Of a DNA stretch of 47,482 nucleotides, positions 1-47,482 are shown one piece after another. The DNA comes from Armatimonadota bacterium (GTDB lineage: Bacteria; Armatimonadota; Zipacnadia; Zipacnadales; UBA5352), in NCBI GenBank assembly GCA_046540615.1, contig JBKHFA010000002.1, forward strand, positions 1 to 47,482, read 5' to 3'. The position numbers and the translations under genes are program-made. The notes beneath the pieces are model-generated. The model did not search any database. It had not been told where the DNA came from and was given only the letters and a program-made list of their open reading frames with translations. How positions within the stretch are numbered: the first letter of the stretch is position 1; every line of letters begins with the position of its first letter.

Positions 1-270
1 ACGACTCTCCGGGCGAGGGCGCCCGGAGTCCGGGTCTTTGCCGAACGCTCCTGCGTCTGGAGTCCAGGCGCCCTCGCCTGGACGCCGTTTCGTCAGACCT
101 GGTACAAACGACTCTCCGGGCGAGGGCGCCCGGAGTCCGGATATTTGCCGAAGGGGCGCCCGGAGTCCGGGTCTTGGCCGAACGCTCTGCGCCCGGAGTC
201 CGGGTCTTTGCCGAACGCTCTGCGCCCGGAGTCCTGGTCTTTGCCGAACGCTCCTGCGGGACCAATAATC
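1..270. repeat. REP-like GC-rich palindromic repeat array (cut by the window edge)
   Basis: Hairpin core TCCGGGCG-N4-CGCCCGGA at 8-27 and 115-134. An inverted copy at 63-82 reads TCCAGGCG-CCCT-CGCCTGGA. Three head-to-tail 33-nt units GCGCCCGGAGTCCGGGTCTTTGCCGAACGCTCT lie at 156-188, 189-221 and 222-254. A truncated unit lies at 126-155 and a solo unit at 19-51. Bases 1-33 are nearly identical to 108-140. Confidence 0.8.
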
Positions 271-373
271 TCAGGAAGCACCCTCCGAGTGGCGGGGGCG
301 TTGACGCGGGGGGCCGGTGTCGGGTACAAGAGAGGGGAAGCGAAAGACAGACCGGCGGGAGTTGGTGTTCGAG

Positions 374-823
374 TTGAGGGCGGTAGTGCAGCGGGTGAGT
401 GCGGCGCGGGTTGAGGTCGAGGGCGAGGCCATCGGCGAGATCGGCAGCGGCCTGATGGTCCTGGTGGGATGCGGCGACGGGGACAGTGAGGAAGATGCTG
501 CGTGGCTGGCCGACAAGATCGCGAACCTGCGCATCTTTGAGGATGCCGACGGGAAGATGAATCTGTCGGTGCTGGACACGGGCGGGGCGGTCCTGCTTGT
601 GCCGAACTTCACGCTCTACGGCGACTGCCGGAAGGGGCGGCGCCCGAGCTTCACCGGCGCCTGTGCCCCGCACGTGGCCAACGAGTTCATGGACGTGCTG
701 GCAGATCGGATCGCCGAGACCGGTCTGCGGGTGGAACGCGGGGAATTCGGCGCGCATATGCATGTAACGCTCACAAACGACGGCCCGGTGACGCTGCTGC
801 TGAGCAGTGATCGCACGTTCTGA
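374..823 (+). CDS. dtd: D-aminoacyl-tRNA deacylase
   Basis: Translation (L)[31 protein letters not shown]...GKMNLSV...PNFTLYGD...GRRPSF...[13 protein letters not shown] aligns along its whole length with the canonical ~145-aa Dtd. The track ORF starts at 317. In-frame TTG 374 (or TTG 362 / GTG 365) gives the expected N-terminus. Confidence 0.9.
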
Positions 824-843
824 CGGGCCCCCGCGATGGAATC

Positions 844-1707
844 GTGAAGGCAATGGCTTCGGCACAGAGACGGGACAAAGGTTCAATCAACCGCAGACTT
901 TCAAAGCGCTACTGCGACGCGGGCGACAGCCACGCTTTGCAGGATGACGTGAACGGCGCGATCGCCGCGTATCAGCGCGCCAGCGAGCTTGACGCGGAGA
1001 GTGATCGGGCGCAGATCGGGCTTGGTGACGCGCACTTGCTGGCGGATCGCGATGACAGGGCGATGGCGGCGTACCGCCGCGCTCTCGCGAAGAAGCCGGG
1101 GAGCGCGGATGCGCATTTCTGCATGGCGGATACGCTTGCTCGCGGCGGACAGCTTCGCGAGGCGATTTTCGAGATGGAGGAGGCGGTTGACCTTGCTCCT
1201 GAGCGGGCGTACTACGTCTACCGCCTTGCCGGCCTTTACCTTCGCAGCGGGGACCTGATGATGGCCGAGGAGGCGCTGCTGTGCGCGATCTCGCTGGAGC
1301 CGGATGAGGGGCTCTACCGCTACAAGCTCGGCGAACTTCACGTGCTGGCGGGTCGCTGGCGGCTGGCGGCGGAGGCGTATTTCGCGGCGACGCAGGTCTC
1401 TCCACTTGACGACTTCTACCACGTGCGCCTTGCGACGGCGCTGCTTCGGCTGGAGAGGCGGAACGCGGCGGTGAGGGTGCTGCGCAGGACGTGCCGCATT
1501 GCGCCGGACAATCGCGCGTACCGCTACCTGCTGGGCGAGTTGCTGATGCTCACGGGGGAGCTGGAGGCCGGGAGCGCTGAGTTGCGGCGGGCGGGCAGGC
1601 TGGACTGCTACGATCGAGACTACGTTCGGCGAGTAAAGAGGCGCGCGGGTCAGCTTCGCGAGGATGAGAAGCTGGTGCTCGTCAGCGCCATCGAGACGTA
1701 CGCCTGA
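844..1707 (+). CDS. TPR repeat protein
   Basis: 287-aa ORF with repeated 34-aa helix-pair signatures (AIAAYQRASELD, AMAAYRRALAKKPG, EAIFEMEEAVDLAP, AEEALLCAISLEPD, AAEAYFAATQVSP). Start is GTG 844 or ATG 853. Confidence 0.75.
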   Translation: MKAMASAQRRDKGSINRRLSKRYCDAGDSHALQDDVNGAIAAYQRASELDAESDRAQIGLGDAHLLADRDDRAMAAYRRALAKKPGSADAHFCMADTLARGGQLREAIFEMEEAVDLAPERAYYVYRLAGLYLRSGDLMMAEEALLCAISLEPDEGLYRYKLGELHVLAGRWRLAAEAYFAATQVSPLDDFYHVRLATALLRLERRNAAVRVLRRTCRIAPDNRAYRYLLGELLMLTGELEAGSAELRRAGRLDCYDRDYVRRVKRRAGQLREDEKLVLVSAIETYA

Positions 1708-1725
1708 AGGGACCCTGGACTGAGA

Positions 1726-2349
1726 ATGATCGTTGAGACGCTGGCCGTTGGCGCGCTGGAGTCGAACTGCTACGTGGTCGGCTGTCCGGAGACGAAGAAA
1801 GGTTTCATCGTGGACCCGGGCGGGGACGCTGAGCGGATTATTGCGGCCGTGGAGCGGCTCGGCCTTGATATTGAGTACATCTTCAACACCCACGAGCACG
1901 TCGATCACATCGCGGCGAATCGCGCGGTGAGGGAGGCGACGGGTGCGACGCTTGTGGTGCACGAGGACGGGCGTGATCAACTTGAGCACCCGCATCCGTT
2001 CTGGGCGTCGATGGTGGGCGGGGTGGAGCCCTCTGAGCCGGACATGACGATGGCGGACGGAGACGGATTTGAGGTTGGGACGCTGACGGTGGAGGTGCTT
2101 CATACTCCCGGGCACAGCCCCGGCGGCGTCTGTCTTGGCGTGGACGGCGCTGTCTTCACCGGGGACACGCTCTTTGCGCGGAGTGTCGGGCGGACGGATC
2201 TGCCCGGCGGCGACACGGCCACGCTGGAGGCCTCGCTGAAGCGTCTGATCGAGCGCTTTGACGCGAAGACGAAGGTCTACCCCGGACACCGAGGGCCCTC
2301 GACGATCGGCGATGAAACGCGGAAGAACCCCTATCTTCAGGATCTGTGA
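1726..2349 (+). CDS. MBL-fold metallo-hydrolase (glyoxalase II-like)
   Basis: HxHxDH zinc motif (NTHEHVDHIAAN), HTPGHSPGG, FTGDTLF. The 207-aa size is typical for this family. Confidence 0.85.
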   Translation: MIVETLAVGALESNCYVVGCPETKKGFIVDPGGDAERIIAAVERLGLDIEYIFNTHEHVDHIAANRAVREATGATLVVHEDGRDQLEHPHPFWASMVGGVEPSEPDMTMADGDGFEVGTLTVEVLHTPGHSPGGVCLGVDGAVFTGDTLFARSVGRTDLPGGDTATLEASLKRLIERFDAKTKVYPGHRGPSTIGDETRKNPYLQDL

Positions 2350-2487
2350 GCGAGCGCGCGTGGTGTGACGATGCGGGCGTGGGCGCTTGTTTCAGCGCCG
2401 CGGTTCGTGTTACAATTCAATCAGCAAGAGCGCGGATGCAGCAGACTGGCAGCGCACATCGCAGCAGGCGACATCGGAGGACCCACG

Positions 2488-3162
2488 ATGGCTTCGGGAA
2501 AGGATTCGGCAGGCGCGAGACTCCTTGCGAGCGTGAAATTCTGGGCGGTCGTGGCGGTGCTGTGCGCGATCGTGGGAACTGCTGCGTTTCACTTCGGGCG
2601 GAACTACGTCGGTGAGCACCTGCACGAGATGGAGGTGCAGCAGCGGGCGCCCGAGATCAAACCGCAGTCTGGCGCGCACTCTCCGGATGATCGGGAGGAC
2701 ACCAGGTCGAATCCGCCCATCGAGCCGGTTGTGACTGTGCAGGAGCGCGAGCCAACAAGCCGCGAGGAGCGCAGGGCCCGGCGGGAACTCGAGGAGCCGC
2801 AGGACGGCGCGCAGTTGCATGCCGCTGAGGCCGCGGAAGCGGCGGCGGATGAGGAGGACGGTGATGCTGAGACTGAGACGCCGTCTTCGACCGACAGTGA
2901 GGCTGGCGAAGAGCAGTCTGCCGGGCGCGAGGGTGGCTACGTGGTGGCCGCGGGAGCCTTCGCGGATGAGGCGAACGCGAAGCGCCAGGTGCAGCGCCTT
3001 GCGGAGCAGGGCCACCAACCTTTCATCACCACTCAGGACCGGGATGGGATCACCTATCGCCGCGTGAACGTGGGTACGTTCTCCAGCCGCGAAGAGGCTG
3101 AAAGCGTGCAGGAGAAGCTTATCTCAGAGGGATTTGACGCCGCCGTCTGGAGTGAGGGGTAG
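2488..3162 (+). CDS. SPOR domain-containing membrane protein
   Basis: One TM helix (FWAVVAVLCAIVGTAAF), an acidic linker and a C-terminal SPOR-like module (GYVVAAGAFADEANAKRQVQRLAEQGHQPFI...YRRVNVGTFSSREEAESVQEKL). GGAGGA at 2476-2481 lies 6 nt before ATG 2488. The longer track ORF from 2365 lacks an RBS. Confidence 0.75.
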   Translation: MASGKDSAGARLLASVKFWAVVAVLCAIVGTAAFHFGRNYVGEHLHEMEVQQRAPEIKPQSGAHSPDDREDTRSNPPIEPVVTVQEREPTSREERRARRELEEPQDGAQLHAAEAAEAAADEEDGDAETETPSSTDSEAGEEQSAGREGGYVVAAGAFADEANAKRQVQRLAEQGHQPFITTQDRDGITYRRVNVGTFSSREEAESVQEKLISEGFDAAVWSEG

Positions 3163-3192
3163 ACGACACTGTCCGGCATTACTCAGATCACA

Positions 3193-4353
3193 TTGATCGT
3201 TCTCGACAGCGTTGGGATCGGCGATGCGCCTGACGCCTCCGACTACGGCGATGAGGGGTGCAACACGCTGGGCAACCTCTCGCGCGCGGTCGGTGGAATC
3301 ACGCTGCCCACGCTGCAACGCCTCGGCCTCGGCAATCTCACGCGGATTGAGGGCGTGCCTCCCACCGAAGAAAGCATCGGCGCGCACGGTCGGATGACCG
3401 AGCAGGCGGCCGGCAAGGACACGATGGTTGGCCACTGGGAGATGATGGGGCAGATACGCGAGCGCCCCTTTCCGACCTTCCCGGACGGATTCCCCGACGA
3501 GATCATCGACGAATTCGAGGAGCGCAGCGGACGTCCCGTCATCGGCAATCGCCCCGCGTCCGGGACGGTGATCATCGAGGAACTGATCGACGAGCACCGC
3601 GAGAAGGCGGCGTGGATCGTGTACACGTCGGCCGACAGCGTCTTTCAGATCGCCGCGCACACGGACGTGATCCCGCTCGAGGAGCTTTACGACGCGTGTG
3701 AGACTGCGCGCGAGATGCTCCAGGGCGACTGGGAGGTCGCGCGGGTGATCGCGCGGCCCTTCACCGGCGAGCCGGGCTCACTCGAACGCACCGACGAGCG
3801 GAAGGACTACCCGCTGCCACCCCCTGGGCCGACGGCGCTGGATCACCTGCAGGAGGCGGGGGTGCCGACGTTCGGCGTGGGGAAGATCGACGACATCTTC
3901 GCCGGACAGGGGATCGGCTCGTCGATTCACACCGGTACCAACGAGGAGGGGGCCGAGGCGGTGCGGGAACTTCTGCGGAGGGAGCACCGCGGCCTGATCT
4001 TCGCGAACCTCAACGACTTCGACTCGAAGTTCGGGCATCGTAACAACCCGCGCGGCTACGCGGACGCGCTCGAGCGCGCCGACACCGAGATCGCGGAGAT
4101 GCTTGACATGCTGCCGGAGGACGGACTGCTGATCATCACCGCCGATCACGGGACCGACCCGACCACAAAGAGCACGGATCATTCGCGGGAGCGGGTGCCG
4201 CTGCTGGTGGCCGGGGCGCGGGTGAGACCGGTGGACCTCGGCACCCGTGAGACGTTCGCGGACGCCGGCGCCACGCTCTGCGAGATCTTCGGCGCGAAGG
4301 CCCCGCCAGCCGGGACGAGCTTCGCCGGGCTGCTGCTGGGGGAGTTGCAGTGA
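3193..4353 (+). CDS. deoB: phosphopentomutase
   Basis: N-terminus IVLDSVGIGDAPDA..YGDEG.NTLGN, HWEMMG, ADHGTDPT...DHSRE.VPLLV are hallmark DeoB blocks. TTG start. Confidence 0.9.
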   Translation: MIVLDSVGIGDAPDASDYGDEGCNTLGNLSRAVGGITLPTLQRLGLGNLTRIEGVPPTEESIGAHGRMTEQAAGKDTMVGHWEMMGQIRERPFPTFPDGFPDEIIDEFEERSGRPVIGNRPASGTVIIEELIDEHREKAAWIVYTSADSVFQIAAHTDVIPLEELYDACETAREMLQGDWEVARVIARPFTGEPGSLERTDERKDYPLPPPGPTALDHLQEAGVPTFGVGKIDDIFAGQGIGSSIHTGTNEEGAEAVRELLRREHRGLIFANLNDFDSKFGHRNNPRGYADALERADTEIAEMLDMLPEDGLLIITADHGTDPTTKSTDHSRERVPLLVAGARVRPVDLGTRETFADAGATLCEIFGAKAPPAGTSFAGLLLGELQ

Positions 4354-5672
4354 GCCACGACGTCCGCAGGTTGAGTGAGCGCAAGCGCGATGGGGAGGAG
4401 CTTTCGGGGGATGAGCTTCGGTGGCTGGTTGAGGCGTACACCGCCGGCGAGATCGATGACGCACAGATGGCCGCGTGGCTGATGGCGGTCTGCTGCTCGG
4501 GGATGAGTGACGCGGAGACCGTCGCGCTGACGGATGCGATGGCGCGATCCGGCGAGATGCTCGACCTCGCGGGGATTGATGCGCCGACGGTGGACAAGCA
4601 CTCGACCGGTGGCGTGGGTGACAAGGTGACGCTGATCGCGGGGCCGATCGTGGCGTCATGCGGTGGATGCGTGGTGAAGATGTCCGGGCGGGGGCTGGGG
4701 CACACCGGCGGAACCATCGACAAGCTGGAGGCGATCTCCGGGGTGCGCACCGATCTCTCGCCCGATGCGTTGCTCGCTCAGGCGGGGGAGATCGGGCTGG
4801 TGGTGGCCGCGCAGAGCGAGGCGCTCGCACCCGCCGACGGGAAGATGTATGCGCTTCGCGATGCGACCGGCACCGTGGACAGCCGCGCGCTGATCGCGTC
4901 GAGCATCATGAGCAAGAAGATCGCGGCCGGGGCGGGAGCGATCGTGCTCGACGTGACAGTGGGCAGCGGCGCGTTCATGGAGACTGAGGACGAGGCGCGG
5001 GCGCTGGCTGAGTTGATGGTAACGATCGGGCGGCGAGCGGGGCGAGCGATGGCGGCCCTGCTGACGGACATGAACCGCCCGCTCGGTCGAGCGGTCGGGA
5101 ACGCCGTGGAGGTGGAGGAGGCCGCGGCGGTCCTCGCCGGAGGAGGCCCCGATGACGCGCGCGAGGTGGCAGTGGCGATCGCCGGGTGGATGCTTGTGAC
5201 CGCGGGGATCGCGGAGAGCATTGAGGCGGCGCGCGAGGCGTGCGAGGAGGCGCTTGGGTCAGGCGCCGCGGCGGAGAAGCTGGCGCAGATGGTCGAGGCG
5301 CAGGGTGGGGACGTGTCGGCGCTTGATCGGCAGATGCTCGGTCACGTCCCGGCGAAGGTGGCAGGCTGGGGCGAGGAGTTGTCGGGGACGGTGACGCGGA
5401 TGGACGCGCTGGGTGTCGGGCGCGCGGCGCTGGCGACCGGCGCGGGGAGGCGGCGCAAGGGCGACGAGGTGGACGCGGCGGCGGGACTGCGCATCGTGGC
5501 GGCCGAGGGCGAGCGGACACGTCGCGGCGATGCGGTGGTCGAGGTGATGGCCGCGTCAAAGGAGCAGTTGAAAGCGGCGATGGCGGAGCTTGAGGGAGCG
5601 ATCGTCGTCTCTGATCGCGCTGCGGAGCGGCAGCCGCTGATCATCGACGTTATTCCACCGGAGCGTCGCTGA
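4350..5672 (+). CDS. deoA: thymidine / pyrimidine-nucleoside phosphorylase
   Basis: HSTGGVGDK and SGRGLGHTGGTIDKLE motifs; 440 aa. GTGA overlap with the deoB stop. I cannot separate TP from PyNP specificity by eye. Confidence 0.9.
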   Translation: MSHDVRRLSERKRDGEELSGDELRWLVEAYTAGEIDDAQMAAWLMAVCCSGMSDAETVALTDAMARSGEMLDLAGIDAPTVDKHSTGGVGDKVTLIAGPIVASCGGCVVKMSGRGLGHTGGTIDKLEAISGVRTDLSPDALLAQAGEIGLVVAAQSEALAPADGKMYALRDATGTVDSRALIASSIMSKKIAAGAGAIVLDVTVGSGAFMETEDEARALAELMVTIGRRAGRAMAALLTDMNRPLGRAVGNAVEVEEAAAVLAGGGPDDAREVAVAIAGWMLVTAGIAESIEAAREACEEALGSGAAAEKLAQMVEAQGGDVSALDRQMLGHVPAKVAGWGEELSGTVTRMDALGVGRAALATGAGRRRKGDEVDAAAGLRIVAAEGERTRRGDAVVEVMAASKEQLKAAMAELEGAIVVSDRAAERQPLIIDVIPPERR

Positions 5673-6085
5673 TGATCGGCGGGAAAGACTGGCTGAGCCT
5701 CGTGGCGGTCTCGGCGGTTGCGCTGGCGTTCATCACCCTGATGATCGTCATCCAGGCGTTGCAGCATGAGCGCACCCGCGGAGAGATCCTGCGCGGAGTC
5801 GCGGTGGTGTGGGGGGCAGTGGCGCTGACATTGCTCGTGGCGTGGCTGCTGGAGGATTACTGGGGCGGCGCGGTGATCGACGTGCAGGTGTCGCCGTCAC
5901 CGGAGATTGTGACACGACCGTTGACCTCCGGACAGATAGCTGCGCTCGGGGCGATGGTGGTGGCGCTGCTGGCGCTCTACGTCGCCGCGATCATGAGCGT
6001 GCGGAAGCTGACACAGCCGTCGGAGGAGTTGACAGTACATCACACAGGGGATCGTCCGGCGGGATCGCGGGATGAGAGCGAATGA
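5672..6085 (+). CDS. hypothetical small membrane protein (3 predicted TM helices)
   Basis: 137-aa ORF, ATGA-coupled to the upstream gene. Hydrophobic stretches LSLVAVSAVALAFITLMIVI, VVWGAVALTLLVAWLL, IAALGAMVVALLALYVAAIM. No recognisable domain. Confidence 0.5.
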   Translation: MIGGKDWLSLVAVSAVALAFITLMIVIQALQHERTRGEILRGVAVVWGAVALTLLVAWLLEDYWGGAVIDVQVSPSPEIVTRPLTSGQIAALGAMVVALLALYVAAIMSVRKLTQPSEELTVHHTGDRPAGSRDESE

Positions 6086-7011
6086 TCGCCATCGCGGCTG
6101 TGCTCTGGGCGCTGGTGATCGGCGCGGCGATCTTCGTCTTCTACGTGCGTTACATTGAGCCCGCGCGGCTGGTGGTGACCGAGCGCGCGCTGCATTTCGA
6201 GGATCTGCCGGAGGCGCTGCGCGGGCTGCGGATCGTGCACCTCTCTGACTTCCACTGCCACGACGAGCCCAGCATCGAGTGGAGCAGTCGTGAAGCGGTG
6301 CGGCTGGCGATGGAGCAGGAGCCTGATCTGATCGCGATCAGCGGCGATCTCTTCGACACGTGTGAGATGGCCACGGAGTGTTCGGAGCAACTCGAGGGCC
6401 TGGCGGCTCCGCTTGGTGTCTGGGCGGCTCCCGGCAATCATGATCGGGCTCACGAGGATCCTTTCAAGTGCCTTGAGGCGCCGCAGGAGGACATCGACAC
6501 GCTTCGCGAGGTGCTGGGGGGCCTCGGGATCAGGCTCCTCGCCAACCGCAACGAACGGCTCAGCGTGGGCGGGGCGGAGATCGCCATCGCCGGATCGGAC
6601 GAGTTCGCATTCGGCCGCGATGATGTCGAGGCGGCGCTGGAGGGGACGGAAAGCGCGGACTTCACGATCCTCGTGTGTCACACACCGGATCTGCTGGATG
6701 ACCCTCACGCGGCCGGGGCGGATCTCGTGTTGTGCGGGCATACGCACGGCGGGCAGATTCAGCTTCCGGGGATCGGCGCGCCGTGGGCGCCGGTCTGGCG
6801 GGACAGGCGGCGAGCATCAGGTCTGCTGCAGGCGGACGGGCAGCTTGCGTATGTAAGTCGGGGCGTGGCGTCGGCCACCCGCGCTCGCTTCAACTGCCAC
6901 CCGGAGGTCGTGGTGCTGACGCTTGAACGCGGGGAGGAGACGCAAGCGCGGGAGATCCCGGTGCGAAGAGATGATCCGAGCCGTCCCGGCCGTGAGGAGG
7001 AACCGTCGTGA
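6082..7011 (+). CDS. membrane-anchored metallophosphoesterase (YkuE/calcineurin-like)
   Basis: N-terminal TM, then the motifs LSDFH, GDLFD, GNHD and GHTHGGQ in canonical order. Confidence 0.85.
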   Translation: MIAIAAVLWALVIGAAIFVFYVRYIEPARLVVTERALHFEDLPEALRGLRIVHLSDFHCHDEPSIEWSSREAVRLAMEQEPDLIAISGDLFDTCEMATECSEQLEGLAAPLGVWAAPGNHDRAHEDPFKCLEAPQEDIDTLREVLGGLGIRLLANRNERLSVGGAEIAIAGSDEFAFGRDDVEAALEGTESADFTILVCHTPDLLDDPHAAGADLVLCGHTHGGQIQLPGIGAPWAPVWRDRRRASGLLQADGQLAYVSRGVASATRARFNCHPEVVVLTLERGEETQAREIPVRRDDPSRPGREEEPS

Positions 7012-7622
7012 GGTTGCCATCCGCAGTCAACAGTGTGCTCGAGCGCGTCGGCCTGAAGAAGAAGCCGATGCCGCTGTCGCGTGATAAGGCCTTCGAGGCG
7101 CGCCCTGTCCGCAACCCGTCGCTGAAGTGGCGGATCAACGAAGAGGGCGTGGTGGAGGTCATCGTGCCCCGCAGGAAAGACACGTTCGGGCGAGTGCTGG
7201 GATTTCTTTTCTTCGTTCCGGAGAATCGCCCGATCACCCTCGATGAGGTCGGCAGCGCAGTCTGGCATCTTTGCGACGGCGAGCACACCGTCGATGGGAT
7301 CGTGCGGGCGCTGAGCAAGGATTACAAGCTTCAGCGCAGGGAGGTCGAGGTCTCCCTGACCGAGTATCTCCGCACCCTCGGGAAGAAGGGCATGGTGGGC
7401 TTCCTCGTCCCGAAGGAAGCCATCGACGAGGAGGAGGCGGGGGAGCTTGTCGGACTCGAGGACGTCGGCACCACTCGCGAGGACCTTGAACGAGCACAGG
7501 AGCAGGCCGAGGCGGAGGCAGCCGCGGAAGAGGCTGAAGCGGGAGAGGCGGCCGCAGAGGAGGGCCGGGCGGCTGAAGGTGACGATCTCGAGGATGAGAG
7601 CGGTCGCGCCGAGATACGCTGA
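7008..7622 (+). CDS. PqqD-family (RRE-like) protein with acidic Ala/Glu tail
   Basis: Central block ITLDEVGSAVWHLCDGEHTVDGIVRALSKDYKLQRREVEVSLTEYLRTLGKKGMV matches the PqqD winged-helix signature. The C-terminus is EQAEAEAAAEEAEAGEAAAEE. GTGA overlap with the upstream gene. Confidence 0.65.
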   Translation: MRLPSAVNSVLERVGLKKKPMPLSRDKAFEARPVRNPSLKWRINEEGVVEVIVPRRKDTFGRVLGFLFFVPENRPITLDEVGSAVWHLCDGEHTVDGIVRALSKDYKLQRREVEVSLTEYLRTLGKKGMVGFLVPKEAIDEEEAGELVGLEDVGTTREDLERAQEQAEAEAAAEEAEAGEAAAEEGRAAEGDDLEDESGRAEIR

Positions 7623-7646
7623 TCGGACCCGAGGGGCGTGTTGCTG

Positions 7647-8492
7647 ATGCCGCGCAACATCGTGGTCGGATACGATGGATCCCGGTCGTCAAACGTCGCC
7701 GTGGAGCAAGCCATCAACCTCGCCGAGCTTGGTGACGGGCGCATCTACCTCGCGACCGTCACCGCGGCCACGGAGGACGATATTGCCGCCGAGGTGCCTG
7801 GCGGAGAGCCCGAGCTTGCTGAACTCGCGACGGAGCCGGTTGCTGCGGAGGAGGCGGACGCGGATGGGCGTCATGCGGTCGAGTATCCGCTGTCGCTGGA
7901 TGAGATCCATCGGCGATGCCAGGACCTGCACATCGTCTGCGAGGAGGAGCACCTCTTCGGTCGGCACGCCGGCGCGCGACTGCTGCGGCGAAGCTGGCTG
8001 GCGGAGTTGCTGGTGATCGGTCGCGGCGATGAGCGCCGACCCGGCAGGCCCGGGGCCAACACGACCTTCCTTCTGAGCGAACTCGTCGCGCCGACCCTCG
8101 TGTGCGCGCGGCAGGCCACGGAGATCCGATCGGTGCTGATTCCTTACAAGCTGTCAGTGCGCGGCGGGCGCGGTCTGTCATTCGCCGCACGGCTTTGCGA
8201 AACTCTGAACGCCGAGCTTGAGGTGCTGATCTGCGAGCCGAAACGCAGTGACGCGCACGACGCCCGCGAGGCGGCGGAGAAGTTCCTGCGCGCCTACCGG
8301 GTGGAAAGCTCGACCGACGTCGCGCTGAGCCCGCCCCACGAGGCCGTGCAGTCGGCGGCGATGGACCGAGAATCGTCGCTCGTCATCATCCCCGGCGCCC
8401 ACAAGCGCAACTACCTTTTCCCGTGGCAGCGCAACGAGACGCTCTGGCGCGCCCTCGAAGTGCCCGGCGCGGCCGTCCTCGCATATCCGTGA
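7647..8492 (+). CDS. universal stress protein family protein (tandem Usp-like)
   Basis: N-terminus MPRNIVVGYDGSRSSNVAVEQAINLA is typical of UspA. GAGGGG at 7631-7636 lies about 10 nt before ATG 7647. The track ORF begins at GTG 7638. Confidence 0.7.
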   Translation: MPRNIVVGYDGSRSSNVAVEQAINLAELGDGRIYLATVTAATEDDIAAEVPGGEPELAELATEPVAAEEADADGRHAVEYPLSLDEIHRRCQDLHIVCEEEHLFGRHAGARLLRRSWLAELLVIGRGDERRPGRPGANTTFLLSELVAPTLVCARQATEIRSVLIPYKLSVRGGRGLSFAARLCETLNAELEVLICEPKRSDAHDAREAAEKFLRAYRVESSTDVALSPPHEAVQSAAMDRESSLVIIPGAHKRNYLFPWQRNETLWRALEVPGAAVLAYP

Positions 8493-8561
8493 TAAGGCAG
8501 CGACGAAAGCAACGGAAGCGACGGCGGCAACGACAGCGACATCAACTGCAAGGGCGGTGGC

Positions 8562-9815
8562 TTACGACTCGGCCGAGCGTCGTGCCTCCTCCATCGCTAT
8601 CCGCGCGTAGCGATCGAAGCGATCAGGCTCATTGTTGCAGGTGTGCGTCGTGCGCATCACGATCTCAATCCGGCAGCCGTGCTCGGCCGCGATCTCAAGC
8701 GTCGCGCGGATCTCCGCCCGAAGGCCCTCCTCGTCGAAACTCACAGCCGCAAGGTGCGCGGGATTCGGCTTCCACGAGAAGATTACATCAGCCCCAAGCG
8801 CCTCGGCGCTGCGCCACACGTCGGCCCACGGACTGATCGACACTCGACGCAGCCGCGGGATGCGCGCCAGCAAGAAGCTGAGGTGCCGGTCCAGCGGCTC
8901 GCAGCAGCCGTAGCAGTTGAGCCCGAACTTTTCGAGCAGCGGAAGCTGGTAGGGAAGCACAAACTCCTCATGCATGGCGGGGGAGACCGACGCCATCGGC
9001 TGCGCTTCGCAAAAGCCCCAGATATCCTTCAGTCGCACATGGCCATCGAAGTCGTCCCGCGGCAACTCGTCTGAGTAGCCGAAGCAACCCGAGCCGACGT
9101 AGTCGTTCCCGTTGTTCAGCGACAGTACGCCCAGTTTCTCAAGGCGCTCGACGAACGCGAGCTTTCCCTGCATCAGCCGCGCGAGGCCCGCGTGGACAAA
9201 TTCCGGGTCCCCGGCCATGTCCATCAGCGTCTCTGTGAGCCCTCGCAGGCGCGTCCACTCGTCGATCAGCCCCAGCGTCCACCAGTACACACCGTGCAGT
9301 CGCACATCGAGGATGTCGCCGAAGAGTTCCTCGTGCCACTCAAGACGGCGCCGACTCTCGTCCGGGTCATGCTCGACGGTCGGGGTCCGGATCTGCTCGA
9401 TGTCATCCCGCGTCTCGATCGGCGCATCCCACGCGTATGAGCCGCGCTCCTCCTCGGAATGACGCATGGTCGGGCCGATCCCCCAGCCGGTGCGGCTGAC
9501 CGCGTAACCGACGTCCCAGCTTGTGTCCACGACCTGGTCGTCGTCAAAATGTTCGTGAGCGTAGATGCGCTTGCGGAGCGCACGCTCGATTTCTCTCGCG
9601 CGCTCCGCCTCGCTCTCGAGTGACGCGGCCGGGATCAGTTCCGCCCACGCGCCATCCGGGCAGACGAAGACTGGCGGCCGGATCGGCCGCAACGCGTTCT
9701 GCGCGTACCACACGGCGCGTCGCCGATCCTGCACCGGGTCCGCCGCGACTTCAGCGACGCGCTTTGCGAGGTCGCGGAGTGTCTTCCGGTCGGCGTCGGT
9801 GATGCCCCACGGCAT
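8562..9815 (-). CDS. URO-D/MtaA-like TIM-barrel family protein (paralog 1), function unknown
   Basis: 417-aa ORF. The C-terminal half (VSPAMHEEFVLPYQLPLLEKFGLNCYGCCEPL...PRLRRVSISPWADVWRSAEALGADVIFSWKPNPAHL) has the block order of uroporphyrinogen-decarboxylase-like methyltransferases. It is clearly homologous to 11176-12411. The family call is by eye only. Confidence 0.55.
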   Translation of the reverse strand: MPWGITDADRKTLRDLAKRVAEVAADPVQDRRRAVWYAQNALRPIRPPVFVCPDGAWAELIPAASLESEAERAREIERALRKRIYAHEHFDDDQVVDTSWDVGYAVSRTGWGIGPTMRHSEEERGSYAWDAPIETRDDIEQIRTPTVEHDPDESRRRLEWHEELFGDILDVRLHGVYWWTLGLIDEWTRLRGLTETLMDMAGDPEFVHAGLARLMQGKLAFVERLEKLGVLSLNNGNDYVGSGCFGYSDELPRDDFDGHVRLKDIWGFCEAQPMASVSPAMHEEFVLPYQLPLLEKFGLNCYGCCEPLDRHLSFLLARIPRLRRVSISPWADVWRSAEALGADVIFSWKPNPAHLAAVSFDEEGLRAEIRATLEIAAEHGCRIEIVMRTTHTCNNEPDRFDRYARIAMEEARRSAES

Positions 9816-9877
9816 CTGGGCGGACCTCCCAGTGATGTCCGCGCTCGGCTGTCCGGACGCGGAGGGCGCGAGCGCCT

Positions 9878-10405
9878 TCAGTGCTCAATTCCCCTGCGAC
9901 ATGGCACGCCCTGCTCGTAGTAGTGCTTGACCTCGCGCATCTCGGTTACGAGGTCGGCGACCTCGATCACGCGCGGATCGGCGCGGCGGCCGGTGATGAC
10001 CAGTTCGACATCGTCGGGTTTCTGCGCAATGACCGCCAGTAGCTCATCCACGCTGAAAAGCTCGAAGTACGTGGCAATGTTCGCCTCGTCGAAGATCACC
10101 ACGTCCCACTCGCCGGACGCAAGCTCCTTCCGAGCCTCCGACAGGCCCGCCCGGGCGGCCTCGACGTCGGCCGGTTCCGGCTCACGCTGGATGAAGCAGT
10201 CGCGGCCGTAGCGCCGCACTTCGATCTCATCGAAGCGTTCCAGCGCGCGCAACTCGGAGTACTCCATGCCCTTGACGAACTGCGCGATGAAGACGCGCAG
10301 GCCCGCGCCGGCGGCTCTCAGCGCCAGTCCGAACGCGGCGGTGGTCTTGCCCTTGCCGTCGCCGGTGTACACCTGCACGTATCCGCGCGTCCAGTCCTTC
10401 TCCAT
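9878..10405 (-). CDS. cobO: cob(I)yrinic acid a,c-diamide (corrinoid) adenosyltransferase
   Basis: GYVQVYTGDGKGKTTAAFGLALRAAGAGLRVFIAQFVKG...WDVVIFDE...VITGR is the CobA/CobO/BtuR signature. ATG 10405 (MEKDWTRGYVQVY) follows GGGAG and lies 5 nt after the upstream stop. The track start 10519 would overlap the upstream gene by 109 nt. Confidence 0.9.
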   Translation of the reverse strand: MEKDWTRGYVQVYTGDGKGKTTAAFGLALRAAGAGLRVFIAQFVKGMEYSELRALERFDEIEVRRYGRDCFIQREPEPADVEAARAGLSEARKELASGEWDVVIFDEANIATYFELFSVDELLAVIAQKPDDVELVITGRRADPRVIEVADLVTEMREVKHYYEQGVPCRRGIEH

Positions 10406-10410
10406 CGCCG

Positions 10411-11151
10411 TCACTCCCTGACCGTGACGTCGGCGTCGCGGCGCAGCGGGTTCGTCCGCGCCTGGAATGAGTAGAGGAAGGGGTAGTTCTCCCTCAGATG
10501 CGTCATGTACTCCAGCCACTCGCGGAGCAGGTGTGAGTACACCCGCTGGATGTCGCCGATCAGATGGTTGATGTCCGACTGCGGGAGTTCACTGAAATCA
10601 CCGCGGGCCGCAAGCTCTTCCTGCAGATGGGTGAGCGCCCAGAGCATCTCAGCGAAATTCTCGTCCTCCAGCAGCGCCGGGTTCTGCAGCAGGCCGAGGA
10701 GGAAGTCGCGATGTTCGGTGAGCAGTTCGCGCAGCTCCTGCATGTCCTCACGACGCGGCCGGACCTTGATGTGCAGGTCGGGGATCGCCTGCTTCGCCTG
10801 CAAAAGGCGCGAGGCGGTCCAGTCCGGGTCGATGGAGAGACACGCGCGGACCTCGGTGTCATCCTCCAGCACGTAGCACATCTGCTCCAGCAGAGGCTGG
10901 CCGAGGGCGCTGAAGAACGTACCGACGACCATCTTCATCTTCTCAAGCAGCGACTGCCGCTCGCGCTCTTTGAGCACTCGGTCGACCACCAGTGAGATGA
11001 CGAGGATCTCGATCGGAATGAACGCGAGGTCGCCGAATCCGTAGATCGCAACATGGTGCAGATCGCCGAAGATCAGGACGTGAATCCAGTGCAGCACGAT
11101 CGTCGCGATGATGAGTCCGCTCGCGACCATGATGAGTTCCTTGCGTGTCAC
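10411..11151 (-). CDS. hypothetical membrane protein (2 N-terminal TM helices plus helical cytoplasmic domain)
   Basis: 246-aa ORF with TM stretches ELIMVASGLIIATIVLHWIHVLIF and LAFIPIEILVISLVVDRV. No motif I recognise. Confidence 0.55.
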   Translation of the reverse strand: MTRKELIMVASGLIIATIVLHWIHVLIFGDLHHVAIYGFGDLAFIPIEILVISLVVDRVLKERERQSLLEKMKMVVGTFFSALGQPLLEQMCYVLEDDTEVRACLSIDPDWTASRLLQAKQAIPDLHIKVRPRREDMQELRELLTEHRDFLLGLLQNPALLEDENFAEMLWALTHLQEELAARGDFSELPQSDINHLIGDIQRVYSHLLREWLEYMTHLRENYPFLYSFQARTNPLRRDADVTVRE

Positions 11152-11175
11152 AGAAGAGTGCCTCCGCTTCTCTTA

Positions 11176-12411
11176 TCAGGCGTACTGGTCGGTGATCTCG
11201 CGCACGATCCGCACCCACTCGCGCAGGCGCCATGGTTCGTGCTCGATGGTTTGCACGTCTTTGAGGGTGATGTCCACGTGGCAGTGCCCTGCGGCCTCCA
11301 TCGCCTCGCGCACGATCCGGCGGATCTTCTCGCGGTCGAAGCCGCAGCACATCACATCGGCGGGGTTCGGGCGCCATGAGAAAACGTAATCTTCGCCGAT
11401 CAACTCCGCCGACTTCGCGACGTCCGCTCTCGGGACGACCGCGATGCGCCGCAGATTCGGAAGTCGGCGCAGCATGTCGATCTTCTGCGTCAGGTCCTCG
11501 CAGCAGCCGTAGGCAACGAGGCCGAAGTGCTCGAGGATCGGCATCTGATACTGAAACATGAACTCATCGTGCATCGGCGGCGAGATCTGCGCGAACTCCT
11601 GTGCCGCGCAGAACGCCCAGAGTTCACTGCGCTTCACCGGGCCGGAGTTGGGCGCCGGGTCGTCGAGTTCCAGCGAGTAAGGTTCGGCCTGGTTCTGATG
11701 GCTCGACAGCGACCAGTCGCCGGCCTCCTCGGCCTCCTCATGCACACGCTGCACGCCCTCGCTCATGTGCGTGAGCAGCCGGTGCAGCCACTGCGGGTTG
11801 TCCACCATGTCCCACATGACCTGCTCGAGGCCGCGCAGGTAGGCGAGGTCGGTGGACAGGTCGGCCCGCCAGACGGTGTACGCCGGGGACCGGTCCACGT
11901 TGACCGTCAGGATATCTCCGACCGCGTCACGAAGGCGCTCCACGTTGCGGGTGGTCGCGTCCTCGTCGATCACATGATGAGGCTCCGCGAGCTTCTCAAT
12001 GTCCTCAGGCTTCTTGAGCGGCGGATCGTACAACCACGCGCCGCCCGGTTCGGCAGGCCGAATGCGGTTGTAAGGCACGCCCCACGGGCCCTCCTCCGGC
12101 ATCTTCACCGAAGCCCGCTGGGTGATCCACGGCTCAATCACGTAGTCGTCGGCGACCCAGTCCTGCACGATCTGCTGGCGCAGGAAGCGCTCGTGGCCCT
12201 GCCAGAAGGGATCGGCGCACTGAAGTTCGGACTGCGGGTGCTCCTGCCAGGCGGCGAACCAGCGCATGTAAATCAGCGGTCGCGTCCGCTCCAGCGAGTT
12301 GTGCCGCCGCCAGAGATTGCGCCGCTCGTCCATGATCGGCTGAGCGGCGATCTCGGCATACTGCTCCGCGAGTTCGCGGATGATCTCAATGTCGCGTTGA
12401 TCCTCGGTCAT
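11176..12411 (-). CDS. URO-D/MtaA-like TIM-barrel family protein (paralog 2), function unknown
   Basis: 411-aa ORF. Blocks shared with 8562-9815: LRGLEQVMWDM / LRGLTETLMDM, ISPPMHDEFMFQYQMPILEHFGLVAYGCCEDL, PNLRRIAVVPRADVAKSAELIGEDYVFSWRPNPA. Confidence 0.55.
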   Translation of the reverse strand: MTEDQRDIEIIRELAEQYAEIAAQPIMDERRNLWRRHNSLERTRPLIYMRWFAAWQEHPQSELQCADPFWQGHERFLRQQIVQDWVADDYVIEPWITQRASVKMPEEGPWGVPYNRIRPAEPGGAWLYDPPLKKPEDIEKLAEPHHVIDEDATTRNVERLRDAVGDILTVNVDRSPAYTVWRADLSTDLAYLRGLEQVMWDMVDNPQWLHRLLTHMSEGVQRVHEEAEEAGDWSLSSHQNQAEPYSLELDDPAPNSGPVKRSELWAFCAAQEFAQISPPMHDEFMFQYQMPILEHFGLVAYGCCEDLTQKIDMLRRLPNLRRIAVVPRADVAKSAELIGEDYVFSWRPNPADVMCCGFDREKIRRIVREAMEAAGHCHVDITLKDVQTIEHEPWRLREWVRIVREITDQYA

Positions 12412-12434
12412 GCCGGCCTCCGGTCGGGCGGGTC

Positions 12435-13421
12435 TCAGGTGACAAATGCGATCGTCGGGGAGCCGTCGAAGTCGATGACAAAGCGCCCGTTGTCACTCGG
12501 ATATTCAAAGACGCCCCCGCGCTGAAAGTCGTTCTCCTGTCCGGTGCGCTTCGTCAGTCGGCCCTCGGGCAGCAGGTAATCATCAGCGTACTTGCCGACG
12601 ACCCGGTCGCGCCGTCCAACCGCGTGACCGGTGGTCTTGACCGCGTAGCCGTCCACGTCGCTCTCCGTGAGGAAGCGTCCATCCACGTCCACTCCCGCTG
12701 CGGTCATCCGCGCGAACTGCTCGATCTTCGGGACCACCGGGCAGGATGCGTCGTCAACACCGTGCGCGATGACGATCTTCAGGCCCGGATTCGCCTCTGC
12801 GAGCAGTCGGCAGTGCTCACTGTCGCCGAAGTCGCGGATGCGCCGCATATCTTCCGTCAGAAAGCAGGGGCTGTCGGGGTCGCGCGAGTACCCCGCGTCG
12901 ATGTGCGTGCCCTCGCCCGTGCCGAAGGCCATCGCGTCGATGAGCCCGGGCATCCCGCAGATGTCCACGCCACAGGCGAAGGTGTGCGGCGCGAGCTTGC
13001 AGACCATCTGCGTCACGTTCCCGCCGCCGGAGCCGCCCATCGAGTATACACGATGCTCGTCGAACACGACGCCCTGGTCGAGCAGTTGGTTGCGCACGTG
13101 GTAGAGCGCGCCGATGCAGTCCATCGCCTGCAGGTAGCCGAAGTCGTAGGCGTGCTGGCGGGTGTCAAGCTTGCCCTCCGCGCCGCTCTGGAGGTAGTTG
13201 ACGCTGATAGTAATGACGTCGTAGCGCTCGGCGAAGGTGCGGCACCAGCCGCGGTAGCGCGGCTCGTCGTAGACGCCGCCCCAGTTGTGCAGGCAGAGCA
13301 TCAGCCCCGTGCCCTCGCCGATCCCGGCCGCCGGCTCATCGATCCACATCTTCACCGCGCGCTCGCCCGGCTCGTGCTCCCACTGCTGCGCGACGAACTG
13401 CTGGTCCTGCGTAAGAAGCAT
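12435..13421 (-). CDS. alpha/beta hydrolase family protein (esterase/peptidase-like)
   Basis: Nucleophile-elbow-like VYSMGGSGGGNV (GxSxG), later HGVDD and GHA. 328 aa. Confidence 0.65.
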   Translation of the reverse strand: MLLTQDQQFVAQQWEHEPGERAVKMWIDEPAAGIGEGTGLMLCLHNWGGVYDEPRYRGWCRTFAERYDVITISVNYLQSGAEGKLDTRQHAYDFGYLQAMDCIGALYHVRNQLLDQGVVFDEHRVYSMGGSGGGNVTQMVCKLAPHTFACGVDICGMPGLIDAMAFGTGEGTHIDAGYSRDPDSPCFLTEDMRRIRDFGDSEHCRLLAEANPGLKIVIAHGVDDASCPVVPKIEQFARMTAAGVDVDGRFLTESDVDGYAVKTTGHAVGRRDRVVGKYADDYLLPEGRLTKRTGQENDFQRGGVFEYPSDNGRFVIDFDGSPTIAFVT

Positions 13422-13565
13422 GATGGCACCTCAACGCGTCTGCATGGGGCGGACGACGGCGTTAAATGCGCCATGCGGAGGTCGGAATCCTTCCGAACAC
13501 CGGTACGGGGCAGGTCTTCATGCGGGTTCAGCGAACTGAGACGCAACACTCCGGAGGTGACCGCA

Positions 13566-16562
13566 ATGTCTCGCTTCTGCATCGTCGCGCTCATGATCGC
13601 ACTGCTCTCAACCCTCGCCGTCGCGCAGGAGGCCGAGGAGGTCCAACTCCTCGCGAACCAGGGCTTCGAGGACGGACTCGACGGCTGGGGCATCTGGCCT
13701 GAGGACACCGGCTCTACGCGAAACGTTGACACCGACGTCGTGTTCGAGGGCGAGGCGTCGCTGCGCGTCGATGCAACGAGCCCCGGCGACCGCGCCTTCG
13801 TGCTGCAGTCCACCGCCGACTTCGAGACCGGGGTGATCTACCGCATTTCGGTGGCGATCCGTAAAGACGCGACCGTCCCGGACAGCGCGGTCGGCTTCCT
13901 GGTCAACTGGCGCGAGGGAGGGGAGAGCAACGCGATCCTGAAGCGCGCTCATCCGATGGACCTGCAGAAGGAGCAGGAGGGGGACTGGGAGCGCTGGTCG
14001 GGGCTCTTCGTCGCGGAGCCTTCTGCCGGTTCGATGCAGGTGCTGCTGCGCGTCGAGTACGCCGTCGGTAGCGTCTGGTTCGACGATCTGACCTTCGAGG
14101 ACCTCGGCCCGCCAGGCGACATCACGCCCGACGTGTGGAGCTACCTGCCCATCGGTGTGGAGATCGGCGCGGAACCGGCGGGGCGCTTCGCCGCGCACAA
14201 GGAGGCGCAGGATGAGGCGTACCAGGCCGCTGCGCGGTACAACGACCTCCTGATGCGCACTGCGCTGCTGGAGGCGCGCCTGCGCGAGCTTGACCGCTGC
14301 ATGACGTACGAGGGCGAGGCACCATCCGAACACCTCCACGGTCGCTTTGAGGCGGTAGACGAGCTTCTCAACACCGCCTACCTCGACTTCGCGGCAGCCT
14401 TCCGCTCAGGCGAGCAGGATGACTGGGATGCGTTCGCAGCATCGGCCGATCGGACAGAGGCGAATGTCGAGCTTGTGTCGCTCGAGGTGAAGCAGCAGTA
14501 CAACCAGATCAGTCCGCCACGGCTGCGCCTGCTGCCTGAGAGCCACGGCGAGCAGCCGCGGGCGATGCCGCCCTTCACCGACGACGGGAGCCGGATGAAC
14601 CGCCTGCTGATCGGCGCATGGAGCCCGACCGGGTGGCGCGAGTTCGAGGAGCCCTTCGACTTCGAGTTTCACTCATCGGCGCCGGGAGCGCCGAAGGTGC
14701 ATACCCCGGACGAACTCGACTTCTCCAACATCACCGAAAAATGCGACAGCCTGGAGGAGATGGGATACGCAGGGACCTTCGCCTACCTTCATTTCGGCAT
14801 TCATGACCTCGCCTATGCGCCGGACTGGTTCATCGAGCAGCATGCGGATGAGCCGGACCTCATCAAGATTTCGCAGGATGGCCTGAGGGGCCGCAGCCGG
14901 GGCAGCGATCACTCGCTCAACTACTACCACCCGGCGGTGCGCGAGTACATTCGAGACTACCTCGGCGCCTACGCGGAGTTCTGCGCCGATGAGCCGCGGG
15001 TGTTCTTCCATGAGATCGCGCAGGAGGCGTACCAGGACTTCTCCACCGAGGGCGGAGCGCGGCGGCAGCCGGGCTTCGGCCCGGCCGCGACGGCCTCATT
15101 CCACGAGTGGCTGGCGGCCGAGTACGACAGCATCGCTGGGCTCAACGAGGCATGGGGGACTGACTACGCTTCGTTTGATGCCATCGAGCAGCCTGATGAC
15201 CGCTACGTGAATCCGGACCGCGAGATCACCCCGCTGGTCGCGGAGTTCGAGCGGTTCATCGAGGACGGGTACCTCGACTATCTGCAGCTTATCTACGAGT
15301 CGCTGAAGGCCGGCGACCCGAACAAGCCGGTCGCGGCAAGGCACAGCGGTCTGCTGACATCGGTCAACGGCGCGCGCGCCTTCGAGCACTGCGACGTGCT
15401 CGGCTACCATCGCCGCGCCCCGCACATGCAGGTGATGAACCTCTACCTCAACACGCTCTCGCGGTACAACGACAACAAGCCGCTGGCCTATCTCGAGGAT
15501 TTCTGGGGGACGCAGCAGGAGTCCGATCGCGTCGGGAACGAGCGCATCCAGCGCCGCGGGCTTGAGAAGCACGTCTCCCGCACCTTCGCGTGGGGGCGCT
15601 CGTTGCAGATGAAGTGGTATGCGTACACCACCGGCAGCTACCTGCACACGTACAACGGGAACTGGTTCAATCCGCGCTACGACGTGCTGACGATGCGCTA
15701 CTGCGCGCCCGCGCTGAAGGTTGCGCTCGATCGCGCGCGCGAACTCGACCACGTGCTGACGCAGTCGCATATTCCGCAGTTCCGCGTCGCGGTCTGGCAG
15801 CCATCCGCGTCAATGCGCGTGCAGGCGCGGCGAGGGCTCTCCGTCAACGAGATCGTGGGCATCCACGGACTCATCTACCCGGCGGGCTTCCCTTACGAGC
15901 TTGTTCCGGAGGAGTACTTCGCCGACGGTCGCGCGGAGATCGACGACTTCGACGTGGTATTCCTGCCGGCGGCGGAGTACCTGGCAGAGGAGCATCAGCG
16001 ACGCCTCATCGACTACGTCCGCGAGGGCGGGACGCTGATCGCGAGTGAGCCGCCGGGCGTGCGCGATGAGCTTGCGCGGCCCTCGGGCCTGCTGCTGCGC
16101 GAGGTCTTCGGCATCCACGAGGTCGCGTTCGACGAGGAGGCGAGGGAGTGGTCGTGGCAGTCGGAGCGCTGCCCGCAGGCGTCGCTTGCCATGGCCGAAG
16201 TGGGAGGGGGCAGCGCGTACATCACGCCGGCGACGCTGATCCACTCGATCGCCGAGGCGCCCGGCACGGATGCGATCGTCGATCTGCTGGCAGAGCGTGT
16301 CAGCCGCGATGCGTGGGCGGAGAACGCGCGCTTCGAAGTCATCACGCGGGTGACCGACGAGGGCGAACGCTACCTCTTCGTGCTCAATCCGAGCGCGGAG
16401 GAGCGCCTCAGTGATCGTGTGATGGTCGCGTGCGATGTCTCAGAGGCAACGGATGTAAGCGTTGAGAGGGGCTTTGCGGTCCCGATCACACCGGAGGGCG
16501 AGTACATGGCCGTCGATCTGACGCTCGGGGCGGGCGAGATGGCGGTCCTGTGGGTGCGGTGA
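13566..16562 (+). CDS. secreted CBM-containing GH42-like glycoside hydrolase
   Basis: GGAGG at 13553-13557 lies 8 nt before ATG 13566. Signal peptide MSRFCIVALMIALLSTLAVAQEA. CBM4/9-like NQGFEDGLDGWGIW...GEASLRV. GH42-type block FHEWLAAEYDSIAGLNEAWGTDYASFDAIEQP. C-terminal trimerisation/GATase-like block FDVVFLPAAEYLAEEHQRRLIDYVREGGTLIAS. The 12624-13565 part of the track ORF is antisense to the hydrolase gene. Confidence 0.6.
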   Translation: MSRFCIVALMIALLSTLAVAQEAEEVQLLANQGFEDGLDGWGIWPEDTGSTRNVDTDVVFEGEASLRVDATSPGDRAFVLQSTADFETGVIYRISVAIRKDATVPDSAVGFLVNWREGGESNAILKRAHPMDLQKEQEGDWERWSGLFVAEPSAGSMQVLLRVEYAVGSVWFDDLTFEDLGPPGDITPDVWSYLPIGVEIGAEPAGRFAAHKEAQDEAYQAAARYNDLLMRTALLEARLRELDRCMTYEGEAPSEHLHGRFEAVDELLNTAYLDFAAAFRSGEQDDWDAFAASADRTEANVELVSLEVKQQYNQISPPRLRLLPESHGEQPRAMPPFTDDGSRMNRLLIGAWSPTGWREFEEPFDFEFHSSAPGAPKVHTPDELDFSNITEKCDSLEEMGYAGTFAYLHFGIHDLAYAPDWFIEQHADEPDLIKISQDGLRGRSRGSDHSLNYYHPAVREYIRDYLGAYAEFCADEPRVFFHEIAQEAYQDFSTEGGARRQPGFGPAATASFHEWLAAEYDSIAGLNEAWGTDYASFDAIEQPDDRYVNPDREITPLVAEFERFIEDGYLDYLQLIYESLKAGDPNKPVAARHSGLLTSVNGARAFEHCDVLGYHRRAPHMQVMNLYLNTLSRYNDNKPLAYLEDFWGTQQESDRVGNERIQRRGLEKHVSRTFAWGRSLQMKWYAYTTGSYLHTYNGNWFNPRYDVLTMRYCAPALKVALDRARELDHVLTQSHIPQFRVAVWQPSASMRVQARRGLSVNEIVGIHGLIYPAGFPYELVPEEYFADGRAEIDDFDVVFLPAAEYLAEEHQRRLIDYVREGGTLIASEPPGVRDELARPSGLLLREVFGIHEVAFDEEAREWSWQSERCPQASLAMAEVGGGSAYITPATLIHSIAEAPGTDAIVDLLAERVSRDAWAENARFEVITRVTDEGERYLFVLNPSAEERLSDRVMVACDVSEATDVSVERGFAVPITPEGEYMAVDLTLGAGEMAVLWVR

Positions 16563-16587
16563 AGGCCGTTTGTCCAGTCGTTTGGAG

Positions 16588-16609
16588 GGGCGGCACTACG
16601 CTGCCGCCC
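16588..16609. terminator. GC hairpin between convergent genes (possible bidirectional terminator)
   Basis: GGGCGGCA-ctacgc-TGCCGCCC, a perfect 8-bp stem, lies 26 nt after the GH42-like stop. It is followed by GGTCTTGTCC, which is only a weak U-tract. Confidence 0.4.
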
Positions 16610-16691
16610 GGTCTTGTCCGGAGGATGCAGGGATGAAACGTGTCGGGATGTCGCGGGCGCGAACGTAGTCACGCCCCTCCAGACGGAACGA

Positions 16692-18530
16692 CTACCCGAC
16701 CCACACCGGACTGGCCCACGCCATCTCGCCGTCGGCCTGCCAGGCGCGAAGGTAGTAGTACGCGCCGGCCTCGATCGGGTCATCGTCCGTCAGTTCAAAG
16801 CTTACATCGTCGATCTCCGGGCGCAAAGTGCGCCAGTCCTCATTATTGCGCACGATGTCGATGCGCGAGATCTGCTCGGTGCCCACGACGCGTCCGGTGA
16901 TCGTTCGTGCTCCTTCGAGCATCTCGTCGGGCAATTCACTGCCCATGCGCTGCCCGTTCACCGCGAACTCCACGTAGATGCGGGCGCCGGTCGTCGCGTA
17001 GCAGTTCCGGGCCTTCAGCGCGTCAACGAGAGCCTTCGCGGTCAACTCAGGGGCGCGGATCGCCGCAAGGCCTGACTTGTAACTGAAGCAGAAGCCGTAG
17101 TAATCCGGGTGCTGGCGGCCCGGGAAGCCCGAGTGCGTGTCGCTGGCGGCGATGAAGCCCATGCGGTAGCCCCGCGCAAGGCCGGCCTGCGCTCCGCCGC
17201 CCGGGATGCATGACTTGCCCCAGAGCGGGTTGCCCGCTCCGATCGGTCGCTCGGAGCAACCCCACATCGAGTATATCTCACAGATCGGCTCAAGCTCGTG
17301 ATCGTAGACGTCCCAGTCGGTCCACACGAGCGTGTGATGCGGAATGCTCACCAGTTCGTCCTTCCGGGTGCGGAGGTACTCGAAGAACGGCCGCGTGCCG
17401 TCCTCGGCGAGGTCCAGGTCCAGCCGATCATCCGGCCACACGTCCTCGATGCGGTGGTTGTCGAAGTAGACGTTCCGGTGCCCGTGCGCGTAGGAGTACT
17501 CGAAGCCCTTGAGGGCAACGAACTGGCCGTCCTCGGTGTACTCGACGGCCTTCTCCTGCGTGGTAATCCACGATTCGCGGTTGCAGCCGGAGTGGTCGGT
17601 GACACAGGTGAAGTCCGCCCCGGAGATGTCGCGGGCGTAGCTGATGTAATCATCGATCGGCGCCAGGCCGTCGCCGGAGAAGCCCGTCTTGCCGTGGATG
17701 TCGCCCCAGAAGATGAACTCCTCGGGGGCATCCCGCACCACCGACGGCTGAGTCTCGACCGTCATCTCGGGCGCATCGACCGCCGGCCGCAGCACATCGC
17801 CGCAGACCTCGATCCGCGGCGCGAGGTCGGGCGTTTCGCCGACGGCCGGGTTGCAGCAGCGGTCCATGGCGTAGACGCGCGCGGTGGGCTCATCCCCGGA
17901 CGCCGAGATCGTCGGCAGGCGCAGCAACGCGCGGGTCGGCGGGCCGGCCTCCACCGCGACCCAGACCGGCGAGCCTTCGACCTCGCGGAGACCCTCGTCA
18001 CCGGGCGGCGCGTAGTCCGGCGGCTGGATGAAGAGCGAGAAGTCGCCCTTCGGCTCGACCACCGGCTGCACGGTGCATCCGGCCTCGCCCCACGTGGTGT
18101 CGCCGTAGGTGATCGTGATCACATCGCCGGCCGCGAAGTCCGCCCGGATGACCTCGAATGTGATCCACCAGCGCTGCATGCAGCGGGTGTCGCCGGGCCG
18201 GGTCTCGTGCCGGGCGCAGGGCTCCAGATACGCGTTGGTTGCGCTCTCGATCTCGAAGGTGGTGTTGAGGCGCTTGTAATGCAGCCATCTGCGCCGATCG
18301 TCCGGGTCAAGCTCCCAGTAGCGCTTATGATTGACCAGCGGCTGGCCCCATCCCGCCGATGGCAGGCCGAGCTTGAGCTTGCTGCCCTCCGCGAGTCCCT
18401 CATCGCCGACGGCGTAGCGGAAGGTCACGGTTACGTTCTCGCCCGCGATGAAGCGATCCGGCCGCTCGATGATCTCGAATGATTCCCGTGGCATTGCGGT
18501 GAAACTCCTTTTGACTGTCAAAGCGCTCAT
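16692..18530 (-). CDS. DUF3604/PHP-like metallohydrolase-fold protein with N-terminal beta-sandwich-like extension
   Basis: Blocks FWGDIHGKTGFSGDG...YARD..GADFTCVTDHSG...GFEYSYAHGHRNVYF...AASDTHSG...CYATTGARIYVEFAVNG follow the DUF3604/PHP order. Confidence 0.55.
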   Translation of the reverse strand: MSALTVKRSFTAMPRESFEIIERPDRFIAGENVTVTFRYAVGDEGLAEGSKLKLGLPSAGWGQPLVNHKRYWELDPDDRRRWLHYKRLNTTFEIESATNAYLEPCARHETRPGDTRCMQRWWITFEVIRADFAAGDVITITYGDTTWGEAGCTVQPVVEPKGDFSLFIQPPDYAPPGDEGLREVEGSPVWVAVEAGPPTRALLRLPTISASGDEPTARVYAMDRCCNPAVGETPDLAPRIEVCGDVLRPAVDAPEMTVETQPSVVRDAPEEFIFWGDIHGKTGFSGDGLAPIDDYISYARDISGADFTCVTDHSGCNRESWITTQEKAVEYTEDGQFVALKGFEYSYAHGHRNVYFDNHRIEDVWPDDRLDLDLAEDGTRPFFEYLRTRKDELVSIPHHTLVWTDWDVYDHELEPICEIYSMWGCSERPIGAGNPLWGKSCIPGGGAQAGLARGYRMGFIAASDTHSGFPGRQHPDYYGFCFSYKSGLAAIRAPELTAKALVDALKARNCYATTGARIYVEFAVNGQRMGSELPDEMLEGARTITGRVVGTEQISRIDIVRNNEDWRTLRPEIDDVSFELTDDDPIEAGAYYYLRAWQADGEMAWASPVWVG

Positions 18531-18590
18531 GGATCAGGCCCGCCCCCGGCGCGGTACTGCAGTGAAGTGGGAAAAGTGAGAGGAGAAAAG

Positions 18591-18625
18591 GGAACGGCAA
18601 CGACCGCGACCGTCGTTGGCGTTCC
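18591..18625 (-). terminator. strong hairpin, probable intrinsic terminator of the long minus-strand operon
   Basis: GGAACGGCAACGAC-cgcgacc-GTCGTTGGCGTTCC (13 of 14 bp paired) lies 31 nt downstream of the stop at 18656. On the minus strand it is followed by CTTTTCTCCTCTCACTTTTCCC. Confidence 0.55.
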
Positions 18626-18655
18626 TGCCGTTTGCCGGCCGCCGACCCCCGCCGT

Positions 18656-19855
18656 TCACATCAGATCGAAACACGCCAGCGCGTCTTTGTTGCGGACGAT
18701 GAGCTTTCCGTCGGCCACGATCGGCGCGGTCCACGACTGGTCGCCCAGCGGCGTGAAGCGTCCAAGCTCGTTGTATCCATCGGGCGTGGCCTCGACCATC
18801 GCGAGGAAGCCCTGTTTGCCGCTGAGCGCGAGGATCACGCCGTCCACGAGGACGACGCCGCCGCGTTCAAAGCCGCTCTCGGCCCACATCTGCTCACCGT
18901 CGCTGGGGTCGAGGCAGACGAGATTCGGGTTGCTCGGGCCGTAGAGGTAGCCGTCGTGATAGACGGGAGTATTGAAGTGCGACCACATGCCCTTCGTCTC
19001 CCACGTGATGTCTGCGCCGTTCTCCCCGACGGTGATCACCGCGCATCCGCGCTTGTAATTGCTGGTGATGAAGACGTGGTTGTCTGACACGATCGGTGTT
19101 GCCGCATTGACATCGTATGAAGTCTCCCACGGCACACGCCAGAGCAAACTGCCATCGTCGGCATCGACGCCGATGACGGATTTCCCGGTGAAGACCACGT
19201 ACTGAGGGGTTCCGTGGATGGTCGCTTTGACCGGCGTGGCGTAGCCGGGGATGTCGCTGCCGCCGCCCGTCCAGATGACTTCGCCGGTCATCCTGTCGAG
19301 CGCGGCGACACAGGCATCCTGTCCGCCCGGCACGATGATCAGCTTCTCCCCGTCGATCAGCGCGGACATCGCGTAACCCCACTTCGGGGTCACGCCGTCG
19401 AACTTGCCGGGCATGTTGACGCCCCAGATAATTTCGCCGGTCTCCGCATCGATGCAGGCGACGTTGCCCTTGAAGCTGACGGTGTAAAGGCGGCCGTCAT
19501 GATAGACGGGGGTGGAGCGGGAGAAGCCGTAGTTCGCCTTCTCGAGATCGTTGTACCTGCACTCCCAGACGTCGTCACCGGTCTCCAGGTCGATCGCGCG
19601 CACGACGTCCTGCTGGCCCTCGTGGTCGATGATGAAGACCTTCCCGTCCGCGACGGAGGGGCCGGCGTAGCCGTTGTCATGCATCTGCACCTGCCAGAGC
19701 TTCTCAGGCGGGTTGTTGTCCCAGTCCTTGTTGATCCCCGTGTCAGGCGCGGTCCCGTCCTGGTTGGGGCCGAGCCAGACGGGCCAGTCGGCCGCGAAGA
19801 CGGTAGCTGCCACGGTCAGGCAGGCGATGATCGCGAGCAGTCGAGTGACGCGCAT
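18656..19855 (-). CDS. secreted PQQ-like (BamB-like) beta-propeller repeat protein
   Basis: Signal peptide MRVTRLLAIIACLTVAATVFA, then DWPVWLGPNQDG. Repeated blades of the type DGKVFIID..G..VVRAIDLETGDDVWE. C-terminal TAPIVADGKLIVRNKDALACFDL. GGAGGG lies 8 nt before the ATG. Confidence 0.8.
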   Translation of the reverse strand: MRVTRLLAIIACLTVAATVFAADWPVWLGPNQDGTAPDTGINKDWDNNPPEKLWQVQMHDNGYAGPSVADGKVFIIDHEGQQDVVRAIDLETGDDVWECRYNDLEKANYGFSRSTPVYHDGRLYTVSFKGNVACIDAETGEIIWGVNMPGKFDGVTPKWGYAMSALIDGEKLIIVPGGQDACVAALDRMTGEVIWTGGGSDIPGYATPVKATIHGTPQYVVFTGKSVIGVDADDGSLLWRVPWETSYDVNAATPIVSDNHVFITSNYKRGCAVITVGENGADITWETKGMWSHFNTPVYHDGYLYGPSNPNLVCLDPSDGEQMWAESGFERGGVVLVDGVILALSGKQGFLAMVEATPDGYNELGRFTPLGDQSWTAPIVADGKLIVRNKDALACFDLM

Positions 19856-19889
19856 GTTTGTTGTCCCTCCGTGCTGACGGTTTGTGGCG

Positions 19890-21110
19890 TTATCCGAAGC
19901 AGTAGATGGTGCCGCCTTCGGTGCCGATGACGAGTCGGCGCTGACCGATGGCGGGTGATGCGCTGATGGCTGAACCGGTGTTGAAACTCCACGCCGTCCG
20001 CCCGTTGCTCAGGCCCACCCGGTAGATATTGCCATCTGATGAGCCGAAGATTACGTGCGAGCCGTTGATCACGGGTGAGGAGTTGACGTCGCTGCGGGCC
20101 TGGGCGCTCCACTGCACGTTGCCGGTCGCTGCGCTCACGCGGAACGCGCGGTCGCTGCGCGAGGCGAAGATGACGGCGTCGCCCATGACGGCGGGCGCGG
20201 CGTAGATCGCGCCGGTGCGCGATTCTTCCCGCCTGTCCCAGAGAATCTTCGCGTCTGAGAGGCGCACCGCCCAGTAGCGGCCATCCATCGATCCGACGTA
20301 GACGGTGCCGGACGCGTAGGCCGGGGCGCCCGCGAAGTTGCCGCCGAGTTGCGCCGCGCGAACCTCCCGGCCGGTCTGCAGGTCGATCATGCGGAGCAAG
20401 CCGTCGCAGCCTGCTATCATGACAATGCCCGCGGCCTCGGTCGGGGTGCAATGTACCTGCGCATCGGCCTCGAAGCTCCAGATCTCGGCGCCGGTGCTGG
20501 TGCTCAGGCGGTAGAGATGATTGTCATACGAGCCGAAGAGCACCGAATTGCCCACGTGGATCGCCGAGGAGATTATCCTGTCGCCGGTCTCGAAGGTCCA
20601 TCGCTTCTTCCCGGTCGCAGCGTTGACGGCGTGGAATGTGCCGCCCTCGTCGCCCACGTAGACAGTACTGCCATGAAGAAGCGGGGCGGCGGAGATCGCG
20701 TTCCCTTCGGTGAGGTACTTCCACTTGAGCGATCCGCTGGCGAGATCGATCGCGAGCAGCGCTCCGGTCATCGTGCCGACGTACGCGCGGTTGCCGACGA
20801 TGGCGGCGCTGGATTCGACGGAGGAGCCGGTCTCGTAGGTCCACCTGACCGCGAGGTTGGGGCTGAGCGGTGAGTGTGCGACGCCGGTGTTCTGCGCCTT
20901 GCCGCGGAATGTCGGCCAGTCGCCGCCCGTCTCCGCGAAGGCGCAGGAGGAGAGAAGCAAGATAGCCACGGCGAGAATCGTGGCCCTTCGGCAACGAGCA
21001 TTCACGCCGTTCGTGGGGCAGGCATTCCTGTCTGCCGCCCTCGCCGCCGGCCGCTGCCTGACGGCATGTCGCTCGTCGCTCGTCGCCGATCTCTTCTCCA
21101 TCCCACTCAC
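19890..21110 (-). CDS. secreted PQQ-like beta-propeller repeat protein
   Basis: Hydrophobic leader ILAVAILLLSSCAFA, then DWPTFRGKAQNTG. Repeated G.vYVG...G.L.A.D..tG...W blades. ATGA overlap with the upstream permease gene supports the start at 21110. Confidence 0.8.
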   Translation of the reverse strand: MSGMEKRSATSDERHAVRQRPAARAADRNACPTNGVNARCRRATILAVAILLLSSCAFAETGGDWPTFRGKAQNTGVAHSPLSPNLAVRWTYETGSSVESSAAIVGNRAYVGTMTGALLAIDLASGSLKWKYLTEGNAISAAPLLHGSTVYVGDEGGTFHAVNAATGKKRWTFETGDRIISSAIHVGNSVLFGSYDNHLYRLSTSTGAEIWSFEADAQVHCTPTEAAGIVMIAGCDGLLRMIDLQTGREVRAAQLGGNFAGAPAYASGTVYVGSMDGRYWAVRLSDAKILWDRREESRTGAIYAAPAVMGDAVIFASRSDRAFRVSAATGNVQWSAQARSDVNSSPVINGSHVIFGSSDGNIYRVGLSNGRTAWSFNTGSAISASPAIGQRRLVIGTEGGTIYCFG

Positions 21111-24100
21111 TCCGTCCTCAATGCGTCGATCAGATCGCCGCGAACCGTCGCTCGGGCCCCGATTGCGCAGGCCGCGAGACCGACCGCCAGCACCGCCAGA
21201 AGCACCGCGACCAGCGCCCCCCAGTTCACGCTGGCCTGCGCGGAGGCCAGGTGCGGCGCCACCGAGATCAGCGCGGTGACTGTCCCGACAAGCATTCCGG
21301 CGATCAGAAGCCCTGCGTTTTCGACGAGCACCAGGCGCGTGAGGTTCGCCCGGGTGAAGCCCGTGGCGAGCATCAGCGCGAACTCCCCGCGGCGTTCGAA
21401 GGCGCTGCGGAGGATCACTGCGACGAGGCCGATCGTCCCCAGCAGCAGGCCCAGTCCGCCCAGCGCAAGGAACATGCTCAGGTAGGTGTTCTGCACCGTG
21501 ATGAAGCGGGTGAGCACCTCACGCGTCTCGCGCACCTCAAGCCCCATGTCTCCCAGCGCCGACCGCAACGCATCCGCGACCTCGTCCTCGCGCGCCTCCG
21601 GGGCGTCAATGAGGAAGTAACTTGGCCCCGCGATTTCCGGGTAGATCGCCCTGAGCGCATCGGCGTGGATGAGTATCTCGCTTTGAAAGATTGACCCACC
21701 GAGAGCGCCGACGAACTGCAGCGGCGGCCGATCGCCGCCTGCGTCATACACTTCACCGACCGCCGAATGAAGCTGCCACTGGAGGCTCGCGTTGTCAGTG
21801 ATGGCACCGACCGTGCGTGACGCCGAGTCTTCGCGAAGAAGCGTCCACGGGTTACCAGCGGCCTCCCCCGAGGTCGATGTGAAGGTGAAGCCGCCGCGTT
21901 CGATCATCTCGTCGGTGACGCCCAGCAGGCGGGGGAGGGAGGTCTGCGCGATGTTCAGGCATGAGATGTCCTCGCCCGGACTCCGCGGCAGGGAGATGAT
22001 CTCAACGCCATCCAGCGCCTCCTGCTCCTCGGAGAGGAAGCCAAGGTTGTCCCGGCCCTCCCTGGTGGCGGGATCGAAGCGCAGCGGGACCGATGAGGTC
22101 GCGATGAGCGCGAAGCCGCCGGTGCCCGACGAGCGGTCATGCACGTCGATCGCGGAGAAGTCTCGCGAGTTGGCCGCGACCGTGACGATCACGAAGGTCG
22201 CCGCCGCGATCAGCCCCAGGAGCAGCAGGCTGCGTCCACGCGCGGACGCAGCTGAGCGAAGCGCGAAGAGACGCTGCGACCGCGTGGCCCCGGCCCGATG
22301 CATCGCCCCTGTCAGCAGCAGATGGGCCCCCGTCAGCGCCGCCAGCAGCAATGCGCCGCCGATGGCGAAGAACGCTCCCTCCGCCGGGATCGCCTCAGTG
22401 ACGGTCGCGGCGAATATGCCGACGGCGGCGACCAGCAGCACCGGTGTCGCGATCGCGGTCCAGGGCCGACCCGTCGCGGGATCGGTCGCCGACGCACGCC
22501 AGCCTCGCAGCAGTTCCAGCACCGGTCTCCCGGAGAGCACCCGCGCGCCCCACCACGTCGCGAGCACGCCGACGACCAGTGCGGAGAACGCTCCGATGGC
22601 GACGCTCGCAGGCTCCACGTAGACGCCCAGCACCGGCGCGTCGCCGAGCGCGCCCTGCCAGCGCGTGGCGAGCGCGCCGATGATCGCGTGGGCGTAGCCG
22701 ATCCCGAGCGGCGTTCCGAGCAGCACGCCGACCAGCGACAGCGCCACGCCCTCGGCCGCGATCGCACGCCCGGCCTGCTTCGCTTTGAAGCCGGTGGCCA
22801 TCATGATGCCTGCCTGCGAGGCCCGTCGTTCTGCGGAAAGGCGCATCAGCGTGCCCGCCAGACCCGTGCCCGCGAGCACGAGGAAGAAGCTCATCCCGAG
22901 GAAAAGCTGGCCGAAGTCCGAGGTGCCCTTGCTTGCGGCCAGCGCCTGCTCGCGGACGCGCATGAAGCGGAAGCCCGCGTCCTCGGGCTCAAGCTCTTCG
23001 CGCAGCGCTTGCTCATACTCGTCCGCGTCAGCGCCATCAAGGCGCACTGACGTGATCCACGGTCCCTCGCCGTCCTCGCCCTGCCACATGCGCTGGAGGA
23101 GGGAACTGCTGACAAAGGCCTTCGGCGCCGCGCGGTAGCGCTCCCAGTATTCATCGTCGCGCTCGGTCACAAGCGACAGGTCCACGGGAAAGGGCGGGTC
23201 CCACTCGTCGATGTGCCCGGCGTCAGTGATTCCCTCGAAGTCCGGCACAAGGTCCGGCTCGGCGCCGAGGCCCTGCATCTCCGCGATGCCGGTCAGTGTC
23301 AACTCCGCCGAGCGGTCCTCGTAGCCGGACGGCGTGCTGACGCGCCAGGTGACGGCGAAGCGCTCGCCAACCTCCGCGTCGAGGTCCTGCGCGGCCCACG
23401 CGTTGAGGATCAGGCCGTCCACCGGGCCTGCTTGCCGCGACCGCAGGGGAAGTTTCTTCGACGACACGTCGGTGACGACTGCGTAGGCAATCTCCCGGGA
23501 CGGGTCGTCAGCGGCGGTGATCGTGTCTGCGAGGTAGACGGACGTCGGCGAGATGCCGCGTTTCGTCGCCGCCTCGATCGCTCCGACCTGCGCCTCGTTG
23601 AGCACCACTGCGTCGCTGAAGACCGACAGCCAGGCGCCGTGCCGACGCAGATAGAGTCCGTGGTCGTCGAGCGTCACCGCGCGGTTGATTCGTCCGTGCA
23701 GTTCCGCGCCGGCCTCCGCCCCGACCACGATCGTGTTCGCGCGTCCAGGCTCGCCAATCTGCTGCGCCAGCCACTCGCGGTCCACGATCACGTTGCGCGG
23801 CATCGCCGTGGAGGGGTCGAGGCGGAAGCCGCCGGGGCCGAGGTCGGGCAGGATATCCTGCACGGTCACGCGAAGCGTCGCCAGCGTCTCATCGCGCTCG
23901 CGGCGAGCGAAGAGCGTGTCCACCATCGCTTCGCCCGGGCGGGAGATGGTGACGAGCAGCGTGTCTCCCGCGTTGACACGGGCGGCAGTCGCGAGTGCTT
24001 CGTTGATGAGGGCCGAGCGTGGCTCAGGCGTATGCGTATCCGAGTCGGGGTAGAGGCTCAGGAGGTCATCGTCCGCTCCGATGACGGTGATACCCGCGAC

Positions 24101-24397
24101 GACTGCGTCGCCGCCCTCGGCGCGCGCAGAGCCCTCAGCCTGAATGAGCGTCGCGGCGGCGCCTCGGAGATCGGCATCGTGGCGAAGATCTGCGCGGAAG
24201 AAACGTGGGGCCGTGACTGCGTCGTGAATCTGACCGAGTCGCGCCAGCGCGGTGTGCCGGATCGAGCCTTCGATGGAGTCGCCGATCACCAGTGAGCCGA
24301 CGATCACCGCCGCCGCGATCGCCAGGCCGACCACCACCACCGCCCCCGTCCGGCGGTAATGCACCAGGCTGCGGAGGACCAACCGCGCGAGGGTCAT
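21107..24397 (-). CDS. large double-FtsX ABC transporter permease (MacB/LolC type VII-like)
   Basis: 1096 aa. N-terminal TM (GAVVVVGLAIAAAVIVGSLVIGDS), then a ~450-aa periplasmic domain and a TM bundle. This is followed by a second periplasmic domain and a second C-terminal FtsX-type bundle (..FITVQNTYLSMFLALGGLGLLLGTIGL..). 4-nt overlap with the ATPase gene. Confidence 0.8.
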   Translation of the reverse strand: MTLARLVLRSLVHYRRTGAVVVVGLAIAAAVIVGSLVIGDSIEGSIRHTALARLGQIHDAVTAPRFFRADLRHDADLRGAAATLIQAEGSARAEGGDAVVAGITVIGADDDLLSLYPDSDTHTPEPRSALINEALATAARVNAGDTLLVTISRPGEAMVDTLFARRERDETLATLRVTVQDILPDLGPGGFRLDPSTAMPRNVIVDREWLAQQIGEPGRANTIVVGAEAGAELHGRINRAVTLDDHGLYLRRHGAWLSVFSDAVVLNEAQVGAIEAATKRGISPTSVYLADTITAADDPSREIAYAVVTDVSSKKLPLRSRQAGPVDGLILNAWAAQDLDAEVGERFAVTWRVSTPSGYEDRSAELTLTGIAEMQGLGAEPDLVPDFEGITDAGHIDEWDPPFPVDLSLVTERDDEYWERYRAAPKAFVSSSLLQRMWQGEDGEGPWITSVRLDGADADEYEQALREELEPEDAGFRFMRVREQALAASKGTSDFGQLFLGMSFFLVLAGTGLAGTLMRLSAERRASQAGIMMATGFKAKQAGRAIAAEGVALSLVGVLLGTPLGIGYAHAIIGALATRWQGALGDAPVLGVYVEPASVAIGAFSALVVGVLATWWGARVLSGRPVLELLRGWRASATDPATGRPWTAIATPVLLVAAVGIFAATVTEAIPAEGAFFAIGGALLLAALTGAHLLLTGAMHRAGATRSQRLFALRSAASARGRSLLLLGLIAAATFVIVTVAANSRDFSAIDVHDRSSGTGGFALIATSSVPLRFDPATREGRDNLGFLSEEQEALDGVEIISLPRSPGEDISCLNIAQTSLPRLLGVTDEMIERGGFTFTSTSGEAAGNPWTLLREDSASRTVGAITDNASLQWQLHSAVGEVYDAGGDRPPLQFVGALGGSIFQSEILIHADALRAIYPEIAGPSYFLIDAPEAREDEVADALRSALGDMGLEVRETREVLTRFITVQNTYLSMFLALGGLGLLLGTIGLVAVILRSAFERRGEFALMLATGFTRANLTRLVLVENAGLLIAGMLVGTVTALISVAPHLASAQASVNWGALVAVLLAVLAVGLAACAIGARATVRGDLIDALRTE

Positions 24398-25089
24398 GCC
24401 CGGTCAGGCGCCCCTTCCCACGGCTCCAGCGTGCCCTCAGTCAGCAGCAGCCCGCGGCCCAGCAACTCCGCCTGACGGGTGTTGTGCGTGACCATCAGCA
24501 CCGTGACGCCGTCCTCGGCGAGTTCGCGCAGAAGCGCCACGAGTCGGTCGCCACTCTCACGGTCGAGGTTGCCCGTCGGCTCATCGCAAAGCAGCAGCGC
24601 AGGCTCATTGATGAGCGCCCTTGCCGCCGCCACGCGCTGGCGCTCGCCGCCCGACAGCCGTGCGGGGAATGCGTCCGCGCGGTCGGCGACACCCACGCGC
24701 TGCAGTAACTCCGACGCGCGGCCCTCGGCGCCTTCGCCGGCGCCGGCGGCCAGCGTCGGCAGCAGCACATTCTCCGTCGCGGTCAGTTGCGGGAGGAGGT
24801 GGTGGTCTTGAAAAATGAAGCCGACGTCGCCGGCGCGGTAGGCCGCAAGCGCCTCGCCGCCGAGGGATGTCACGTCCGTGTCTCCGAGGTGGACCGCGCC
24901 CGACGTGGGCCGGTCGAGCGAGCCGATGATGTTCAGCAGCGTGCTTTTGCCCGAGCCTGACGGCCCGAGGATCGCGACCGTCTCGCCCGGCTGCGCTGTC
25001 AGCGACAGCCCGTCGAGCACACGCTTCGCGCCGCAGGGCGTGTCATACTCCTTCGTCAGGTCCTCCACTGTCAGCGTCCTCGTGCTCAT
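24394..25089 (-). CDS. ABC transporter ATP-binding protein (MacB/LolD-like)
   Basis: Walker A GPSGSGKST, signature LSGGERQRV, Walker B LLLCDEPTGNLD. Start is ATG 25089 (MSTRTLTVEDL) or ATG 25116. Either overlaps the tail of the upstream gene. Confidence 0.9.
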   Translation of the reverse strand: MSTRTLTVEDLTKEYDTPCGAKRVLDGLSLTAQPGETVAILGPSGSGKSTLLNIIGSLDRPTSGAVHLGDTDVTSLGGEALAAYRAGDVGFIFQDHHLLPQLTATENVLLPTLAAGAGEGAEGRASELLQRVGVADRADAFPARLSGGERQRVAAARALINEPALLLCDEPTGNLDRESGDRLVALLRELAEDGVTVLMVTHNTRQAELLGRGLLLTEGTLEPWEGAPDRA

Positions 25090-26668
25090 GCTCCTCAGCC
25101 GCCTCCTCCGCCTCATCCCGCAACACGATCGCGCCGGTCGGGCATGCCTCCGCGCACTCCACTGCCGCCCGCCGCAGTCCCTCCGCGATCGTTGCGCCGA
25201 GCGGGACCGCTGTCCGCACGTCGAAGCCCCGTCCGACGAACGTCAGTCCGAGTTCGTCCTCGTACTGCCGGGCAATCTCCACGCAGAGACCGCACGCGAC
25301 GCATTTCCCCGGCTCGAAGATGATCGCCGGGTGGGTGGCATCGCGGCGGAAGCGCCGGCGGTCTCCCGGATACACTCGCGTGCCGGCGTCATACTGCTCA
25401 CTGACCGCTCGCAGACGACAGTCACCGAGCGCGCGGCAGTCGCAATGCATGCATCGCAGACCCTCGCGCACGGCCTCCTCGTCGTTGAAGCCCGCGGTCT
25501 CGCCGCCGGACGGCTGCAGTCGCTCGTGCTCGCTGGCGTCGGCGGCCATCCGGGCCGCCTCATCAGGCCGCAGGCGCCCGAGATTCACGTTGAAGGGCCG
25601 CCGCTCGGCCGCGATCTGCTCGTCGCGAAGATACTGATCGATCGCCAGCGCCGCCTCGCGAGCTCCCGCGATTGCCCGCACCGCCAGCTTCGTTGGACTC
25701 TGCGCCGATCCCGCCACGAAGACGCCATCCAGCGGGCTCTCGTGACTCTGCTGATCGGCCTCCAGTCCGCGTCGCGCGTAAGCGAGCCCAAGCGCCTGCG
25801 CCGACTCTTCGTCGGTCTCGCCGATCGCCAGCAGCACCGCGTCGAACTCATCGCGCAACTCGTCCAGCGTCAGATCGATTCCCAGCCGCGTCTCGGCGCG
25901 CAGTTCCACGCCGAGGTCCAGGATCCTCGCTGCCTCCGCCTGCGTGACCTCCGGTGTGAGGTCCGTCGCGGCGATCTCCCGCAGGCCGCCACCCGGCGCG
26001 TCGCGCTCGTCGATCAGCGTCACCGCATGCCCGATCAGCCGCAGGTAGTACGTCGCGCTCAGGCCCGCAGGGCCTGCGCCAACGACGGCGACGCGCTTTC
26101 CGGTCGCCGATCCGGACTCAGGCCGCGTCGCTTTTCTGTCGGGGTCGCGATCGCCCACCCACCGCTTGAGGAGGCGGATTGCCACCGGCTCGTCGTGCGC
26201 TCCCCGTCGGCAGGTGGCCTCGCACGGAGCAGGGCAGATGCGTCCGAGGACAGCCGGCAGCGGGATGCGCGCGCGCACGGTCTCGACTGCTCCCGCGAGG
26301 TCGCCGGCGACGATCTGTCGGATCATCAGCGGAATGTTCATCCCCGCCGGACACGCAAGCTGGCAGGGACCGAGGCAGTCCCCGAGGTGATCCGAGAGGA
26401 GCAGCTCGAGCGCCATCCGCCGCGCCTCGCGGACCTCCGGGCACTCGCTCTCGACGACCATCCCGTCGCGAACCTTCGTCGCGCAGGATGGTCGGAGACG
26501 CTGGCCGCCGTCGATCCTGACCACGCACACCATGCACGAAGTCTGCGCGGGCAGACCCTCGCGATGGCACAGCGTGGGTATCTCCACGCCGATCTTCCTC
26601 CCGGCCTCGAGGATAGTCGCTTCCTCAGGCACCGTGACCGATTGTCCATCGATGGTGATCGTTGGCAT
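25043..26668 (-). CDS. 2Fe-2S / GltD-like FAD-NAD(P) oxidoreductase with C-terminal ferredoxin domain
   Basis: N-terminus MPTITIDGQSVTVPEEATILEAG...CHREGLPAQTSCMVCVV (NuoG/HydA-type 2Fe-2S). GltD small-subunit FeS region CLGPCQLACPAGMNIP...CPAPCEATCRRG. Dinucleotide fold VAVVGAGPAGLSA. C-terminal CMHCDCRALGDC, CVACGLCVEIA...CAEACPTGAI. Confidence 0.8.
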   Translation of the reverse strand: MPTITIDGQSVTVPEEATILEAGRKIGVEIPTLCHREGLPAQTSCMVCVVRIDGGQRLRPSCATKVRDGMVVESECPEVREARRMALELLLSDHLGDCLGPCQLACPAGMNIPLMIRQIVAGDLAGAVETVRARIPLPAVLGRICPAPCEATCRRGAHDEPVAIRLLKRWVGDRDPDRKATRPESGSATGKRVAVVGAGPAGLSATYYLRLIGHAVTLIDERDAPGGGLREIAATDLTPEVTQAEAARILDLGVELRAETRLGIDLTLDELRDEFDAVLLAIGETDEESAQALGLAYARRGLEADQQSHESPLDGVFVAGSAQSPTKLAVRAIAGAREAALAIDQYLRDEQIAAERRPFNVNLGRLRPDEAARMAADASEHERLQPSGGETAGFNDEEAVREGLRCMHCDCRALGDCRLRAVSEQYDAGTRVYPGDRRRFRRDATHPAIIFEPGKCVACGLCVEIARQYEDELGLTFVGRGFDVRTAVPLGATIAEGLRRAAVECAEACPTGAIVLRDEAEEAAEEHEHEDADSGGPDEGV

Positions 26669-26753
26669 TGTCAGCGATCAGCTTCCGGCGGCCGGCTACC
26701 AGCAACGGCGAGCGAACTCCGTCCAGCCTGCCGCCGATGCCTCTGCCGTGCCC

Positions 26754-26814
26754 TTTTCCCTCTTCACTTTTCCCTCTTCACTTTTCCCTCTTCACTTTTC
26801 CCTCTTCACTTCAC
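26754..26814. repeat. perfect 14-nt x4 tandem repeat (TTTTCCCTCTTCAC; GTGAAGAGGGAAAA on the coding strand) plus a partial unit
   Basis: Units at 26754-67, 26768-81, 26782-95 and 26796-809, then TTCAC. The array spans the stop codon (26792-94) of the NuoEF-like gene and most of the spacer before the next gene. Confidence 0.9.
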
Positions 26815-29179
26815 TTCGTACATCCACCGCATCCACGGGACACACATTCACACACGTCCCGCACTTCACGCAAAGCTCCTGATCGATCTCATGTACCTCG
26901 TGCGGACGCATCGGGATCGCATCCGCCGGGCATGCCTGCGAGCAGAGGGTGCAGCCGATGCAGTCGTCGTTGATCTCATAGCGGATCAGCGCTTTACACA
27001 CGCCCGCGGGGCAGCGCCCCTCGATGTGCGCTTCGTACTCGTCGCGGAAATACTCGAGCGTGGTCAGGACTGGATTCGGCGCGGTCCCCCCGAGGGCGCA
27101 AAGGCTCGTGTCCCGCACCATCGCACCGAGGTCTCTCAGCGTGTCGAGGTCGCCCGCTTCTCCCTCGCCGGTGGCGATGCGTTCGAGAATCTCCAGCATC
27201 CGCCTCGTTCCGATGCGGCAGGGCGTACATTTGCCGCATGACTCGCGCTGGGTGAACTCAAGGAAGTAACGCGCCACGTCCACCATGCAGTCGCTGTCGT
27301 CCAGCACCACGAAGCCGCCCGAGCCCATGATCGCCCCCAGGCTCGCCAGCGCCTCGTAGTCCACCGGCGTGTCGGCGAGACGCTCGGGGATACACCCGCC
27401 CGAGGGTCCGCCGATCTGCACCGCCTTGAACTCGCGGCCGTCGGCGACCCCGCCGCCGATCTCCTCCACGATCTCGCGGATCGTGATTCCCATCGGCACC
27501 TCGATCAACCCGCCGCGCTCGACCTTCCCCGCCAGCGCGAAGACCTTCGTCCCCCTGCTCTGCTCCGTGCCCATCGCGGCGAATTCCCCGGCGCCTTCGC
27601 GGATGATCCACGGGACGACCGCCCACGTCTCCACGTTGTTGATCAGCGTGGGCTTGCTCCACAGTCCGCTCTCCGCGGGGTAGGGCGGCCGGAGGCGCGG
27701 GGTTCCGCGATCGCCCTCGATCGAGGCGATCAGTGCGGATTCCTCGCCGCAGACGAATGCGCCTGCTCCCTCCCGGATTCCGAGGTGCAGGTCGAAGCCG
27801 CTGCCGAAAATATCCGCACCAAGGTAGCCCCGCCTCCTGCACTCCGCGATCGCATTCCACATGCGCTGCACGGCCAGCGGGTACTCAGCGCGGATGTAAA
27901 GCAGTCCGTCGTGGATTCCGGCCGCATACGCGCCGATGATCATCCCCTCAAGCACGCGGAAGGGGTAACTCTCAAGGATCATCCGGTCCATGAACGCGCC
28001 CGGATCCCCCTCATCGCCGTTGCAGATGATGAACTTCGGCTCGCCCTCTGCGTTCCTGACGGCTTCCCACTTGACCCCGGTGGGAAAGCCCGCCCCGCCT
28101 CGGCCGCGCAGGCCGGATTGCTTGATCGCCTCGATGACATCCTCCGGCTTCATTGTCAGCACGCGTTCGAGGGCCGCAAAGCCGCCGCCCTCGATGTACT
28201 CGTCAATGTCAAAGGGGTCGAGGCAGCCGCCAAACTCCGTCGCGACGTGGACCTGTCGGCCGAGGAAGTCGCACACCGGGGCATCGCGAACATCCAGTGC
28301 GTAACGCGTCACCGGCTTCCACGCGCGGTCGTCGAGCATGCGGTCAAGGGCCGACGTCACCGCGACCCGGACCCGCCTGAACCCCTTCGGCTCAAAGTGC
28401 CGCCTCACGATCCCTTCGGCGTCATCCGGCTGAACCTTCGCGTAGATATGCGGCTCCTCGCCCGGCAGCACAATCTCCACGAGAGGCGTCCGATGGCACA
28501 TCCCCACGCACCCGACCGGCTTAACCACCGCCGGAGCGCCGAGTTCGCGCACCGCCCGCTCGAGGGCCACGCGAACGTCCATGCTCCCGCCCGCAATGCA
28601 GCATGAGCCGATGCCGATGCGGATCTCCGCCAACCCGTCGGCGTGCCCCTCGACGGACTTCGGCTGAGGCGCGAGCAGGCCGCGGTCCTTGAGTGCGAGG
28701 AAGTCCTCGATCGCGTCGGAGACATTGTCCGTGGTGAGATGCCCGTAGGTCACCCCGTCGATCTGCATGACCGGCGCGAGGGTGCAGCACCCAAGGCACG
28801 CGACCTTCTCGATGGTGAACCTGCCGTCGGGGTCGGTGTCATCGTCAGCGGGAATCTGCAGGTGGCGCCGCGCCGCGTCGCTTACGCGATCGGCCCCCTT
28901 CACGTGGCATGCGGTGCCGTGGCAGACGCGGATGAGGTGCTCGCCGACCGGACGATGCCGGAACTGCGTGTAAAAGGTGGAGACGCCCTCGATCTGCGCG
29001 GGCGTGATCTCCGTCAACTCACAGACGCGCCTGAGCGCCTCGGGAGGCAGGTAGCGGTAGTGCGACTGCAGGCGCTGCAGGATCGGGATGACCGCCTCAC
29101 GCCTGCTGCCGGTCTCCTCCACCACGCGGTCCACGCAGGTCAGGTCGACCGCATCAGCCTGCTCGCGCGCGTCCCTCAC
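26792..29179 (-). CDS. NuoE-NuoF fusion (HydC+HydB / HymB-like NADH-binding FMN FeS flavoprotein)
   Basis: NuoE-type 2Fe-2S (CHGTACHVKGA...VACLGCCTLAPVMQIDG). Second thioredoxin-like FeS region (IGIGSCCIAGGS...VGCVGMCHRTPLVEI). NuoF FMN/NADH blocks (GLRGRGGAGFPTGVKW, ICNGDEGDPGAF), the N3 cluster motif ESCGKCTPCR, and two C-terminal 4Fe-4S motifs (CIGCTLCSQACP, CVKCGTCVNVCP). GTG start; exact start uncertain. Confidence 0.85.
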   Translation of the reverse strand: MRDAREQADAVDLTCVDRVVEETGSRREAVIPILQRLQSHYRYLPPEALRRVCELTEITPAQIEGVSTFYTQFRHRPVGEHLIRVCHGTACHVKGADRVSDAARRHLQIPADDDTDPDGRFTIEKVACLGCCTLAPVMQIDGVTYGHLTTDNVSDAIEDFLALKDRGLLAPQPKSVEGHADGLAEIRIGIGSCCIAGGSMDVRVALERAVRELGAPAVVKPVGCVGMCHRTPLVEIVLPGEEPHIYAKVQPDDAEGIVRRHFEPKGFRRVRVAVTSALDRMLDDRAWKPVTRYALDVRDAPVCDFLGRQVHVATEFGGCLDPFDIDEYIEGGGFAALERVLTMKPEDVIEAIKQSGLRGRGGAGFPTGVKWEAVRNAEGEPKFIICNGDEGDPGAFMDRMILESYPFRVLEGMIIGAYAAGIHDGLLYIRAEYPLAVQRMWNAIAECRRRGYLGADIFGSGFDLHLGIREGAGAFVCGEESALIASIEGDRGTPRLRPPYPAESGLWSKPTLINNVETWAVVPWIIREGAGEFAAMGTEQSRGTKVFALAGKVERGGLIEVPMGITIREIVEEIGGGVADGREFKAVQIGGPSGGCIPERLADTPVDYEALASLGAIMGSGGFVVLDDSDCMVDVARYFLEFTQRESCGKCTPCRIGTRRMLEILERIATGEGEAGDLDTLRDLGAMVRDTSLCALGGTAPNPVLTTLEYFRDEYEAHIEGRCPAGVCKALIRYEINDDCIGCTLCSQACPADAIPMRPHEVHEIDQELCVKCGTCVNVCPVDAVDVRSEVKREK

Positions 29180-29187
29180 CTCGGTGC

Positions 29188-31422
29188 TCAGAAGTCCACG
29201 TCCTTCGGCTCAGCGTCTTCTTCCTCGTCGGCGTCCTCGTCTTCGCGCCCCGCAGGTGTTTTTGCCGGCTCCTCCGGCCGATCGGCGGCGCTGCCGTCCG
29301 TCTCGGCCGGCGTCGTATCAAAGGGGCTACCCTCGGCGGGATCCTCGTCACCTTCATCATCGGTGGGCGCCTGCTGCTGCTCATCCGCCGGCTGAGATTC
29401 CGGTTCGCCGATGCGGTAGAGCGTAGTCTCCCCGCGGATGAACACGCTGCCATCGACGAAAGCAGGCGTGGCATCCGCCGGTTCGCCGAGCGACACGCTG
29501 CCGAGATGCTCAAACTCGCTGCCGGTCGCGAAGAAGTGCATGACCCCTTCGCGGTTCATCAGCCAGATGCGATCGCCGACGATGGTGGGGGAGGAGTAGT
29601 ACATCCCGTCCGGCAACTCCTCCTCCCAGACCGGCTCGCCGTCGGCCAGCGCGAAGCAACTCATCATCCCGAAGCTCGCCACCACGTAGACGTGTGTCCC
29701 GTCGCTGACCGGACTGGCGGTGTCCGGCATTGTGCCGGGAGCCTCCCACTGCACATGCGTCTCGGTCACATCGCCTTCGCCGTCGGGGCGGATCGCAACG
29801 AGGTCGGTCCCGTCATTGCATGCGATGACAAGGCCGCCGGCGTAGATGGGCGACGGTCCGACGTCGCCGAAGAGGACATCGGCCCGCCAGATCTCCTCGC
29901 CATCTTCGGGATCATACGCGATCACCCACGGGTCCGCGGCTGTGATGATCTGCGGCTCGCCGCGGTGCTCGATCACGATCGGCGTAGACCACGAGTTCGG
30001 CGTCTCACGCTCGGTCTCCCACACGCGCGAGCCGTCCTCGACGTTCAGGGCCACGATGCTCGACAGGTCGTCATCCGCCTCGCCCTGATCGAGCAGTACG
30101 ATCAACATGTCTTCGTACACCGTCAGCGAGGCCGCGTGACCGTACATGTTCTCCAGCGGTCCGGTCGCGCGCGTCCACAGCTCTTCTCCGTCGAAGTCGA
30201 ACGCCGCGATGTCGCCGTTGGCGAAGCTGGCGAAGACGCGCTCGCCATCGGTCGCCATCGTGGGCGCCGCGTAGCCGGTGTCAGCTTCAACATCCGGCGG
30301 CTCATCTTCTGCGCTCAGTGCGTTCACAACCGTCCGCATCCAGACCATCACGCCGCTCTCCGCGTCGTAGGCGTAGACCTGGCGCGTGTCCTCATTTGCA
30401 CCGGTGAGGAAGACGCGGTCGTTCCACACGAGCGGCGAGGACTTGCCCTGAAGCGTGATCGGGCTGCTCCAGGCGACATCCTCTCCGCTCTCGACGTCCC
30501 AGTCGGTCAGATAGTCGCCCTCGGGCGCGACCCCCGAGCCGTGAGGGCCGCGAAAGCGCGGCCAGTTGCGCTCGTACTCAAGCTCGGCGTCGGTCAGTTC
30601 CGCCGGCGCGCCGCCTGCTCCGGGAGGCCCGGGTGGTCCCGCTGGGCCGGGCGGTCCCTGCTCACCGGCAGGTCCTGCCGGCCCGGCAGGGCCGCGCGCA
30701 CCCGCTGGTCCCGGAGGCCCGGGAGCTCCGGGCTGTCCCGGTGCTCCCGCCTGTCCCTGCTCGCCCTGCGGCCCCGGAGGCCCCTGAGGACCGATCAGCG
30801 CCTGCCGCTCGGCCTCCGCCTCCGCCGCGAGGTCGGCCGCCTCCGCCGCCTCGACGTACTCCGCGACCGCGTCATGCCTCGCGAGCACCGCGAGAGTAAT
30901 CAGCAGTCCGCCAAGCACCAGCGCCATCACCAGCACAGATCGGCGCGCGAGCGCCGTCGCGAGGATCGGCTCCTCGACCGCGTCCGGGTTGGGCGTCGGT
31001 CCGGGAGAGGCGTAGACCGCCGCGTAGCGCACCGACAGCAGCAGCACCGCGATGCCGCCCAGCAGCATCAATGCGCCCTGCACCGCGAAGCGTCGCGTCC
31101 GGAAGTACTGCTCGCGCAACTGCTGGTCCAGCGAGCGGATCGTCTGCAGCGTTTCAATATCCGGTGCCCCGGGCTGACGATTCAACTCCGCTCGGAGCTG
31201 CTCGATCTGCGCGGGGGCGGTCGGATCGGCGCTGTGCGCCCGGATCAGATTCGCCATCATCAGCGCGAACACCGCGGCCACGAACACAGCGGACACGATG
31301 GCCAGCCGCGTCGCCAGCAGATAACGCCAGCCGTGACGCCTGCTGTCAGCCGATTCCGCGGCAGGCACGCTCTGACGGTCCACCGTCTGCTCTGAGTTGT
31401 TCCTGACCGTGTCCTCGCTCAT
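29188..31422 (-). CDS. membrane-anchored collagen-like-repeat / PQQ-like beta-propeller protein
   Basis: 744 aa. Three hydrophobic helices in aa 33-180, an Ala/Glu coil, then about 20 uninterrupted GXY triplets. This is followed by [11 protein letters not shown] and a beta-propeller with blades ([25 protein letters not shown] etc.). It ends in a 72-aa acidic tail. Confidence 0.8.
30613..30792 (-). repeat. collagen-like GXY triplet repeat coding region (aa ~211-270 of the 744-aa protein)
   Basis: [60 protein letters not shown] read directly from the translation. The DNA is a GGN-CCN-rich periodic tract. Confidence 0.85.
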
Positions 31423-32723
31423 TCTTTATTCCGAGTCGGGTACACCGACTTCCCGGCCTTCCGTGCCGTCTCGATGGGGCAGGAGGCGTAACACCGCCCG
31501 CATGACACGCAGCGCGCCGGGTCAACCTCGTAGTGCTCGCGTGTGCGCCGGAGGGAGACGGCGATGAGCTGCCAGGCCACGACCAGTCCGATGAACCCGC
31601 CCAGCACTGTGCTCCCCGTGTTGAACTGTCGCTTAATTTCGGCGGCTTCGCGGTAGAGCCCTCCCGTCGGCAGCCCCAGTTCATAGAACGCTTCGGACTG
31701 CTCCGTGGTGCCCTCAACGATGCCCTGCTCCTCAACAAAAACGCGCGCGGCGGTCTGCACCGTCTGATTCATCCCCGCAAGGTAGTCGCTGCCCATCTGC
31801 CCGAGCCATGCGCCGAGGCCGATCATGACCGGGAATGACAGAATGATCGCAGCCAACGTCCAGCGCCCGGTGGTCGGCGGCTTCGAGCGATCCTCGCTGG
31901 TCGGCGGCCGGATCGCGTTGTAAGGACAGGCATCCGCGCAGAGATGACAGTTGATGCACTGATCCCCACCGAGCTGCACGTGCCAGGCCGACAGCGGCGC
32001 CGTCACCCGGAAGAGCGCCGCCAGCGGGCAGAGATAGCGGCAGTAAGGCCGGCCGATGAAGACACCGATCAGCAGCAGGATGCCGCCTGCGATCAAGACG
32101 TGCGTAGGTCCGCCGAGCCTGAAGAACGCGACGTAAGGATCGTAGCGGCAGATCAAAAAACCGCTGTCCGTCCAGGCAAAGAGCGCGGCCACGCCGAGAT
32201 ACACGAAGGGAATGATCCCCAGCGGCCGCTCCAGCCACTCGGGGACGCGAAGCGGCTTGATCAGCGTCATCTCCTGCACCGCGCCCAGCGGACAGACGGC
32301 CGCGCAGAAGACGCGCCCGAATGCAAGCGCAACCAGCAGCGGCAGCAGGAAGAACAATCCCACCGTCACCGGGAGCGTGTACTCAGCCGGTCCGATCGCC
32401 AGCGCGACGTTTTGAATTGCGCCGATCGCGCAGATGCAGCCCTCGCGGTAGAAGCCGAAGTAAAGCAATGCGAAGGCGACCAGCAGGAATATGTACGTAC
32501 GCTTTTTCACGCGCAATGAAAGCCATGCCGCCATCCCCAGCGTCGCCGCCAGCACCGCGACGTCGATCCACTCAAAGAGCGTGTCGCGCGGAGACGGCGT
32601 GCGCACCTCGGGGAAGCGGTAGTCGAAGCTGAACTCAGGCGGAGGAAAGCGCTCGGCGGCAAGCGCCACCACGGGCGCCAGCACCGCAATCACAAGCAGC
32701 AGCGGCAGCACGCGGCGAATCAT
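31419..32723 (-). CDS. NapH/MauN/NosH-like integral-membrane polyferredoxin
   Basis: Multiple TM helices with membrane-proximal CxxxCP motifs ([26 protein letters not shown]) plus CICAIGA. Two 4Fe-4S motifs ([28 protein letters not shown]) are separated by two further hydrophobic helices. ATGA overlaps occur at both ends. Confidence 0.75.
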
Positions 32724-33487
32724 ATCTGCGTTGTCCCCGGCTCGTTCGTCGACGTGTCCCCCTGACCGGGGGCGGGGAAGTCCGAATCCGGAGCGCCCTC
32801 AGAGGGCGACGCCTGATCGGGGCCGGCAGACTCTGGCGGCGATGCCGGCTCAGACGAGGGCTGCTGATATGCCCCATCGGTTGGACGAGACGCCGACTCG
32901 GCGCTCTCCTCTTCGTCATCCTCCTCCGCGAGCTTAATGCTGGGGAGCAGGTAGGGCTCATCCGCCGGCACGCGTACAAACGCGTCCGCCGGACACTGCG
33001 CGGCGATGGCGCACTCGTTGCAGTCAACGCAATAATTGTGACGTACCTGCATCACCAGTGAGCCGTTGCCGTATTGACGACAGCCCTCGACGCAGATCGC
33101 GCAACCTATGCACTTCGGCTCGTCGATCAGGTACTCGTAGTAAGGCTCCTCCACGAAGTTGCGTATGATCGCGTCGGTAGGGCAGCGCATGTTCTCCGCG
33201 GTCTCTTCGTCCCCGGGACGCACTTCGGCGAAGAATCCGAAGCAGAAGTCGCAGAAGCCGCAGATCTCCACGTCGTGCACACACCGCGCCGCCGAGGGTG
33301 TCAGAACGCAGGCGGTCGCGCAGTTGCCGCAGGCAATGCACTTCTCCGGATCGATCTGCCAGACGAGGTCGTCGCGTTCGCCTTTCGCGGCCACCGCGCC
33401 GACGCCGACGCCCAGTCCAAGAGCGCCGACCGCCCTCGCGACGGCCCGGAGAAAGCTTCTGCGGTCCATGCCGCGTTCGTCAGTCAT
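32720..33487 (-). CDS. TAT-exported NapG/MauM/NosG-like poly-[4Fe-4S] ferredoxin with low-complexity acidic tail
   Basis: Twin-arginine signal MDRRSFLRAVARAVGALGLGVGVGAVA. Four cluster motifs: CIACGNCATAC, CGFCDFC...CPTDAI, CIGCAICVEGC, CVDCNECAIAAQCPADAF. 69-aa Ser/Pro/Glu/Asp tail. Confidence 0.8.
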   Translation of the reverse strand: MTDERGMDRRSFLRAVARAVGALGLGVGVGAVAAKGERDDLVWQIDPEKCIACGNCATACVLTPSAARCVHDVEICGFCDFCFGFFAEVRPGDEETAENMRCPTDAIIRNFVEEPYYEYLIDEPKCIGCAICVEGCRQYGNGSLVMQVRHNYCVDCNECAIAAQCPADAFVRVPADEPYLLPSIKLAEEDDEEESAESASRPTDGAYQQPSSEPASPPESAGPDQASPSEGAPDSDFPAPGQGDTSTNEPGTTQI

Positions 33488-33732
33488 CAGCTACTCAGCG
33501 GCTCCTCACCGGTCGCCGGATAGGTCTCAGTGTCCGACTTCGGCCGTCTCTGCAGACGAACAATCCGTGCTTCAGATTCCTCGCAATCATCAAGCTCGGG
33601 ACATCCGCGGCAGGCGCCGTTGGTCCAGCACGGCTTCCCCGAGCCGAACGCGAGCCAGCCGGTGCCGCCGGCGAGCAACACTCCCGCGATCCCGCGCGCG
33701 GCGGATTTCAGAAAGTCGCGTCGGTCGCTCAT
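33487..33732 (-). CDS. 81-aa TAT-signal, Cys-rich small protein (novel; hidden inside the 178-aa track ORF)
   Basis: MSDRRDFLKSAARGIAGVLLAGGTGWLAFGSGKPCWTNGACRGCPELDDCEESE... has a twin-arginine motif plus an h-region, then C-x5-C-x2-C-x5-C. ATG 33732 overlaps the upstream TGA (ATGA). Its own TGA overlaps the next ATG (TGATG). The upstream 97 codons of the track ORF are Arg-rich and overlap the NHL gene. Confidence 0.6.
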   Translation of the reverse strand: MSDRRDFLKSAARGIAGVLLAGGTGWLAFGSGKPCWTNGACRGCPELDDCEESEARIVRLQRRPKSDTETYPATGEEPLSS

Positions 33733-34712
33733 CTGTCTCCGGCCTCCTGCGCCGTCTCTTCGTAGATGCGAACGATGTCTCGGTGGGGATCGAGCACCGC
33801 GACGCGCCCGGATGGATCGATCGCGAGGTCGATCCCTACGCTGCTCCTCGCGAGCTTCCCGGGCGGCACGACCACCGAGAGCAATTCTCCGTCCGTGGAA
33901 TACACCTTCACTCGGGGAAGGCCCTTTTCTGAGGTGACCACGCGCCCGTCGGGCAGCACGGCGATGTCCGTCGGATTGCAGCAGCCGCCGAAGCCCTCGA
34001 CGTCGTTGCCGACTCGCCTCCACGAGTTCACGAGCGCGCCGTCCGTCCGGGAGTGTATCTGCACCGCAAGCCGTCCCGGGTTGGACAGCCAGAGGTTGCC
34101 GTCAGGACCGGTCGCCACGTCAAGGTGGGGGCTGGGGATGGAAAGCGCGGGGATTCCCCGCTCCGGATCCATCCCGGCAAACTCGCCGAGCAGGTTCCCG
34201 GTGCCGTCATAACGCAGGATCCTCCGGCTGCCCGCGTCTGCGACGAATCGGTCGTCAGGCCACGCCGCGATCGACGTGATCCAGGTGTTCTCCCCCTCGG
34301 GCGCCAGCGTCATGAGCAGTTGCCCCGACTGATCGTACACCTCCACGCTCTGTCGCGTTCCCACGAGGATCGTGCCTTCGGGATCGACAGCCACGCAGGT
34401 CGGCTCCCCGCCGACCGGGAGTTCCCACTCAACCTGCCCGTCGGCCGTCATCTTCCGCACGGCCTCATCGCCGGCGACGTAGAGCGCGCCGGGAGCGTCG
34501 AACGCGATGGCCGTGGCCTCCGCGAAGCCCGGATCGATCTCACCCACCGTCTCCCACGTGAGCAACTGCTCAGGCACGTGGCTGGCTTCCGCCTGCGACG
34601 CGACATTCTCAGCTTTGACCGCCACCGTCTGCTCGATGATCTCCTGCCGCTGGGGACAGCCGCTGAGAGCAGTCGCCAGCAACGCGATCGCCACGAGTGC
34701 GCGTGACGTCAT
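33729..34712 (-). CDS. NHL-repeat six-bladed beta-propeller lipoprotein
   Basis: Lipobox MTSRALVAIALLATALSGC. Six repeats of the NHL type (ATAIAFDAPGALYVAGD, PTCVAVDPEGTILVG, ITSIAAWPDDRFVADAGSRRILRYD, LDVATGPDGNLWLSNPG, PTDIAVLPDGRVVTSEKG..VKVYS, IDLAIDPSGRVAVLDPHRDIVRIYE). Confidence 0.75.
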   Translation of the reverse strand: MTSRALVAIALLATALSGCPQRQEIIEQTVAVKAENVASQAEASHVPEQLLTWETVGEIDPGFAEATAIAFDAPGALYVAGDEAVRKMTADGQVEWELPVGGEPTCVAVDPEGTILVGTRQSVEVYDQSGQLLMTLAPEGENTWITSIAAWPDDRFVADAGSRRILRYDGTGNLLGEFAGMDPERGIPALSIPSPHLDVATGPDGNLWLSNPGRLAVQIHSRTDGALVNSWRRVGNDVEGFGGCCNPTDIAVLPDGRVVTSEKGLPRVKVYSTDGELLSVVVPPGKLARSSVGIDLAIDPSGRVAVLDPHRDIVRIYEETAQEAGDR

Positions 34713-36367
34713 GGGTTTCTCACATCCACGCAGATCATCGTCTCGCGGTCGCGAATGACCAGCTTGCCGTCCGCAAACGCCATCGGCGCCCAGGCATCCG
34801 GGCCGGGAAGCACCTTCGCGCGGGCCATCTCGTTGTACCCGGAGGTTGTCGCCTGCGCCATCACGAGCGTCCCGTCATCGCTGAGCACGTAGATTTTTCC
34901 GTCGGCCATGAGGAAGGGGCCGATCCCGAAGCGCGCGGTGTGTCCGCTCTCCCAGACGCGCTTGCCCTCGAGGTTCAGGCAGACAAGCTGACGGTCCATG
35001 CTCACGCCGAAGAGGTGATTCTGATGGAAGATCGGCGTATGCTGATGGGAGCCGAAGATGTTCTGCGGGATCTTCCACACCTGCGCGGGGGTGCCGCCCT
35101 TCACCGACAGCAGCATGCTGCCCGCGCCGTAGCCGCCGGTGAGGAAGATACGCTCGTTGCCGACGGGCACCGGCGTCGGGACGTTCGCGGTGTTCACGGT
35201 CCAGTTGGGATACTTGAAGACGATCGAGCCGTCGTTCGCGTCGATGCCGACGACGCCGCCGGAAGCCGGATAGACGTAGACTTCCCGCCCGCCGATCTGC
35301 GCGGGCATGATGGAGGCGTGGGTCATCTGCCAGCCGTCCGGGTTCGGCGCCTCCCACTCGACGGTGCCTGAGGCGACATCCACCGCGATCATGAGCGACT
35401 TGCCACCGGGCGCGAGGATGGCCCTGCCGTTGTCGATGATCGGACACTGCCCGGCGTACCAACTTGGGATCTTCGTGTTGTATGTCTGCTTGAGATCCAC
35501 CTGCCAGACCACGTCGCCGCTGTCGGCGCGCGCGCAGGTTACATGGCCCATCGGACCGAGGGCAACGACGTAGCCGCCGGCGACGGCGGGGACGGTGCGG
35601 GAGATTCCGTGGTTATCCTTGATCTGCACCGCGTACGACTGCCGCCAGATCTCACTACCATCCGCAAGCGACAGGCAGCGCAGGGTGTCCTCGCGGGCCT
35701 TTTGATCGTAGTCGAGCACGTACACGCGGCCGTTGGCGATCGCCGCGCCTGCGTGGCCCGGTCCGAGCATGTCCTTCGACCAGACCTTGCGCGGGCCGTC
35801 GCTCGGCCAGCTTGAGGCGAGACCGGACGCCTCCTGCGCGATGTTGTCGTAGCCTGAGCCACGGAAGTTCGGCCACGATCCTCCTCCACCGCCTGAAGGT
35901 GGCGCCGAGGCGGATTGCGCGCTTTCGCCGCCTGTCTGAGCGGGAGTGGAGGGCTGTGAGGGTGGGGCCGCCTGTGATGGCTGACCGTCAGCGGTCTCGG
36001 GTGATTCTGCGTCGCCCTCGGAGGCATCGGTCGCGTTCTCTTCGACTGCAGGCGGATCGTCGTTGGAAAGCTCTTCGCTGTCGGGCCTGTCGGGAAGCAC
36101 TTCGCCGGGGCGCGGCTCAACGTCAACCGGGCGGGAGTCCCCGAGCACCCACATCCCGAGCAGGAATGCGCCGATCAGCGCCACGAGGATCGGAATCGCG
36201 ATCGCGAGAATGCGCTTCGTGCGGTCACTGTGCCGAGGAGCGGGCGCCGGCCCCTCCGGTTCCTCATCGGAAGATGGCGGATCGGGCTGATTCACGGTCG
36301 AGGGCACGCGGTCGTTGGGGAGTCGATCGCCTGTGCTCTTGCCGCCGCTCTCCATGCTTCCCCTCAC
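34709..36367 (-). CDS. membrane-anchored PQQ-like beta-propeller protein (first gene of the operon)
   Basis: Single TM (ILAIAIPILVALIGAFLLGMWVL), an ~87-aa acidic/Pro-rich linker, then SWPNFRGSGYDN and propeller blades. C-terminal WAPMAFADGKLVIRDRETMICVDV. Start is GTG 36367, or ATG 36355 preceded by GAGGGG. Confidence 0.8.
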   Translation of the reverse strand: MRGSMESGGKSTGDRLPNDRVPSTVNQPDPPSSDEEPEGPAPAPRHSDRTKRILAIAIPILVALIGAFLLGMWVLGDSRPVDVEPRPGEVLPDRPDSEELSNDDPPAVEENATDASEGDAESPETADGQPSQAAPPSQPSTPAQTGGESAQSASAPPSGGGGGSWPNFRGSGYDNIAQEASGLASSWPSDGPRKVWSKDMLGPGHAGAAIANGRVYVLDYDQKAREDTLRCLSLADGSEIWRQSYAVQIKDNHGISRTVPAVAGGYVVALGPMGHVTCARADSGDVVWQVDLKQTYNTKIPSWYAGQCPIIDNGRAILAPGGKSLMIAVDVASGTVEWEAPNPDGWQMTHASIMPAQIGGREVYVYPASGGVVGIDANDGSIVFKYPNWTVNTANVPTPVPVGNERIFLTGGYGAGSMLLSVKGGTPAQVWKIPQNIFGSHQHTPIFHQNHLFGVSMDRQLVCLNLEGKRVWESGHTARFGIGPFLMADGKIYVLSDDGTLVMAQATTSGYNEMARAKVLPGPDAWAPMAFADGKLVIRDRETMICVDVRNP

Positions 36368-36372
36368 AGTGG

Positions 36373-36401
36373 TTGAAAGTTGTCCCGCGTGAGCATAGTA
36401 T
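36373..36401 (+). promoter_or_regulatory. candidate sigma70-like promoter for the plus-strand terpenoid/radical-SAM cluster
   Basis: TTGAAA (36373-78), a 17-nt spacer, then TAGTAT (36396-401), in the AT-richest part of the 250-bp divergent intergenic region. Whether this consensus applies in the organism is unknown. Confidence 0.3.
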
Positions 36402-36617
36402 TGTGCGTATCATGCCGAGTCAAGCATCTGAGGCCTCGTCAGGACCCGGTGGCGTCAGATTCCTCATACTGTCTCCGACGCCTGCCGAAACGTTTTCGTT
36501 CACCGAGTCTCTGAACAAATACTGTCGGGTCGGCGTCCGCGGGCATGAGCAGGTCGTTGCGATGAGACGTTTCCTCGCGGCGCTGAGGCTGGACAGGGGC
36601 GCCTCCCGCCGGGTATT

Positions 36618-37520
36618 GTGAGGCATGATGCTCTGTCAGATTCGACTGATAGTCGTGGTGTGCGGGGTGAGTTGTCCGTGGTTGACGGTCCCTGGGTGTT
36701 GATCTCCAGCCATCTCCACTTTGACGACGCGTGTACCCGCTTCGAGGATGAACTCGCGCGACGCCTCGCAGCGTCCGGCTTGTGCGTGATCGTTGCACCC
36801 CACCTTTACCATCTCCCGCATCGCAGTGAGGTCTGGTCGGAGATTGCGCAGATTCGAGGAGCACTCGCCGTCGCGGGATGGCTCAATCCCCGGCCGATGG
36901 AATGTCTGCTTCGGGAGTGCGCCGACCGTGAGATCGACCTCGCAGTTGACCTCGGCGAGGTTGACGACGCTGAAGCCGCCGCCGCGGCCATCGTGGACGC
37001 GCTGGGTCCTGCCGAGGGCGTCGGTGACGTACGCGAGCTTCAGGCGGAGTTGGCCGAGCGATGGTACCCGGTCCTTGACCGCACCCGCTGCACCTCCTGC
37101 TTTCACTGCCTGCAGTTCTGCCTCTTCGGCGTCTATGAGACAGAGGATCGGCAGGTCGTGGCGGCGCGTCCCGACAACTGCAAGGACGGCTGTCCTGCGT
37201 GCGCGCGCGTCTGCCCCGAGGGCGCGATCATCTTCCCCCTGTCCGACGAACCGGCCGTCGCCGGGGCGCCGGGGACGCTGATGGCGCCTGACGCCCCCGC
37301 GCGGCGGATGTACTACGTGCGCACCGGCAGACCCTGCCCCGTCTGCGGCGAAGTTGCCGAGGCCGGGGAGATGACGGAGTCGGCGACCGGGACCACCTGC
37401 GAGGAGTGCGGACGCCCGCGTGAAGAAGCGGCGCCCCCCGCCGGACCCTCGGCCGTGCATCAGGATATTGATGAGTTGATCGACGCGCTTGACGCTCTTG
37501 CGGGGAGTGCCCGCGAGTGA
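36618..37520 (+). CDS. 4Fe-4S dicluster ferredoxin-domain protein with C-terminal Cys4 ribbon
   Basis: RCTSCFHCLQFCLFGVYE...NCKDGCPACARVCPEGAI (two cluster motifs), then CPVCGEV...CEECGRP. The N-terminal ~150 aa are unassigned. Start uncertain (GTG 36618, 36660, 36678 or TTG 36672). Confidence 0.7.
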   Translation: MRHDALSDSTDSRGVRGELSVVDGPWVLISSHLHFDDACTRFEDELARRLAASGLCVIVAPHLYHLPHRSEVWSEIAQIRGALAVAGWLNPRPMECLLRECADREIDLAVDLGEVDDAEAAAAAIVDALGPAEGVGDVRELQAELAERWYPVLDRTRCTSCFHCLQFCLFGVYETEDRQVVAARPDNCKDGCPACARVCPEGAIIFPLSDEPAVAGAPGTLMAPDAPARRMYYVRTGRPCPVCGEVAEAGEMTESATGTTCEECGRPREEAAPPAGPSAVHQDIDELIDALDALAGSARE

Positions 37521-39010
37521 ATACTTCCACCGGGGTCCCCGTGGTCATGACGGCCGATCGCACGCTGATGGCCGATCATCGCACTGTGTTCGGCGGGATG
37601 ATCGCGGCCAGTCAGACTACGACTGTGCCCTGGCCGCTGATGGACCATCTGCTTGCGCCGCGACCACGCCTCCCCATCGCGCCACTGGGCCTGCGGCGGA
37701 TCGAGGCCTCGCTGCTGGCGGACGGATTCGAAGCGGACGAGGTAGCGGTGGTTGAGGCCGAGCGGCTGGAGTCGGTCGTTGGCCCGGAGACGCGCATCAT
37801 TGCCGTCAGCGCAGGCGAGGCATGCGGACTCGGCATGAACTCGACCACGATGACGGCGATCACTGGCGGAGAGATCTATCCCCGCCGACTCGTAGGCGAC
37901 CTCATGCAGCGTATCCGCGATCTGCGCTCGGTGTCACCGAGCGCGAAAGTCATCCTTGGCGGGCCCGGGGCGTGGCAGCTTGTCGCCGATGATGACCTGC
38001 GCGCCAGGCTCGGGGTCGATCACGTGGTCTTCGGGCAGGCTGAGGGGAATGTGGCGGAGGTCTTCGGTGGCGTCGTCAGCGGCGAGGGGTTCCCGGTGGT
38101 GATTGAGGGCGCGCCGGTGGCGGCAAGCGCGATCCCTGCCATCCGTGGCCTCTCGGCGATGGGCGTGGTGGAGCTGTCGCGCGGCTGCGGGCTCGGCTGT
38201 GAGTACTGCGTGATGGGGCGCGAGAGGATGACGCACCTTCCCGAGGAGACGATCCTCGCGGATGTGCGGACAAACGTGGGGGCCGGTCTGTCCAGCATCG
38301 CTGCGATCAGCGAGGACATGCTGCGCTACGGCGGTGACGGTGTGCGGCCCAGCCCCGAGCGCCTGCTCGGCCTGCTCAGGGAGATGCGGCGGGTCGAGGG
38401 CCTCGATCTCATTCAGACGGACCACGCGAACGTGATGTCAGTCGCCGGATGGTCGGACGAGCAGCTTCGGGATCTGCGGACGCTGATGGTGGGGGAGACG
38501 GGGTCACGCCACCCGTGGATGAACCTTGGGGTGGAGTCGGCATCGGGGGAATTGCTTGCGAGGAGCGGCTCAGCGAAGCTCGGAGGCGTCCCGTCGGCAG
38601 AGTGGGGGGAGTTCGCGGCCGAGCAGCTTCGCCGCCTGGTACGCGCCGGCTTCATGCCGATGGCCAGCCTGATGCTGCGTCTCCCGGGCGAGACCGGCGC
38701 AGATGTGCAGCGGACGCTCGACTGGGTCGAGGGCTTCGCGGGTGAGCCTCTGATGATCTTCCCGATGCTTTACGCGCCGATCGACGGCAGTCCGCCGCCG
38801 ACGCGGAATGACCTCACGCGCGCTCACTGGCGCCTGATCCAGCGTTGCTACGACTTCAACTTCCGCGAGGTGCCACGGATGTTCCTCGACGGGCAGACGG
38901 CCGCGGGAGTGCCGGTGGGGCGGCGACTGGCGCTGCAGGCGCTGGGATTCGGGCAGGTCGCACTGTGGAGCGGGTTATTTGCATGGCGGGAGTGGCAGGC
39001 GGAAAGATGA
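37517..39010 (+). CDS. B12-binding-domain radical SAM protein
   Basis: Rossmann-like N-terminal half (IIAVSAGEACGLG...KVILGGPGAW), then VELSRGCGLGCEYCVMG (CxxxCxxC). GTGA overlap with the ferredoxin gene. 497 aa. Confidence 0.8.
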   Translation: MNTSTGVPVVMTADRTLMADHRTVFGGMIAASQTTTVPWPLMDHLLAPRPRLPIAPLGLRRIEASLLADGFEADEVAVVEAERLESVVGPETRIIAVSAGEACGLGMNSTTMTAITGGEIYPRRLVGDLMQRIRDLRSVSPSAKVILGGPGAWQLVADDDLRARLGVDHVVFGQAEGNVAEVFGGVVSGEGFPVVIEGAPVAASAIPAIRGLSAMGVVELSRGCGLGCEYCVMGRERMTHLPEETILADVRTNVGAGLSSIAAISEDMLRYGGDGVRPSPERLLGLLREMRRVEGLDLIQTDHANVMSVAGWSDEQLRDLRTLMVGETGSRHPWMNLGVESASGELLARSGSAKLGGVPSAEWGEFAAEQLRRLVRAGFMPMASLMLRLPGETGADVQRTLDWVEGFAGEPLMIFPMLYAPIDGSPPPTRNDLTRAHWRLIQRCYDFNFREVPRMFLDGQTAAGVPVGRRLALQALGFGQVALWSGLFAWREWQAER

Positions 39011-40827
39011 GACTTGAACGCGATCGTCTTGATGATGCAATGCGAAATGCCCGTGAGACGCTGCTGTCGATGCGCGCGGAGGACGACTGGTGGGAGGGAC
39101 ATTTGTCCTCGTCGGCGGTGGCAACCGCGACGTCCGCGATTGCGCTGCAGCGCGCGGGCGTGGAGGACGATCGCCCGCTGGTCGAGCAGGCGGTCGCGTG
39201 GCTCGTGGCGGATCAGAATGAGGATGGTGGCTGGGGTGACAGCCCCGGCAGCCCGAGCAACATCGCGGCCACCGTCCTGAGCATCGCGGCACTGACGGTC
39301 GCGGAGATGCCGCACCCCGAGGTGCTCGAGCAGGCGCGAGCGTGGATCGAGGAGAGCGTGGGCGGAGGGGACGTCGTGGCCGCGATCAAGCACCGCTACG
39401 GCGACGATCGCACCTTTCAGTCGCCGATTCTCGCGGCCTGCGCACTCGCGGGACTGGTGGAGTGGCGGGAGGTCCCGACGCTGCCCTTCGAGCTTGCGGC
39501 GATGCCCCGGGGATGGCACGCGCTGCTGAGGCTGCAGGTCGTGAGCTACGGCCTCCCGGCGCTGATCTCGGTGGGCGCGCTGATTTACATGAAACGTGGC
39601 GGGGATACGATGCTGCGGAGCATTCTGCGGATGGCGACGGTCGGTCGCGCCCTCCGGATGCTCCCCGACCTGCAGCCGGCCAGCGGGGGCTTCCTTGAAG
39701 CCGCGCCGCTGACGGCGTTCGTTGCGATGAGTCTCACCGAGGTGGTGGGGCCGGAGCACGTCGTGGTGGAAGGCTGTCTTGAGTTTCTCCGGGACACGAT
39801 TCGCGACGATGGAAGCTGGCCGATCGACACGAATCTTTCCGTCTGGGTGACGACGAACGCTCTGATGGCGCTGAGGCATTCGGGCGGGATGCCGCCGGAG
39901 ATCGACGAGAGCGCTCACGCCTGGCTGCGCAAGCAGCAGATGCGGCATCCGCATCCTTTTACGAACGCCGATCCGGGTGGCTGGCCGTGGACGCATCTGC
40001 CCGGTGGCGTGCCTGACGCCGATGACACGGCGGGGGCGGTGCTGGAGATGGCGGCCGGCGGGTCCTTCGGGGCCGCGCTGGACGGCGCGGTGTGGCTCAA
40101 CGGGCTGCAGAATGCCGATGCGGGCTGGCCGACGTTTTGTCGCGGGTGGGGCAGGCTGCCCTTTGACCGCAGTTCACCGGATGTGACCGCGCATGCGGTG
40201 CGAGCAACGCGGGCGGTGCTGGACATGCCGGACGCGGACGCCGGCGATCGCGGCTACCTCGAGCGCCTGCTCGTGAAGAGCATGGACGCGTCAATCGGAC
40301 GCGGCTTCGGCTACCTTGCCGCGGCGCAGCGGGATGATGGCTCATGGGTGCCGCTGTGGTTCGGCGATCAGCGGGTCGTCTCCGAGGCCAACCCCGTGCT
40401 CGGCACGGCGCGCGTGCTTGCCGCCTTCGGCGACTGCGACCGGATGGATGATCCGCACGCGGAGGCAGGAGTGAAGTACCTGCTGCGCGCACAGAACGAT
40501 GACGGCGGATGGGGGGGCGCGGTGGAAGTGGCCAGCACGATCGAGCAGACTGCGCTGGCCGTCAGCGCCCTGTGCCGCTTCACCGGCGATGAAGATGTGA
40601 ATCTCTCGGTCGAAGGCGGTGTTGAGTACCTGCTTGACCGAGTTGACGACGGGACGTGGACCGAGCCTGAGCCGATCGGGCTTTACTTCGCCAGCCTGTG
40701 GTATACTGAGGCGCTCTACCCCATCACCTGGACGATCGAGGCACTCGGACGGGCCCGCGAGGCGCTGAGCGTGGGTGATTCCGGCGGTGACGCCGATGAC
40801 GGTGACGAGGCGCAGTCTGTGAGTTGA
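39007..40827 (+). CDS. squalene-hopene-cyclase-like class II terpene cyclase
   Basis: ATGA overlap with the radical SAM stop. QW-type repeats (QNEDGGWGD, RDDGSWP, QNADAGWPTF, QRDDGSWVPLWF, QNDDGGWGG). Catalytic DxDDTA motif as GGWPWTHLPGGVPDADDTAGAVLEM (DADDTA at 40015-40032). 606 aa, which is slightly short for SHC. Confidence 0.75.
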   Translation: MRLERDRLDDAMRNARETLLSMRAEDDWWEGHLSSSAVATATSAIALQRAGVEDDRPLVEQAVAWLVADQNEDGGWGDSPGSPSNIAATVLSIAALTVAEMPHPEVLEQARAWIEESVGGGDVVAAIKHRYGDDRTFQSPILAACALAGLVEWREVPTLPFELAAMPRGWHALLRLQVVSYGLPALISVGALIYMKRGGDTMLRSILRMATVGRALRMLPDLQPASGGFLEAAPLTAFVAMSLTEVVGPEHVVVEGCLEFLRDTIRDDGSWPIDTNLSVWVTTNALMALRHSGGMPPEIDESAHAWLRKQQMRHPHPFTNADPGGWPWTHLPGGVPDADDTAGAVLEMAAGGSFGAALDGAVWLNGLQNADAGWPTFCRGWGRLPFDRSSPDVTAHAVRATRAVLDMPDADAGDRGYLERLLVKSMDASIGRGFGYLAAAQRDDGSWVPLWFGDQRVVSEANPVLGTARVLAAFGDCDRMDDPHAEAGVKYLLRAQNDDGGWGGAVEVASTIEQTALAVSALCRFTGDEDVNLSVEGGVEYLLDRVDDGTWTEPEPIGLYFASLWYTEALYPITWTIEALGRAREALSVGDSGGDADDGDEAQSVS

Positions 40828-40909
40828 TCTGACGCACCGCCCTTCGATGCCGGAGTTCGGGGATGGCGGCGAGGGAGCACGTGTTCCGACACCTGGAGGA
40901 CGATGCCCG

Positions 40910-42334
40910 ATGGACCTGCGAGTGTGCCGAAGCATGATGTGCCTGGCTGCGATCGCCGCGCTGCTGTCCGCTTCGTTGTGCGTGGCCGACGACTACGTGG
41001 GCTTTCTCACGGACGGGACGGGCGAGTATCCGGACGCGAATCCGGTGACGACGTGGTCGGCGGAGGAGAACGTCATCTGGAAAACGCAGATGCCCGACGG
41101 GAGCAACTCTCTGCCGGTGATCGTCGGTGAGAGGCTCTTTGTCTGCTCTGAGCCGGCGACCCTGCTGTGCGTTGACACGAGCAGCGGGGAGATCACCTGG
41201 GAGGCGAGCAACGCACCCGCGAACATCGCGCCCGAGGATGAAGTCGCGAATCTCGAGGCGGAGACCGAGGAATACAATCGCCTTCGCGGCGAACTCGGCA
41301 GAGCCGGCCGGGAGATGCGGAATGTCCGCAAGGAGCTGCAGGACGATCAGGACAATGCTGAGTTGAAGCAGAAGTTCGCCGAGCTTCAGGCGCGTCAGAA
41401 AGAGTTGCAGGCGGAGATCAGGCCTTACGAGGACACGTGGTACGTTCGGCCGCCGGCGCACAATTACAACGGATACTCAAGCCCCACTCCGATCACCGAC
41501 GGCCAGCACGTCTGGGTGGTCTTCGGGACGGGAATCGCGGCATGTTACGACGTCGAGGGCAACCGGGTCTGGGCGCGCTTCATCGAAAAGCCGCCGAATT
41601 CGTGGGGAACCTCGAACACTCCGGTGCTGGCAGACGGGAAGCTGATCCTGCACATCGACGCGATGCGGGCGCTCGACCCGCTGACCGGCGAAGAGATCTG
41701 GAGTCGGCCGGAGGCGAGTTGGAACTGGGGCACCTCGTGGGTGCATGAGATCGAGGGCACTCCGTTGATCATCACCTCCAGCGGGGACATCGTCCGCGCG
41801 GCGGACGGCGAGATCGTCGTCAGCCTGCCGAGCAATCTCGCGTGGGGCTCGGGACCAGTGGTCGAGGACGGGGTGCTTTATTACATCGACAGCCAGGGCA
41901 AGAACGCCACGTCAAAGGCGTGGGCGCTTCCTGACACACTCGAGGAGCCCTTCGAGCCGGAGTTGCTGTGGGAGGCTGAGCCGAACAAGAATCGCTACTA
42001 CGCGTCACCGATCATCGAGGACGGGTTGATCTACGCCATCACGCGGCACAATTTTCTCTCATGCATCGACGCCGCGACCGGCGAGATTGTCTACGAGGAA
42101 ACGCTTGATTTCGGCAAGGGCGATGTCTTTGCCAGCATCGTCCTTGCGGGCGACTACCTGATGACCACGCATGAGAACGGGACGACGATCGTCTTCGAGC
42201 CGGGCCGCAAGTACGTCGAGGTTGCGAAGAATCAACTTGGTGACATGGTCCGCAGCACGCCGGTGTTTGACGGCGACAGGATGTACGTTCGCGGATACGA
42301 TGCCCTTTACTGCATCGGCCCGACGGAGGGGTAG
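40910..42334 (+). CDS. secreted PQQ-like beta-propeller protein with inserted coiled coil
   Basis: GGAGGA at 40895-40900 lies 9 nt before ATG 40910. Signal peptide MMCLAAIAALLSASLCVA. Blades (GERLFVCSEPATLLCVDTSSGEITWE, DGKLILHIDAMRALDPLTGEEIW, DGLIYAITRHNFLSCIDAATGEIVY). A ~65-aa heptad-like insert is encoded at 41234-41431. C-terminal STPVFDGDRMYVRGYDALYCIG. Confidence 0.75.
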   Translation: MDLRVCRSMMCLAAIAALLSASLCVADDYVGFLTDGTGEYPDANPVTTWSAEENVIWKTQMPDGSNSLPVIVGERLFVCSEPATLLCVDTSSGEITWEASNAPANIAPEDEVANLEAETEEYNRLRGELGRAGREMRNVRKELQDDQDNAELKQKFAELQARQKELQAEIRPYEDTWYVRPPAHNYNGYSSPTPITDGQHVWVVFGTGIAACYDVEGNRVWARFIEKPPNSWGTSNTPVLADGKLILHIDAMRALDPLTGEEIWSRPEASWNWGTSWVHEIEGTPLIITSSGDIVRAADGEIVVSLPSNLAWGSGPVVEDGVLYYIDSQGKNATSKAWALPDTLEEPFEPELLWEAEPNKNRYYASPIIEDGLIYAITRHNFLSCIDAATGEIVYEETLDFGKGDVFASIVLAGDYLMTTHENGTTIVFEPGRKYVEVAKNQLGDMVRSTPVFDGDRMYVRGYDALYCIGPTEG

Positions 42335-42377
42335 GAGGTCGGCGCACCAGGACCCCCTCGCGAGGAGGCACGCCCGC

Positions 42378-44114
42378 ATGAGCGGACAGCCCGTCCCGGA
42401 GGCCCACGCTCCGGATGAGATCAAGCATGTCCCGCAGGATGCGACGGTCCGGGAGCAGATCCGGAGTGTCGCGGCCGAGGTTGCCTGCGGTATCCCGCGC
42501 GAGGTTGCGCCATCTCGCGAACACCTCCGTGCGCTGGGCGCCGGTGTGCTTGCGCGCCTCGAGCTTTCAGAGAGCTTCCTCGGCTTCGCGATGGTCTGCG
42601 TGAGCAATGCGTTCTGGCGTGAGCAGTTCGAGGCGGTGCCGCCGGGCAGGCGTCTGCTGCTGCTGCCGAAGTGCCTCCGCGACCCCGTCGCCTGCGAGGG
42701 CACCTTTGATTCGATCGGCCTGCACTGCGCGGGCTGCGGCGCGTGCGTCATCGGCGATCTCGTCGCGCAGGCACGCGCGCTTGGGCACTCCGTGATCGTG
42801 GCGGAGGGGACCTCCTCGGTCATCATGAAGGTGCTTGAGGGGGAGGCCGACGCGATCCTCGGGGTGGCGTGCCTCGATTCGCTTGACGAGTCATTCGAGC
42901 CGATCGCCGAACTCGGCGTCGCGAACCAGGCGCTGCCTCTGCTGCGAGATGGCTGTGAGCGCACTGAGGCCGAACCCGATCTGATTGCCGAACTGATGAC
43001 CGCCGCGCGGGACTCGGCCGCTGCGACAACGCGGACGCCGATCCCTCTGCTGCGCGCGGCTCGCGCCATCTTCGAGCGCGATGCTCTCGAAGAGATCCTC
43101 CGGCCGCATGTCAGCGATGGCGCACTGGCCGACGGCGCGGACGCAGATCCGATGCTGCAGACGGAGGCGCTCGGCGTTGAGTGGTTGCGCGGCGGTGGAA
43201 AGCGCCTGAGGCCCTTCGTGACCGTGGCCGCGTGCTGCCTCGGACGGCACGGGCTTGACGCGCTCGCAGCCAGGGCGGATGTTGACGGCATGCTCGGGCG
43301 ATCCCTGTGCGCACTCGGCGTGGCGATCGAGGCGCTGCACAAAGCATCGCTGATCCACGACGACATCGCGGACGGAGATGAGTTCCGCTACGGTCGCGCC
43401 ACGATGCATGCGAGCCACGGAGTCGGTCGCGCGCTGAATGTCGGTGACTGGCTGATCGGTCTCGGCTACCGCCTGATCGCCGCGCAGGCCGACGCTCTCG
43501 GTGACGGGTGTGTCGCGGACGTGCTCGCGCGGCTTTCGAGCGCGCAGCTTGCGCTCAGCCGGGGGCAGGGCGCGGAGCTTGCGTGGGTTGGCCGCGAGGT
43601 GGAGGCGCTGCGCGCGGTCGATGCGCTGCGCATCGGCGCGCTGAAGACCGCGCCCGCGTTCGAGGTGGCGCTTTTCACCGGTCTCCGCGCGTCCGGCGCG
43701 GAGTTCGACGAGGCGCTGATACGCAGGTTCTCGATGTACCTTGGCGAGGCCTACCAGGTGCTCAACGATCTTGAGGACTGGCGGTCGGATCGTTCGAACA
43801 AGGTGGCGCTGGGCCGCGATGTACTCACCGGCCGCCCGACGATTCTGCGCGCCTTCGCGATGGAGGCCGGCGGATGGGATCGACTCGCCGAGGCGGGGCA
43901 GCTTGATAACGCGGAGGAGATCGTGCGGCGGGTCAGGGCGCTTTATGACGACGTCGGCGCTTTCGACCGGGCGCGGGCGCTCGTGGACGGCCTGCGCGAG
44001 CGCTGCCTCGGCCTGGCGGAGGGCGCATCCCCGGAGGCCATCGGCGAACTGCTGTGCTTTCTCACGAAGACGATCCTGCGCGAGCGCAAGGAATCCGAGG
44101 GCATGAGGGGCTGA
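42378..44114 (+). CDS. DUF116 - polyprenyl (trans-isoprenyl) diphosphate synthase fusion protein
   Basis: GAGGAGG lies 9 nt before ATG 42378. N-terminal DUF116-type block RRLLLLPKCLRD..CEG.....GLHCAGCGACVIGDL...GHSVIVAEGTSSVIMKVLEGEADAILGVACLDSL. C-terminal GGKRLRPF...ALHKASLIHDDIADGDEFRYGR (first DDxxD) and GEAYQVLNDLEDW (second motif as NDxxD). The track ORF start at 42171 overlaps the previous gene. Confidence 0.75.
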   Translation: MSGQPVPEAHAPDEIKHVPQDATVREQIRSVAAEVACGIPREVAPSREHLRALGAGVLARLELSESFLGFAMVCVSNAFWREQFEAVPPGRRLLLLPKCLRDPVACEGTFDSIGLHCAGCGACVIGDLVAQARALGHSVIVAEGTSSVIMKVLEGEADAILGVACLDSLDESFEPIAELGVANQALPLLRDGCERTEAEPDLIAELMTAARDSAAATTRTPIPLLRAARAIFERDALEEILRPHVSDGALADGADADPMLQTEALGVEWLRGGGKRLRPFVTVAACCLGRHGLDALAARADVDGMLGRSLCALGVAIEALHKASLIHDDIADGDEFRYGRATMHASHGVGRALNVGDWLIGLGYRLIAAQADALGDGCVADVLARLSSAQLALSRGQGAELAWVGREVEALRAVDALRIGALKTAPAFEVALFTGLRASGAEFDEALIRRFSMYLGEAYQVLNDLEDWRSDRSNKVALGRDVLTGRPTILRAFAMEAGGWDRLAEAGQLDNAEEIVRRVRALYDDVGAFDRARALVDGLRERCLGLAEGASPEAIGELLCFLTKTILRERKESEGMRG

Positions 44115-44117
44115 GTC

Positions 44118-45032
44118 GTGGGATACCTTGATCTGCTCGACGGCATACTTCGCGGCGGCGCGCATGGCCTTGGGGAGAGCTTTGCCGCTGCACAGGCCGC
44201 GTGGATCGAGTGCCGCGAGTTGCCCGACGGCGGCTTCGCGGGCCGCCGCGGCGGCAATGCGGACGTGTATTACACGGATTTCGCCCTGCGCGCGCTGGAC
44301 CTCGTCGCCGGTGAGACGCCCATCTTCGCGACGACCGCGCGGCACCTCCAGTGGACGGCCCGCTCTCCCGCCGACGTCACCGCCGCCTTCAGCCTCCTCA
44401 GTTGCGCCCGAACGCTTCGCCGCCACGACCTCAGCGTTCGCTGTGATCGTCGTTCGGTCGAACGCGCGATCGGTTCACAGGCTCTCCCGGGCGGCGCGTT
44501 CGGGCCTCCCGAGGTGCTCAGCGCGAGCGCCTATCAGACATTCCTCGCGGTCCTCTGCCTGCAGATGCTCGGACAGGACGCTCCCTCCGAGGAGACCTGC
44601 GCGGAGATGGCCGCGCTGCAGCGGGACTCGGGCGGATTCGCCGAGCGCGCTGACGGCGATCGGGCGCAGACGAACGCGACCTCCGCCGCGGTCGCGGTGC
44701 TGCTGATGGGCAACGCGCTCGCGCAGATCGATCTTCCGGCCGTTGCCCGGTTCATCATCGACAGACAGGCCCCTGACGGCGGCCTCTGCGCTCACGCCGA
44801 CGCGACCGGAGGCGACCTTCTCTCGACCTTCACCGGTCTGCTGACACTGGCACTGATCGGCGCGCCGTCGGAGCTTGATCTGCCTGCGCTCGGCCGCTTC
44901 GTGCGCGGCGCGGCGCATGCGGGCGGTGGCTTCGGTGCGCTGCCGGGCGACCCGCAGGCGGATGTCGAGTACACGTTCTACGGCATCGCGACATTCGGCC
45001 TGCTGCGCTCGCTCGTCGAGGGGGCGGGCTGA
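44118..45032 (+). CDS. prenyltransferase / squalene-oxidase repeat (alpha-alpha toroid) protein
   Basis: Five repeats carrying GGF/GGL: LPDGGFAGRRGG, LPGGAFGP, QRDSGGFAER, QAPDGGLCAH, HAGGGFGALPG. This pattern resembles protein-prenyltransferase beta subunits and terpene cyclase domains. No DxDD motif. Confidence 0.65.
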   Translation: MGYLDLLDGILRGGAHGLGESFAAAQAAWIECRELPDGGFAGRRGGNADVYYTDFALRALDLVAGETPIFATTARHLQWTARSPADVTAAFSLLSCARTLRRHDLSVRCDRRSVERAIGSQALPGGAFGPPEVLSASAYQTFLAVLCLQMLGQDAPSEETCAEMAALQRDSGGFAERADGDRAQTNATSAAVAVLLMGNALAQIDLPAVARFIIDRQAPDGGLCAHADATGGDLLSTFTGLLTLALIGAPSELDLPALGRFVRGAAHAGGGFGALPGDPQADVEYTFYGIATFGLLRSLVEGAG

Positions 45033-46312
45033 TGCGGATCTCGCACCTCGCCGCCGGCGCCGCGAACATGTACTGCGGGGCGTGCGCACGCGATGCCGCG
45101 ATGGCGCGAGCTTTGCTCGCGCGTGGACACGAGGTGCAGATCGTGCCGCTCTACACGCCGCTGCGGCTTGATGGCGACGATCTGCCCGTCGCGGATGTGC
45201 AACTTGGGGCATTGAACGCGTATCTGCAGCAGGTCTCCGGTGTGTTCGCGCGCCTTCCGCGACCGCTGGCGCGACTGCTGGACAACGAGCGCCTGCTCCG
45301 CTTCGTCTCGCGCTTCGCGGTGCAGACCGATCCGTCTGTGCTTGGGCCGATGACCGTCTCGGTGCTCGCCGGCGCGGACGGCAGGCAGCAGGCGGAAGTC
45401 GAGCGACTGCTGCAGTTCCTCGAGCACGACGCCCGGCCCGACGTGGTCACGATCACCAACTCGATGCTCTCGGGCGTCGCTCCTCGGATCAAGGAGACGC
45501 TCGGGATCCCCGTGCTCTGCGAGGTCAAGGGCGAGGACGGCTTCATTGAGGCCCTCCCGCCGCCGCATCGGGATGAGGCTGTGGCGCTTGCGCGACGAAA
45601 CGCGCACTCCATCGACCGCTTCATCGCGCCGACGGAGGGCTATGCGAATCAGATGGCGGAGTTCCTCGAGGTGCCACGCGGGCGGATGAAAGTGGTTCGC
45701 ACGATCATCGACGCCGCGGCTCTCGCGAGGAGTGCTCCGCGCCCTCGCGAACCCTTCACCGTCGGCTACGTCTCAGTCATCACGCCGCGCAAGGGTCTGC
45801 ACGTGCTCGTGGACGCGCTGGCGCATTCTGTCGAGGAGGGCCGCGACGTGCGTCTGCGCGTCGCCGGGCAGGTGCTCGACCGAAAGTACTGGCGGGAGAT
45901 TCGGCGTGCGATTCACCGGTGCGGCCTCAGCGAGCAGGTTGACATCCTCGGCGAGGTGACCTTCGCGGAGAAGGTCGCGCTGCTGCATTCGCTGAGCGCG
46001 TTCTGTCAGCCATCGATCAAGCCCGAGGCGCTCGGGACGGCGGCGCTGGAGGCGCAGGCGGCCGGGGTGCCGGTGGTGGCGGCCGATGACGGCGTCTTCC
46101 CGGAGACGTTGGATGTGACGGGCGGCGGAGTGCTCTTCGAGCCCGAGAGCACTGAGGACCTGGCTGTGAGGCTGAGCGAACTGATGGACGATCCGGCGCG
46201 CGCGGATGCGATGGGGGAGAGCGGCGCGCGGGGAGTGGCCGAGCACTTTTCCGCCGAGGCGGCGGCTTCGGCGATGGAGCGGATACTGGCCGACGTGACA
46301 GCCAACGCGTGA
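45032..46312 (+). CDS. GT4-family (GT-B fold) glycosyltransferase
   Basis: ATGA overlap with the upstream gene. C-terminal E-x7-E region CQPSIKPEALGTAALEAQAAGVPVVAADDGVFPETL..GGGVLFEP. Confidence 0.8.
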   Translation: MRISHLAAGAANMYCGACARDAAMARALLARGHEVQIVPLYTPLRLDGDDLPVADVQLGALNAYLQQVSGVFARLPRPLARLLDNERLLRFVSRFAVQTDPSVLGPMTVSVLAGADGRQQAEVERLLQFLEHDARPDVVTITNSMLSGVAPRIKETLGIPVLCEVKGEDGFIEALPPPHRDEAVALARRNAHSIDRFIAPTEGYANQMAEFLEVPRGRMKVVRTIIDAAALARSAPRPREPFTVGYVSVITPRKGLHVLVDALAHSVEEGRDVRLRVAGQVLDRKYWREIRRAIHRCGLSEQVDILGEVTFAEKVALLHSLSAFCQPSIKPEALGTAALEAQAAGVPVVAADDGVFPETLDVTGGGVLFEPESTEDLAVRLSELMDDPARADAMGESGARGVAEHFSAEAAASAMERILADVTANA

Positions 46313-46326
46313 GTGGAGGAACCGAG

Positions 46327-46479
46327 ATGGCGAAGAAGCTCTGCAAGCTGGCGAAGAAGGATGACCTGAAGGCCATCGCCGAGGCCGCGCGCGAGGGCAC
46401 GTACATCTGCAAAAAGTGCGGCCGCACGGCCTCGGACAAGAAGTACCTCTGCAAGTCGGTCGCGGTGGAGGATTTGTAG
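46327..46479 (+). CDS. 50-aa Lys/Cys-rich small protein (below the ORF-track size cutoff)
   Basis: GGAGGA at 46315-46320 lies 6 nt before ATG 46327. Translation: MAKKLCKLAKKDDLKAIAEAAREGTYICKKCGRTASDKKYLCKSVAVEDL, stop TAG 46477-79. It starts 14 nt after the GT4 stop and contains a CxxC knuckle plus two further Cys. Confidence 0.5.
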   Translation: MAKKLCKLAKKDDLKAIAEAAREGTYICKKCGRTASDKKYLCKSVAVEDL

Positions 46480-46642
46480 GCGGGTCGTTGTCGCTACGCG
46501 GCACGGATGTCTCGCCTGTGCGCTGTTCGTGGTGGTTCCTCACGTCGCTGCAGAGGCGAAACACTCACGGGCGAGGACCTGTCGCACGGGACACGACGAA
46601 CGGCACAGGCCAGCACGGGGGCTGGCCTCTCCAACGACCACG

Positions 46643-46684
46643 GCAAACGACCCGGAGTCCGGGCGCCCCCGCCCGGACGCTGTT
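46643..46684. repeat. solo copy of the REP-like element seen at 1-270
   Basis: GCAAACGACCCGGAGTCCGGGCGCCCCCGCCCGGACGCTGTT. Hairpin TCCGGGCG-cccc-CGCCCGGA at 46658-46677. It closely matches 58-92 and the CAAACGAC lead-in at 104-111. It lies between convergent genes, next to a second hairpin GGCCAGC-acgggg-GCTGGCC (46608-46627). Confidence 0.7.
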
Positions 46685-46703
46685 CCGCTGGCCCTTTCCG
46701 AGC

Positions 46704-47482
46704 CTACCCCAGGTCCTCGATCTCCACGACCTTGCGCTCCATCATGGCCTCGTCCGCCGCATACGCGATGAGGTGGCCGTAGACCGAGTCGAGCACGTCC
46801 GTCGAGGAGATCGAGCGCTCCTCGCCGCGCACGGCGTTCACGAAGTCCTCGACGAGGCGCAGGTCGCCGCCACCGTGCATGTCCATGCTCACGTTCAGTT
46901 CCACGGTCTCCTCGGAGTACTCATGGCCCTCGCGCGCGTCCGGGTGGCGCACCACGAATGAACCGTCCTCCATGAAGCCCTGGATCTCGCCCTCGGTGCC
47001 CCAGATGTGCACGTGGCGGCCAGGCTGAGCGGTCCCCGTGACCAGATCGTGGCTGGCGGTCGCGCCGTTCTCGAACTCGATGATGACCGACTGGTGGTCC
47101 ATCACGTCGCCCTCTGTGCGGTAGACGCAGCAGCCGAAGGGGCTGTCCTCACGCAGGGAGCGCTCTTTGTCCTCGATGGTGGGGTTCTCGATGTGCTCGA
47201 TCGGCTCGAACGCGTACATCCCCCAGCGGCCCTGCTCGATGTAGTTCTTGCGCGCTGAGTACTGGCACTCGGCCTCGATCTCGCAGTCCACGAGGCAGCG
47301 CGTGCCCGAACCCTCGGGCGCGTTCTCCTCGGTGAAGACCGTCCGCGCGCCCATGCTGGAGACGTAGGCCGGACGATGACCGGAGTAGTACCACGTAAGC
47401 AGGTCGAGATCGTGGCAGCACTTGGCGAGCAGGATCGGGTTGGTCGCCCGCTGGCTCCAGCGCCCGCGGATGAACGCCACCG
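46704..47482 (-). CDS. Gfo/Idh/MocA family oxidoreductase (C-terminal part; gene continues past the window end)
   Basis: Open to the window edge. C-terminal alpha/beta domain blocks RWSQRATNPILLAKCCHDLDLLTWY...GATASHDL are typical of this family. The N-terminal Rossmann domain lies outside the window. Confidence 0.75.
   Translation of the reverse strand, partial: VAFIRGRWSQRATNPILLAKCCHDLDLLTWYYSGHRPAYVSSMGARTVFTEENAPEGSGTRCLVDCEIEAECQYSARKNYIEQGRWGMYAFEPIEHIENPTIEDKERSLREDSPFGCCVYRTEGDVMDHQSVIIEFENGATASHDLVTGTAQPGRHVHIWGTEGEIQGFMEDGSFVVRHPDAREGHEYSEETVELNVSMDMHGGGDLRLVEDFVNAVRGEERSISSTDVLDSVYGHLIAYAADEAMMERKVVEIEDLG

Follow-up and report, generated by a model that had tools for sequence, protein, structure and literature searches.

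NapH-like proteins are modular connectors to extracytosolic oxidoreductases, and they occur, for example, with ExaA, a periplasmic PQQ alcohol oxidase (PMC8238504). In NapGH, an established quinol dehydrogenase, NapH carries its clusters on the cytoplasmic side and NapG is exported by TAT to the periplasm (PMC5449189). Bfu enzymes can run in either direction, with a third substrate that usually lies between NADH and ferredoxin in potential (PMC9304861, PMC11829005). In the solved NfnABC, the mid-potential path runs FAD-A7-A6-A3-A2-A1 to the B1-FMN-C1 site (PMC11829005). The window analyzed here, a 47,482-nucleotide stretch of an Armatimonadota contig, carries genes resembling both kinds of system.

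Gene organization

An initial annotation of this DNA had described twelve co-directional genes. All twelve reading frames are present on the minus strand between 18656 and 36367 with the boundaries it gave, and their listed domains were recovered in Pfam and NCBIfam scans. From upstream to downstream, genes and signals are:

36395-36423, minus strand: sigma-70-like promoter match, TTGACT-17-TACTAT (consensus match only)
34709-36367, minus strand: g1, TM-anchored eight-bladed propeller of PQQ_2/BamB fold (Pfam PQQ_2, 2.6e-31)
33729-34712, minus strand: g2, six-bladed NHL propeller lipoprotein (Pfam NHL; lipobox LSGC)
33487-33732, minus strand: g3, 81-aa twin-arginine protein (SRRDFLK motif; TAT_signal_seq 18.6 bits, cut-off 16.7)
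32720-33487, minus strand: g4, TAT ferredoxin with four 4Fe-4S motifs (Fer4 families; twin-arginine motif)
31419-32723, minus strand: g5, NapH-like polytopic polyferredoxin (two Pfam Fer4_5 domains and two 4Fe-4S motifs)
29188-31422, minus strand: g6, three-TM anchor, collagen-like stalk, PQQ_2 propeller and acidic tail (PQQ_2 4.9e-26; Collagen 1.6e-8)
26792-29179, minus strand: g7, fused BfuC-BfuB (Pfam 2Fe-2S_thioredx, Complex1_51K, NADH_4Fe-4S, two Fer4)
25043-26668, minus strand: g8, BfuA-like Fe-S connector (Pfam Fer2_4, Fer4_20, Pyr_redox_2)
24394-25116, minus strand: g9, LolD/MacB-type ABC ATPase (ABC_tran 1.5e-34)
21107-24397, minus strand: g10, ten-TM permease with two FtsX domains (FtsX matches; hydropathy)
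19890-21110, minus strand: g11, PQQ_2/Beta-prop_ACSF4 propeller, probable lipoprotein (Pfam; LSSC)
18656-19855, minus strand: g12, Sec-secreted PQQ_2 propeller (Pfam PQQ_2 5.2e-33; signal peptide)
18591-18625, minus strand: terminator-like hairpin, then a T-rich tract, after g12 (-27.6 kcal/mol; z = -2.6 against shuffles)

Seven junctions (g1/g2, g2/g3, g3/g4, g4/g5, g5/g6, g9/g10 and g10/g11), where six had been counted, have start/stop overlaps of 1-4 nt, a sign of translational coupling. The g6/g7 and g11/g12 junctions have gaps of 8 and 34 nt, a 123-nt spacer separates g7 from g8, and g8 and g9 overlap by 47-74 nt. The true start of g1 is likely the ATG at 36355, after a GAGGGG ribosome-binding site, and g9 probably starts at 25089. 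The sigma-70-like site sits upstream of g1 in a 250-nt divergent intergenic region. The hairpin after g12 is indeed the only strong one, the remaining terminator-like matches lying within shuffle expectation.

Conserved gene order

We compared the cluster with 80 related loci (82 in the contiguity count). Most of the 80 share the order g1-g2-g3-g4-g5-g6-g7-g8; of the 82, 59 have g1-g2-g4-g5-g6 as a contiguous block and 51 have g5-g6-g7-g8 as one. Among the 60 loci with enough upstream flank, g4 is present in all 60, g2 in 56 and g1 in 53; among the 55 with enough downstream flank, g6 is found in 54 and g7 and g8 in 46 each. Flank-corrected frequencies are thus 88-100% for the core and 84% for g7/g8. 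Hosts include Armatimonadota, Planctomycetota, Verrucomicrobiota, Kiritimatiellae, Victivallales, Bacteroidales, Calditrichota, Omnitrophota, Poribacteria, Aegiribacteria and Desulfobacteraceae. Synteny that holds in more than ten phyla, and in two arrangements, is far beyond chance and supports the earlier proposal that the genes are functionally coupled.

The cluster is modular: g1-g6 form the core, g7-g8 a frequent add-on and g9-g12 a mobile module. In 6 of 32 fully flanked loci, g7/g8 are missing nearby; four loci have the g1-g6 core without them, and the cultured Novipirellula herctigrandis has g1-g6 alone. Because such loci exist, the core could work with another donor, plausibly menaquinol as in NapGH. 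The twelve-gene operon first proposed stands as a coupled set in this window, but as a general unit it is one lineage's arrangement only.

Its proposed boundaries are also too narrow: the twelve genes hold, but sequence and linkage indicate that the system reaches past 18656-36367 and, on the opposite strand, takes in a radical-SAM/terpenoid set and a GT4 glycosyltransferase. This divergent associated module (36618-46312, plus strand; Pfam, NCBIfam) comprises:

36618-37520, plus strand: Fer4 protein
37517-39010, plus strand: B12-binding radical SAM protein
38845-40827, plus strand: squalene-hopene-cyclase-like protein with DADDTA
40847-42334, plus strand: PQQ_2 propeller
42171-44114, plus strand: DUF116 fused to polyprenyl synthetase
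44118-45032, plus strand: prenyltransferase-type alpha/alpha toroid
45032-46312, plus strand: GT4 glycosyltransferase

Homologues of the module adjoin the g1-g8 cluster in eight other loci and are partly present in four more. Linkage among the genes for the radical-SAM protein, the cyclase and the polyprenyl synthetase is seen in at least 12 loci and takes two arrangements. GT4 has homologues in 19 loci; 14 of these were examined in detail, and there the gene sits between g11 and g9(-g10). Clustering of unassigned ORFs from neighboring loci yielded no further widely shared gene.

Iron-sulfur proteins

The fused g7 protein is the most conserved of the cluster (median identity 61%). It comprises NuoE, a thioredoxin-like domain, NuoF with its FMN/NADH site and a C-terminal 2x[4Fe-4S] pair, which in solved relatives binds ferredoxin. 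Its closest solved relatives are NfnB (9n5u_B, 1.4e-216), StnB (8oh5_B) and HydB, with matches from 1e-216 to 1e-175 over residues 185-792. In g8 we find a 2Fe-2S site, the two 4Fe-4S clusters of a GltD N-domain, a truncated FAD domain, and a His-ligated and a standard 4Fe-4S cluster. Aligned to StnA/NfnA, it has no counterpart to residues 290-420 of the solved chain; all 46 cluster homologues have lost the NADPH Rossmann subdomain, and four lineages lack the FAD domain altogether. No catalytic domain was found in g8, which keeps the clusters of the NfnA mid-potential path without NfnA's NADPH subdomain.

By sequence, g7 and g8 form a Bfu-type core similar to NfnABC and StnABC. Since g8 is an Fe-S connector lacking the NADPH subdomain, the only nicotinamide site is at the FMN of g7. 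The view that NuoEF/GltD modules oxidize NAD(P)H here is thus wrong for g8: a Bfu-family core implies ferredoxin, possibly with electron bifurcation or confurcation, rather than simple NAD(P)H oxidation.

The small g3 protein has four Cys, as C-x5-C-x2-C-x5-C, and probably carries a single Fe-S cluster. Of 67 loci, 52 have an ORF with this motif between g2 and g4, 51 of them with the 5/2/5 spacing, and in two lineages g3 is fused to g4. The g4 protein has 17 Cys; 16 invariant Cys make up its four cluster motifs, C69 is additional, and the RR is invariant (74/74).

In g5, hydropathy predicts a signal peptide and seven TM helices. Its two CX3CP and two 4Fe-4S motifs lie on Lys/Arg-rich loops, predicted to be cytoplasmic from positive-inside counts, while C96, C98 and C192 are predicted to face the periplasm; all these elements are invariant. 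It scores 45 bits against TIGR02163 (NapH/MauN; cut-off 213) and is a NapH-type protein without haem; no solved structure was found for its membrane part, nor was any g8-g5 fusion. The only CxxCH in the twelve genes is, as first noted, embedded in a g5 ferredoxin motif. Pfam and NCBIfam scans of the window genes also agree with the initial annotation in giving no match to molybdopterin, cupredoxin, cytochrome c, Nap, Nos or Mau families. A canonical terminal reductase or oxidase, of which it had likewise seen none, was found neither by these scans nor by ORF clustering in neighboring loci.

Propellers and ABC pair

Both g1 and g2 resemble binding scaffolds. The AF2 model of g1 (pLDDT 92.6), which has one TM helix (residues 53-71), is closest to BamB (TM-score 0.68-0.77), and that of g2 (pLDDT 93) to TRIM-NHL, which shares the fold but lacks the CC of g2. 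This vicinal pair, F-x-G-C244-C245-N-P, is strictly conserved: GCCNP, E262 and K263 are invariant in 69/69 sequences and in 51/51 database homologues. About 30 polar or aromatic residues of g1, including H253, R257, C308 and H350, are invariant among 60 homologues. To call the propellers non-catalytic-looking was therefore premature. No PQQ, haem, Mo or Cu site is recognizable in their sequences. In Pfam and NCBIfam, g1 has no match to the PQQ-dehydrogenase family, and those of g6, g11 and g12 are short or below its cut-off. We also considered whether the propellers are ordinary BamB orthologues and rejected this: all fall under the BamB equivalog cut-off (g11 scores 175.7 bits against TIGR03300, cut-off 285.2) and all are linked to redox genes. 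In PDB, g11 matches BamB (2e-17) and tetrathionate hydrolase (2.4e-14). One to four g12-like paralogues flank the cluster in other loci.

The ATPase g9 resembles LolD and DevA, scoring 209.6 bits against LolD TIGR02211 and 201 bits against MacB ATPase, both under the equivalog cut-offs. Two large periplasmic domains, of about 459 and 234 aa, are present in g10, which has a partial ADOP-family match (NCBIfam) and, in PDB, only weak FtsX TM matches (5xu1 and LolC). Of the 'MacB-type' label, the FtsX and LolD-like domains stand; no MacB periplasmic-core domain or membrane-fusion adaptor was detected.

Proposed function and alternatives

The most economical way to read g3, g4, g5, g7 and g8 together is as a transmembrane electron conduit; this part of the initial proposal is supported, whereas simple NAD(P)H oxidation is not. 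Our best reading, to which we give about an even chance, is that a Bfu module docks on a NapH-like Fe-S conduit through the membrane and that this conduit serves propellers in the envelope. The third substrate of the g7/g8 enzyme would be the cytoplasmic 4Fe-4S pair of g5, and g7/g8 would thus dock on g5. Within g5, electrons would move by way of the CX3CP sites and the Cys facing the periplasm, perhaps with a quinone site as well, and then run along a wire of five periplasmic clusters, of which g4 holds four and g3 one, to the membrane-tethered propellers. The likeliest end point would be the invariant Cys pair of g2, a putative redox-active disulfide beside the g3 cluster, in the manner of ferredoxin:thioredoxin reductase; a putative conserved central pocket of g1 is the alternative. 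With a Bfu core as the donor, confurcation of NADH and reduced ferredoxin would send low-potential electrons (about -400 mV) outward; flow may also run the other way. The LolD/FtsX ABC pair, g11, g12 and GT4 would form a positionally mobile accessory module, whose target would be either this envelope assembly or a lipid-linked substrate. Against this reading speak the loci that lack g7/g8, the missing g8-g5 fusion and the scaffold-like folds of g1 and g2, and a purely redox model leaves the link to the GT4, ABC and terpenoid genes unexplained.

We consider it unlikely that g4/g5 act as the established quinol dehydrogenase NapGH does (PMC5449189), passing electrons from menaquinol to a periplasmic propeller assembly, with g7/g8 soluble, merely co-regulated and not docked on g5, for example supplying reduced ferredoxin to the neighboring B12 radical-SAM enzyme. 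Cores without g7/g8 and the conserved Fer4 and radical-SAM neighbors fit such a scheme, but g8 has no third-substrate site of its own, so that a free g7/g8 would lack a mid-potential-branch partner. Moreover, g6-g7-g8 stay adjacent in 46 of 55 loci, also through rearrangements, and this scheme leaves the invariant 4Fe-4S pair on the cytoplasmic side of g5 without a function. Inward flow seems less probable: one or more of g1, g6, g11 and g12 would be cofactor-bearing periplasmic oxidases or hydrolases of a low-potential substrate, such as a reduced sulfur compound, with electrons moving from g3/g4 through g5 to g8 before g7 bifurcates them onto NAD+ and ferredoxin. Bfu reversibility and the usual potential of the third substrate (PMC9304861, PMC11829005), the NapH-like systems with ExaA (PMC8238504), the existence of PQQ_2-fold enzymes, with tetrathionate hydrolase among the fold and sequence matches, and the many invariant polar residues of g1 all speak for it. 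The lack of recognizable cofactor sites and the poor PQQ-dehydrogenase matches noted above speak against it, and clustering of neighboring ORFs points to no low-potential substrate.

Less probable again is an envelope-biogenesis machine that makes and exports, or mechanically remodels, either a glycoconjugate of lipid-linked or terpenoid type or a protein assembly of the envelope, by means of GT4, polyprenyl synthetase, cyclase, the FtsX-type ABC pair and BamB-fold propellers, the redox chain only feeding a maturation step. It would account for the GT4 and terpenoid linkages, the LolD- and DevA-like ATPase and the BamB fold of g1. However, the ABC and GT4 genes show the lowest constancy and conservation of all parts, the g1-g6 core is found in their absence, and five periplasmic Fe-S clusters would be costly equipment for an accessory step. 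Finally, the modules are separable in some genomes, as would be expected if a Bfu enzyme, a NapGH-like pair, an ABC transporter and miscellaneous propellers were unrelated operons juxtaposed by chance. This we regard as scarcely credible: synteny already contradicts it, with order kept across more than ten phyla and 80 loci, as do the overlapping start and stop codons and the g3-g4 fusion in two lineages.

We found no earlier description of the system in curated HMM libraries or full-text literature, and within these sources the initial claim of novelty holds. About twelve genes, with a purpose for which the literature offered us no description, share their order across more than ten phyla.

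Gene content and organization of the cluster

The window has a high GC content (about 66%) and carries twelve ORFs in a row on the minus strand, from 18656 to 36367. Their products, which we name g1 to g12 in the direction of transcription, are the following.

g1, 34709-36367, minus: one TM helix followed by a PQQ_2 propeller
g2, minus: NHL propeller with a lipobox, LSGC
g3, minus: 81 aa, consensus twin-arginine motif SRRDFLK, four Cys
g4, minus: twin-arginine ferredoxin
g5, 31419-32723, minus: two Fer4_5 domains and two 4Fe-4S motifs
g6, minus: three TM helices, a collagen repeat and a PQQ_2 propeller
g7, minus: NuoE-NuoF fusion with a C-terminal 2x[4Fe-4S] domain
g8, minus: Fer2_4, Fer4_20 and Pyr_redox_2 domains
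g9, minus: LolD/MacB-like ATPase
g10, minus: two FtsX domains, ten hydrophobic segments and two large periplasmic domains
g11 and g12 (18656-19855 for g12), minus: PQQ_2 propellers

We refer to g1-g6 as the core, to g7-g8 as the Bfu module and to g9-g10 as the ABC module. The initial annotation, made from the sequence alone, had proposed that these genes form a conduit taking electrons from NAD(P)H to the envelope. Profile searches in Pfam and NCBIfam bore out all its domain calls, and the start/stop overlaps of 1-4 nt that it described are present, at seven junctions instead of the six it counted. The remaining junctions are an 8-nt gap (g6/g7), a 123-nt spacer (g7/g8), a 47-74-nt overlap (g8/g9) and a 34-nt gap (g11/g12). 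A sigma-70-like match lies upstream of g1. The hairpin noted after g12 (18591-18625) has a folding energy of -27.6 kcal/mol (z = -2.6) and a T-rich tract behind it; other terminator-like matches, including internal ones, do not rise above shuffle expectation, and Rfam returned no regulatory RNA in the window. A perfect 14-nt tandem repeat (26753-26811; plus-strand unit CTTTTCCCTCTTCA, 4.2 copies, 100% matches) straddles the g7 stop codon and the beginning of the 123-nt spacer, and reads on the coding strand as repeated purine-rich GAAGAGGGAAAAGT units.

None of the cluster proteins reaches an NCBIfam equivalog cut-off. The Nap, Nos, Mau, molybdopterin, cupredoxin and cytochrome c families have no Pfam or NCBIfam match in the cluster, as initially stated, and the single CxxCH does lie within the ferredoxin motif of g5. 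Extending the Pfam and NCBIfam scans to all 12 products and 13 flanking products likewise revealed no canonical terminal enzyme.

Conservation across genomes

More than 3,389 proteins of the collection are related to g5; those that carry a name at all are called simply '4Fe-4S binding protein', 'polyferredoxin' or 'NosR/NirI family'. Scanning one genome per species by pattern, we identified at least 595 stretches encoding such relatives and used the best 80 of these, with flanks of up to 10 kb on either side, as a comparison set. Hosts of these best 80 loci belong to Armatimonadota, Planctomycetota (Pirellulales, Phycisphaerae, Sedimentisphaerales, Brocadiaceae and the cultured Novipirellula herctigrandis), Verrucomicrobiota, Kiritimatiellae, Victivallales, Omnitrophota, Calditrichota, Bacteroidales/Rikenellaceae, Poribacteria, Aegiribacteria and Desulfobacteraceae. 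A WS1 bacterium has the same g1-to-g10 order as the window, with 74% identity in g5; one 10.2-Mb genome has only g1-g6, and N. herctigrandis carries the core alone, with unrelated genes on both sides.

The linkage proposed from a single genome proved to be conserved: in tblastn searches with the twelve window proteins, g1-g2-g4-g5-g6 form a contiguous run in 59 of 82 loci, as do g5-g6-g7-g8 in 51 of 82. After correction for flank length, g1 is present in 53, g2 in 56 and g4 in all of 60 loci, and g6 in 54, g7 in 46 and g8 in 46 of 55. Among the 32 loci with both flanks, we found g9 in 23, g10 in 22, g11 in 18 and g12 in 13. The ABC module occurs in two positions: in 12 loci it lies downstream, like that of the window, and in 21 upstream, in the order g11-GT4-g9-g10-g1. 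It is therefore a mobile yet recurrent partner. Median identities are 61% for g7, 53% for g4, 49% for g9, 48% for g8, 47% for g5, 45% for g1 (about 50% between phyla), 43% for g6 and 38% for g2, down to 33%, 32% and 30% for g10, g11 and g12.

All-against-all clustering of the unassigned ORFs of the 80 loci disclosed no additional widely shared gene, yielding only antisense artefacts and rare extras: sulfatases (6 loci), a TAT flavoprotein (3 loci) and a small membrane protein rich in Cys (5 loci). This argues that there is no hidden terminal enzyme nearby.

Some Planctomycetota loci have additions of their own. In three of them (L016, at 17011-17781 on the minus strand, L043 and L076), a gene on the opposite strand, lying between g8 and the g12 copies, encodes a twin-arginine flavodoxin-like or NADPH-dependent FMN reductase-like protein. 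In L019, L024, L027, L046 and L059, a membrane protein of about 190 aa with the Cys-rich motifs CPFCERHGTMCCPCGYG ... CTHCPQKESCPW is encoded beside the g12 copies.

A bifurcation-type core with a truncated partner subunit

The closest solved relatives of g7 are NfnB (9n5u_B, 1.4e-216), StnB (8oh5_B), NiFe-HydB and FeFe-HydB. Residues 185-792 of g7 align to residues 6-598 of NfnB 9n5u_B, spanning the thioredoxin-like N-domain through to the C-terminal pair of clusters, with a NuoE domain fused ahead. The defining feature of the Bfu family is a BfuBC core (PMC9304861). In g7, the BfuB part is represented by Complex1_51K, NADH_4Fe-4S and Fer4_21 (residues 737-786), and the BfuC part by 2Fe-2S_thioredx (6e-50, residues 17-159), fused to BfuB. 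Judged by its sequence, g7 is thus a BfuBC core of this family, with the full BfuC and BfuB cofactor architecture of NfnABC (9n5u) and StnABC (8oh5, 9bov); unlike in those enzymes, the two subunits are fused.

The product of g8 shares with NfnA and StnA an N-terminal 2Fe-2S cluster, a GltD-type cluster pair and NuoG-type clusters. Residues 4-286 align to StnA/NfnA 6-289 and residues 269-517 to 420-674; because the alignment skips StnA residues 290-420, g8 lacks the NADPH-binding subdomain of about 130 residues. The protein also ends short of the Fdh-like domain and has no catalytic domain. The NADPH-subdomain deletion is found in all 46 cluster homologues of g8, and the FAD-site GD motif varies among them. 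The reading of g8 as a GltD-like NAD(P)H enzyme was therefore wrong, the NAD(P)H-binding second Rossmann subdomain being gone from the whole set. Four loci encode g8 homologues of about 360-380 aa without any Rossmann/FAD domain, containing only 2Fe-2S and 4Fe-4S motifs:

L049, 15868-16960: g8 homologue without FAD domain
L065, 15278-16400: g8 homologue without FAD domain
L066, 15403-16560: g8 homologue without FAD domain
L072, 15318-16450: g8 homologue without FAD domain

The Fe-S chain of g8 is present (Fer2_4, Fer4_20, HCDC and CxxCxxC motifs) and the third-substrate site is absent. In the solved NfnABC, NADPH enters at the NfnA FAD, and electrons pass along A7-A6-A3-A2-A1 until they reach the B1-FMN-C1 site, which hands them on both to NAD and, over C1-B3-B4, to ferredoxin (PMC11829005). 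Since g8 retains the NfnA cluster chain but neither an entry nor an exit site for electrons, it would act as a connector that needs a protein partner. The missing NADPH subdomain and Fdh-like domain, and in some lineages the missing FAD domain, leave no soluble third substrate for g8, in contrast to NfnABC and StnABC. The FMN of g7 is the sole predicted nicotinamide site of the module, with ferredoxin implicated as a partner.

A proposed transmembrane Fe-S conduit and its predicted periplasmic partners

The g5 protein is predicted to have a cleavable signal peptide and seven TM helices. Among 28 sequences, two CX3CP motifs (C140-x3-C144-P and C228-x3-C232-P) and two 4Fe-4S motifs (C256/259/262/266 and C405/408/411/415) are invariant, and all four lie on Lys/Arg-rich loops predicted to be cytoplasmic. 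Three further invariant cysteines, C96, C98 and C192, face the opposite side in the predicted topology. The topology of NapH, with NapG as its periplasmic TAT partner, has been published (PMC5449189), and the predicted topology of g5 matches it. Membership in the NapH/MauN family was rejected: g5 scores 45.2 bits against TIGR02163 (cut-off 213) and 37.3 against NF007013 (cut-off 234), so that common ground exists only at the level of the Fer4_5 and Fer4 motifs. A PDB search returned no solved structural relative of the NapH-like membrane part. Apparent fusions of g5 to g4 or g8 were also discarded, the longer g5 homologues being mis-called starts. After the signal peptide, residues 24-40 contain a strongly conserved E-x-F-P-P-P-E-F stretch, predicted to be periplasmic. 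This stretch, with P27 to F31 invariant or nearly so among the 28 sequences, may serve to dock g3 or g4.

In g4, the RR pair is invariant in 74 of 74 sequences and 16 invariant cysteines make up four cluster motifs. No NapG/MauM family model is among its NCBIfam matches, and the likeness to a TAT partner ferredoxin with four 4Fe-4S clusters is therefore one of architecture only. At least 52 of 67 loci have the small twin-arginine protein g3 between g2 and g4, and its C-x5-C-x2-C-x5-C spacing is strict in 51 of 52. We take this spacing to be similar to the 4Fe-4S sites of endonuclease III and Wbl-type proteins. The motif retains only three cysteines in L041 and L003. Natural g3-g4 fusions occur in one Kiritimatiellae and one Victivallales locus (L041 9285-9683 and L053 1687-2001), where the twin-arginine N-terminus and Cys motif of g3 run directly into VWQLDPAKCIQCGRC, the start of g4. 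This argues for physical association of the two proteins on the same side of the membrane.

Propellers with invariant residues

The g2 model (pLDDT 93) is a six-bladed NHL propeller whose nearest neighbours are TRIM-NHL and PknD sensor domains. A family-specific F-x-G-C-C-N-P motif, together with E262 and K263, is invariant in 69 of 69 locus homologues and 51 of 51 database homologues. The g1 propeller model (pLDDT 92.6) has an eight-bladed BamB-like fold (TM-score 0.68-0.77 to BamB), followed among fold matches by tetrathionate hydrolase and PQQ alcohol dehydrogenases. About 30 of its polar or aromatic residues are invariant, including H253, R257, C308 and H350, and they sit at repeated positions ahead of the first strand in successive blades. 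Confident as these two models are, their close neighbours are of the scaffold type only (BamB, TRIM-NHL), and fold gave no function.

BamB orthology was rejected for the propellers tested against TIGR03300 (cut-off 285.2): g11, a probable lipoprotein with the strongest sequence resemblance to BamB in the cluster, scores 175.7 bits, g12 67.4, g6 65.1 and g1 52.2. Unlike BamB, an outer-membrane lipoprotein, g1 and g6 have TM helices as anchors in the inner membrane; likeness to BamB is at fold level only. There are five or six paralogues per locus, and these are syntenic with redox genes and not with bam genes. Membership among PQQ dehydrogenases failed as well (TIGR03075, 28-69 bits against a cut-off of 480): Pfam gives no PF01011 match in g1, and g6, g11 and g12 match that family over stretches of about 40-60 residues only or below cut-off. 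From the thresholds missed and the invariant residues, the propellers are neither ordinary BamB orthologues nor demonstrably inert. They are linked to the redox genes, and 'non-catalytic-looking' was premature as a description of them.

The ABC pair and flanking genes

The label 'MacB-type' given to g9-g10 holds in part. Pfam recognizes FtsX twice in g10 (3.1e-16), and g9 scores 209.6 bits against LolD and 201.4 against MacB, both under the equivalog cut-offs; an FtsX-fold permease with a LolD/MacB-like ATPase is thus present. The MacA/HlyD-type membrane-fusion adaptor of a MacB system is missing from the scanned window genes, and clustering gave no further gene family that many of the 80 loci share. 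The ATPase and the two-FtsX, 10-TM permease resemble type VII ABC systems (MacB/LolCDE/FtsEX/YbbAP, BceAB-like), and this architecture with large periplasmic domains suggests mechanotransmission over transmembrane transport. In contrast to those systems, the periplasmic domains of g10 have no detectable PDB relatives: Pfam finds FtsX alone and nothing in either domain, with no match to the MacB periplasmic core (Porter plus Sabre), and PDB matches are weak and confined to the FtsX TM regions. The pair is also embedded with propellers and a GT4 glycosyltransferase.

Transcribed away from g1 on the plus strand, at 36618-46312, is a divergent module of seven genes, in the following order.

Fer4 protein, plus
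B12-binding radical SAM protein, plus
squalene-hopene-cyclase-like protein with DADDTA, plus
PQQ_2 propeller with a coiled-coil insert, plus
DUF116-polyprenyl synthetase fusion, plus
prenyltransferase-type toroid, plus
GT4 glycosyltransferase, plus

Five of these genes (Fer4, radical SAM, cyclase, propeller and polyprenyl synthetase) have homologues next to the cluster, arranged divergently, in at least eight further loci. In loci from Phycisphaerae and Sedimentisphaerales, the same homologues either follow g8/g12 or stand upstream on the opposite strand; overall, linkage of the module to the cluster extends to at least 12 other loci and takes two arrangements. We found GT4 homologues in 19 loci; in all 14 that were examined in detail, the gene lies between g11 and g9.

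Three other window genes may be mentioned. Just past the terminator hairpin, 16692-18530 (minus) encodes a DUF3604/CehA-McbA-family metallohydrolase, and the related loci contain no homologue of it by tblastn. A 1312-aa GH42/CBM4_9 glycoside hydrolase is encoded at 12624-16562 (plus), and a CobA/CobO/BtuR corrinoid adenosyltransferase, possibly relevant to the B12 radical SAM enzyme, at 9878-10519 (minus).

A model for electron flow and its alternatives

In the most economical model, the Bfu core g7 would pass electrons, through a mid-potential branch in g8, to the cytoplasmic clusters of the NapH-like conduit g5, and these would leave through a five-cluster periplasmic wire (g4 and g3) toward the membrane-tethered propellers, ending at the vicinal Cys pair of g2 or in the g1 pocket. 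The architecture and conservation of the cluster, the missing substrate site of g8 and the joining of g3 to g4 in fusion proteins are observed; docking of g7/g8 on the conduit, outward flow and the terminal chemistry are what we infer here. Ferredoxin:thioredoxin reductase and DsbD also bring cytoplasmic reducing power to a redox-active Cys pair, placed next to a 4Fe-4S cluster in the former and reached by electrons that cross the membrane in the latter. The likeness is one of working only: there is no sequence or fold relationship, and redox activity of the g2 pair is presumed.

The conduit might instead work as a NapGH-like quinol dehydrogenase, with the Bfu enzyme independent of it. The cluster shares with NapGH/NosGH/MauMN a polytopic protein with two CX3CP (Fer4_5) and two predicted cytoplasmic 4Fe-4S motifs, and a twin-arginine ferredoxin with four 4Fe-4S motifs, encoded by adjacent, translationally coupled genes. 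It differs in that g5 has a predicted signal peptide, seven predicted TM helices against four and additional invariant cysteines predicted to be periplasmic, in the extra small 4-Cys TAT protein g3, in the attached cytoplasmic Bfu module and in the absence of a NapA, NosZ or MauAB catalytic subunit, both from the window scans and as a conserved family in the 80 loci. Another alternative is inward flow, with electrons drawn from a periplasmic oxidation. In the flavinylated extracytosolic electron-transfer systems of NosR, PceC and relatives (Meheust et al. 2021, PMC8238504), a NapH-like membrane Fe-S protein serves as a modular link from the cell interior or the quinone pool to an oxidoreductase outside the cytosol, and some of these systems are paired with PQQ-type propeller enzymes. 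The cluster likewise has a membrane NapH-like Fe-S protein as putative modular connector; unlike those systems, it would use TAT Fe-S proteins as periplasmic carriers and has BamB/NHL-type partner propellers with no recognised cofactor, and neither an FMN-binding domain nor ApbE was found here.

Finally, the cluster might be an envelope-biogenesis machine in which the redox proteins are accessory. Linkage to the divergent module, kept through rearrangement, suggests a functional tie, and no simple redox model accounts for a tie to that module and to GT4. The most far-reaching reading is that of a previously unrecognised, phylogenetically widespread envelope machine: a bifurcating flavin/Fe-S core plugged into a haem-free transmembrane Fe-S conduit would send very low-potential electrons to the periplasm, where the vicinal-dithiol NHL lipoprotein and BamB-fold propellers would perform new redox chemistry on an envelope or lipid-linked substrate. 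Coupled mechanically to this chemistry would be the type VII ABC mechanotransducer, together with a dedicated glycosyltransferase/terpenoid pathway. We put this reading forward tentatively, and consider it less likely than not as a whole.

Novelty and significance

Curated libraries (NCBIfam June 2026, Pfam 2025) hold no family or system model for the cluster proteins, we found no description of the cluster in the full-text literature, and the Hydrogenedentota Bfu paper does not mention it. The nearest published concepts are the modular NapH-like extracytosolic systems (PMC8238504) and the membrane-bound Bfu types predicted to date, Mbh-Bfu and Nuo-Bfu, none of them NapH-linked, along with 17 BfuB clades without assigned function (PMC9304861). 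Unlike NfnABC and StnABC, the Bfu module described here is encoded within a membrane/periplasmic gene set. The NapH-type conduit and the Bfu enzyme are known in kind, and there is a substantial chance that the entire assembly is a new kind of envelope machine.

If the model is true, this would be the first Bfu-family enzyme to have a membrane electron conduit as its third substrate, instead of a soluble molecule or a Complex-I/Mbh module. The cytoplasmic Fe-S clusters of NapH-type proteins, long unexplained, would gain an identifiable cytoplasmic partner, making electron crossing by the haem-less NapH/NosH/MauN directly testable. Since at least one host, N. herctigrandis, is cultured, genetics is feasible, with the invariant GCCNP of the NHL lipoprotein g2 and the conserved g1 pocket as mutational targets. 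The cluster would then define a conserved 6- to 19-gene system present in hundreds of species, whose hosts include abundant polysaccharide-degrading Planctomycetota, Verrucomicrobiota, Kiritimatiellae, Bacteroidales and Armatimonadota.

Follow-up and report, generated by a model that had tools for sequence, protein, structure and literature searches.

A NapG/NapH-like triad inside a longer coupled operon: candidate relay of a conserved heme-free iron-sulfur conduit

The window, meaning the whole analysed stretch of 47,482 nucleotides, carries on its minus strand a run of genes encoding predicted redox, propeller and transport proteins. At its center lie three ORFs, named here TAT81, Fd255 and NapH434. 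From the highest coordinates down, the genes are as follows.

34709 to 36367, minus strand: PQQ552, a BamB/PQQ_2-type propeller with an anchor at the N-terminus
33729 to 34712, minus strand: NHL327, an NHL propeller whose N-terminus (LSGC) resembles that of a lipoprotein
33487 to 33732, minus strand: TAT81, an overlap-coupled ORF of 81 aa
32720 to 33487, minus strand: Fd255, an overlap-coupled ORF of 255 aa
31419 to 32723, minus strand: NapH434, an overlap-coupled ORF of 434 aa
29188 to 31422, minus strand: PQQ744, a BamB/PQQ_2-type propeller anchored by three TM segments and carrying a collagen-like linker
26792 to 29179, minus strand: NuoEF795, a fused flavoprotein with NuoE-like and NuoF-like parts
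25043 to 26668, minus strand: GltD541, which combines a [2Fe-2S] domain, a GltD-like FAD/NAD(P)H domain and, at the C-terminus, an Fe-S domain
21107 to 25116, minus strand: ABC240 and FtsX1096, an ABC ATPase with a large permease of double-FtsX type, both coupled to this operon

Read from the sequence, the NHL327/TAT81 junction is ATGA, the TAT81/Fd255 junction TGATG and the Fd255/NapH434 junction ATGA, which, together with the coordinates, bears out the three overlap-coupled ORFs described in an earlier sequence-only reading. The NapH434 stop in turn overlaps the PQQ744 start, again as ATGA, and start/stop overlaps are continuous from the upstream propeller gene PQQ552 to the downstream propeller gene PQQ744. 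The triad TAT81-Fd255-NapH434 is the middle of a longer translationally coupled operon. Its earlier description as orphan and self-contained does not hold, since coupling runs on at both sides and the neighbors are kept in related loci. All three ORFs are real genes and not chance frames; homologues of NapH434 are found at E-values down to 3e-275 (621 representatives at E <= 1e-30). None of the RNA runs searched contains this stretch.

NapH434 consists of a signal-like N-terminal helix, a conserved ERFPPPEF stretch and seven predicted TM helices (AlphaFold2 model, pLDDT 78.7, pTM 0.77). A structure search returned no match among solved folds. The two CxxxCP and two 4Fe-4S motifs previously attributed to this protein were located at C140-x3-C144-P and C228-x3-C232-P and, as CxxCxxCxxxCP, at residues 256-267 and 405-416. 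An alignment of 70 homologues shows fifteen invariant Cys residues, namely those of the CX3CP and both Fe-S motifs plus C96, C98 and C192; the latter three and D195 are invariant residues specific to this family. No His is conserved in the same alignment, and bis-His heme ligands are therefore lacking. Two extra hydrophobic helices had also been proposed between the ferredoxin motifs, and here the AlphaFold2 helices (285-310 and 353-390, in a block with pLDDT 86-97) agree with Kyte-Doolittle peaks (290-308 and 373-391). They form a TM hairpin, with an outside loop of roughly 45 aa, that splits the 2x[4Fe-4S] domain. The loops that carry the CX3CP and Fe-S motifs, two of each, are K/R-rich. A di-cluster ferredoxin requires cysteines from both motifs, so the two Fe-S motifs must lie on one side of the membrane, and both halves of the split domain are probably cytoplasmic.

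Among the 150 best representatives, ten (973-1136 aa), from other lineages, are fusions of a NapH434-like protein to a C-terminal PQQ_2 propeller, with the propeller domain confirmed at the C-terminus in all four fusions that were scanned. Three hydrophobic segments separate the two parts in 10/10 cases, so that the C-terminus of the NapH part and the propeller come to lie on opposite sides. The fusions imply physical association of the two proteins.

The alignment of 42 Fd255 sequences contains an invariant RR (42/42) and 16 invariant Cys in four motifs, in agreement with the TAT signal and four cluster motifs read earlier from the letters. Fd255 is a Tat-signal periplasmic ferredoxin, presumably with four [4Fe-4S] clusters. 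The 69-aa acidic Ser/Pro tail that had been pointed out does exist (approximately residues 187-255). It is not conserved, homologues being mostly 184-200 aa long; the tail is lineage-specific and therefore not a feature of the module. Profile searches with Fd255 gave generic Fer4 matches only, and its AlphaFold2 model is weak (pLDDT 68).

TAT81 begins with a twin-arginine motif (SDRRDFLK) followed by a Gly-rich hydrophobic stretch, and carries the motif C-x5-C-x2-C-x5-C. It scores 18.6 bits against the NCBIfam Tat-signal domain model (cut-off 16.7), matches no Pfam family, and its neighbors in the Atlas are clusters of "hypothetical protein". TatC is found in the genome by profile search (177.1 bits, cut-off 132.7). 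An ORF of the TAT81 type lies directly upstream of the ferredoxin gene in 55 of 65 loci; a pattern search did not recognize the Cys4 ORF in the other 10. The four Cys are invariant among 33 sequences, and they are kept across phyla together with the twin-arginine motif. In three loci (L014, L045 and L077) the Cys4 motif is fused N-terminally to the ferredoxin, which implies physical association, and the suggestion that this small TAT protein is dedicated to the pair is well founded.

The propellers matched no enzyme family and no known catalytic cofactor family in profile searches. The PQQ alcohol-dehydrogenase model TIGR03075 reached 27.8 bits (cut-off 480) and TIGR03074 15.1 bits (cut-off 832.65). 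NHL327 has a motif G-C244-C245-N-P, conserved at >=90% in 62 sequences, and the conserved residues of PQQ552 are C231, C278, C308, C463, C546, H253 and H350. The nearest solved relatives of NuoEF795 and GltD541 are Nfn-Bfu/Stn bifurcating transhydrogenases. NuoEF795, of the BfuC plus BfuB type with a C-terminal 2x[4Fe-4S] domain, is closest to NfnB (9n5u_B, 724.6 bits), 8oh5_B and 9bov_B; GltD541, of a short BfuA type, is closest to 9bov_A (326.3 bits), NfnA (9n5u_A) and 8oh5_C, mainly over residues 3-290. In contrast to Nfn-Bfu/StnABC, NuoEF795 joins its BfuB- and BfuC-like parts in one chain, and the BfuA-like GltD541 is short, at 541 aa against 963-1178 aa.

The synteny analysis covered 80 related loci spread over some ten phyla, including Armatimonadota, Planctomycetota, Verrucomicrobiota, Victivallales, Bacteroidales, Desulfobacteraceae, Poribacteria and Aegiribacteria. 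A gene of the Fd255 type lies upstream of the NapH-like gene in 65/65 loci. The recurrent neighbors of the triad are two BamB/PQQ-like propellers (PQQ744 type downstream in 61/64 loci, PQQ552 type upstream in 47/54), the NHL propeller (56/61), the NuoE-NuoF fusion (52/58, not adjacent in 6/58) and the GltD-like flavoprotein (45/50). Among the 39 loci that span >=15 kb, 20 carry ABC240 and 20 carry FtsX1096; these genes lie on the upstream side of the cluster in Planctomycetota and on the downstream side in Armatimonadota. This gene cluster is widespread and unstudied; our literature search found no paper on it.

The pair Fd255/NapH434 is NapG/NapH-like, as had been proposed, and the profile comparisons support this at the superfamily level: hhalign probabilities are 96.3 for NapH434 against E. 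coli NapH (E 1.5e-9), 96.0 against a 12-sequence NapH profile and 96.8 for Fd255 against E. coli NapG (E 2.9e-10). The homology to NapH is limited to residues 117-285 or 125-268 of NapH434, and the core common to it and E. coli NapH comprises two CX3CP motifs and one Fe-S motif. Relative to NapH, NapH434 adds the signal-like helix, the ERFPPPEF stretch, N-terminal helices and a G-C-x-C motif, and has CRYDP at the position of the NapH WEWINP. The 130-aa TM hairpin between its Fe-S motifs has no counterpart in the stretch of true NapH that can be aligned, which supports the earlier remark that this arrangement is not associated with classical NapH.

This detectable homology, in a genome that is just 83.8% complete, would also fit an ordinary NapGH/NosGH/MauMN-type quinol dehydrogenase serving a nitrate, nitrous-oxide or methylamine enzyme encoded in the unassembled part, a reading to which we assign next to no chance. 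Scores far under the curated cut-offs largely refute such an identity: NapH434 matches PF12801, with NapH/MauN below cut-off, and reaches 45.2 bits against TIGR02163 (cut-off 213.05), 37.3 against the NapH equivalog (cut-off 234) and 33.7 against the NosR model (cut-off 1000). The NapG/MauM model TIGR00397 is absent from the Fd255 matches in NCBIfam at E <= 0.01. None of the seven genomic matches to TIGR02163 reaches the cut-off, and NapA has no match in the genome. Models of NosZ match nothing beyond a C-terminal cupredoxin-like piece, located on another contig and scoring 57.8 and 46.6 bits (cut-off 625), in a search without a positive control, no control genome having passed the cut-off. 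The neighbors detected across the 80 syntenic loci are propellers and the Bfu-type module. These searches support the earlier view that the pair is no Nap, Nos or Mau component, and within the 83.8%-complete genome they turned up no NapA and no full NosZ match. It is likewise very unlikely that the 81-aa ORF is a precursor peptide for a nearby B12-radical-SAM enzyme, or a mere Tat-anchoring leader. Its small size and Cys content would suit either role, and a B12/radical-SAM gene does lie 3.8 kb off on the other strand and in 9 of 39 long loci. That gene is mostly absent, however. The ORF belongs to the redox operon in 55 of 65 loci, three loci have it in one reading frame with the ferredoxin, and its twin-arginine and Cys residues are conserved across phyla.

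We propose, with modest confidence and as slightly better than an even bet, that the triad provides the membrane-bound and periplasmic links in a conserved Fe-S conduit, free of heme, which runs from an NAD(P)H module in the cytoplasm to propellers in the periplasm. NuoEF795 and GltD541, as a cytoplasmic Nfn-Bfu/Stn-type module, would oxidize NAD(P)H and pass the electrons on to NapH434, at its cytoplasmic di-cluster ferredoxin domain; the inserted two-helix hairpin would keep both halves of this domain on one side of the membrane. The crossing would use the NapH-type core, with two CX3CP Cys pairs at the cytoplasmic side and the family-specific C96, C98, C192 and D195 at the periplasmic side. 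Outside, electrons would enter a Tat-exported chain. Its first member would be TAT81, probably an additional metal or Fe-S site close to the membrane, and the four Fd255 clusters would follow. The path would end at the tethered propellers, NHL327 with its adjacent Cys and the two BamB/PQQ-like proteins. The genes with their motifs, conservation, synteny and fusions are observed; any cofactor at the extra Cys, outward flow and independence from quinone are inferred. An Fe-S role for the seven extra NapH434 Cys is speculative, because for NosR only about 8 Fe per molecule have been reported and CX3CP motifs have no assigned cofactor (PMC5928378). The earlier picture of a self-contained periplasmic electron-delivery module is upheld in part, as a section of a longer operon.

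Synteny and fusions are compatible with either direction of flow. Electrons could run inward, from a substrate oxidized by the propellers or a periplasmic partner through Fd255, TAT81 and NapH434 to a Bfu-type module reducing NAD(P)+ or ferredoxin, given that Nfn-Bfu enzymes, a class described in PMC9304861, are reversible and that NapH-like proteins adjoin both reductases and periplasmic oxidases, for example ExaA (PMC8238504). We consider this rather unlikely: the propellers lack quinoprotein dehydrogenase signatures and any detected catalytic cofactor family, and inward movement would presumably oppose the membrane potential. We give still less weight to a DsbD-like thiol-disulfide relay, in which the CX3CP pairs, C96/C98/C192 and the adjacent Cys of the NHL protein would swap disulfides while clusters convert one- to two-electron transfer. 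The invariance of the seven non-ferredoxin Cys of NapH434, the conserved G-C-C-N-P of the NHL protein and the five conserved Cys of PQQ552 speak for it, and disulfide formation by CX3CP motifs is left open in PMC5928378. However, a periplasmic ferredoxin with 16 invariant Cys and a Tat-exported Cys4 protein favor one-electron transfer outside the cell, and the conserved gene set showed no protein of thioredoxin fold.

The proposed Fe-S conduit shares parts with several known systems. Like NapGH, the quinol dehydrogenase of periplasmic nitrate reductase in E. coli as well as in Wolinella succinogenes (PMC5449189, PMC5928378), the triad combines a Tat-exported ferredoxin of four Cys motifs with a polytopic two-CX3CP protein bearing putative cytoplasmic [4Fe-4S] motifs. 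It differs in its third subunit, the Cys4 Tat protein, and in its partners, the Bfu-type NAD(P)H module and propellers in place of NapAB/NapC. In delta proteobacterium MLMS-1, a polytopic polyferredoxin that Sec and Tat insert together fuses NapH to NapG (PMC5449189), and its NapH-like membrane portion and its Tat-dependent, NapG-like portion with four clusters likewise work as a unit; here these are separate genes, each Tat protein has its own signal, and the fusions seen in the family join other parts (Cys4 protein with ferredoxin, NapH-like protein with propeller). NosR/NirI, RdhC (PceC) and flavinylated "NapH-like systems" resemble NapH434 in their membrane module, four helices with two CX3CP motifs, and in the concept of a modular trans-membrane electron path (PMC5928378, PMC8238504). 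The periplasmic carrier is a polyferredoxin here and not a flavin domain, and profile searches detected no FMN-binding domain in NapH434 or its neighbors. In the available text on Nfn-Bfu enzymes (PMC9304861), a tie to a membrane and periplasmic unit is absent, whereas the module at this locus appears tied to one; NapH-like proteins are described as modular trans-membrane electron-transfer units (PMC8238504).

Three minus-strand open reading frames lie at positions 31419-33732 and encode, with exactly the sizes and the ATGA/TGATG coupling claimed by the sequence-only reading, a small twin-arginine protein of 81 residues (TAT81), a ferredoxin of 255 residues (Fd255) and a NapH-like membrane protein of 434 residues (NapH434). 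The same reading took this triad for a self-contained module, which does not hold. The ATGA that ends the NHL327 gene is the start of the TAT81 gene, TAT81 and Fd255 are joined by TGATG, Fd255 and NapH434 by ATGA, and a further ATGA at the end of the NapH434 gene is the start of the PQQ744 gene. Because overlaps of the same kind extend beyond the triad both ways, into NHL327 and PQQ744, the triad does not stand as a separate unit; it lies inside a co-oriented run of ten genes.

Genes of the co-oriented run, from first to last. Where a count follows, it is the number of loci with that neighbour among the best 80 of at least 595 loci (loci with enough flanking DNA; same-strand hits at 33% identity or higher).
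34709-36367 (-): PQQ552, BamB/PQQ_2-type propeller; 47/54
33729-34712 (-): NHL327, NHL propeller; 56/61
33487-33732 (-): TAT81, 81 aa
32720-33487 (-): Fd255, 255 aa; 65/65
31419-32723 (-): NapH434, 434 aa
29188-31422 (-): PQQ744, BamB/PQQ_2-type propeller, 744 aa; 61/64
26792-29179 (-): NuoEF795, NuoE-NuoF fusion; 52/58
25043-26668 (-): GltD541, GltD-like flavoprotein; 45/50
24394-25116 (-): ABC240, ABC ATPase
21107-24397 (-): FtsX1096, double-FtsX permease

A scan of species-representative genomes matched at least 600 stretches, 595 of which were confirmed, and the best 80 loci were kept. These best 80 of at least 595 loci come from about ten phyla and include Armatimonadota, many orders of Planctomycetota, Verrucomicrobiota, Victivallales, Bacteroidales, Desulfobacteraceae, Poribacteria and Aegiribacteria, as well as the cultured Novipirellula herctigrandis, whose strain CA13 (L046) has the membrane and periplasmic genes. 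The propellers, NuoEF795 and GltD541 recur beside triad homologues in these loci, and the triad can no longer be called an orphan; part of the missing neighbours are hits that fall slightly below the 33% identity threshold. The ABC and FtsX genes were each found in 20 of the 39 loci of at least 15 kb among the best 80. The cluster has this pair on its upstream side in Planctomycetota (L018, L020, L027) and on its downstream side in Armatimonadota (L011, L012, L075); the association is kept although the position changes. The opposite strand has a divergent cluster (36618-42334, +) with genes for a ferredoxin (Fd300), a B12/radical-SAM enzyme, a squalene-hopene-cyclase-like (SHC-like) protein and a further propeller. 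In several phyla, some loci have it together with the redox operon: of the same 39 loci of at least 15 kb among the best 80 of at least 595, Fd300 occurs in 7, the radical-SAM gene in 9 and the SHC-like gene in 4.

Within the phylum of the window, 201 genomes were sampled and 33 have the family (28 among the 169 of high quality), always as a single copy and with a patchy distribution by family. In two of these genomes (G196 and G053) the NapH434 homologue contains one in-frame TAG, for which an assembly error, a pseudogene or recoding are possible explanations. A library of representative proteins contains 8034 relatives of NapH434 at E <= 0.001 and 621 representative clusters at E <= 1e-30. 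The sequencing runs containing the window stretch are DNA runs from microbial-mat and hypersaline-lake metagenomes, with no RNA run listed.

NapH434 matches PF12801 and generic Fer4 domains in Pfam, and its scores stay well under the curated cut-offs of the families that it resembles: 45.2 bits against 213.05 for NapH/MauN (TIGR02163), 37.3 against 234 for the NapH equivalog (NF007013) and 33.7 against 1000 for NosR. By these curated thresholds it is not a NapH. Profile comparison with E. coli NapH gave a probability of 96.3 (E 1.5e-9) over residues 117-285 only, and comparison with a profile of twelve named NapH proteins, which were brought up by the E. coli query and are gammaproteobacterial only, gave a probability of 96.0 over residues 125-268. 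Judged from these alignments, NapH434 is a distant homologue of the NapH core, which comprises two helices, both CX3CP motifs and the first Fe-S motif. The own genome also encodes two distant PF12801 paralogues (C53:14319-14933 and C22:21828-22418), scoring 47 and 30.7 bits, respectively, to the family profile.

Fifteen cysteines of NapH434 are invariant among 70 aligned homologues: eight in two CxxCxxCxxxCP motifs, four in two CX3CP motifs, and C96, C98 and C192. Both motif pairs noticed from the sequence are thus invariant, and the CX3CP motifs (C140-x3-C144-P145 and C228-x3-C232-P233) align with those of NapH. No histidine is conserved in the same 70 sequences, which argues against heme b. 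Several features set the family apart from known relatives. NapH and MauN carry two adjacent C-terminal [4Fe-4S] motifs in one contiguous ferredoxin domain, whereas the motifs of NapH434 (residues 256-267 and 405-416) are split by two transmembrane helices and an outside loop, and only the first of them can be aligned to NapH. The family has C192-R-Y-D-P at the place where true NapH has W-E-W-I-N-P. NosR and RdhC (PceC) possess a periplasmic FMN-binding domain with a flavinylation motif, whereas no FMN_bind domain is among the Pfam and NCBIfam matches of NapH434.

An AlphaFold2 model of NapH434 built from the 70-sequence alignment (pLDDT 78.7, pTM 0.77) begins with a signal-like helix (residues 2-20) and a low-confidence stretch bearing a conserved ERFPPPEF, followed by helices at 48-72, 75-92, 119-135, 171-184, 207-223, 285-310 and 353-390. 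With the N-terminus outside, the model places both CX3CP and both Fe-S motifs on the predicted cytoplasmic side, and C96/C98, C192 and the 311-352 loop on the predicted outer side. Loop charges agree with this topology, the inside loops being K/R-rich and the 311-352 loop net acidic; the counts come from a crude hydropathy script that split helices badly and was used for charges only. The proposal that a hairpin not associated with classical NapH separates the Fe-S motifs is borne out by helices 285-310 and 353-390 and by the position of the second motif outside the NapH-alignable residues 117-285. A di-cluster ferredoxin domain draws cysteines from both of its motifs. Since both motifs would supply one such domain, the best reading of the hairpin is that it was inserted into one cytoplasmic 2x[4Fe-4S] domain and contributes a small loop on the periplasmic side as well. 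The model resembles no solved structure: Foldseek found nothing in the PDB at E <= 0.001, and a wide VIA-align search gave generic helical-hairpin matches only (residues 278-394, best Z 6.5).

Natural fusions bear independently on the same topology. Among the 150 best representatives, ten are of fusion length (973-1136 residues; P0122, P0123, P0130, P0132 and six more) and join the NapH-like part to the downstream three-TM propeller. In a domain scan of eight representatives, each of the four long ones (990-1136 residues) had a PQQ_2 propeller at its C-terminus; the remaining four (539-646 residues) had Fer4 domains only, apart from one that also had an IS200 transposase domain. In this last protein (P0231, 646 residues) the IS200-like domain follows the NapH-like part and probably reflects an insertion or a read-through in gene calling. 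Three hydrophobic segments separate the NapH-like part from the propeller in all ten long representatives, which places the propeller across the membrane from the NapH C-terminus. In PQQ744 of the window, a collagen-like G-X-Y run (30595-30816, -; residues 211-269, Pfam Collagen) joins the membrane part to the propeller; tblastn matches elsewhere miss approximately residues 180-280, so this linker appears to be lineage-specific.

In Fd255, the twin arginine is invariant in 42 of 42 sequences, as are 16 cysteines in four motifs, with C69 nearly invariant. The protein is distantly related to E. coli NapG (hhalign probability 96.8), and its Tat signal and four putative [4Fe-4S] motifs fit the NapG/MauM pattern; the NapG/MauM model TIGR00397 is absent from the 15 NCBIfam families that it matched at E <= 0.01. 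The twin arginine, the four cluster motifs and the 69-residue acidic Ser/Pro tail originally described are all present in Fd255, but the tail does not carry over to its homologues, most of which are 184-200 residues long, and it is confined to the lineage of the window. The model of Fd255 is weak (pLDDT 68); a fold search with it gave no match at E <= 0.001, and its best weak hits were polyferredoxin subunits of tungsten enzymes.

TAT81 matches no Pfam family, passes the Tat-signal model TIGR01409 (18.6 bits, cut-off 16.7), and its Atlas neighbours are clusters of hypothetical proteins. By tblastn it was found in only two of the best 80 of at least 595 loci. A search of the same loci for a twin arginine, a hydrophobic stretch and C-x(3-10)-C-x2-C-x(4-8)-C found such a reading frame immediately ahead of the ferredoxin gene in 55 of the 65 loci with room for it, and the suggested coupling of a small Tat protein to the pair is therefore a kept feature. 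The motif is fused in frame to the ferredoxin N-terminus in three loci (L014, L045 and L077). An alignment of 33 sequences shows no variation at the four cysteines and almost none at the twin arginine. The cysteine motif begins a few residues past the hydrophobic stretch and would sit at the membrane surface if the signal were uncleaved. TAT81 and Fd255 both fit the pattern of Tat substrates, a twin arginine followed by a moderately hydrophobic stretch, and TatC is encoded in the own genome (177.1 bits, cut-off 132.7); export of both is predicted.

The absence of a Nap or Nos partner, also proposed earlier, agrees with the genome and with synteny. NapA had no match in the own genome, which is 83.8% complete, and none of seven TIGR02163 matches across it reached the cut-off. 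NosZ models matched nothing but a cupredoxin-like C-terminal piece on contig C24, under the cut-off, which no control genome passed either; the NosZ-propeller model PF18764 had no match anywhere, control genomes included, and so carries no weight. Neither nap nor nos appeared among the recurring neighbours screened for in the best 80 of at least 595 loci, a screen in which nap, nos and mau were not queried directly; the neighbours that recur are propellers and the Bfu-type module. Synteny is the stronger argument against service to Nap or Nos, the genome-wide NosZ negative being a weak one.

On the cytoplasmic side, NuoEF795 joins NuoE and NuoF in one protein that ends in a di-cluster domain, and its best solved relatives are NfnB (9n5u_B, 724.6 bits), 8oh5_B and 9bov_B. 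Solved relatives of GltD541, matching mainly residues 3-290, are 9bov_A, NfnA (9n5u_A) and 8oh5_C. By sequence, NuoEF795 and GltD541 belong to the Nfn-Bfu/Stn class, described as electron-bifurcating enzymes in PMC9304861; bifurcation by the short, fused version is putative. The layout of this class, a BfuB/BfuC-type NuoF/NuoE core plus BfuA with a GltD-like NADP(H) domain, is found in NuoEF795 together with GltD541. On the propeller side, NHL327 has a G-C-C-N-P motif with adjacent cysteines (residues 244-245; window 33978-33983, -) that is at least 90% conserved in 62 homologues from syntenic loci and may bind a metal or be redox-active. In PQQ552, five cysteines and two histidines are conserved. 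Both sets of residues are candidate electron end points. A sequence search of solved structures with NHL327 and PQQ552 gave generic or designed propellers and BamB only.

PMC5449189 describes NapH with NapG as a quinol dehydrogenase and a natural NapH-NapG fusion in MLMS-1, the nearest described arrangement to the triad; here the NapGH-like pair has a dedicated small Tat subunit with four cysteines, TAT81, beside it. NapH-like modules are treated as exchangeable trans-membrane electron paths in PMC8238504, and CX3CP motifs are still without an assigned cofactor according to PMC5928378. The triad is best seen as a NapGH variant that forms part of a larger, previously undescribed system. No description of its gene cluster was found in the literature searched, the supplements of PMC8238504 and PMC9304861 aside, and the terms PQQ, NapH, polyferredoxin and propeller are all absent from PMC11406978.

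The best-supported reading is that the triad works within a heme-free Fe-S relay. The Bfu-type NAD(P)H module would pass electrons to the cytoplasmic ferredoxin domain of NapH434, from which they would travel through the membrane core to TAT81 and Fd255 and end at the tethered propellers. We infer the direction of flow, independence from quinone, and the cofactors at the seven extra cysteines of NapH434 and at TAT81, as part of this relay. A bolder and rather unlikely version would make the NapH434 family a complete Fe-S wire, independent of heme and quinone, that is fed by Bfu and supplies propeller enzymes in the periplasm with electrons of very low potential. In that case one cluster, near the cytoplasmic face, would be held by the four CX3CP cysteines and a second, near the outer face, by C96, C98, C192 and D195; a third cluster close to the membrane, on the Tat-inserted Cys4 mini-protein, would form the bridge to the four-cluster ferredoxin. 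A bifurcating Bfu module would supply the electrons, with help from the membrane potential, and the adjacent-cysteine site of one propeller would perform reduction chemistry of an undescribed type.

How electrons cross the membrane in heme-free proteins of the NapH/NosR type is still unsettled, and the NapH434 family offers a clean test case because it combines a defined cytoplasmic donor module, extra invariant outer-face cysteines and a small Tat subunit of its own. The system is found widely, and the periplasmic redox process concerned would take place in many bacteria that are anaerobic or live in mats or sediments. Should the cytoplasmic module bifurcate, flavin/Fe-S-based bifurcation would be linked directly to periplasmic chemistry.

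Follow-up and report, generated by a model that had tools for sequence, protein, structure and literature searches.

An operon pairing an SHC-like cyclase with a DUF116-polyprenyl synthase fusion in Armatimonadota: a candidate pathway to a cyclic isoprenoid lipid

Hopanoids, sterols and other cyclic terpenoids regulate membranes and also serve as molecular fossils. The hopanoid loci combine shc with hpnCDE, hpnH, hpnG, hpnI/J/K and hpnP/R. Another described route is the sesquarterpene (C35) pathway of Bacillus, which comprises HepS/HepT, YtpB and SqhC. Among the class II cyclases, an "SHC-like" clade has been flagged as functionally uncharacterised (Santana-Molina et al. 2020, PMC7306690; 10.1101/2024.10.28.620730) and singled out by specialists as a major gap in cyclase evolution. 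As described in the text of these papers, its genomic context is taken to imply a non-squalene precursor (PMC7306690), and its planctomycete members are sister to the cyclases of head-to-tail polyprenyl chains (10.1101/2024.10.28.620730).

Here we describe an operon of eight genes, g1 to g8, in a 47,482-nucleotide stretch of DNA from an Armatimonadota bacterium (the window). The pairing of an SHC-like cyclase with a DUF116-fused prenyl synthase suggests a route to a cyclic isoprenoid lipid outside both the hopanoids and the sterols. We give this reading, in which the product is predicted from sequence, a probability of roughly 0.55.

Layout of the locus

A first-pass annotation had reported eight co-directional genes with overlapping junctions and characteristic motifs. 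All are present when the open reading frames and junctions are read from the sequence, with unchanged coordinates on the forward strand between 36618 and 46479 (Table 1). GTGA overlaps g1 and g2 (37517-37520), ATGA overlaps g2 and g3 (39007-39010), TGATG joins g6 and g7 (45030-45034) and GTGA lies at the g7/g8 junction (46309-46312); the other gaps are 3-44 nt. An alternative ATG of g3 at 38983 gives a protein of 614 aa, the same length as in a 93%-identical relative (P0241).

The terpenoid genes are divergent from a redox/propeller operon, g1 starting at 36618 on the forward strand and u1 at 36367 on the reverse strand. The region between them holds three promoter-like hexamer pairs, two on the forward and one on the reverse strand, which are consensus matches only. 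A terminator scan gave no more matches than shuffled sequence, and Rfam and tRNA scans of the 47 kb window gave none.

Domain searches identify g1 to g7, in order, as ferredoxin, radical SAM enzyme, DxDD class II cyclase, secreted propeller, DUF116-polyprenyl synthase fusion, prenyltransferase-like toroid and GT4 glycosyltransferase. The Pfam and NCBIfam results support the earlier domain picture for g1-g7, whereas g8 belongs to no family in either collection.

Table 1. Features of the terpenoid operon and of the linked divergent operon
Feature	Coordinates	Strand	Basis or remark
g1, 300-aa ferredoxin-like protein	36618..37520	+	Fer4 matches; family alignment of 32 loci
g2, 497-aa radical SAM enzyme with divergent B12-binding-like N-terminal domain	37517..39010	+	CGLGCEYC motif
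g3, SHC-like class II (beta-gamma) terpene cyclase, DxDD	38983..40827	+	Pfam; alternative start 39007
g4, secreted PQQ_2/BamB-like beta-propeller	40847..42334	+	Pfam PQQ_2, 80 bits
g5, DUF116 (Cys-rich alpha/beta domain) fused to atypical trans-polyprenyl synthase domain	42378..44114	+	Pfam, both above cut-off
g6, 304-aa prenyltransferase-beta-like alpha-alpha toroid	44118..45032	+	Pfam Prenyltrans, 69.6 bits
g7, GT4 glycosyltransferase	45032..46312	+	Pfam Glycos_transf_1, Glyco_trans_4_4
g8, 50-aa Cys4 mini protein	46327..46479	+	GGAGGA Shine-Dalgarno before ATG
Divergent intergenic region, terpenoid vs redox/propeller operon	36368..36617	.	250 nt between u1 start and g1 start
Linked operon part 1	31419..36367	-	Domain matches; conserved set in relatives
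Membrane-anchored PQQ_2 propeller	34709-36367	-	Domain matches
NHL propeller	33729-34712	-	Domain matches
81-aa twin-arginine Cys protein	33487-33732	-	Linked operon part 1
Twin-arginine ferredoxin	32720-33487	-	Linked operon part 1
NapH-like membrane polyferredoxin	31419-32723	-	Linked operon part 1
Linked operon part 2	18656..31422	-	Domain matches; gene order in L007, L012
Propeller with collagen-like stretch	29188-31422	-	Linked operon part 2
NuoE-NuoF fusion	26792-29179	-	Linked operon part 2
HoxU/GltD-like flavoprotein	25043-26668	-	Linked operon part 2
ABC ATPase	24394-25116	-	Linked operon part 2
1096-aa FtsX-type permease	21107-24397	-	Linked operon part 2
Two PQQ_2 propellers	19890-21110, 18656-19855	-	Linked operon part 2

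The cyclase/synthase pair and its atypical synthase

The core of the locus is the pair of cyclase and DUF116-synthase. The cyclase lies directly upstream of the synthase in 64 of 82 related loci (median gap 179 nt), and the identities of the two proteins to those of the window are correlated (r = 0.91), indicating co-divergence among related loci. Such loci occur in Armatimonadota, Planctomycetota, Verrucomicrobiota and Brocadiia. The record titles place several of the hosts in anoxic habitats. The order ferredoxin, radical SAM, cyclase, synthase, toroid and GT4 recurs at about 50% identity on contigs of 2.8 Mb and 5.3 Mb beside the same divergent redox operon, and is seen again in dozens of independent genomes. 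The arrangement of g1-g8 is far from chance, and the earlier proposal of a genuine terpenoid operon is borne out by this synteny. Of the proposed eight-gene cluster, the ferredoxin, cyclase and DUF116-synthase stand as conserved, but the eight genes together do not form the core. Most Planctomycetia loci lack the radical SAM, toroid and GT4 genes and carry other accessory genes instead, so the final product probably differs between lineages. A protein of about 190 aa that follows the synthase in Planctomycetia looks chorismate-lyase-like by eye and has no match in Pfam or NCBIfam. A literature search found no paper joining Planctomycetes SHC, polyprenyl and radical SAM genes.

Both domains of g5 are well above their Pfam cut-offs: DUF116 (PF01976), with its conserved CxxCxxC, scores 97.1 bits against 25, and polyprenyl_synt (PF00348), with an HDDIAD motif, 109 against 27. 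A relative, P0001, is also 578 aa long. The prenyl synthase fold is confirmed on an AF2 model (pLDDT 85.6; TM 0.82 to GGPP synthases). In all 80 sequences aligned the first Asp-rich motif is DDIxD, seven cysteines of the DUF116 domain are invariant, and so are the N of NDxxD and the Y of RYG in the synthase domain. The alignment sets NDLxD opposite DDLLD of IspB and RYG opposite RRG. The second DDxxD and the RRG of canonical elongating synthases are therefore both replaced, in a way found in none of the canonical enzymes aligned, and g5 may not simply elongate with IPP. GGKRxRP, the IPP diphosphate-binding motif in this enzyme family, is kept in all 80 sequences. The description of g5 as an isoprenoid chain-building enzyme thus holds for its DDIAD motif and synthase domain, but g5 is no textbook chain-builder because of NDxxD and RYG.

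The DUF116 domain may bind a metal cluster and transfer electrons. An electron-transfer role was predicted for it in an earlier comparative study (PMC5898192); literature searches for DUF116 led only to the 2015 comparative work on archaea and to an unrelated cluster figure. Its sequence has no match in the PDB. The best PDB fold match of a DUF116-only model (pLDDT 86.5) is not significant (E = 0.027, TM <= 0.25); the weak top matches are B12-binding modules.

The replaced motifs of g5 could instead mean that its second substrate is another one. Prenylation of aromatic acceptors by PPS-like enzymes is described (PMC12510300), and g5 might be an all-alpha-helical prenyltransferase that places a chain on a non-IPP acceptor, the cyclase closing the prenyl part and the radical SAM enzyme and GT4 decorating a secreted meroterpenoid or other specialised metabolite. 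An ABC exporter is linked to the terpenoid genes, and the sister clade, in the published description, holds meroterpenoid cyclases such as Lon15 (10.1101/2024.10.28.620730). We regard this as unlikely, because GGKRxRP is retained throughout and the variants of the locus share no conserved acceptor-forming enzyme. Moreover, the DUF116-synthase is found in more than 552 species-level genomes and co-diverges with the cyclase, and therefore looks like a core trait and not a sporadic secondary-metabolite cluster.

The cyclase, the ferredoxin and the accessory genes

g3 carries both SQHop_cyclase domains (N, 91 bits; C, 112 bits; Pfam cut-offs about 26) and the DxDD general acid, and so belongs to the class II terpene cyclase superfamily. 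The PDADDT of its PDADDTA motif aligns with D374-D377 of SHC, and the DxDD and an aromatic C-terminal motif are conserved among 63 relatives. g3 most likely belongs to the SHC-like clade, as judged by its 37-48% identity to cyclases of Gemmataceae, Pirellulaceae and Isosphaera MAGs in the same gene context.

The first-pass annotation suggested a product other than a standard bacteriohopanepolyol, and the comparison with curated models likewise speaks against a hopanoid locus. g3 scores 114 bits against a cut-off of 431.1 for the hopene cyclase equivalog (TIGR01507), 136.4 against 322.7 for the squalene/oxidosqualene cyclase subfamily (TIGR01787), 66.3 against 851 for oxidosqualene cyclase (TIGR03463) and 38.8 against 500 for tetrahymanol synthase (TIGR04277). 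Among the open reading frames of the window no HpnC/D/E/G/H/I/K-like product was found, and neither hpnC/D/E or sqs nor hpnH or hpnG lies near the cyclase within it. A hopanoid locus was rejected, the curated cut-offs not being reached and the gene content being wrong.

A disguised version of the hopanoid pathway, in which g3 is a fast-evolving SHC acting on squalene made elsewhere in the genome and g5 only supplies FPP, is improbable. It would account for SHC being the best PDB match of g3 (E = 2e-18), for the alignment of the catalytic DxDD and several aromatic residues with SHC, and for the automatic naming of g3 relatives as squalene-hopene cyclase. However, besides the low model scores and missing hpn genes, SHC Y609 is replaced by a family-conserved Glu and F605 by Trp. 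The published text also separates the SHC-like clade from SHC (PMC7306690; 10.1101/2024.10.28.620730). Finally, a strict-model survey finds no SHC in Pirellulales, yet Pirellulales loci have the cyclase/synthase pair.

Very improbable is a housekeeping role for g5 in which it would act as the cell's usual long-chain prenyl diphosphate synthase and supply the side chains of quinones: its best PDB sequence match is E. coli octaprenyl diphosphate synthase, the residues at -5 and -4 before the first Asp-rich motif are small (Ala, Ser), a feature of long-chain enzymes, and the fusion is very widespread in Planctomycetota, but a cyclase adjacency without pathway meaning is hard to reconcile with 64 of 82 loci over four phyla and with co-divergence, the invariant NDxxD and RYG are foreign to canonical elongating synthases, and we know of no quinone side-chain synthase with a Cys-rich domain fusion or a co-conserved ferredoxin.

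The ferredoxin g1 combines an N-terminal domain of unassigned type with a dicluster motif of the 2x[4Fe-4S] kind and a CxxC...CxxC tail at the C-terminus. Its Fer4 dicluster match lies under the Pfam threshold. Across 32 homologues CxxCxxCxxxC and CxxxCxxCxxxCP are kept, and the aligned family of 32 loci retains RWYPV..D..RC..C..C..FC and CK.GCPAC.R.CP. A ferredoxin lies upstream of the cyclase in 24 of the 82 loci, some of which lack g2. It therefore accompanies the cyclase/synthase pair, and its earlier designation as the radical SAM enzyme's own ferredoxin is too narrow.

For g2, the radical SAM core is retained in the CxxxCxxC motif (CGLGCEYC), whereas the B12-type assignment is marginal. 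The Pfam scores lie just below the cut-off for Radical_SAM (27.2 against 29.5 bits) and for B12-binding (22.1 against 32.1), and the NCBIfam matches likewise stay under their cut-offs. Its homologues, about 585 and all unnamed or generically named, carry PF04055 and in some cases PF02310; some bear the NCBI name B12-binding radical SAM. No match at E <= 0.01 was obtained with the curated NCBIfam models of HpnH, HpnJ, HpnP and HpnR. Of the 82 loci, 18 carry g2 in this operon, as do L083 and L084.

The toroid g6 occurs in 23 of the 82 loci, nearly always alongside g2. It lacks DxDD, and its best PDB match is RabGGTase beta (E = 6e-12). At the positions of the Asp/Cys/His zinc ligands of RabGGTase, the Asp is kept, Cys is replaced by Leu and His by Tyr; g6 thus has the toroid of a protein prenyltransferase beta subunit and an incomplete zinc site. 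g7 scores above cut-off for Glycos_transf_1 (108.8 bits) and for the GT4 N-terminal domain (46.9 bits), which makes it a GT4 enzyme, and is found in 17 of 82 loci as well as in L081, L083 and L084.

The 50-aa form of g8 is the more likely one because a GGAGGA Shine-Dalgarno precedes its ATG at 46327. g8 is probably co-transcribed with the operon, but the earlier listing of this mini Cys protein as a cluster member is not upheld as part of the core: it stands beside the GT4 in only two of 82 loci (L002 and L004), and its family consists of widespread small proteins of about 50 aa. Prenylation of g8 by g6 was rejected on these grounds and on the lack of the Cys and His zinc ligands. The propeller g4 has a hydrophobic, signal-peptide-like N-terminus. 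Its position between g3 and g5 is confined to the nearest relatives (L001-L006, L010, L081), and in L007 it lies upstream of g1; it is an insertion specific to the Armatimonadota version of the operon.

Part 1 of the divergent redox operon is also present, again in divergent orientation, in L001, L002, L005, L006, L010, L081, L083 and L084. In a Brocadiaceae MAG (L012) this set is co-directional and downstream of the terpenoid genes; there the genes for ABC, FtsX and propeller proteins come after the toroid gene. The terpenoid genes of a Planctomycetota MAG (L007) are flanked immediately upstream by NuoEF and GltD-like genes and immediately downstream by the ABC, FtsX and propeller genes. In both genomes the redox, ABC, propeller and terpenoid genes form one co-directional string, so the suggested link to the divergent operon persists through changes in gene order.

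Proposed pathway and comparison with known systems

In the pathway to a cyclic, non-hopanoid lipid that we favour, the synthase domain of g5 would make or couple a prenyl chain. The DxDD acid of g3 would protonate its terminal double bond, and the chain would fold into rings. g1 and the Cys-rich DUF116 domain may carry the electrons of a reductive or radical step that is coupled to the pair. In this lineage g2, with the toroid g6, may modify the carbon skeleton and the GT4 g7 may add a sugar. In the envelope, the linked MacB-type ABC/FtsX exporter and periplasmic propellers would then take charge of the product, with electrons possibly drawn from the NuoEF/GltD-like input module and the NapGH-like membrane/periplasmic ferredoxin pair. 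Substrate, chain length, radical SAM chemistry, sugar acceptor and product export are all putative here.

The non-head-to-tail chrysanthemyl diphosphate synthases are marked by this very change to NDxxD. As a long shot, g5 may be a new ferredoxin-dependent prenyl-coupling enzyme, whose putative metal-binding DUF116 domain would join or reductively release chains without NADPH and so provide a hydrocarbon or polyprenol from which the SHC-like cyclase would form a new ring system. If so, widespread cyclic polyprenoids compatible with anaerobic life could be the biological origin, long looked for, of orphan sedimentary biomarkers, among them the tricyclic terpanes with tricyclohexaprenol as proposed parent. 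Should the product prove to be a new polycyclic lipid formed independently of oxygen, bacterial envelope biology would gain a lipid class, and orphan biomarkers could be reassigned to specific bacterial groups. The genes that travel with the SHC-like cyclase are now defined as an atypical Cys-rich-fused synthase, a ferredoxin, lineage-specific tailoring enzymes and an electron-input/export apparatus. They offer a concrete minimal set that could be expressed in other hosts or knocked out in tractable planctomycetes.

Like this operon, the hopanoid loci bring together an SHC-fold class II DxDD cyclase, radical SAM tailoring enzymes and a glycosyltransferase, with a membrane lipid as the likely end product. 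They differ in that g3 fails the curated SHC models and the window holds a prenyl synthase fusion and a ferredoxin in place of a squalene synthesis gene, an Hpn radical SAM enzyme and a nucleosidase. In the Bacillus sesquarterpene pathway a trans-prenyl synthase likewise makes a long head-to-tail chain that an SHC homologue cyclises to a polycyclic lipid. However, SqhC forms a separate clade confined to Bacillota, and here no YtpB-type synthase is present, the synthase being fused to DUF116 and carrying NDxxD. The epoxy-polyprenyl cyclases (longestin Lon15, C40; AtoE, C25) belong to the sister clade of the SHC-like cyclases as described in 10.1101/2024.10.28.620730, and we count their all-head-to-tail polyprenyl substrates as a shared feature. 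Those enzymes come from secondary-metabolite clusters of actinomycetes and rely on an O2-dependent epoxide, whereas no epoxidase was found in the window.

The closest described relatives are the SHC-like cyclases themselves, which share the two-domain form of about 600 aa, the catalytic residues and, in the published text, a non-squalene context in PVC bacteria including Gemmataceae and Pirellulales. The clade and this context are already in the literature (PMC7306690; 10.1101/2024.10.28.620730). The window would extend them to Armatimonadota, a phylum that the text of these papers does not name for the clade, and to genes that do not figure in their main text: the DUF116-synthase partner, the ferredoxin, the radical SAM/toroid/GT4 module and the linked redox/ABC operon. 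Newly seen here are the invariant NDxxD for DDxxD and RYG for RRG with the seven invariant DUF116 cysteines, a ferredoxin that goes along with the cyclase/DUF116-synthase pair, and a redox/ABC-exporter/propeller operon that stays linked to it through gene-order changes in other phyla.

Layout and conservation of the cluster

Eight ORFs (g1 to g8) run in one direction through 36618-46479. The overlaps at their junctions, described in a first-pass annotation, were borne out by direct reading of the sequence, and both the DADDTA motif of g3 and the HDDIAD motif of g5 were found. An upstream ATG at 38983 gives g3 a length of 614 aa, which is that of its closest relative. A 50-aa product is likelier than one of 56 aa for g8 because a GGAGGA box precedes the ATG at 46327. 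The G+C content of the window is approximately 66%, and scans found no RNA families or tRNAs in it.

Features of the window and of related loci from other genomes (L numbers); domains of g1 to g7 are from Pfam/NCBIfam
Feature	Coordinates	Strand	Description	Junction with next gene
g1, ferredoxin		+	300-aa protein, dicluster ferredoxin domain	GTGA, 37517-37520
g2, radical SAM enzyme		+	radical SAM core, weak B12-binding-like N-terminus	ATGA, 39007-39010
g3, cyclase		+	both squalene-hopene cyclase (SHC) domains	
g4, propeller		+	PQQ_2 propeller, signal-like N-terminus	
g5, DUF116-synthase		+	DUF116 and polyprenyl_synt fusion	
g6, toroid protein		+	Prenyltrans toroid	TGATG, 45030-45034
g7, GT4		+	GT4 enzyme	GTGA, 46309-46312
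g8, mini protein	46327-46479	+	50-aa Cys4 protein	
PqqD-like protein	7008-7622	+	204 aa, PqqD-like domain; between metallophosphatase and universal stress protein	
CobA/BtuR-type protein	9878-10519	-	ATP:corrinoid adenosyltransferase, 214 bits	
GH42 protein	12624-16562	+	1312 aa, beta-galactosidase-like, with CBM_4_9 domains	
DUF3604 protein	16692-18530	-	at far end of minus-strand operon	
Collagen-like propeller	29188-31422	-	PQQ_2 propeller with collagen triple-helix repeat stretch	
81-aa ORF	33487-33732	-	twin-arginine SDRRDFLK and CxxxxxCxxC; ATGA overlap with NHL gene stop codon	
Post-synthase protein, example in L050	11932-12519		~190 aa; within loci L015-L080, directly after DUF116-synthase gene	
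Second radical SAM gene, L082 (Thermoguttaceae)	2093-3607		clearly B12-binding; few genes upstream of conserved operon	

The closest relatives of the window are MAGs that carry the label Armatimonadota, Armatimonadia or Candidatus Zipacnadia, with identities of up to 91% for the synthase and 93% for the cyclase. A scan for DUF116-synthase loci, with one genome per species, gave more than 552 loci with a relative. The best 80 were retrieved and are mostly from Planctomycetota (Gemmataceae, Pirellulaceae, Planctomycetaceae, Isosphaera and a cultured Bremerella); the remainder are from Armatimonadota, Verrucomicrobiota and Brocadiia. Conservation was counted by tblastn of the window proteins against the retrieved loci (n = 82). 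In 64 of these the synthase is directly preceded by the cyclase, with a median gap of 179 nt. Among the gaps greater than 1 kb are those of the closest relatives, in which a propeller separates both genes. The other proteins are less widespread (g1 in 24 loci, g2 in 18, g6 in 23, g7 in 17 and g8 in two).

A search from a second starting point, the radical SAM protein g2, identified two homologues of approximately 52% identity on contigs of 5.3 Mb and 2.8 Mb; the 5.3 Mb chromosome, OW818647.1, bears locus L083. Both lie in the same ferredoxin-radical SAM-cyclase-synthase-toroid-GT4 operon, which faces the same divergent operon as in the window, and two more loci are consistent with this gene arrangement. 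The first-pass annotation would have been refuted by a scattering of the orthologues in related genomes; they are not scattered, and the cluster is real.

Clustering of all ORFs of the loci separated core from accessory genes and revealed two versions of the cluster. The first consists of g1-g2-g3-g5-g6, to which g7 and g4 may be added, and is found in Armatimonadota, Brocadiia, Verrucomicrobiota and some Planctomycetota. The second, typical of most Planctomycetia, keeps g1, g3 and g5, lacks g2 and usually lacks g6. In 43 of the 82 loci, all of the Planctomycetia type without g2, the gene directly after the synthase encodes a conserved ~190-aa protein that matches no family in Pfam or NCBIfam. 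The Planctomycetia neighbourhood also contains a different, SPASM-like radical SAM enzyme, a HemN-like radical SAM enzyme, a GcvH-like protein, a thioesterase and a flavoprotein of the halogenase/geranylgeranyl-reductase type. The invariant core is the ferredoxin, the cyclase and the DUF116-synthase, and some kind of radical SAM enzyme is usually close to it.

Features of the encoded proteins

The C-terminal domain of g5 has a trans-prenyl synthase fold (AF2 model pLDDT 85.6; TM 0.82 to GGPP synthases), and its best sequence match is E. coli octaprenyl diphosphate synthase. It retains the GGKRxRP, first DDIxD and KT motifs, and has Ala and Ser at -5 and -4 before the first motif, like medium- and long-chain enzymes. 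The second Asp-rich motif is NDLxD, as against DDLLD in IspB, and RYG replaces the canonical RRG, each in 80 of 80 sequences. Chrysanthemyl diphosphate synthase, which couples its substrates in non-head-to-tail fashion, has an Asp-to-Asn change in its second motif. For this enzyme an Asp-to-Asn change in DDxxD has been reported as significant. Seven cysteines are invariant in the N-terminal DUF116 domain, those of a CxxCxxC among them; 21 DUF116-synthase proteins were aligned. In the model of DUF116, three helices precede an alpha/beta domain. Sequence and fold searches gave no solved relative of DUF116. Makarova et al. 2015 predicted DUF116 to be a flavodoxin-like electron-transfer domain and recorded the DUF116-synthase fusion in Pirellula staleyi (PMC5898192).

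The cyclase g3 is only distantly related to the Alicyclobacillus SHC (E = 2e-18). Its DxDD acid aligns with SHC D374-D377, and SHC F601, Y606 and Y612 are retained. Trp takes the place of SHC F605 and Glu that of Y609; these two residues and the motif around them, PIG.YFA.LWY.E..YP, are conserved across 63 members of the family. A DVTAH segment is identical to SHC 447-451; HMMER did not place it at that site, and we infer that the two are equivalent. Santana-Molina et al. 2020 (PMC7306690) describe planctomycete "SHC-like" proteins that retain the catalytic residues and have a genomic context suggestive of a non-squalene precursor. A 2024-25 phylogeny names the clade "unknown function" (10.1101/2024.10.28.620730). 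A hopanoid survey reported no true SHC in Pirellulales; the Pirellulales loci do carry the cyclase/DUF116-synthase pair. The cyclase g3 is probably a member of this "SHC-like" or "unknown function" clade.

The radical SAM protein g2 has a CxxxCxxC motif and belongs to a family of approximately 585 proteins with generic names only. It matches no Hpn or other curated radical SAM model in NCBIfam. Lipid radical SAM enzymes, including Tes, Grs and Cds, have been reviewed (PMC13459092). The CobA/BtuR-type gene, approximately 27 kb from g2, may lie there by chance or may point to cobalamin use. The toroid protein g6 co-occurs with g2, and its nearest match is the RabGGTase beta subunit (E = 6e-12). 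Of the zinc site only the Asp is retained, with Leu at the Cys position and Tyr at the His position. It also lacks DxDD, as had been noted at first pass, and g6 is neither a protein prenyltransferase nor evidently a cyclase. The mini protein g8 matched no family in Pfam or NCBIfam and is not conserved at related loci. It is one of a widespread ~50-aa Cys4 family (consensus M.KKLCKL.KK...Y.C.KCGR.A....LCKP; about 100 representative clusters at E <= 1e-3).

Linkage to the divergent operon

The minus-strand operon facing g1-g8 encodes, in order, a membrane-anchored propeller, an NHL propeller, an 81-aa twin-arginine protein, a twin-arginine ferredoxin, a NapH-like polyferredoxin, a propeller with a collagen-like stretch, a NuoE-NuoF fusion, a HoxU/GltD-like flavoprotein, an ABC ATPase, a 1096-aa FtsX permease and two further propellers. 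The 81-aa ORF is conserved in L001 and L002.

The divergent layout also occurs in Armatimonadota loci, L083 and L084. More telling evidence of linkage comes from two rearranged loci. In a Brocadiaceae MAG (L012) the genes form one co-directional string, ferredoxin-radical SAM-cyclase-synthase-toroid-ABC-FtsX-propeller-propeller-NHL-TAT ferredoxin-NapH-like. In a Planctomycetota MAG (L007) the order is NuoEF-GltD-like-GT4-propeller-ferredoxin-radical SAM-cyclase-synthase-toroid-ABC-FtsX-propeller. The functional tie between the two operons, proposed in the first-pass annotation, is supported because the linkage survives rearrangement in two other phyla.

Proposed pathway and relationship to known systems

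The best-supported reading, to which we give a probability of roughly 0.55, is that the operon encodes the synthesis of a cyclic isoprenoid lipid other than a hopanoid. The atypical synthase would supply the chain and the DxDD cyclase would close the rings. The ferredoxin and DUF116 may serve a redox or radical step. In the lineage of the window the radical SAM enzyme, toroid protein and GT4 would tailor the product, and the linked ABC/FtsX system and periplasmic proteins may handle it in the envelope.

PPS-like enzymes that prenylate other acceptors exist (PMC12510300); a meroterpenoid or secondary metabolite pathway is nevertheless unlikely here. A hopanoid pathway in disguise is improbable: g3 has the SHC domains and falls far under all curated triterpene cyclase cut-offs in NCBIfam, and the rest of the 47 kb window has no HpnC/D/E/G/H/I/K-like products, in agreement with the first-pass annotation. 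That the synthase is a housekeeping enzyme and the cyclase a fortuitous neighbour is very improbable; identities of the two proteins to the window correlate (r = 0.91).

Tricyclic terpanes are not known to have an established biological source, and tricyclohexaprenol has been named as their proposed parent. It is conceivable, at long odds, that the fusion depends on ferredoxin and acts as a non-canonical enzyme for coupling or release, and that the products are regular cyclic polyprenoids like the proposed tricyclic-terpane parents.

In the literature searched we found no description of the Armatimonadota version of the cluster, of the invariant NDxxD and RYG motifs, of the co-conservation of the ferredoxin, of the module formed by the radical SAM, toroid and GT4 genes, or of a link to an electron-input and export operon that withstands rearrangement. 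Because the cyclase clade and its odd genomic context have already been flagged, the cluster is not categorically new. It belongs to a kind of system that is known but still uncharacterised.
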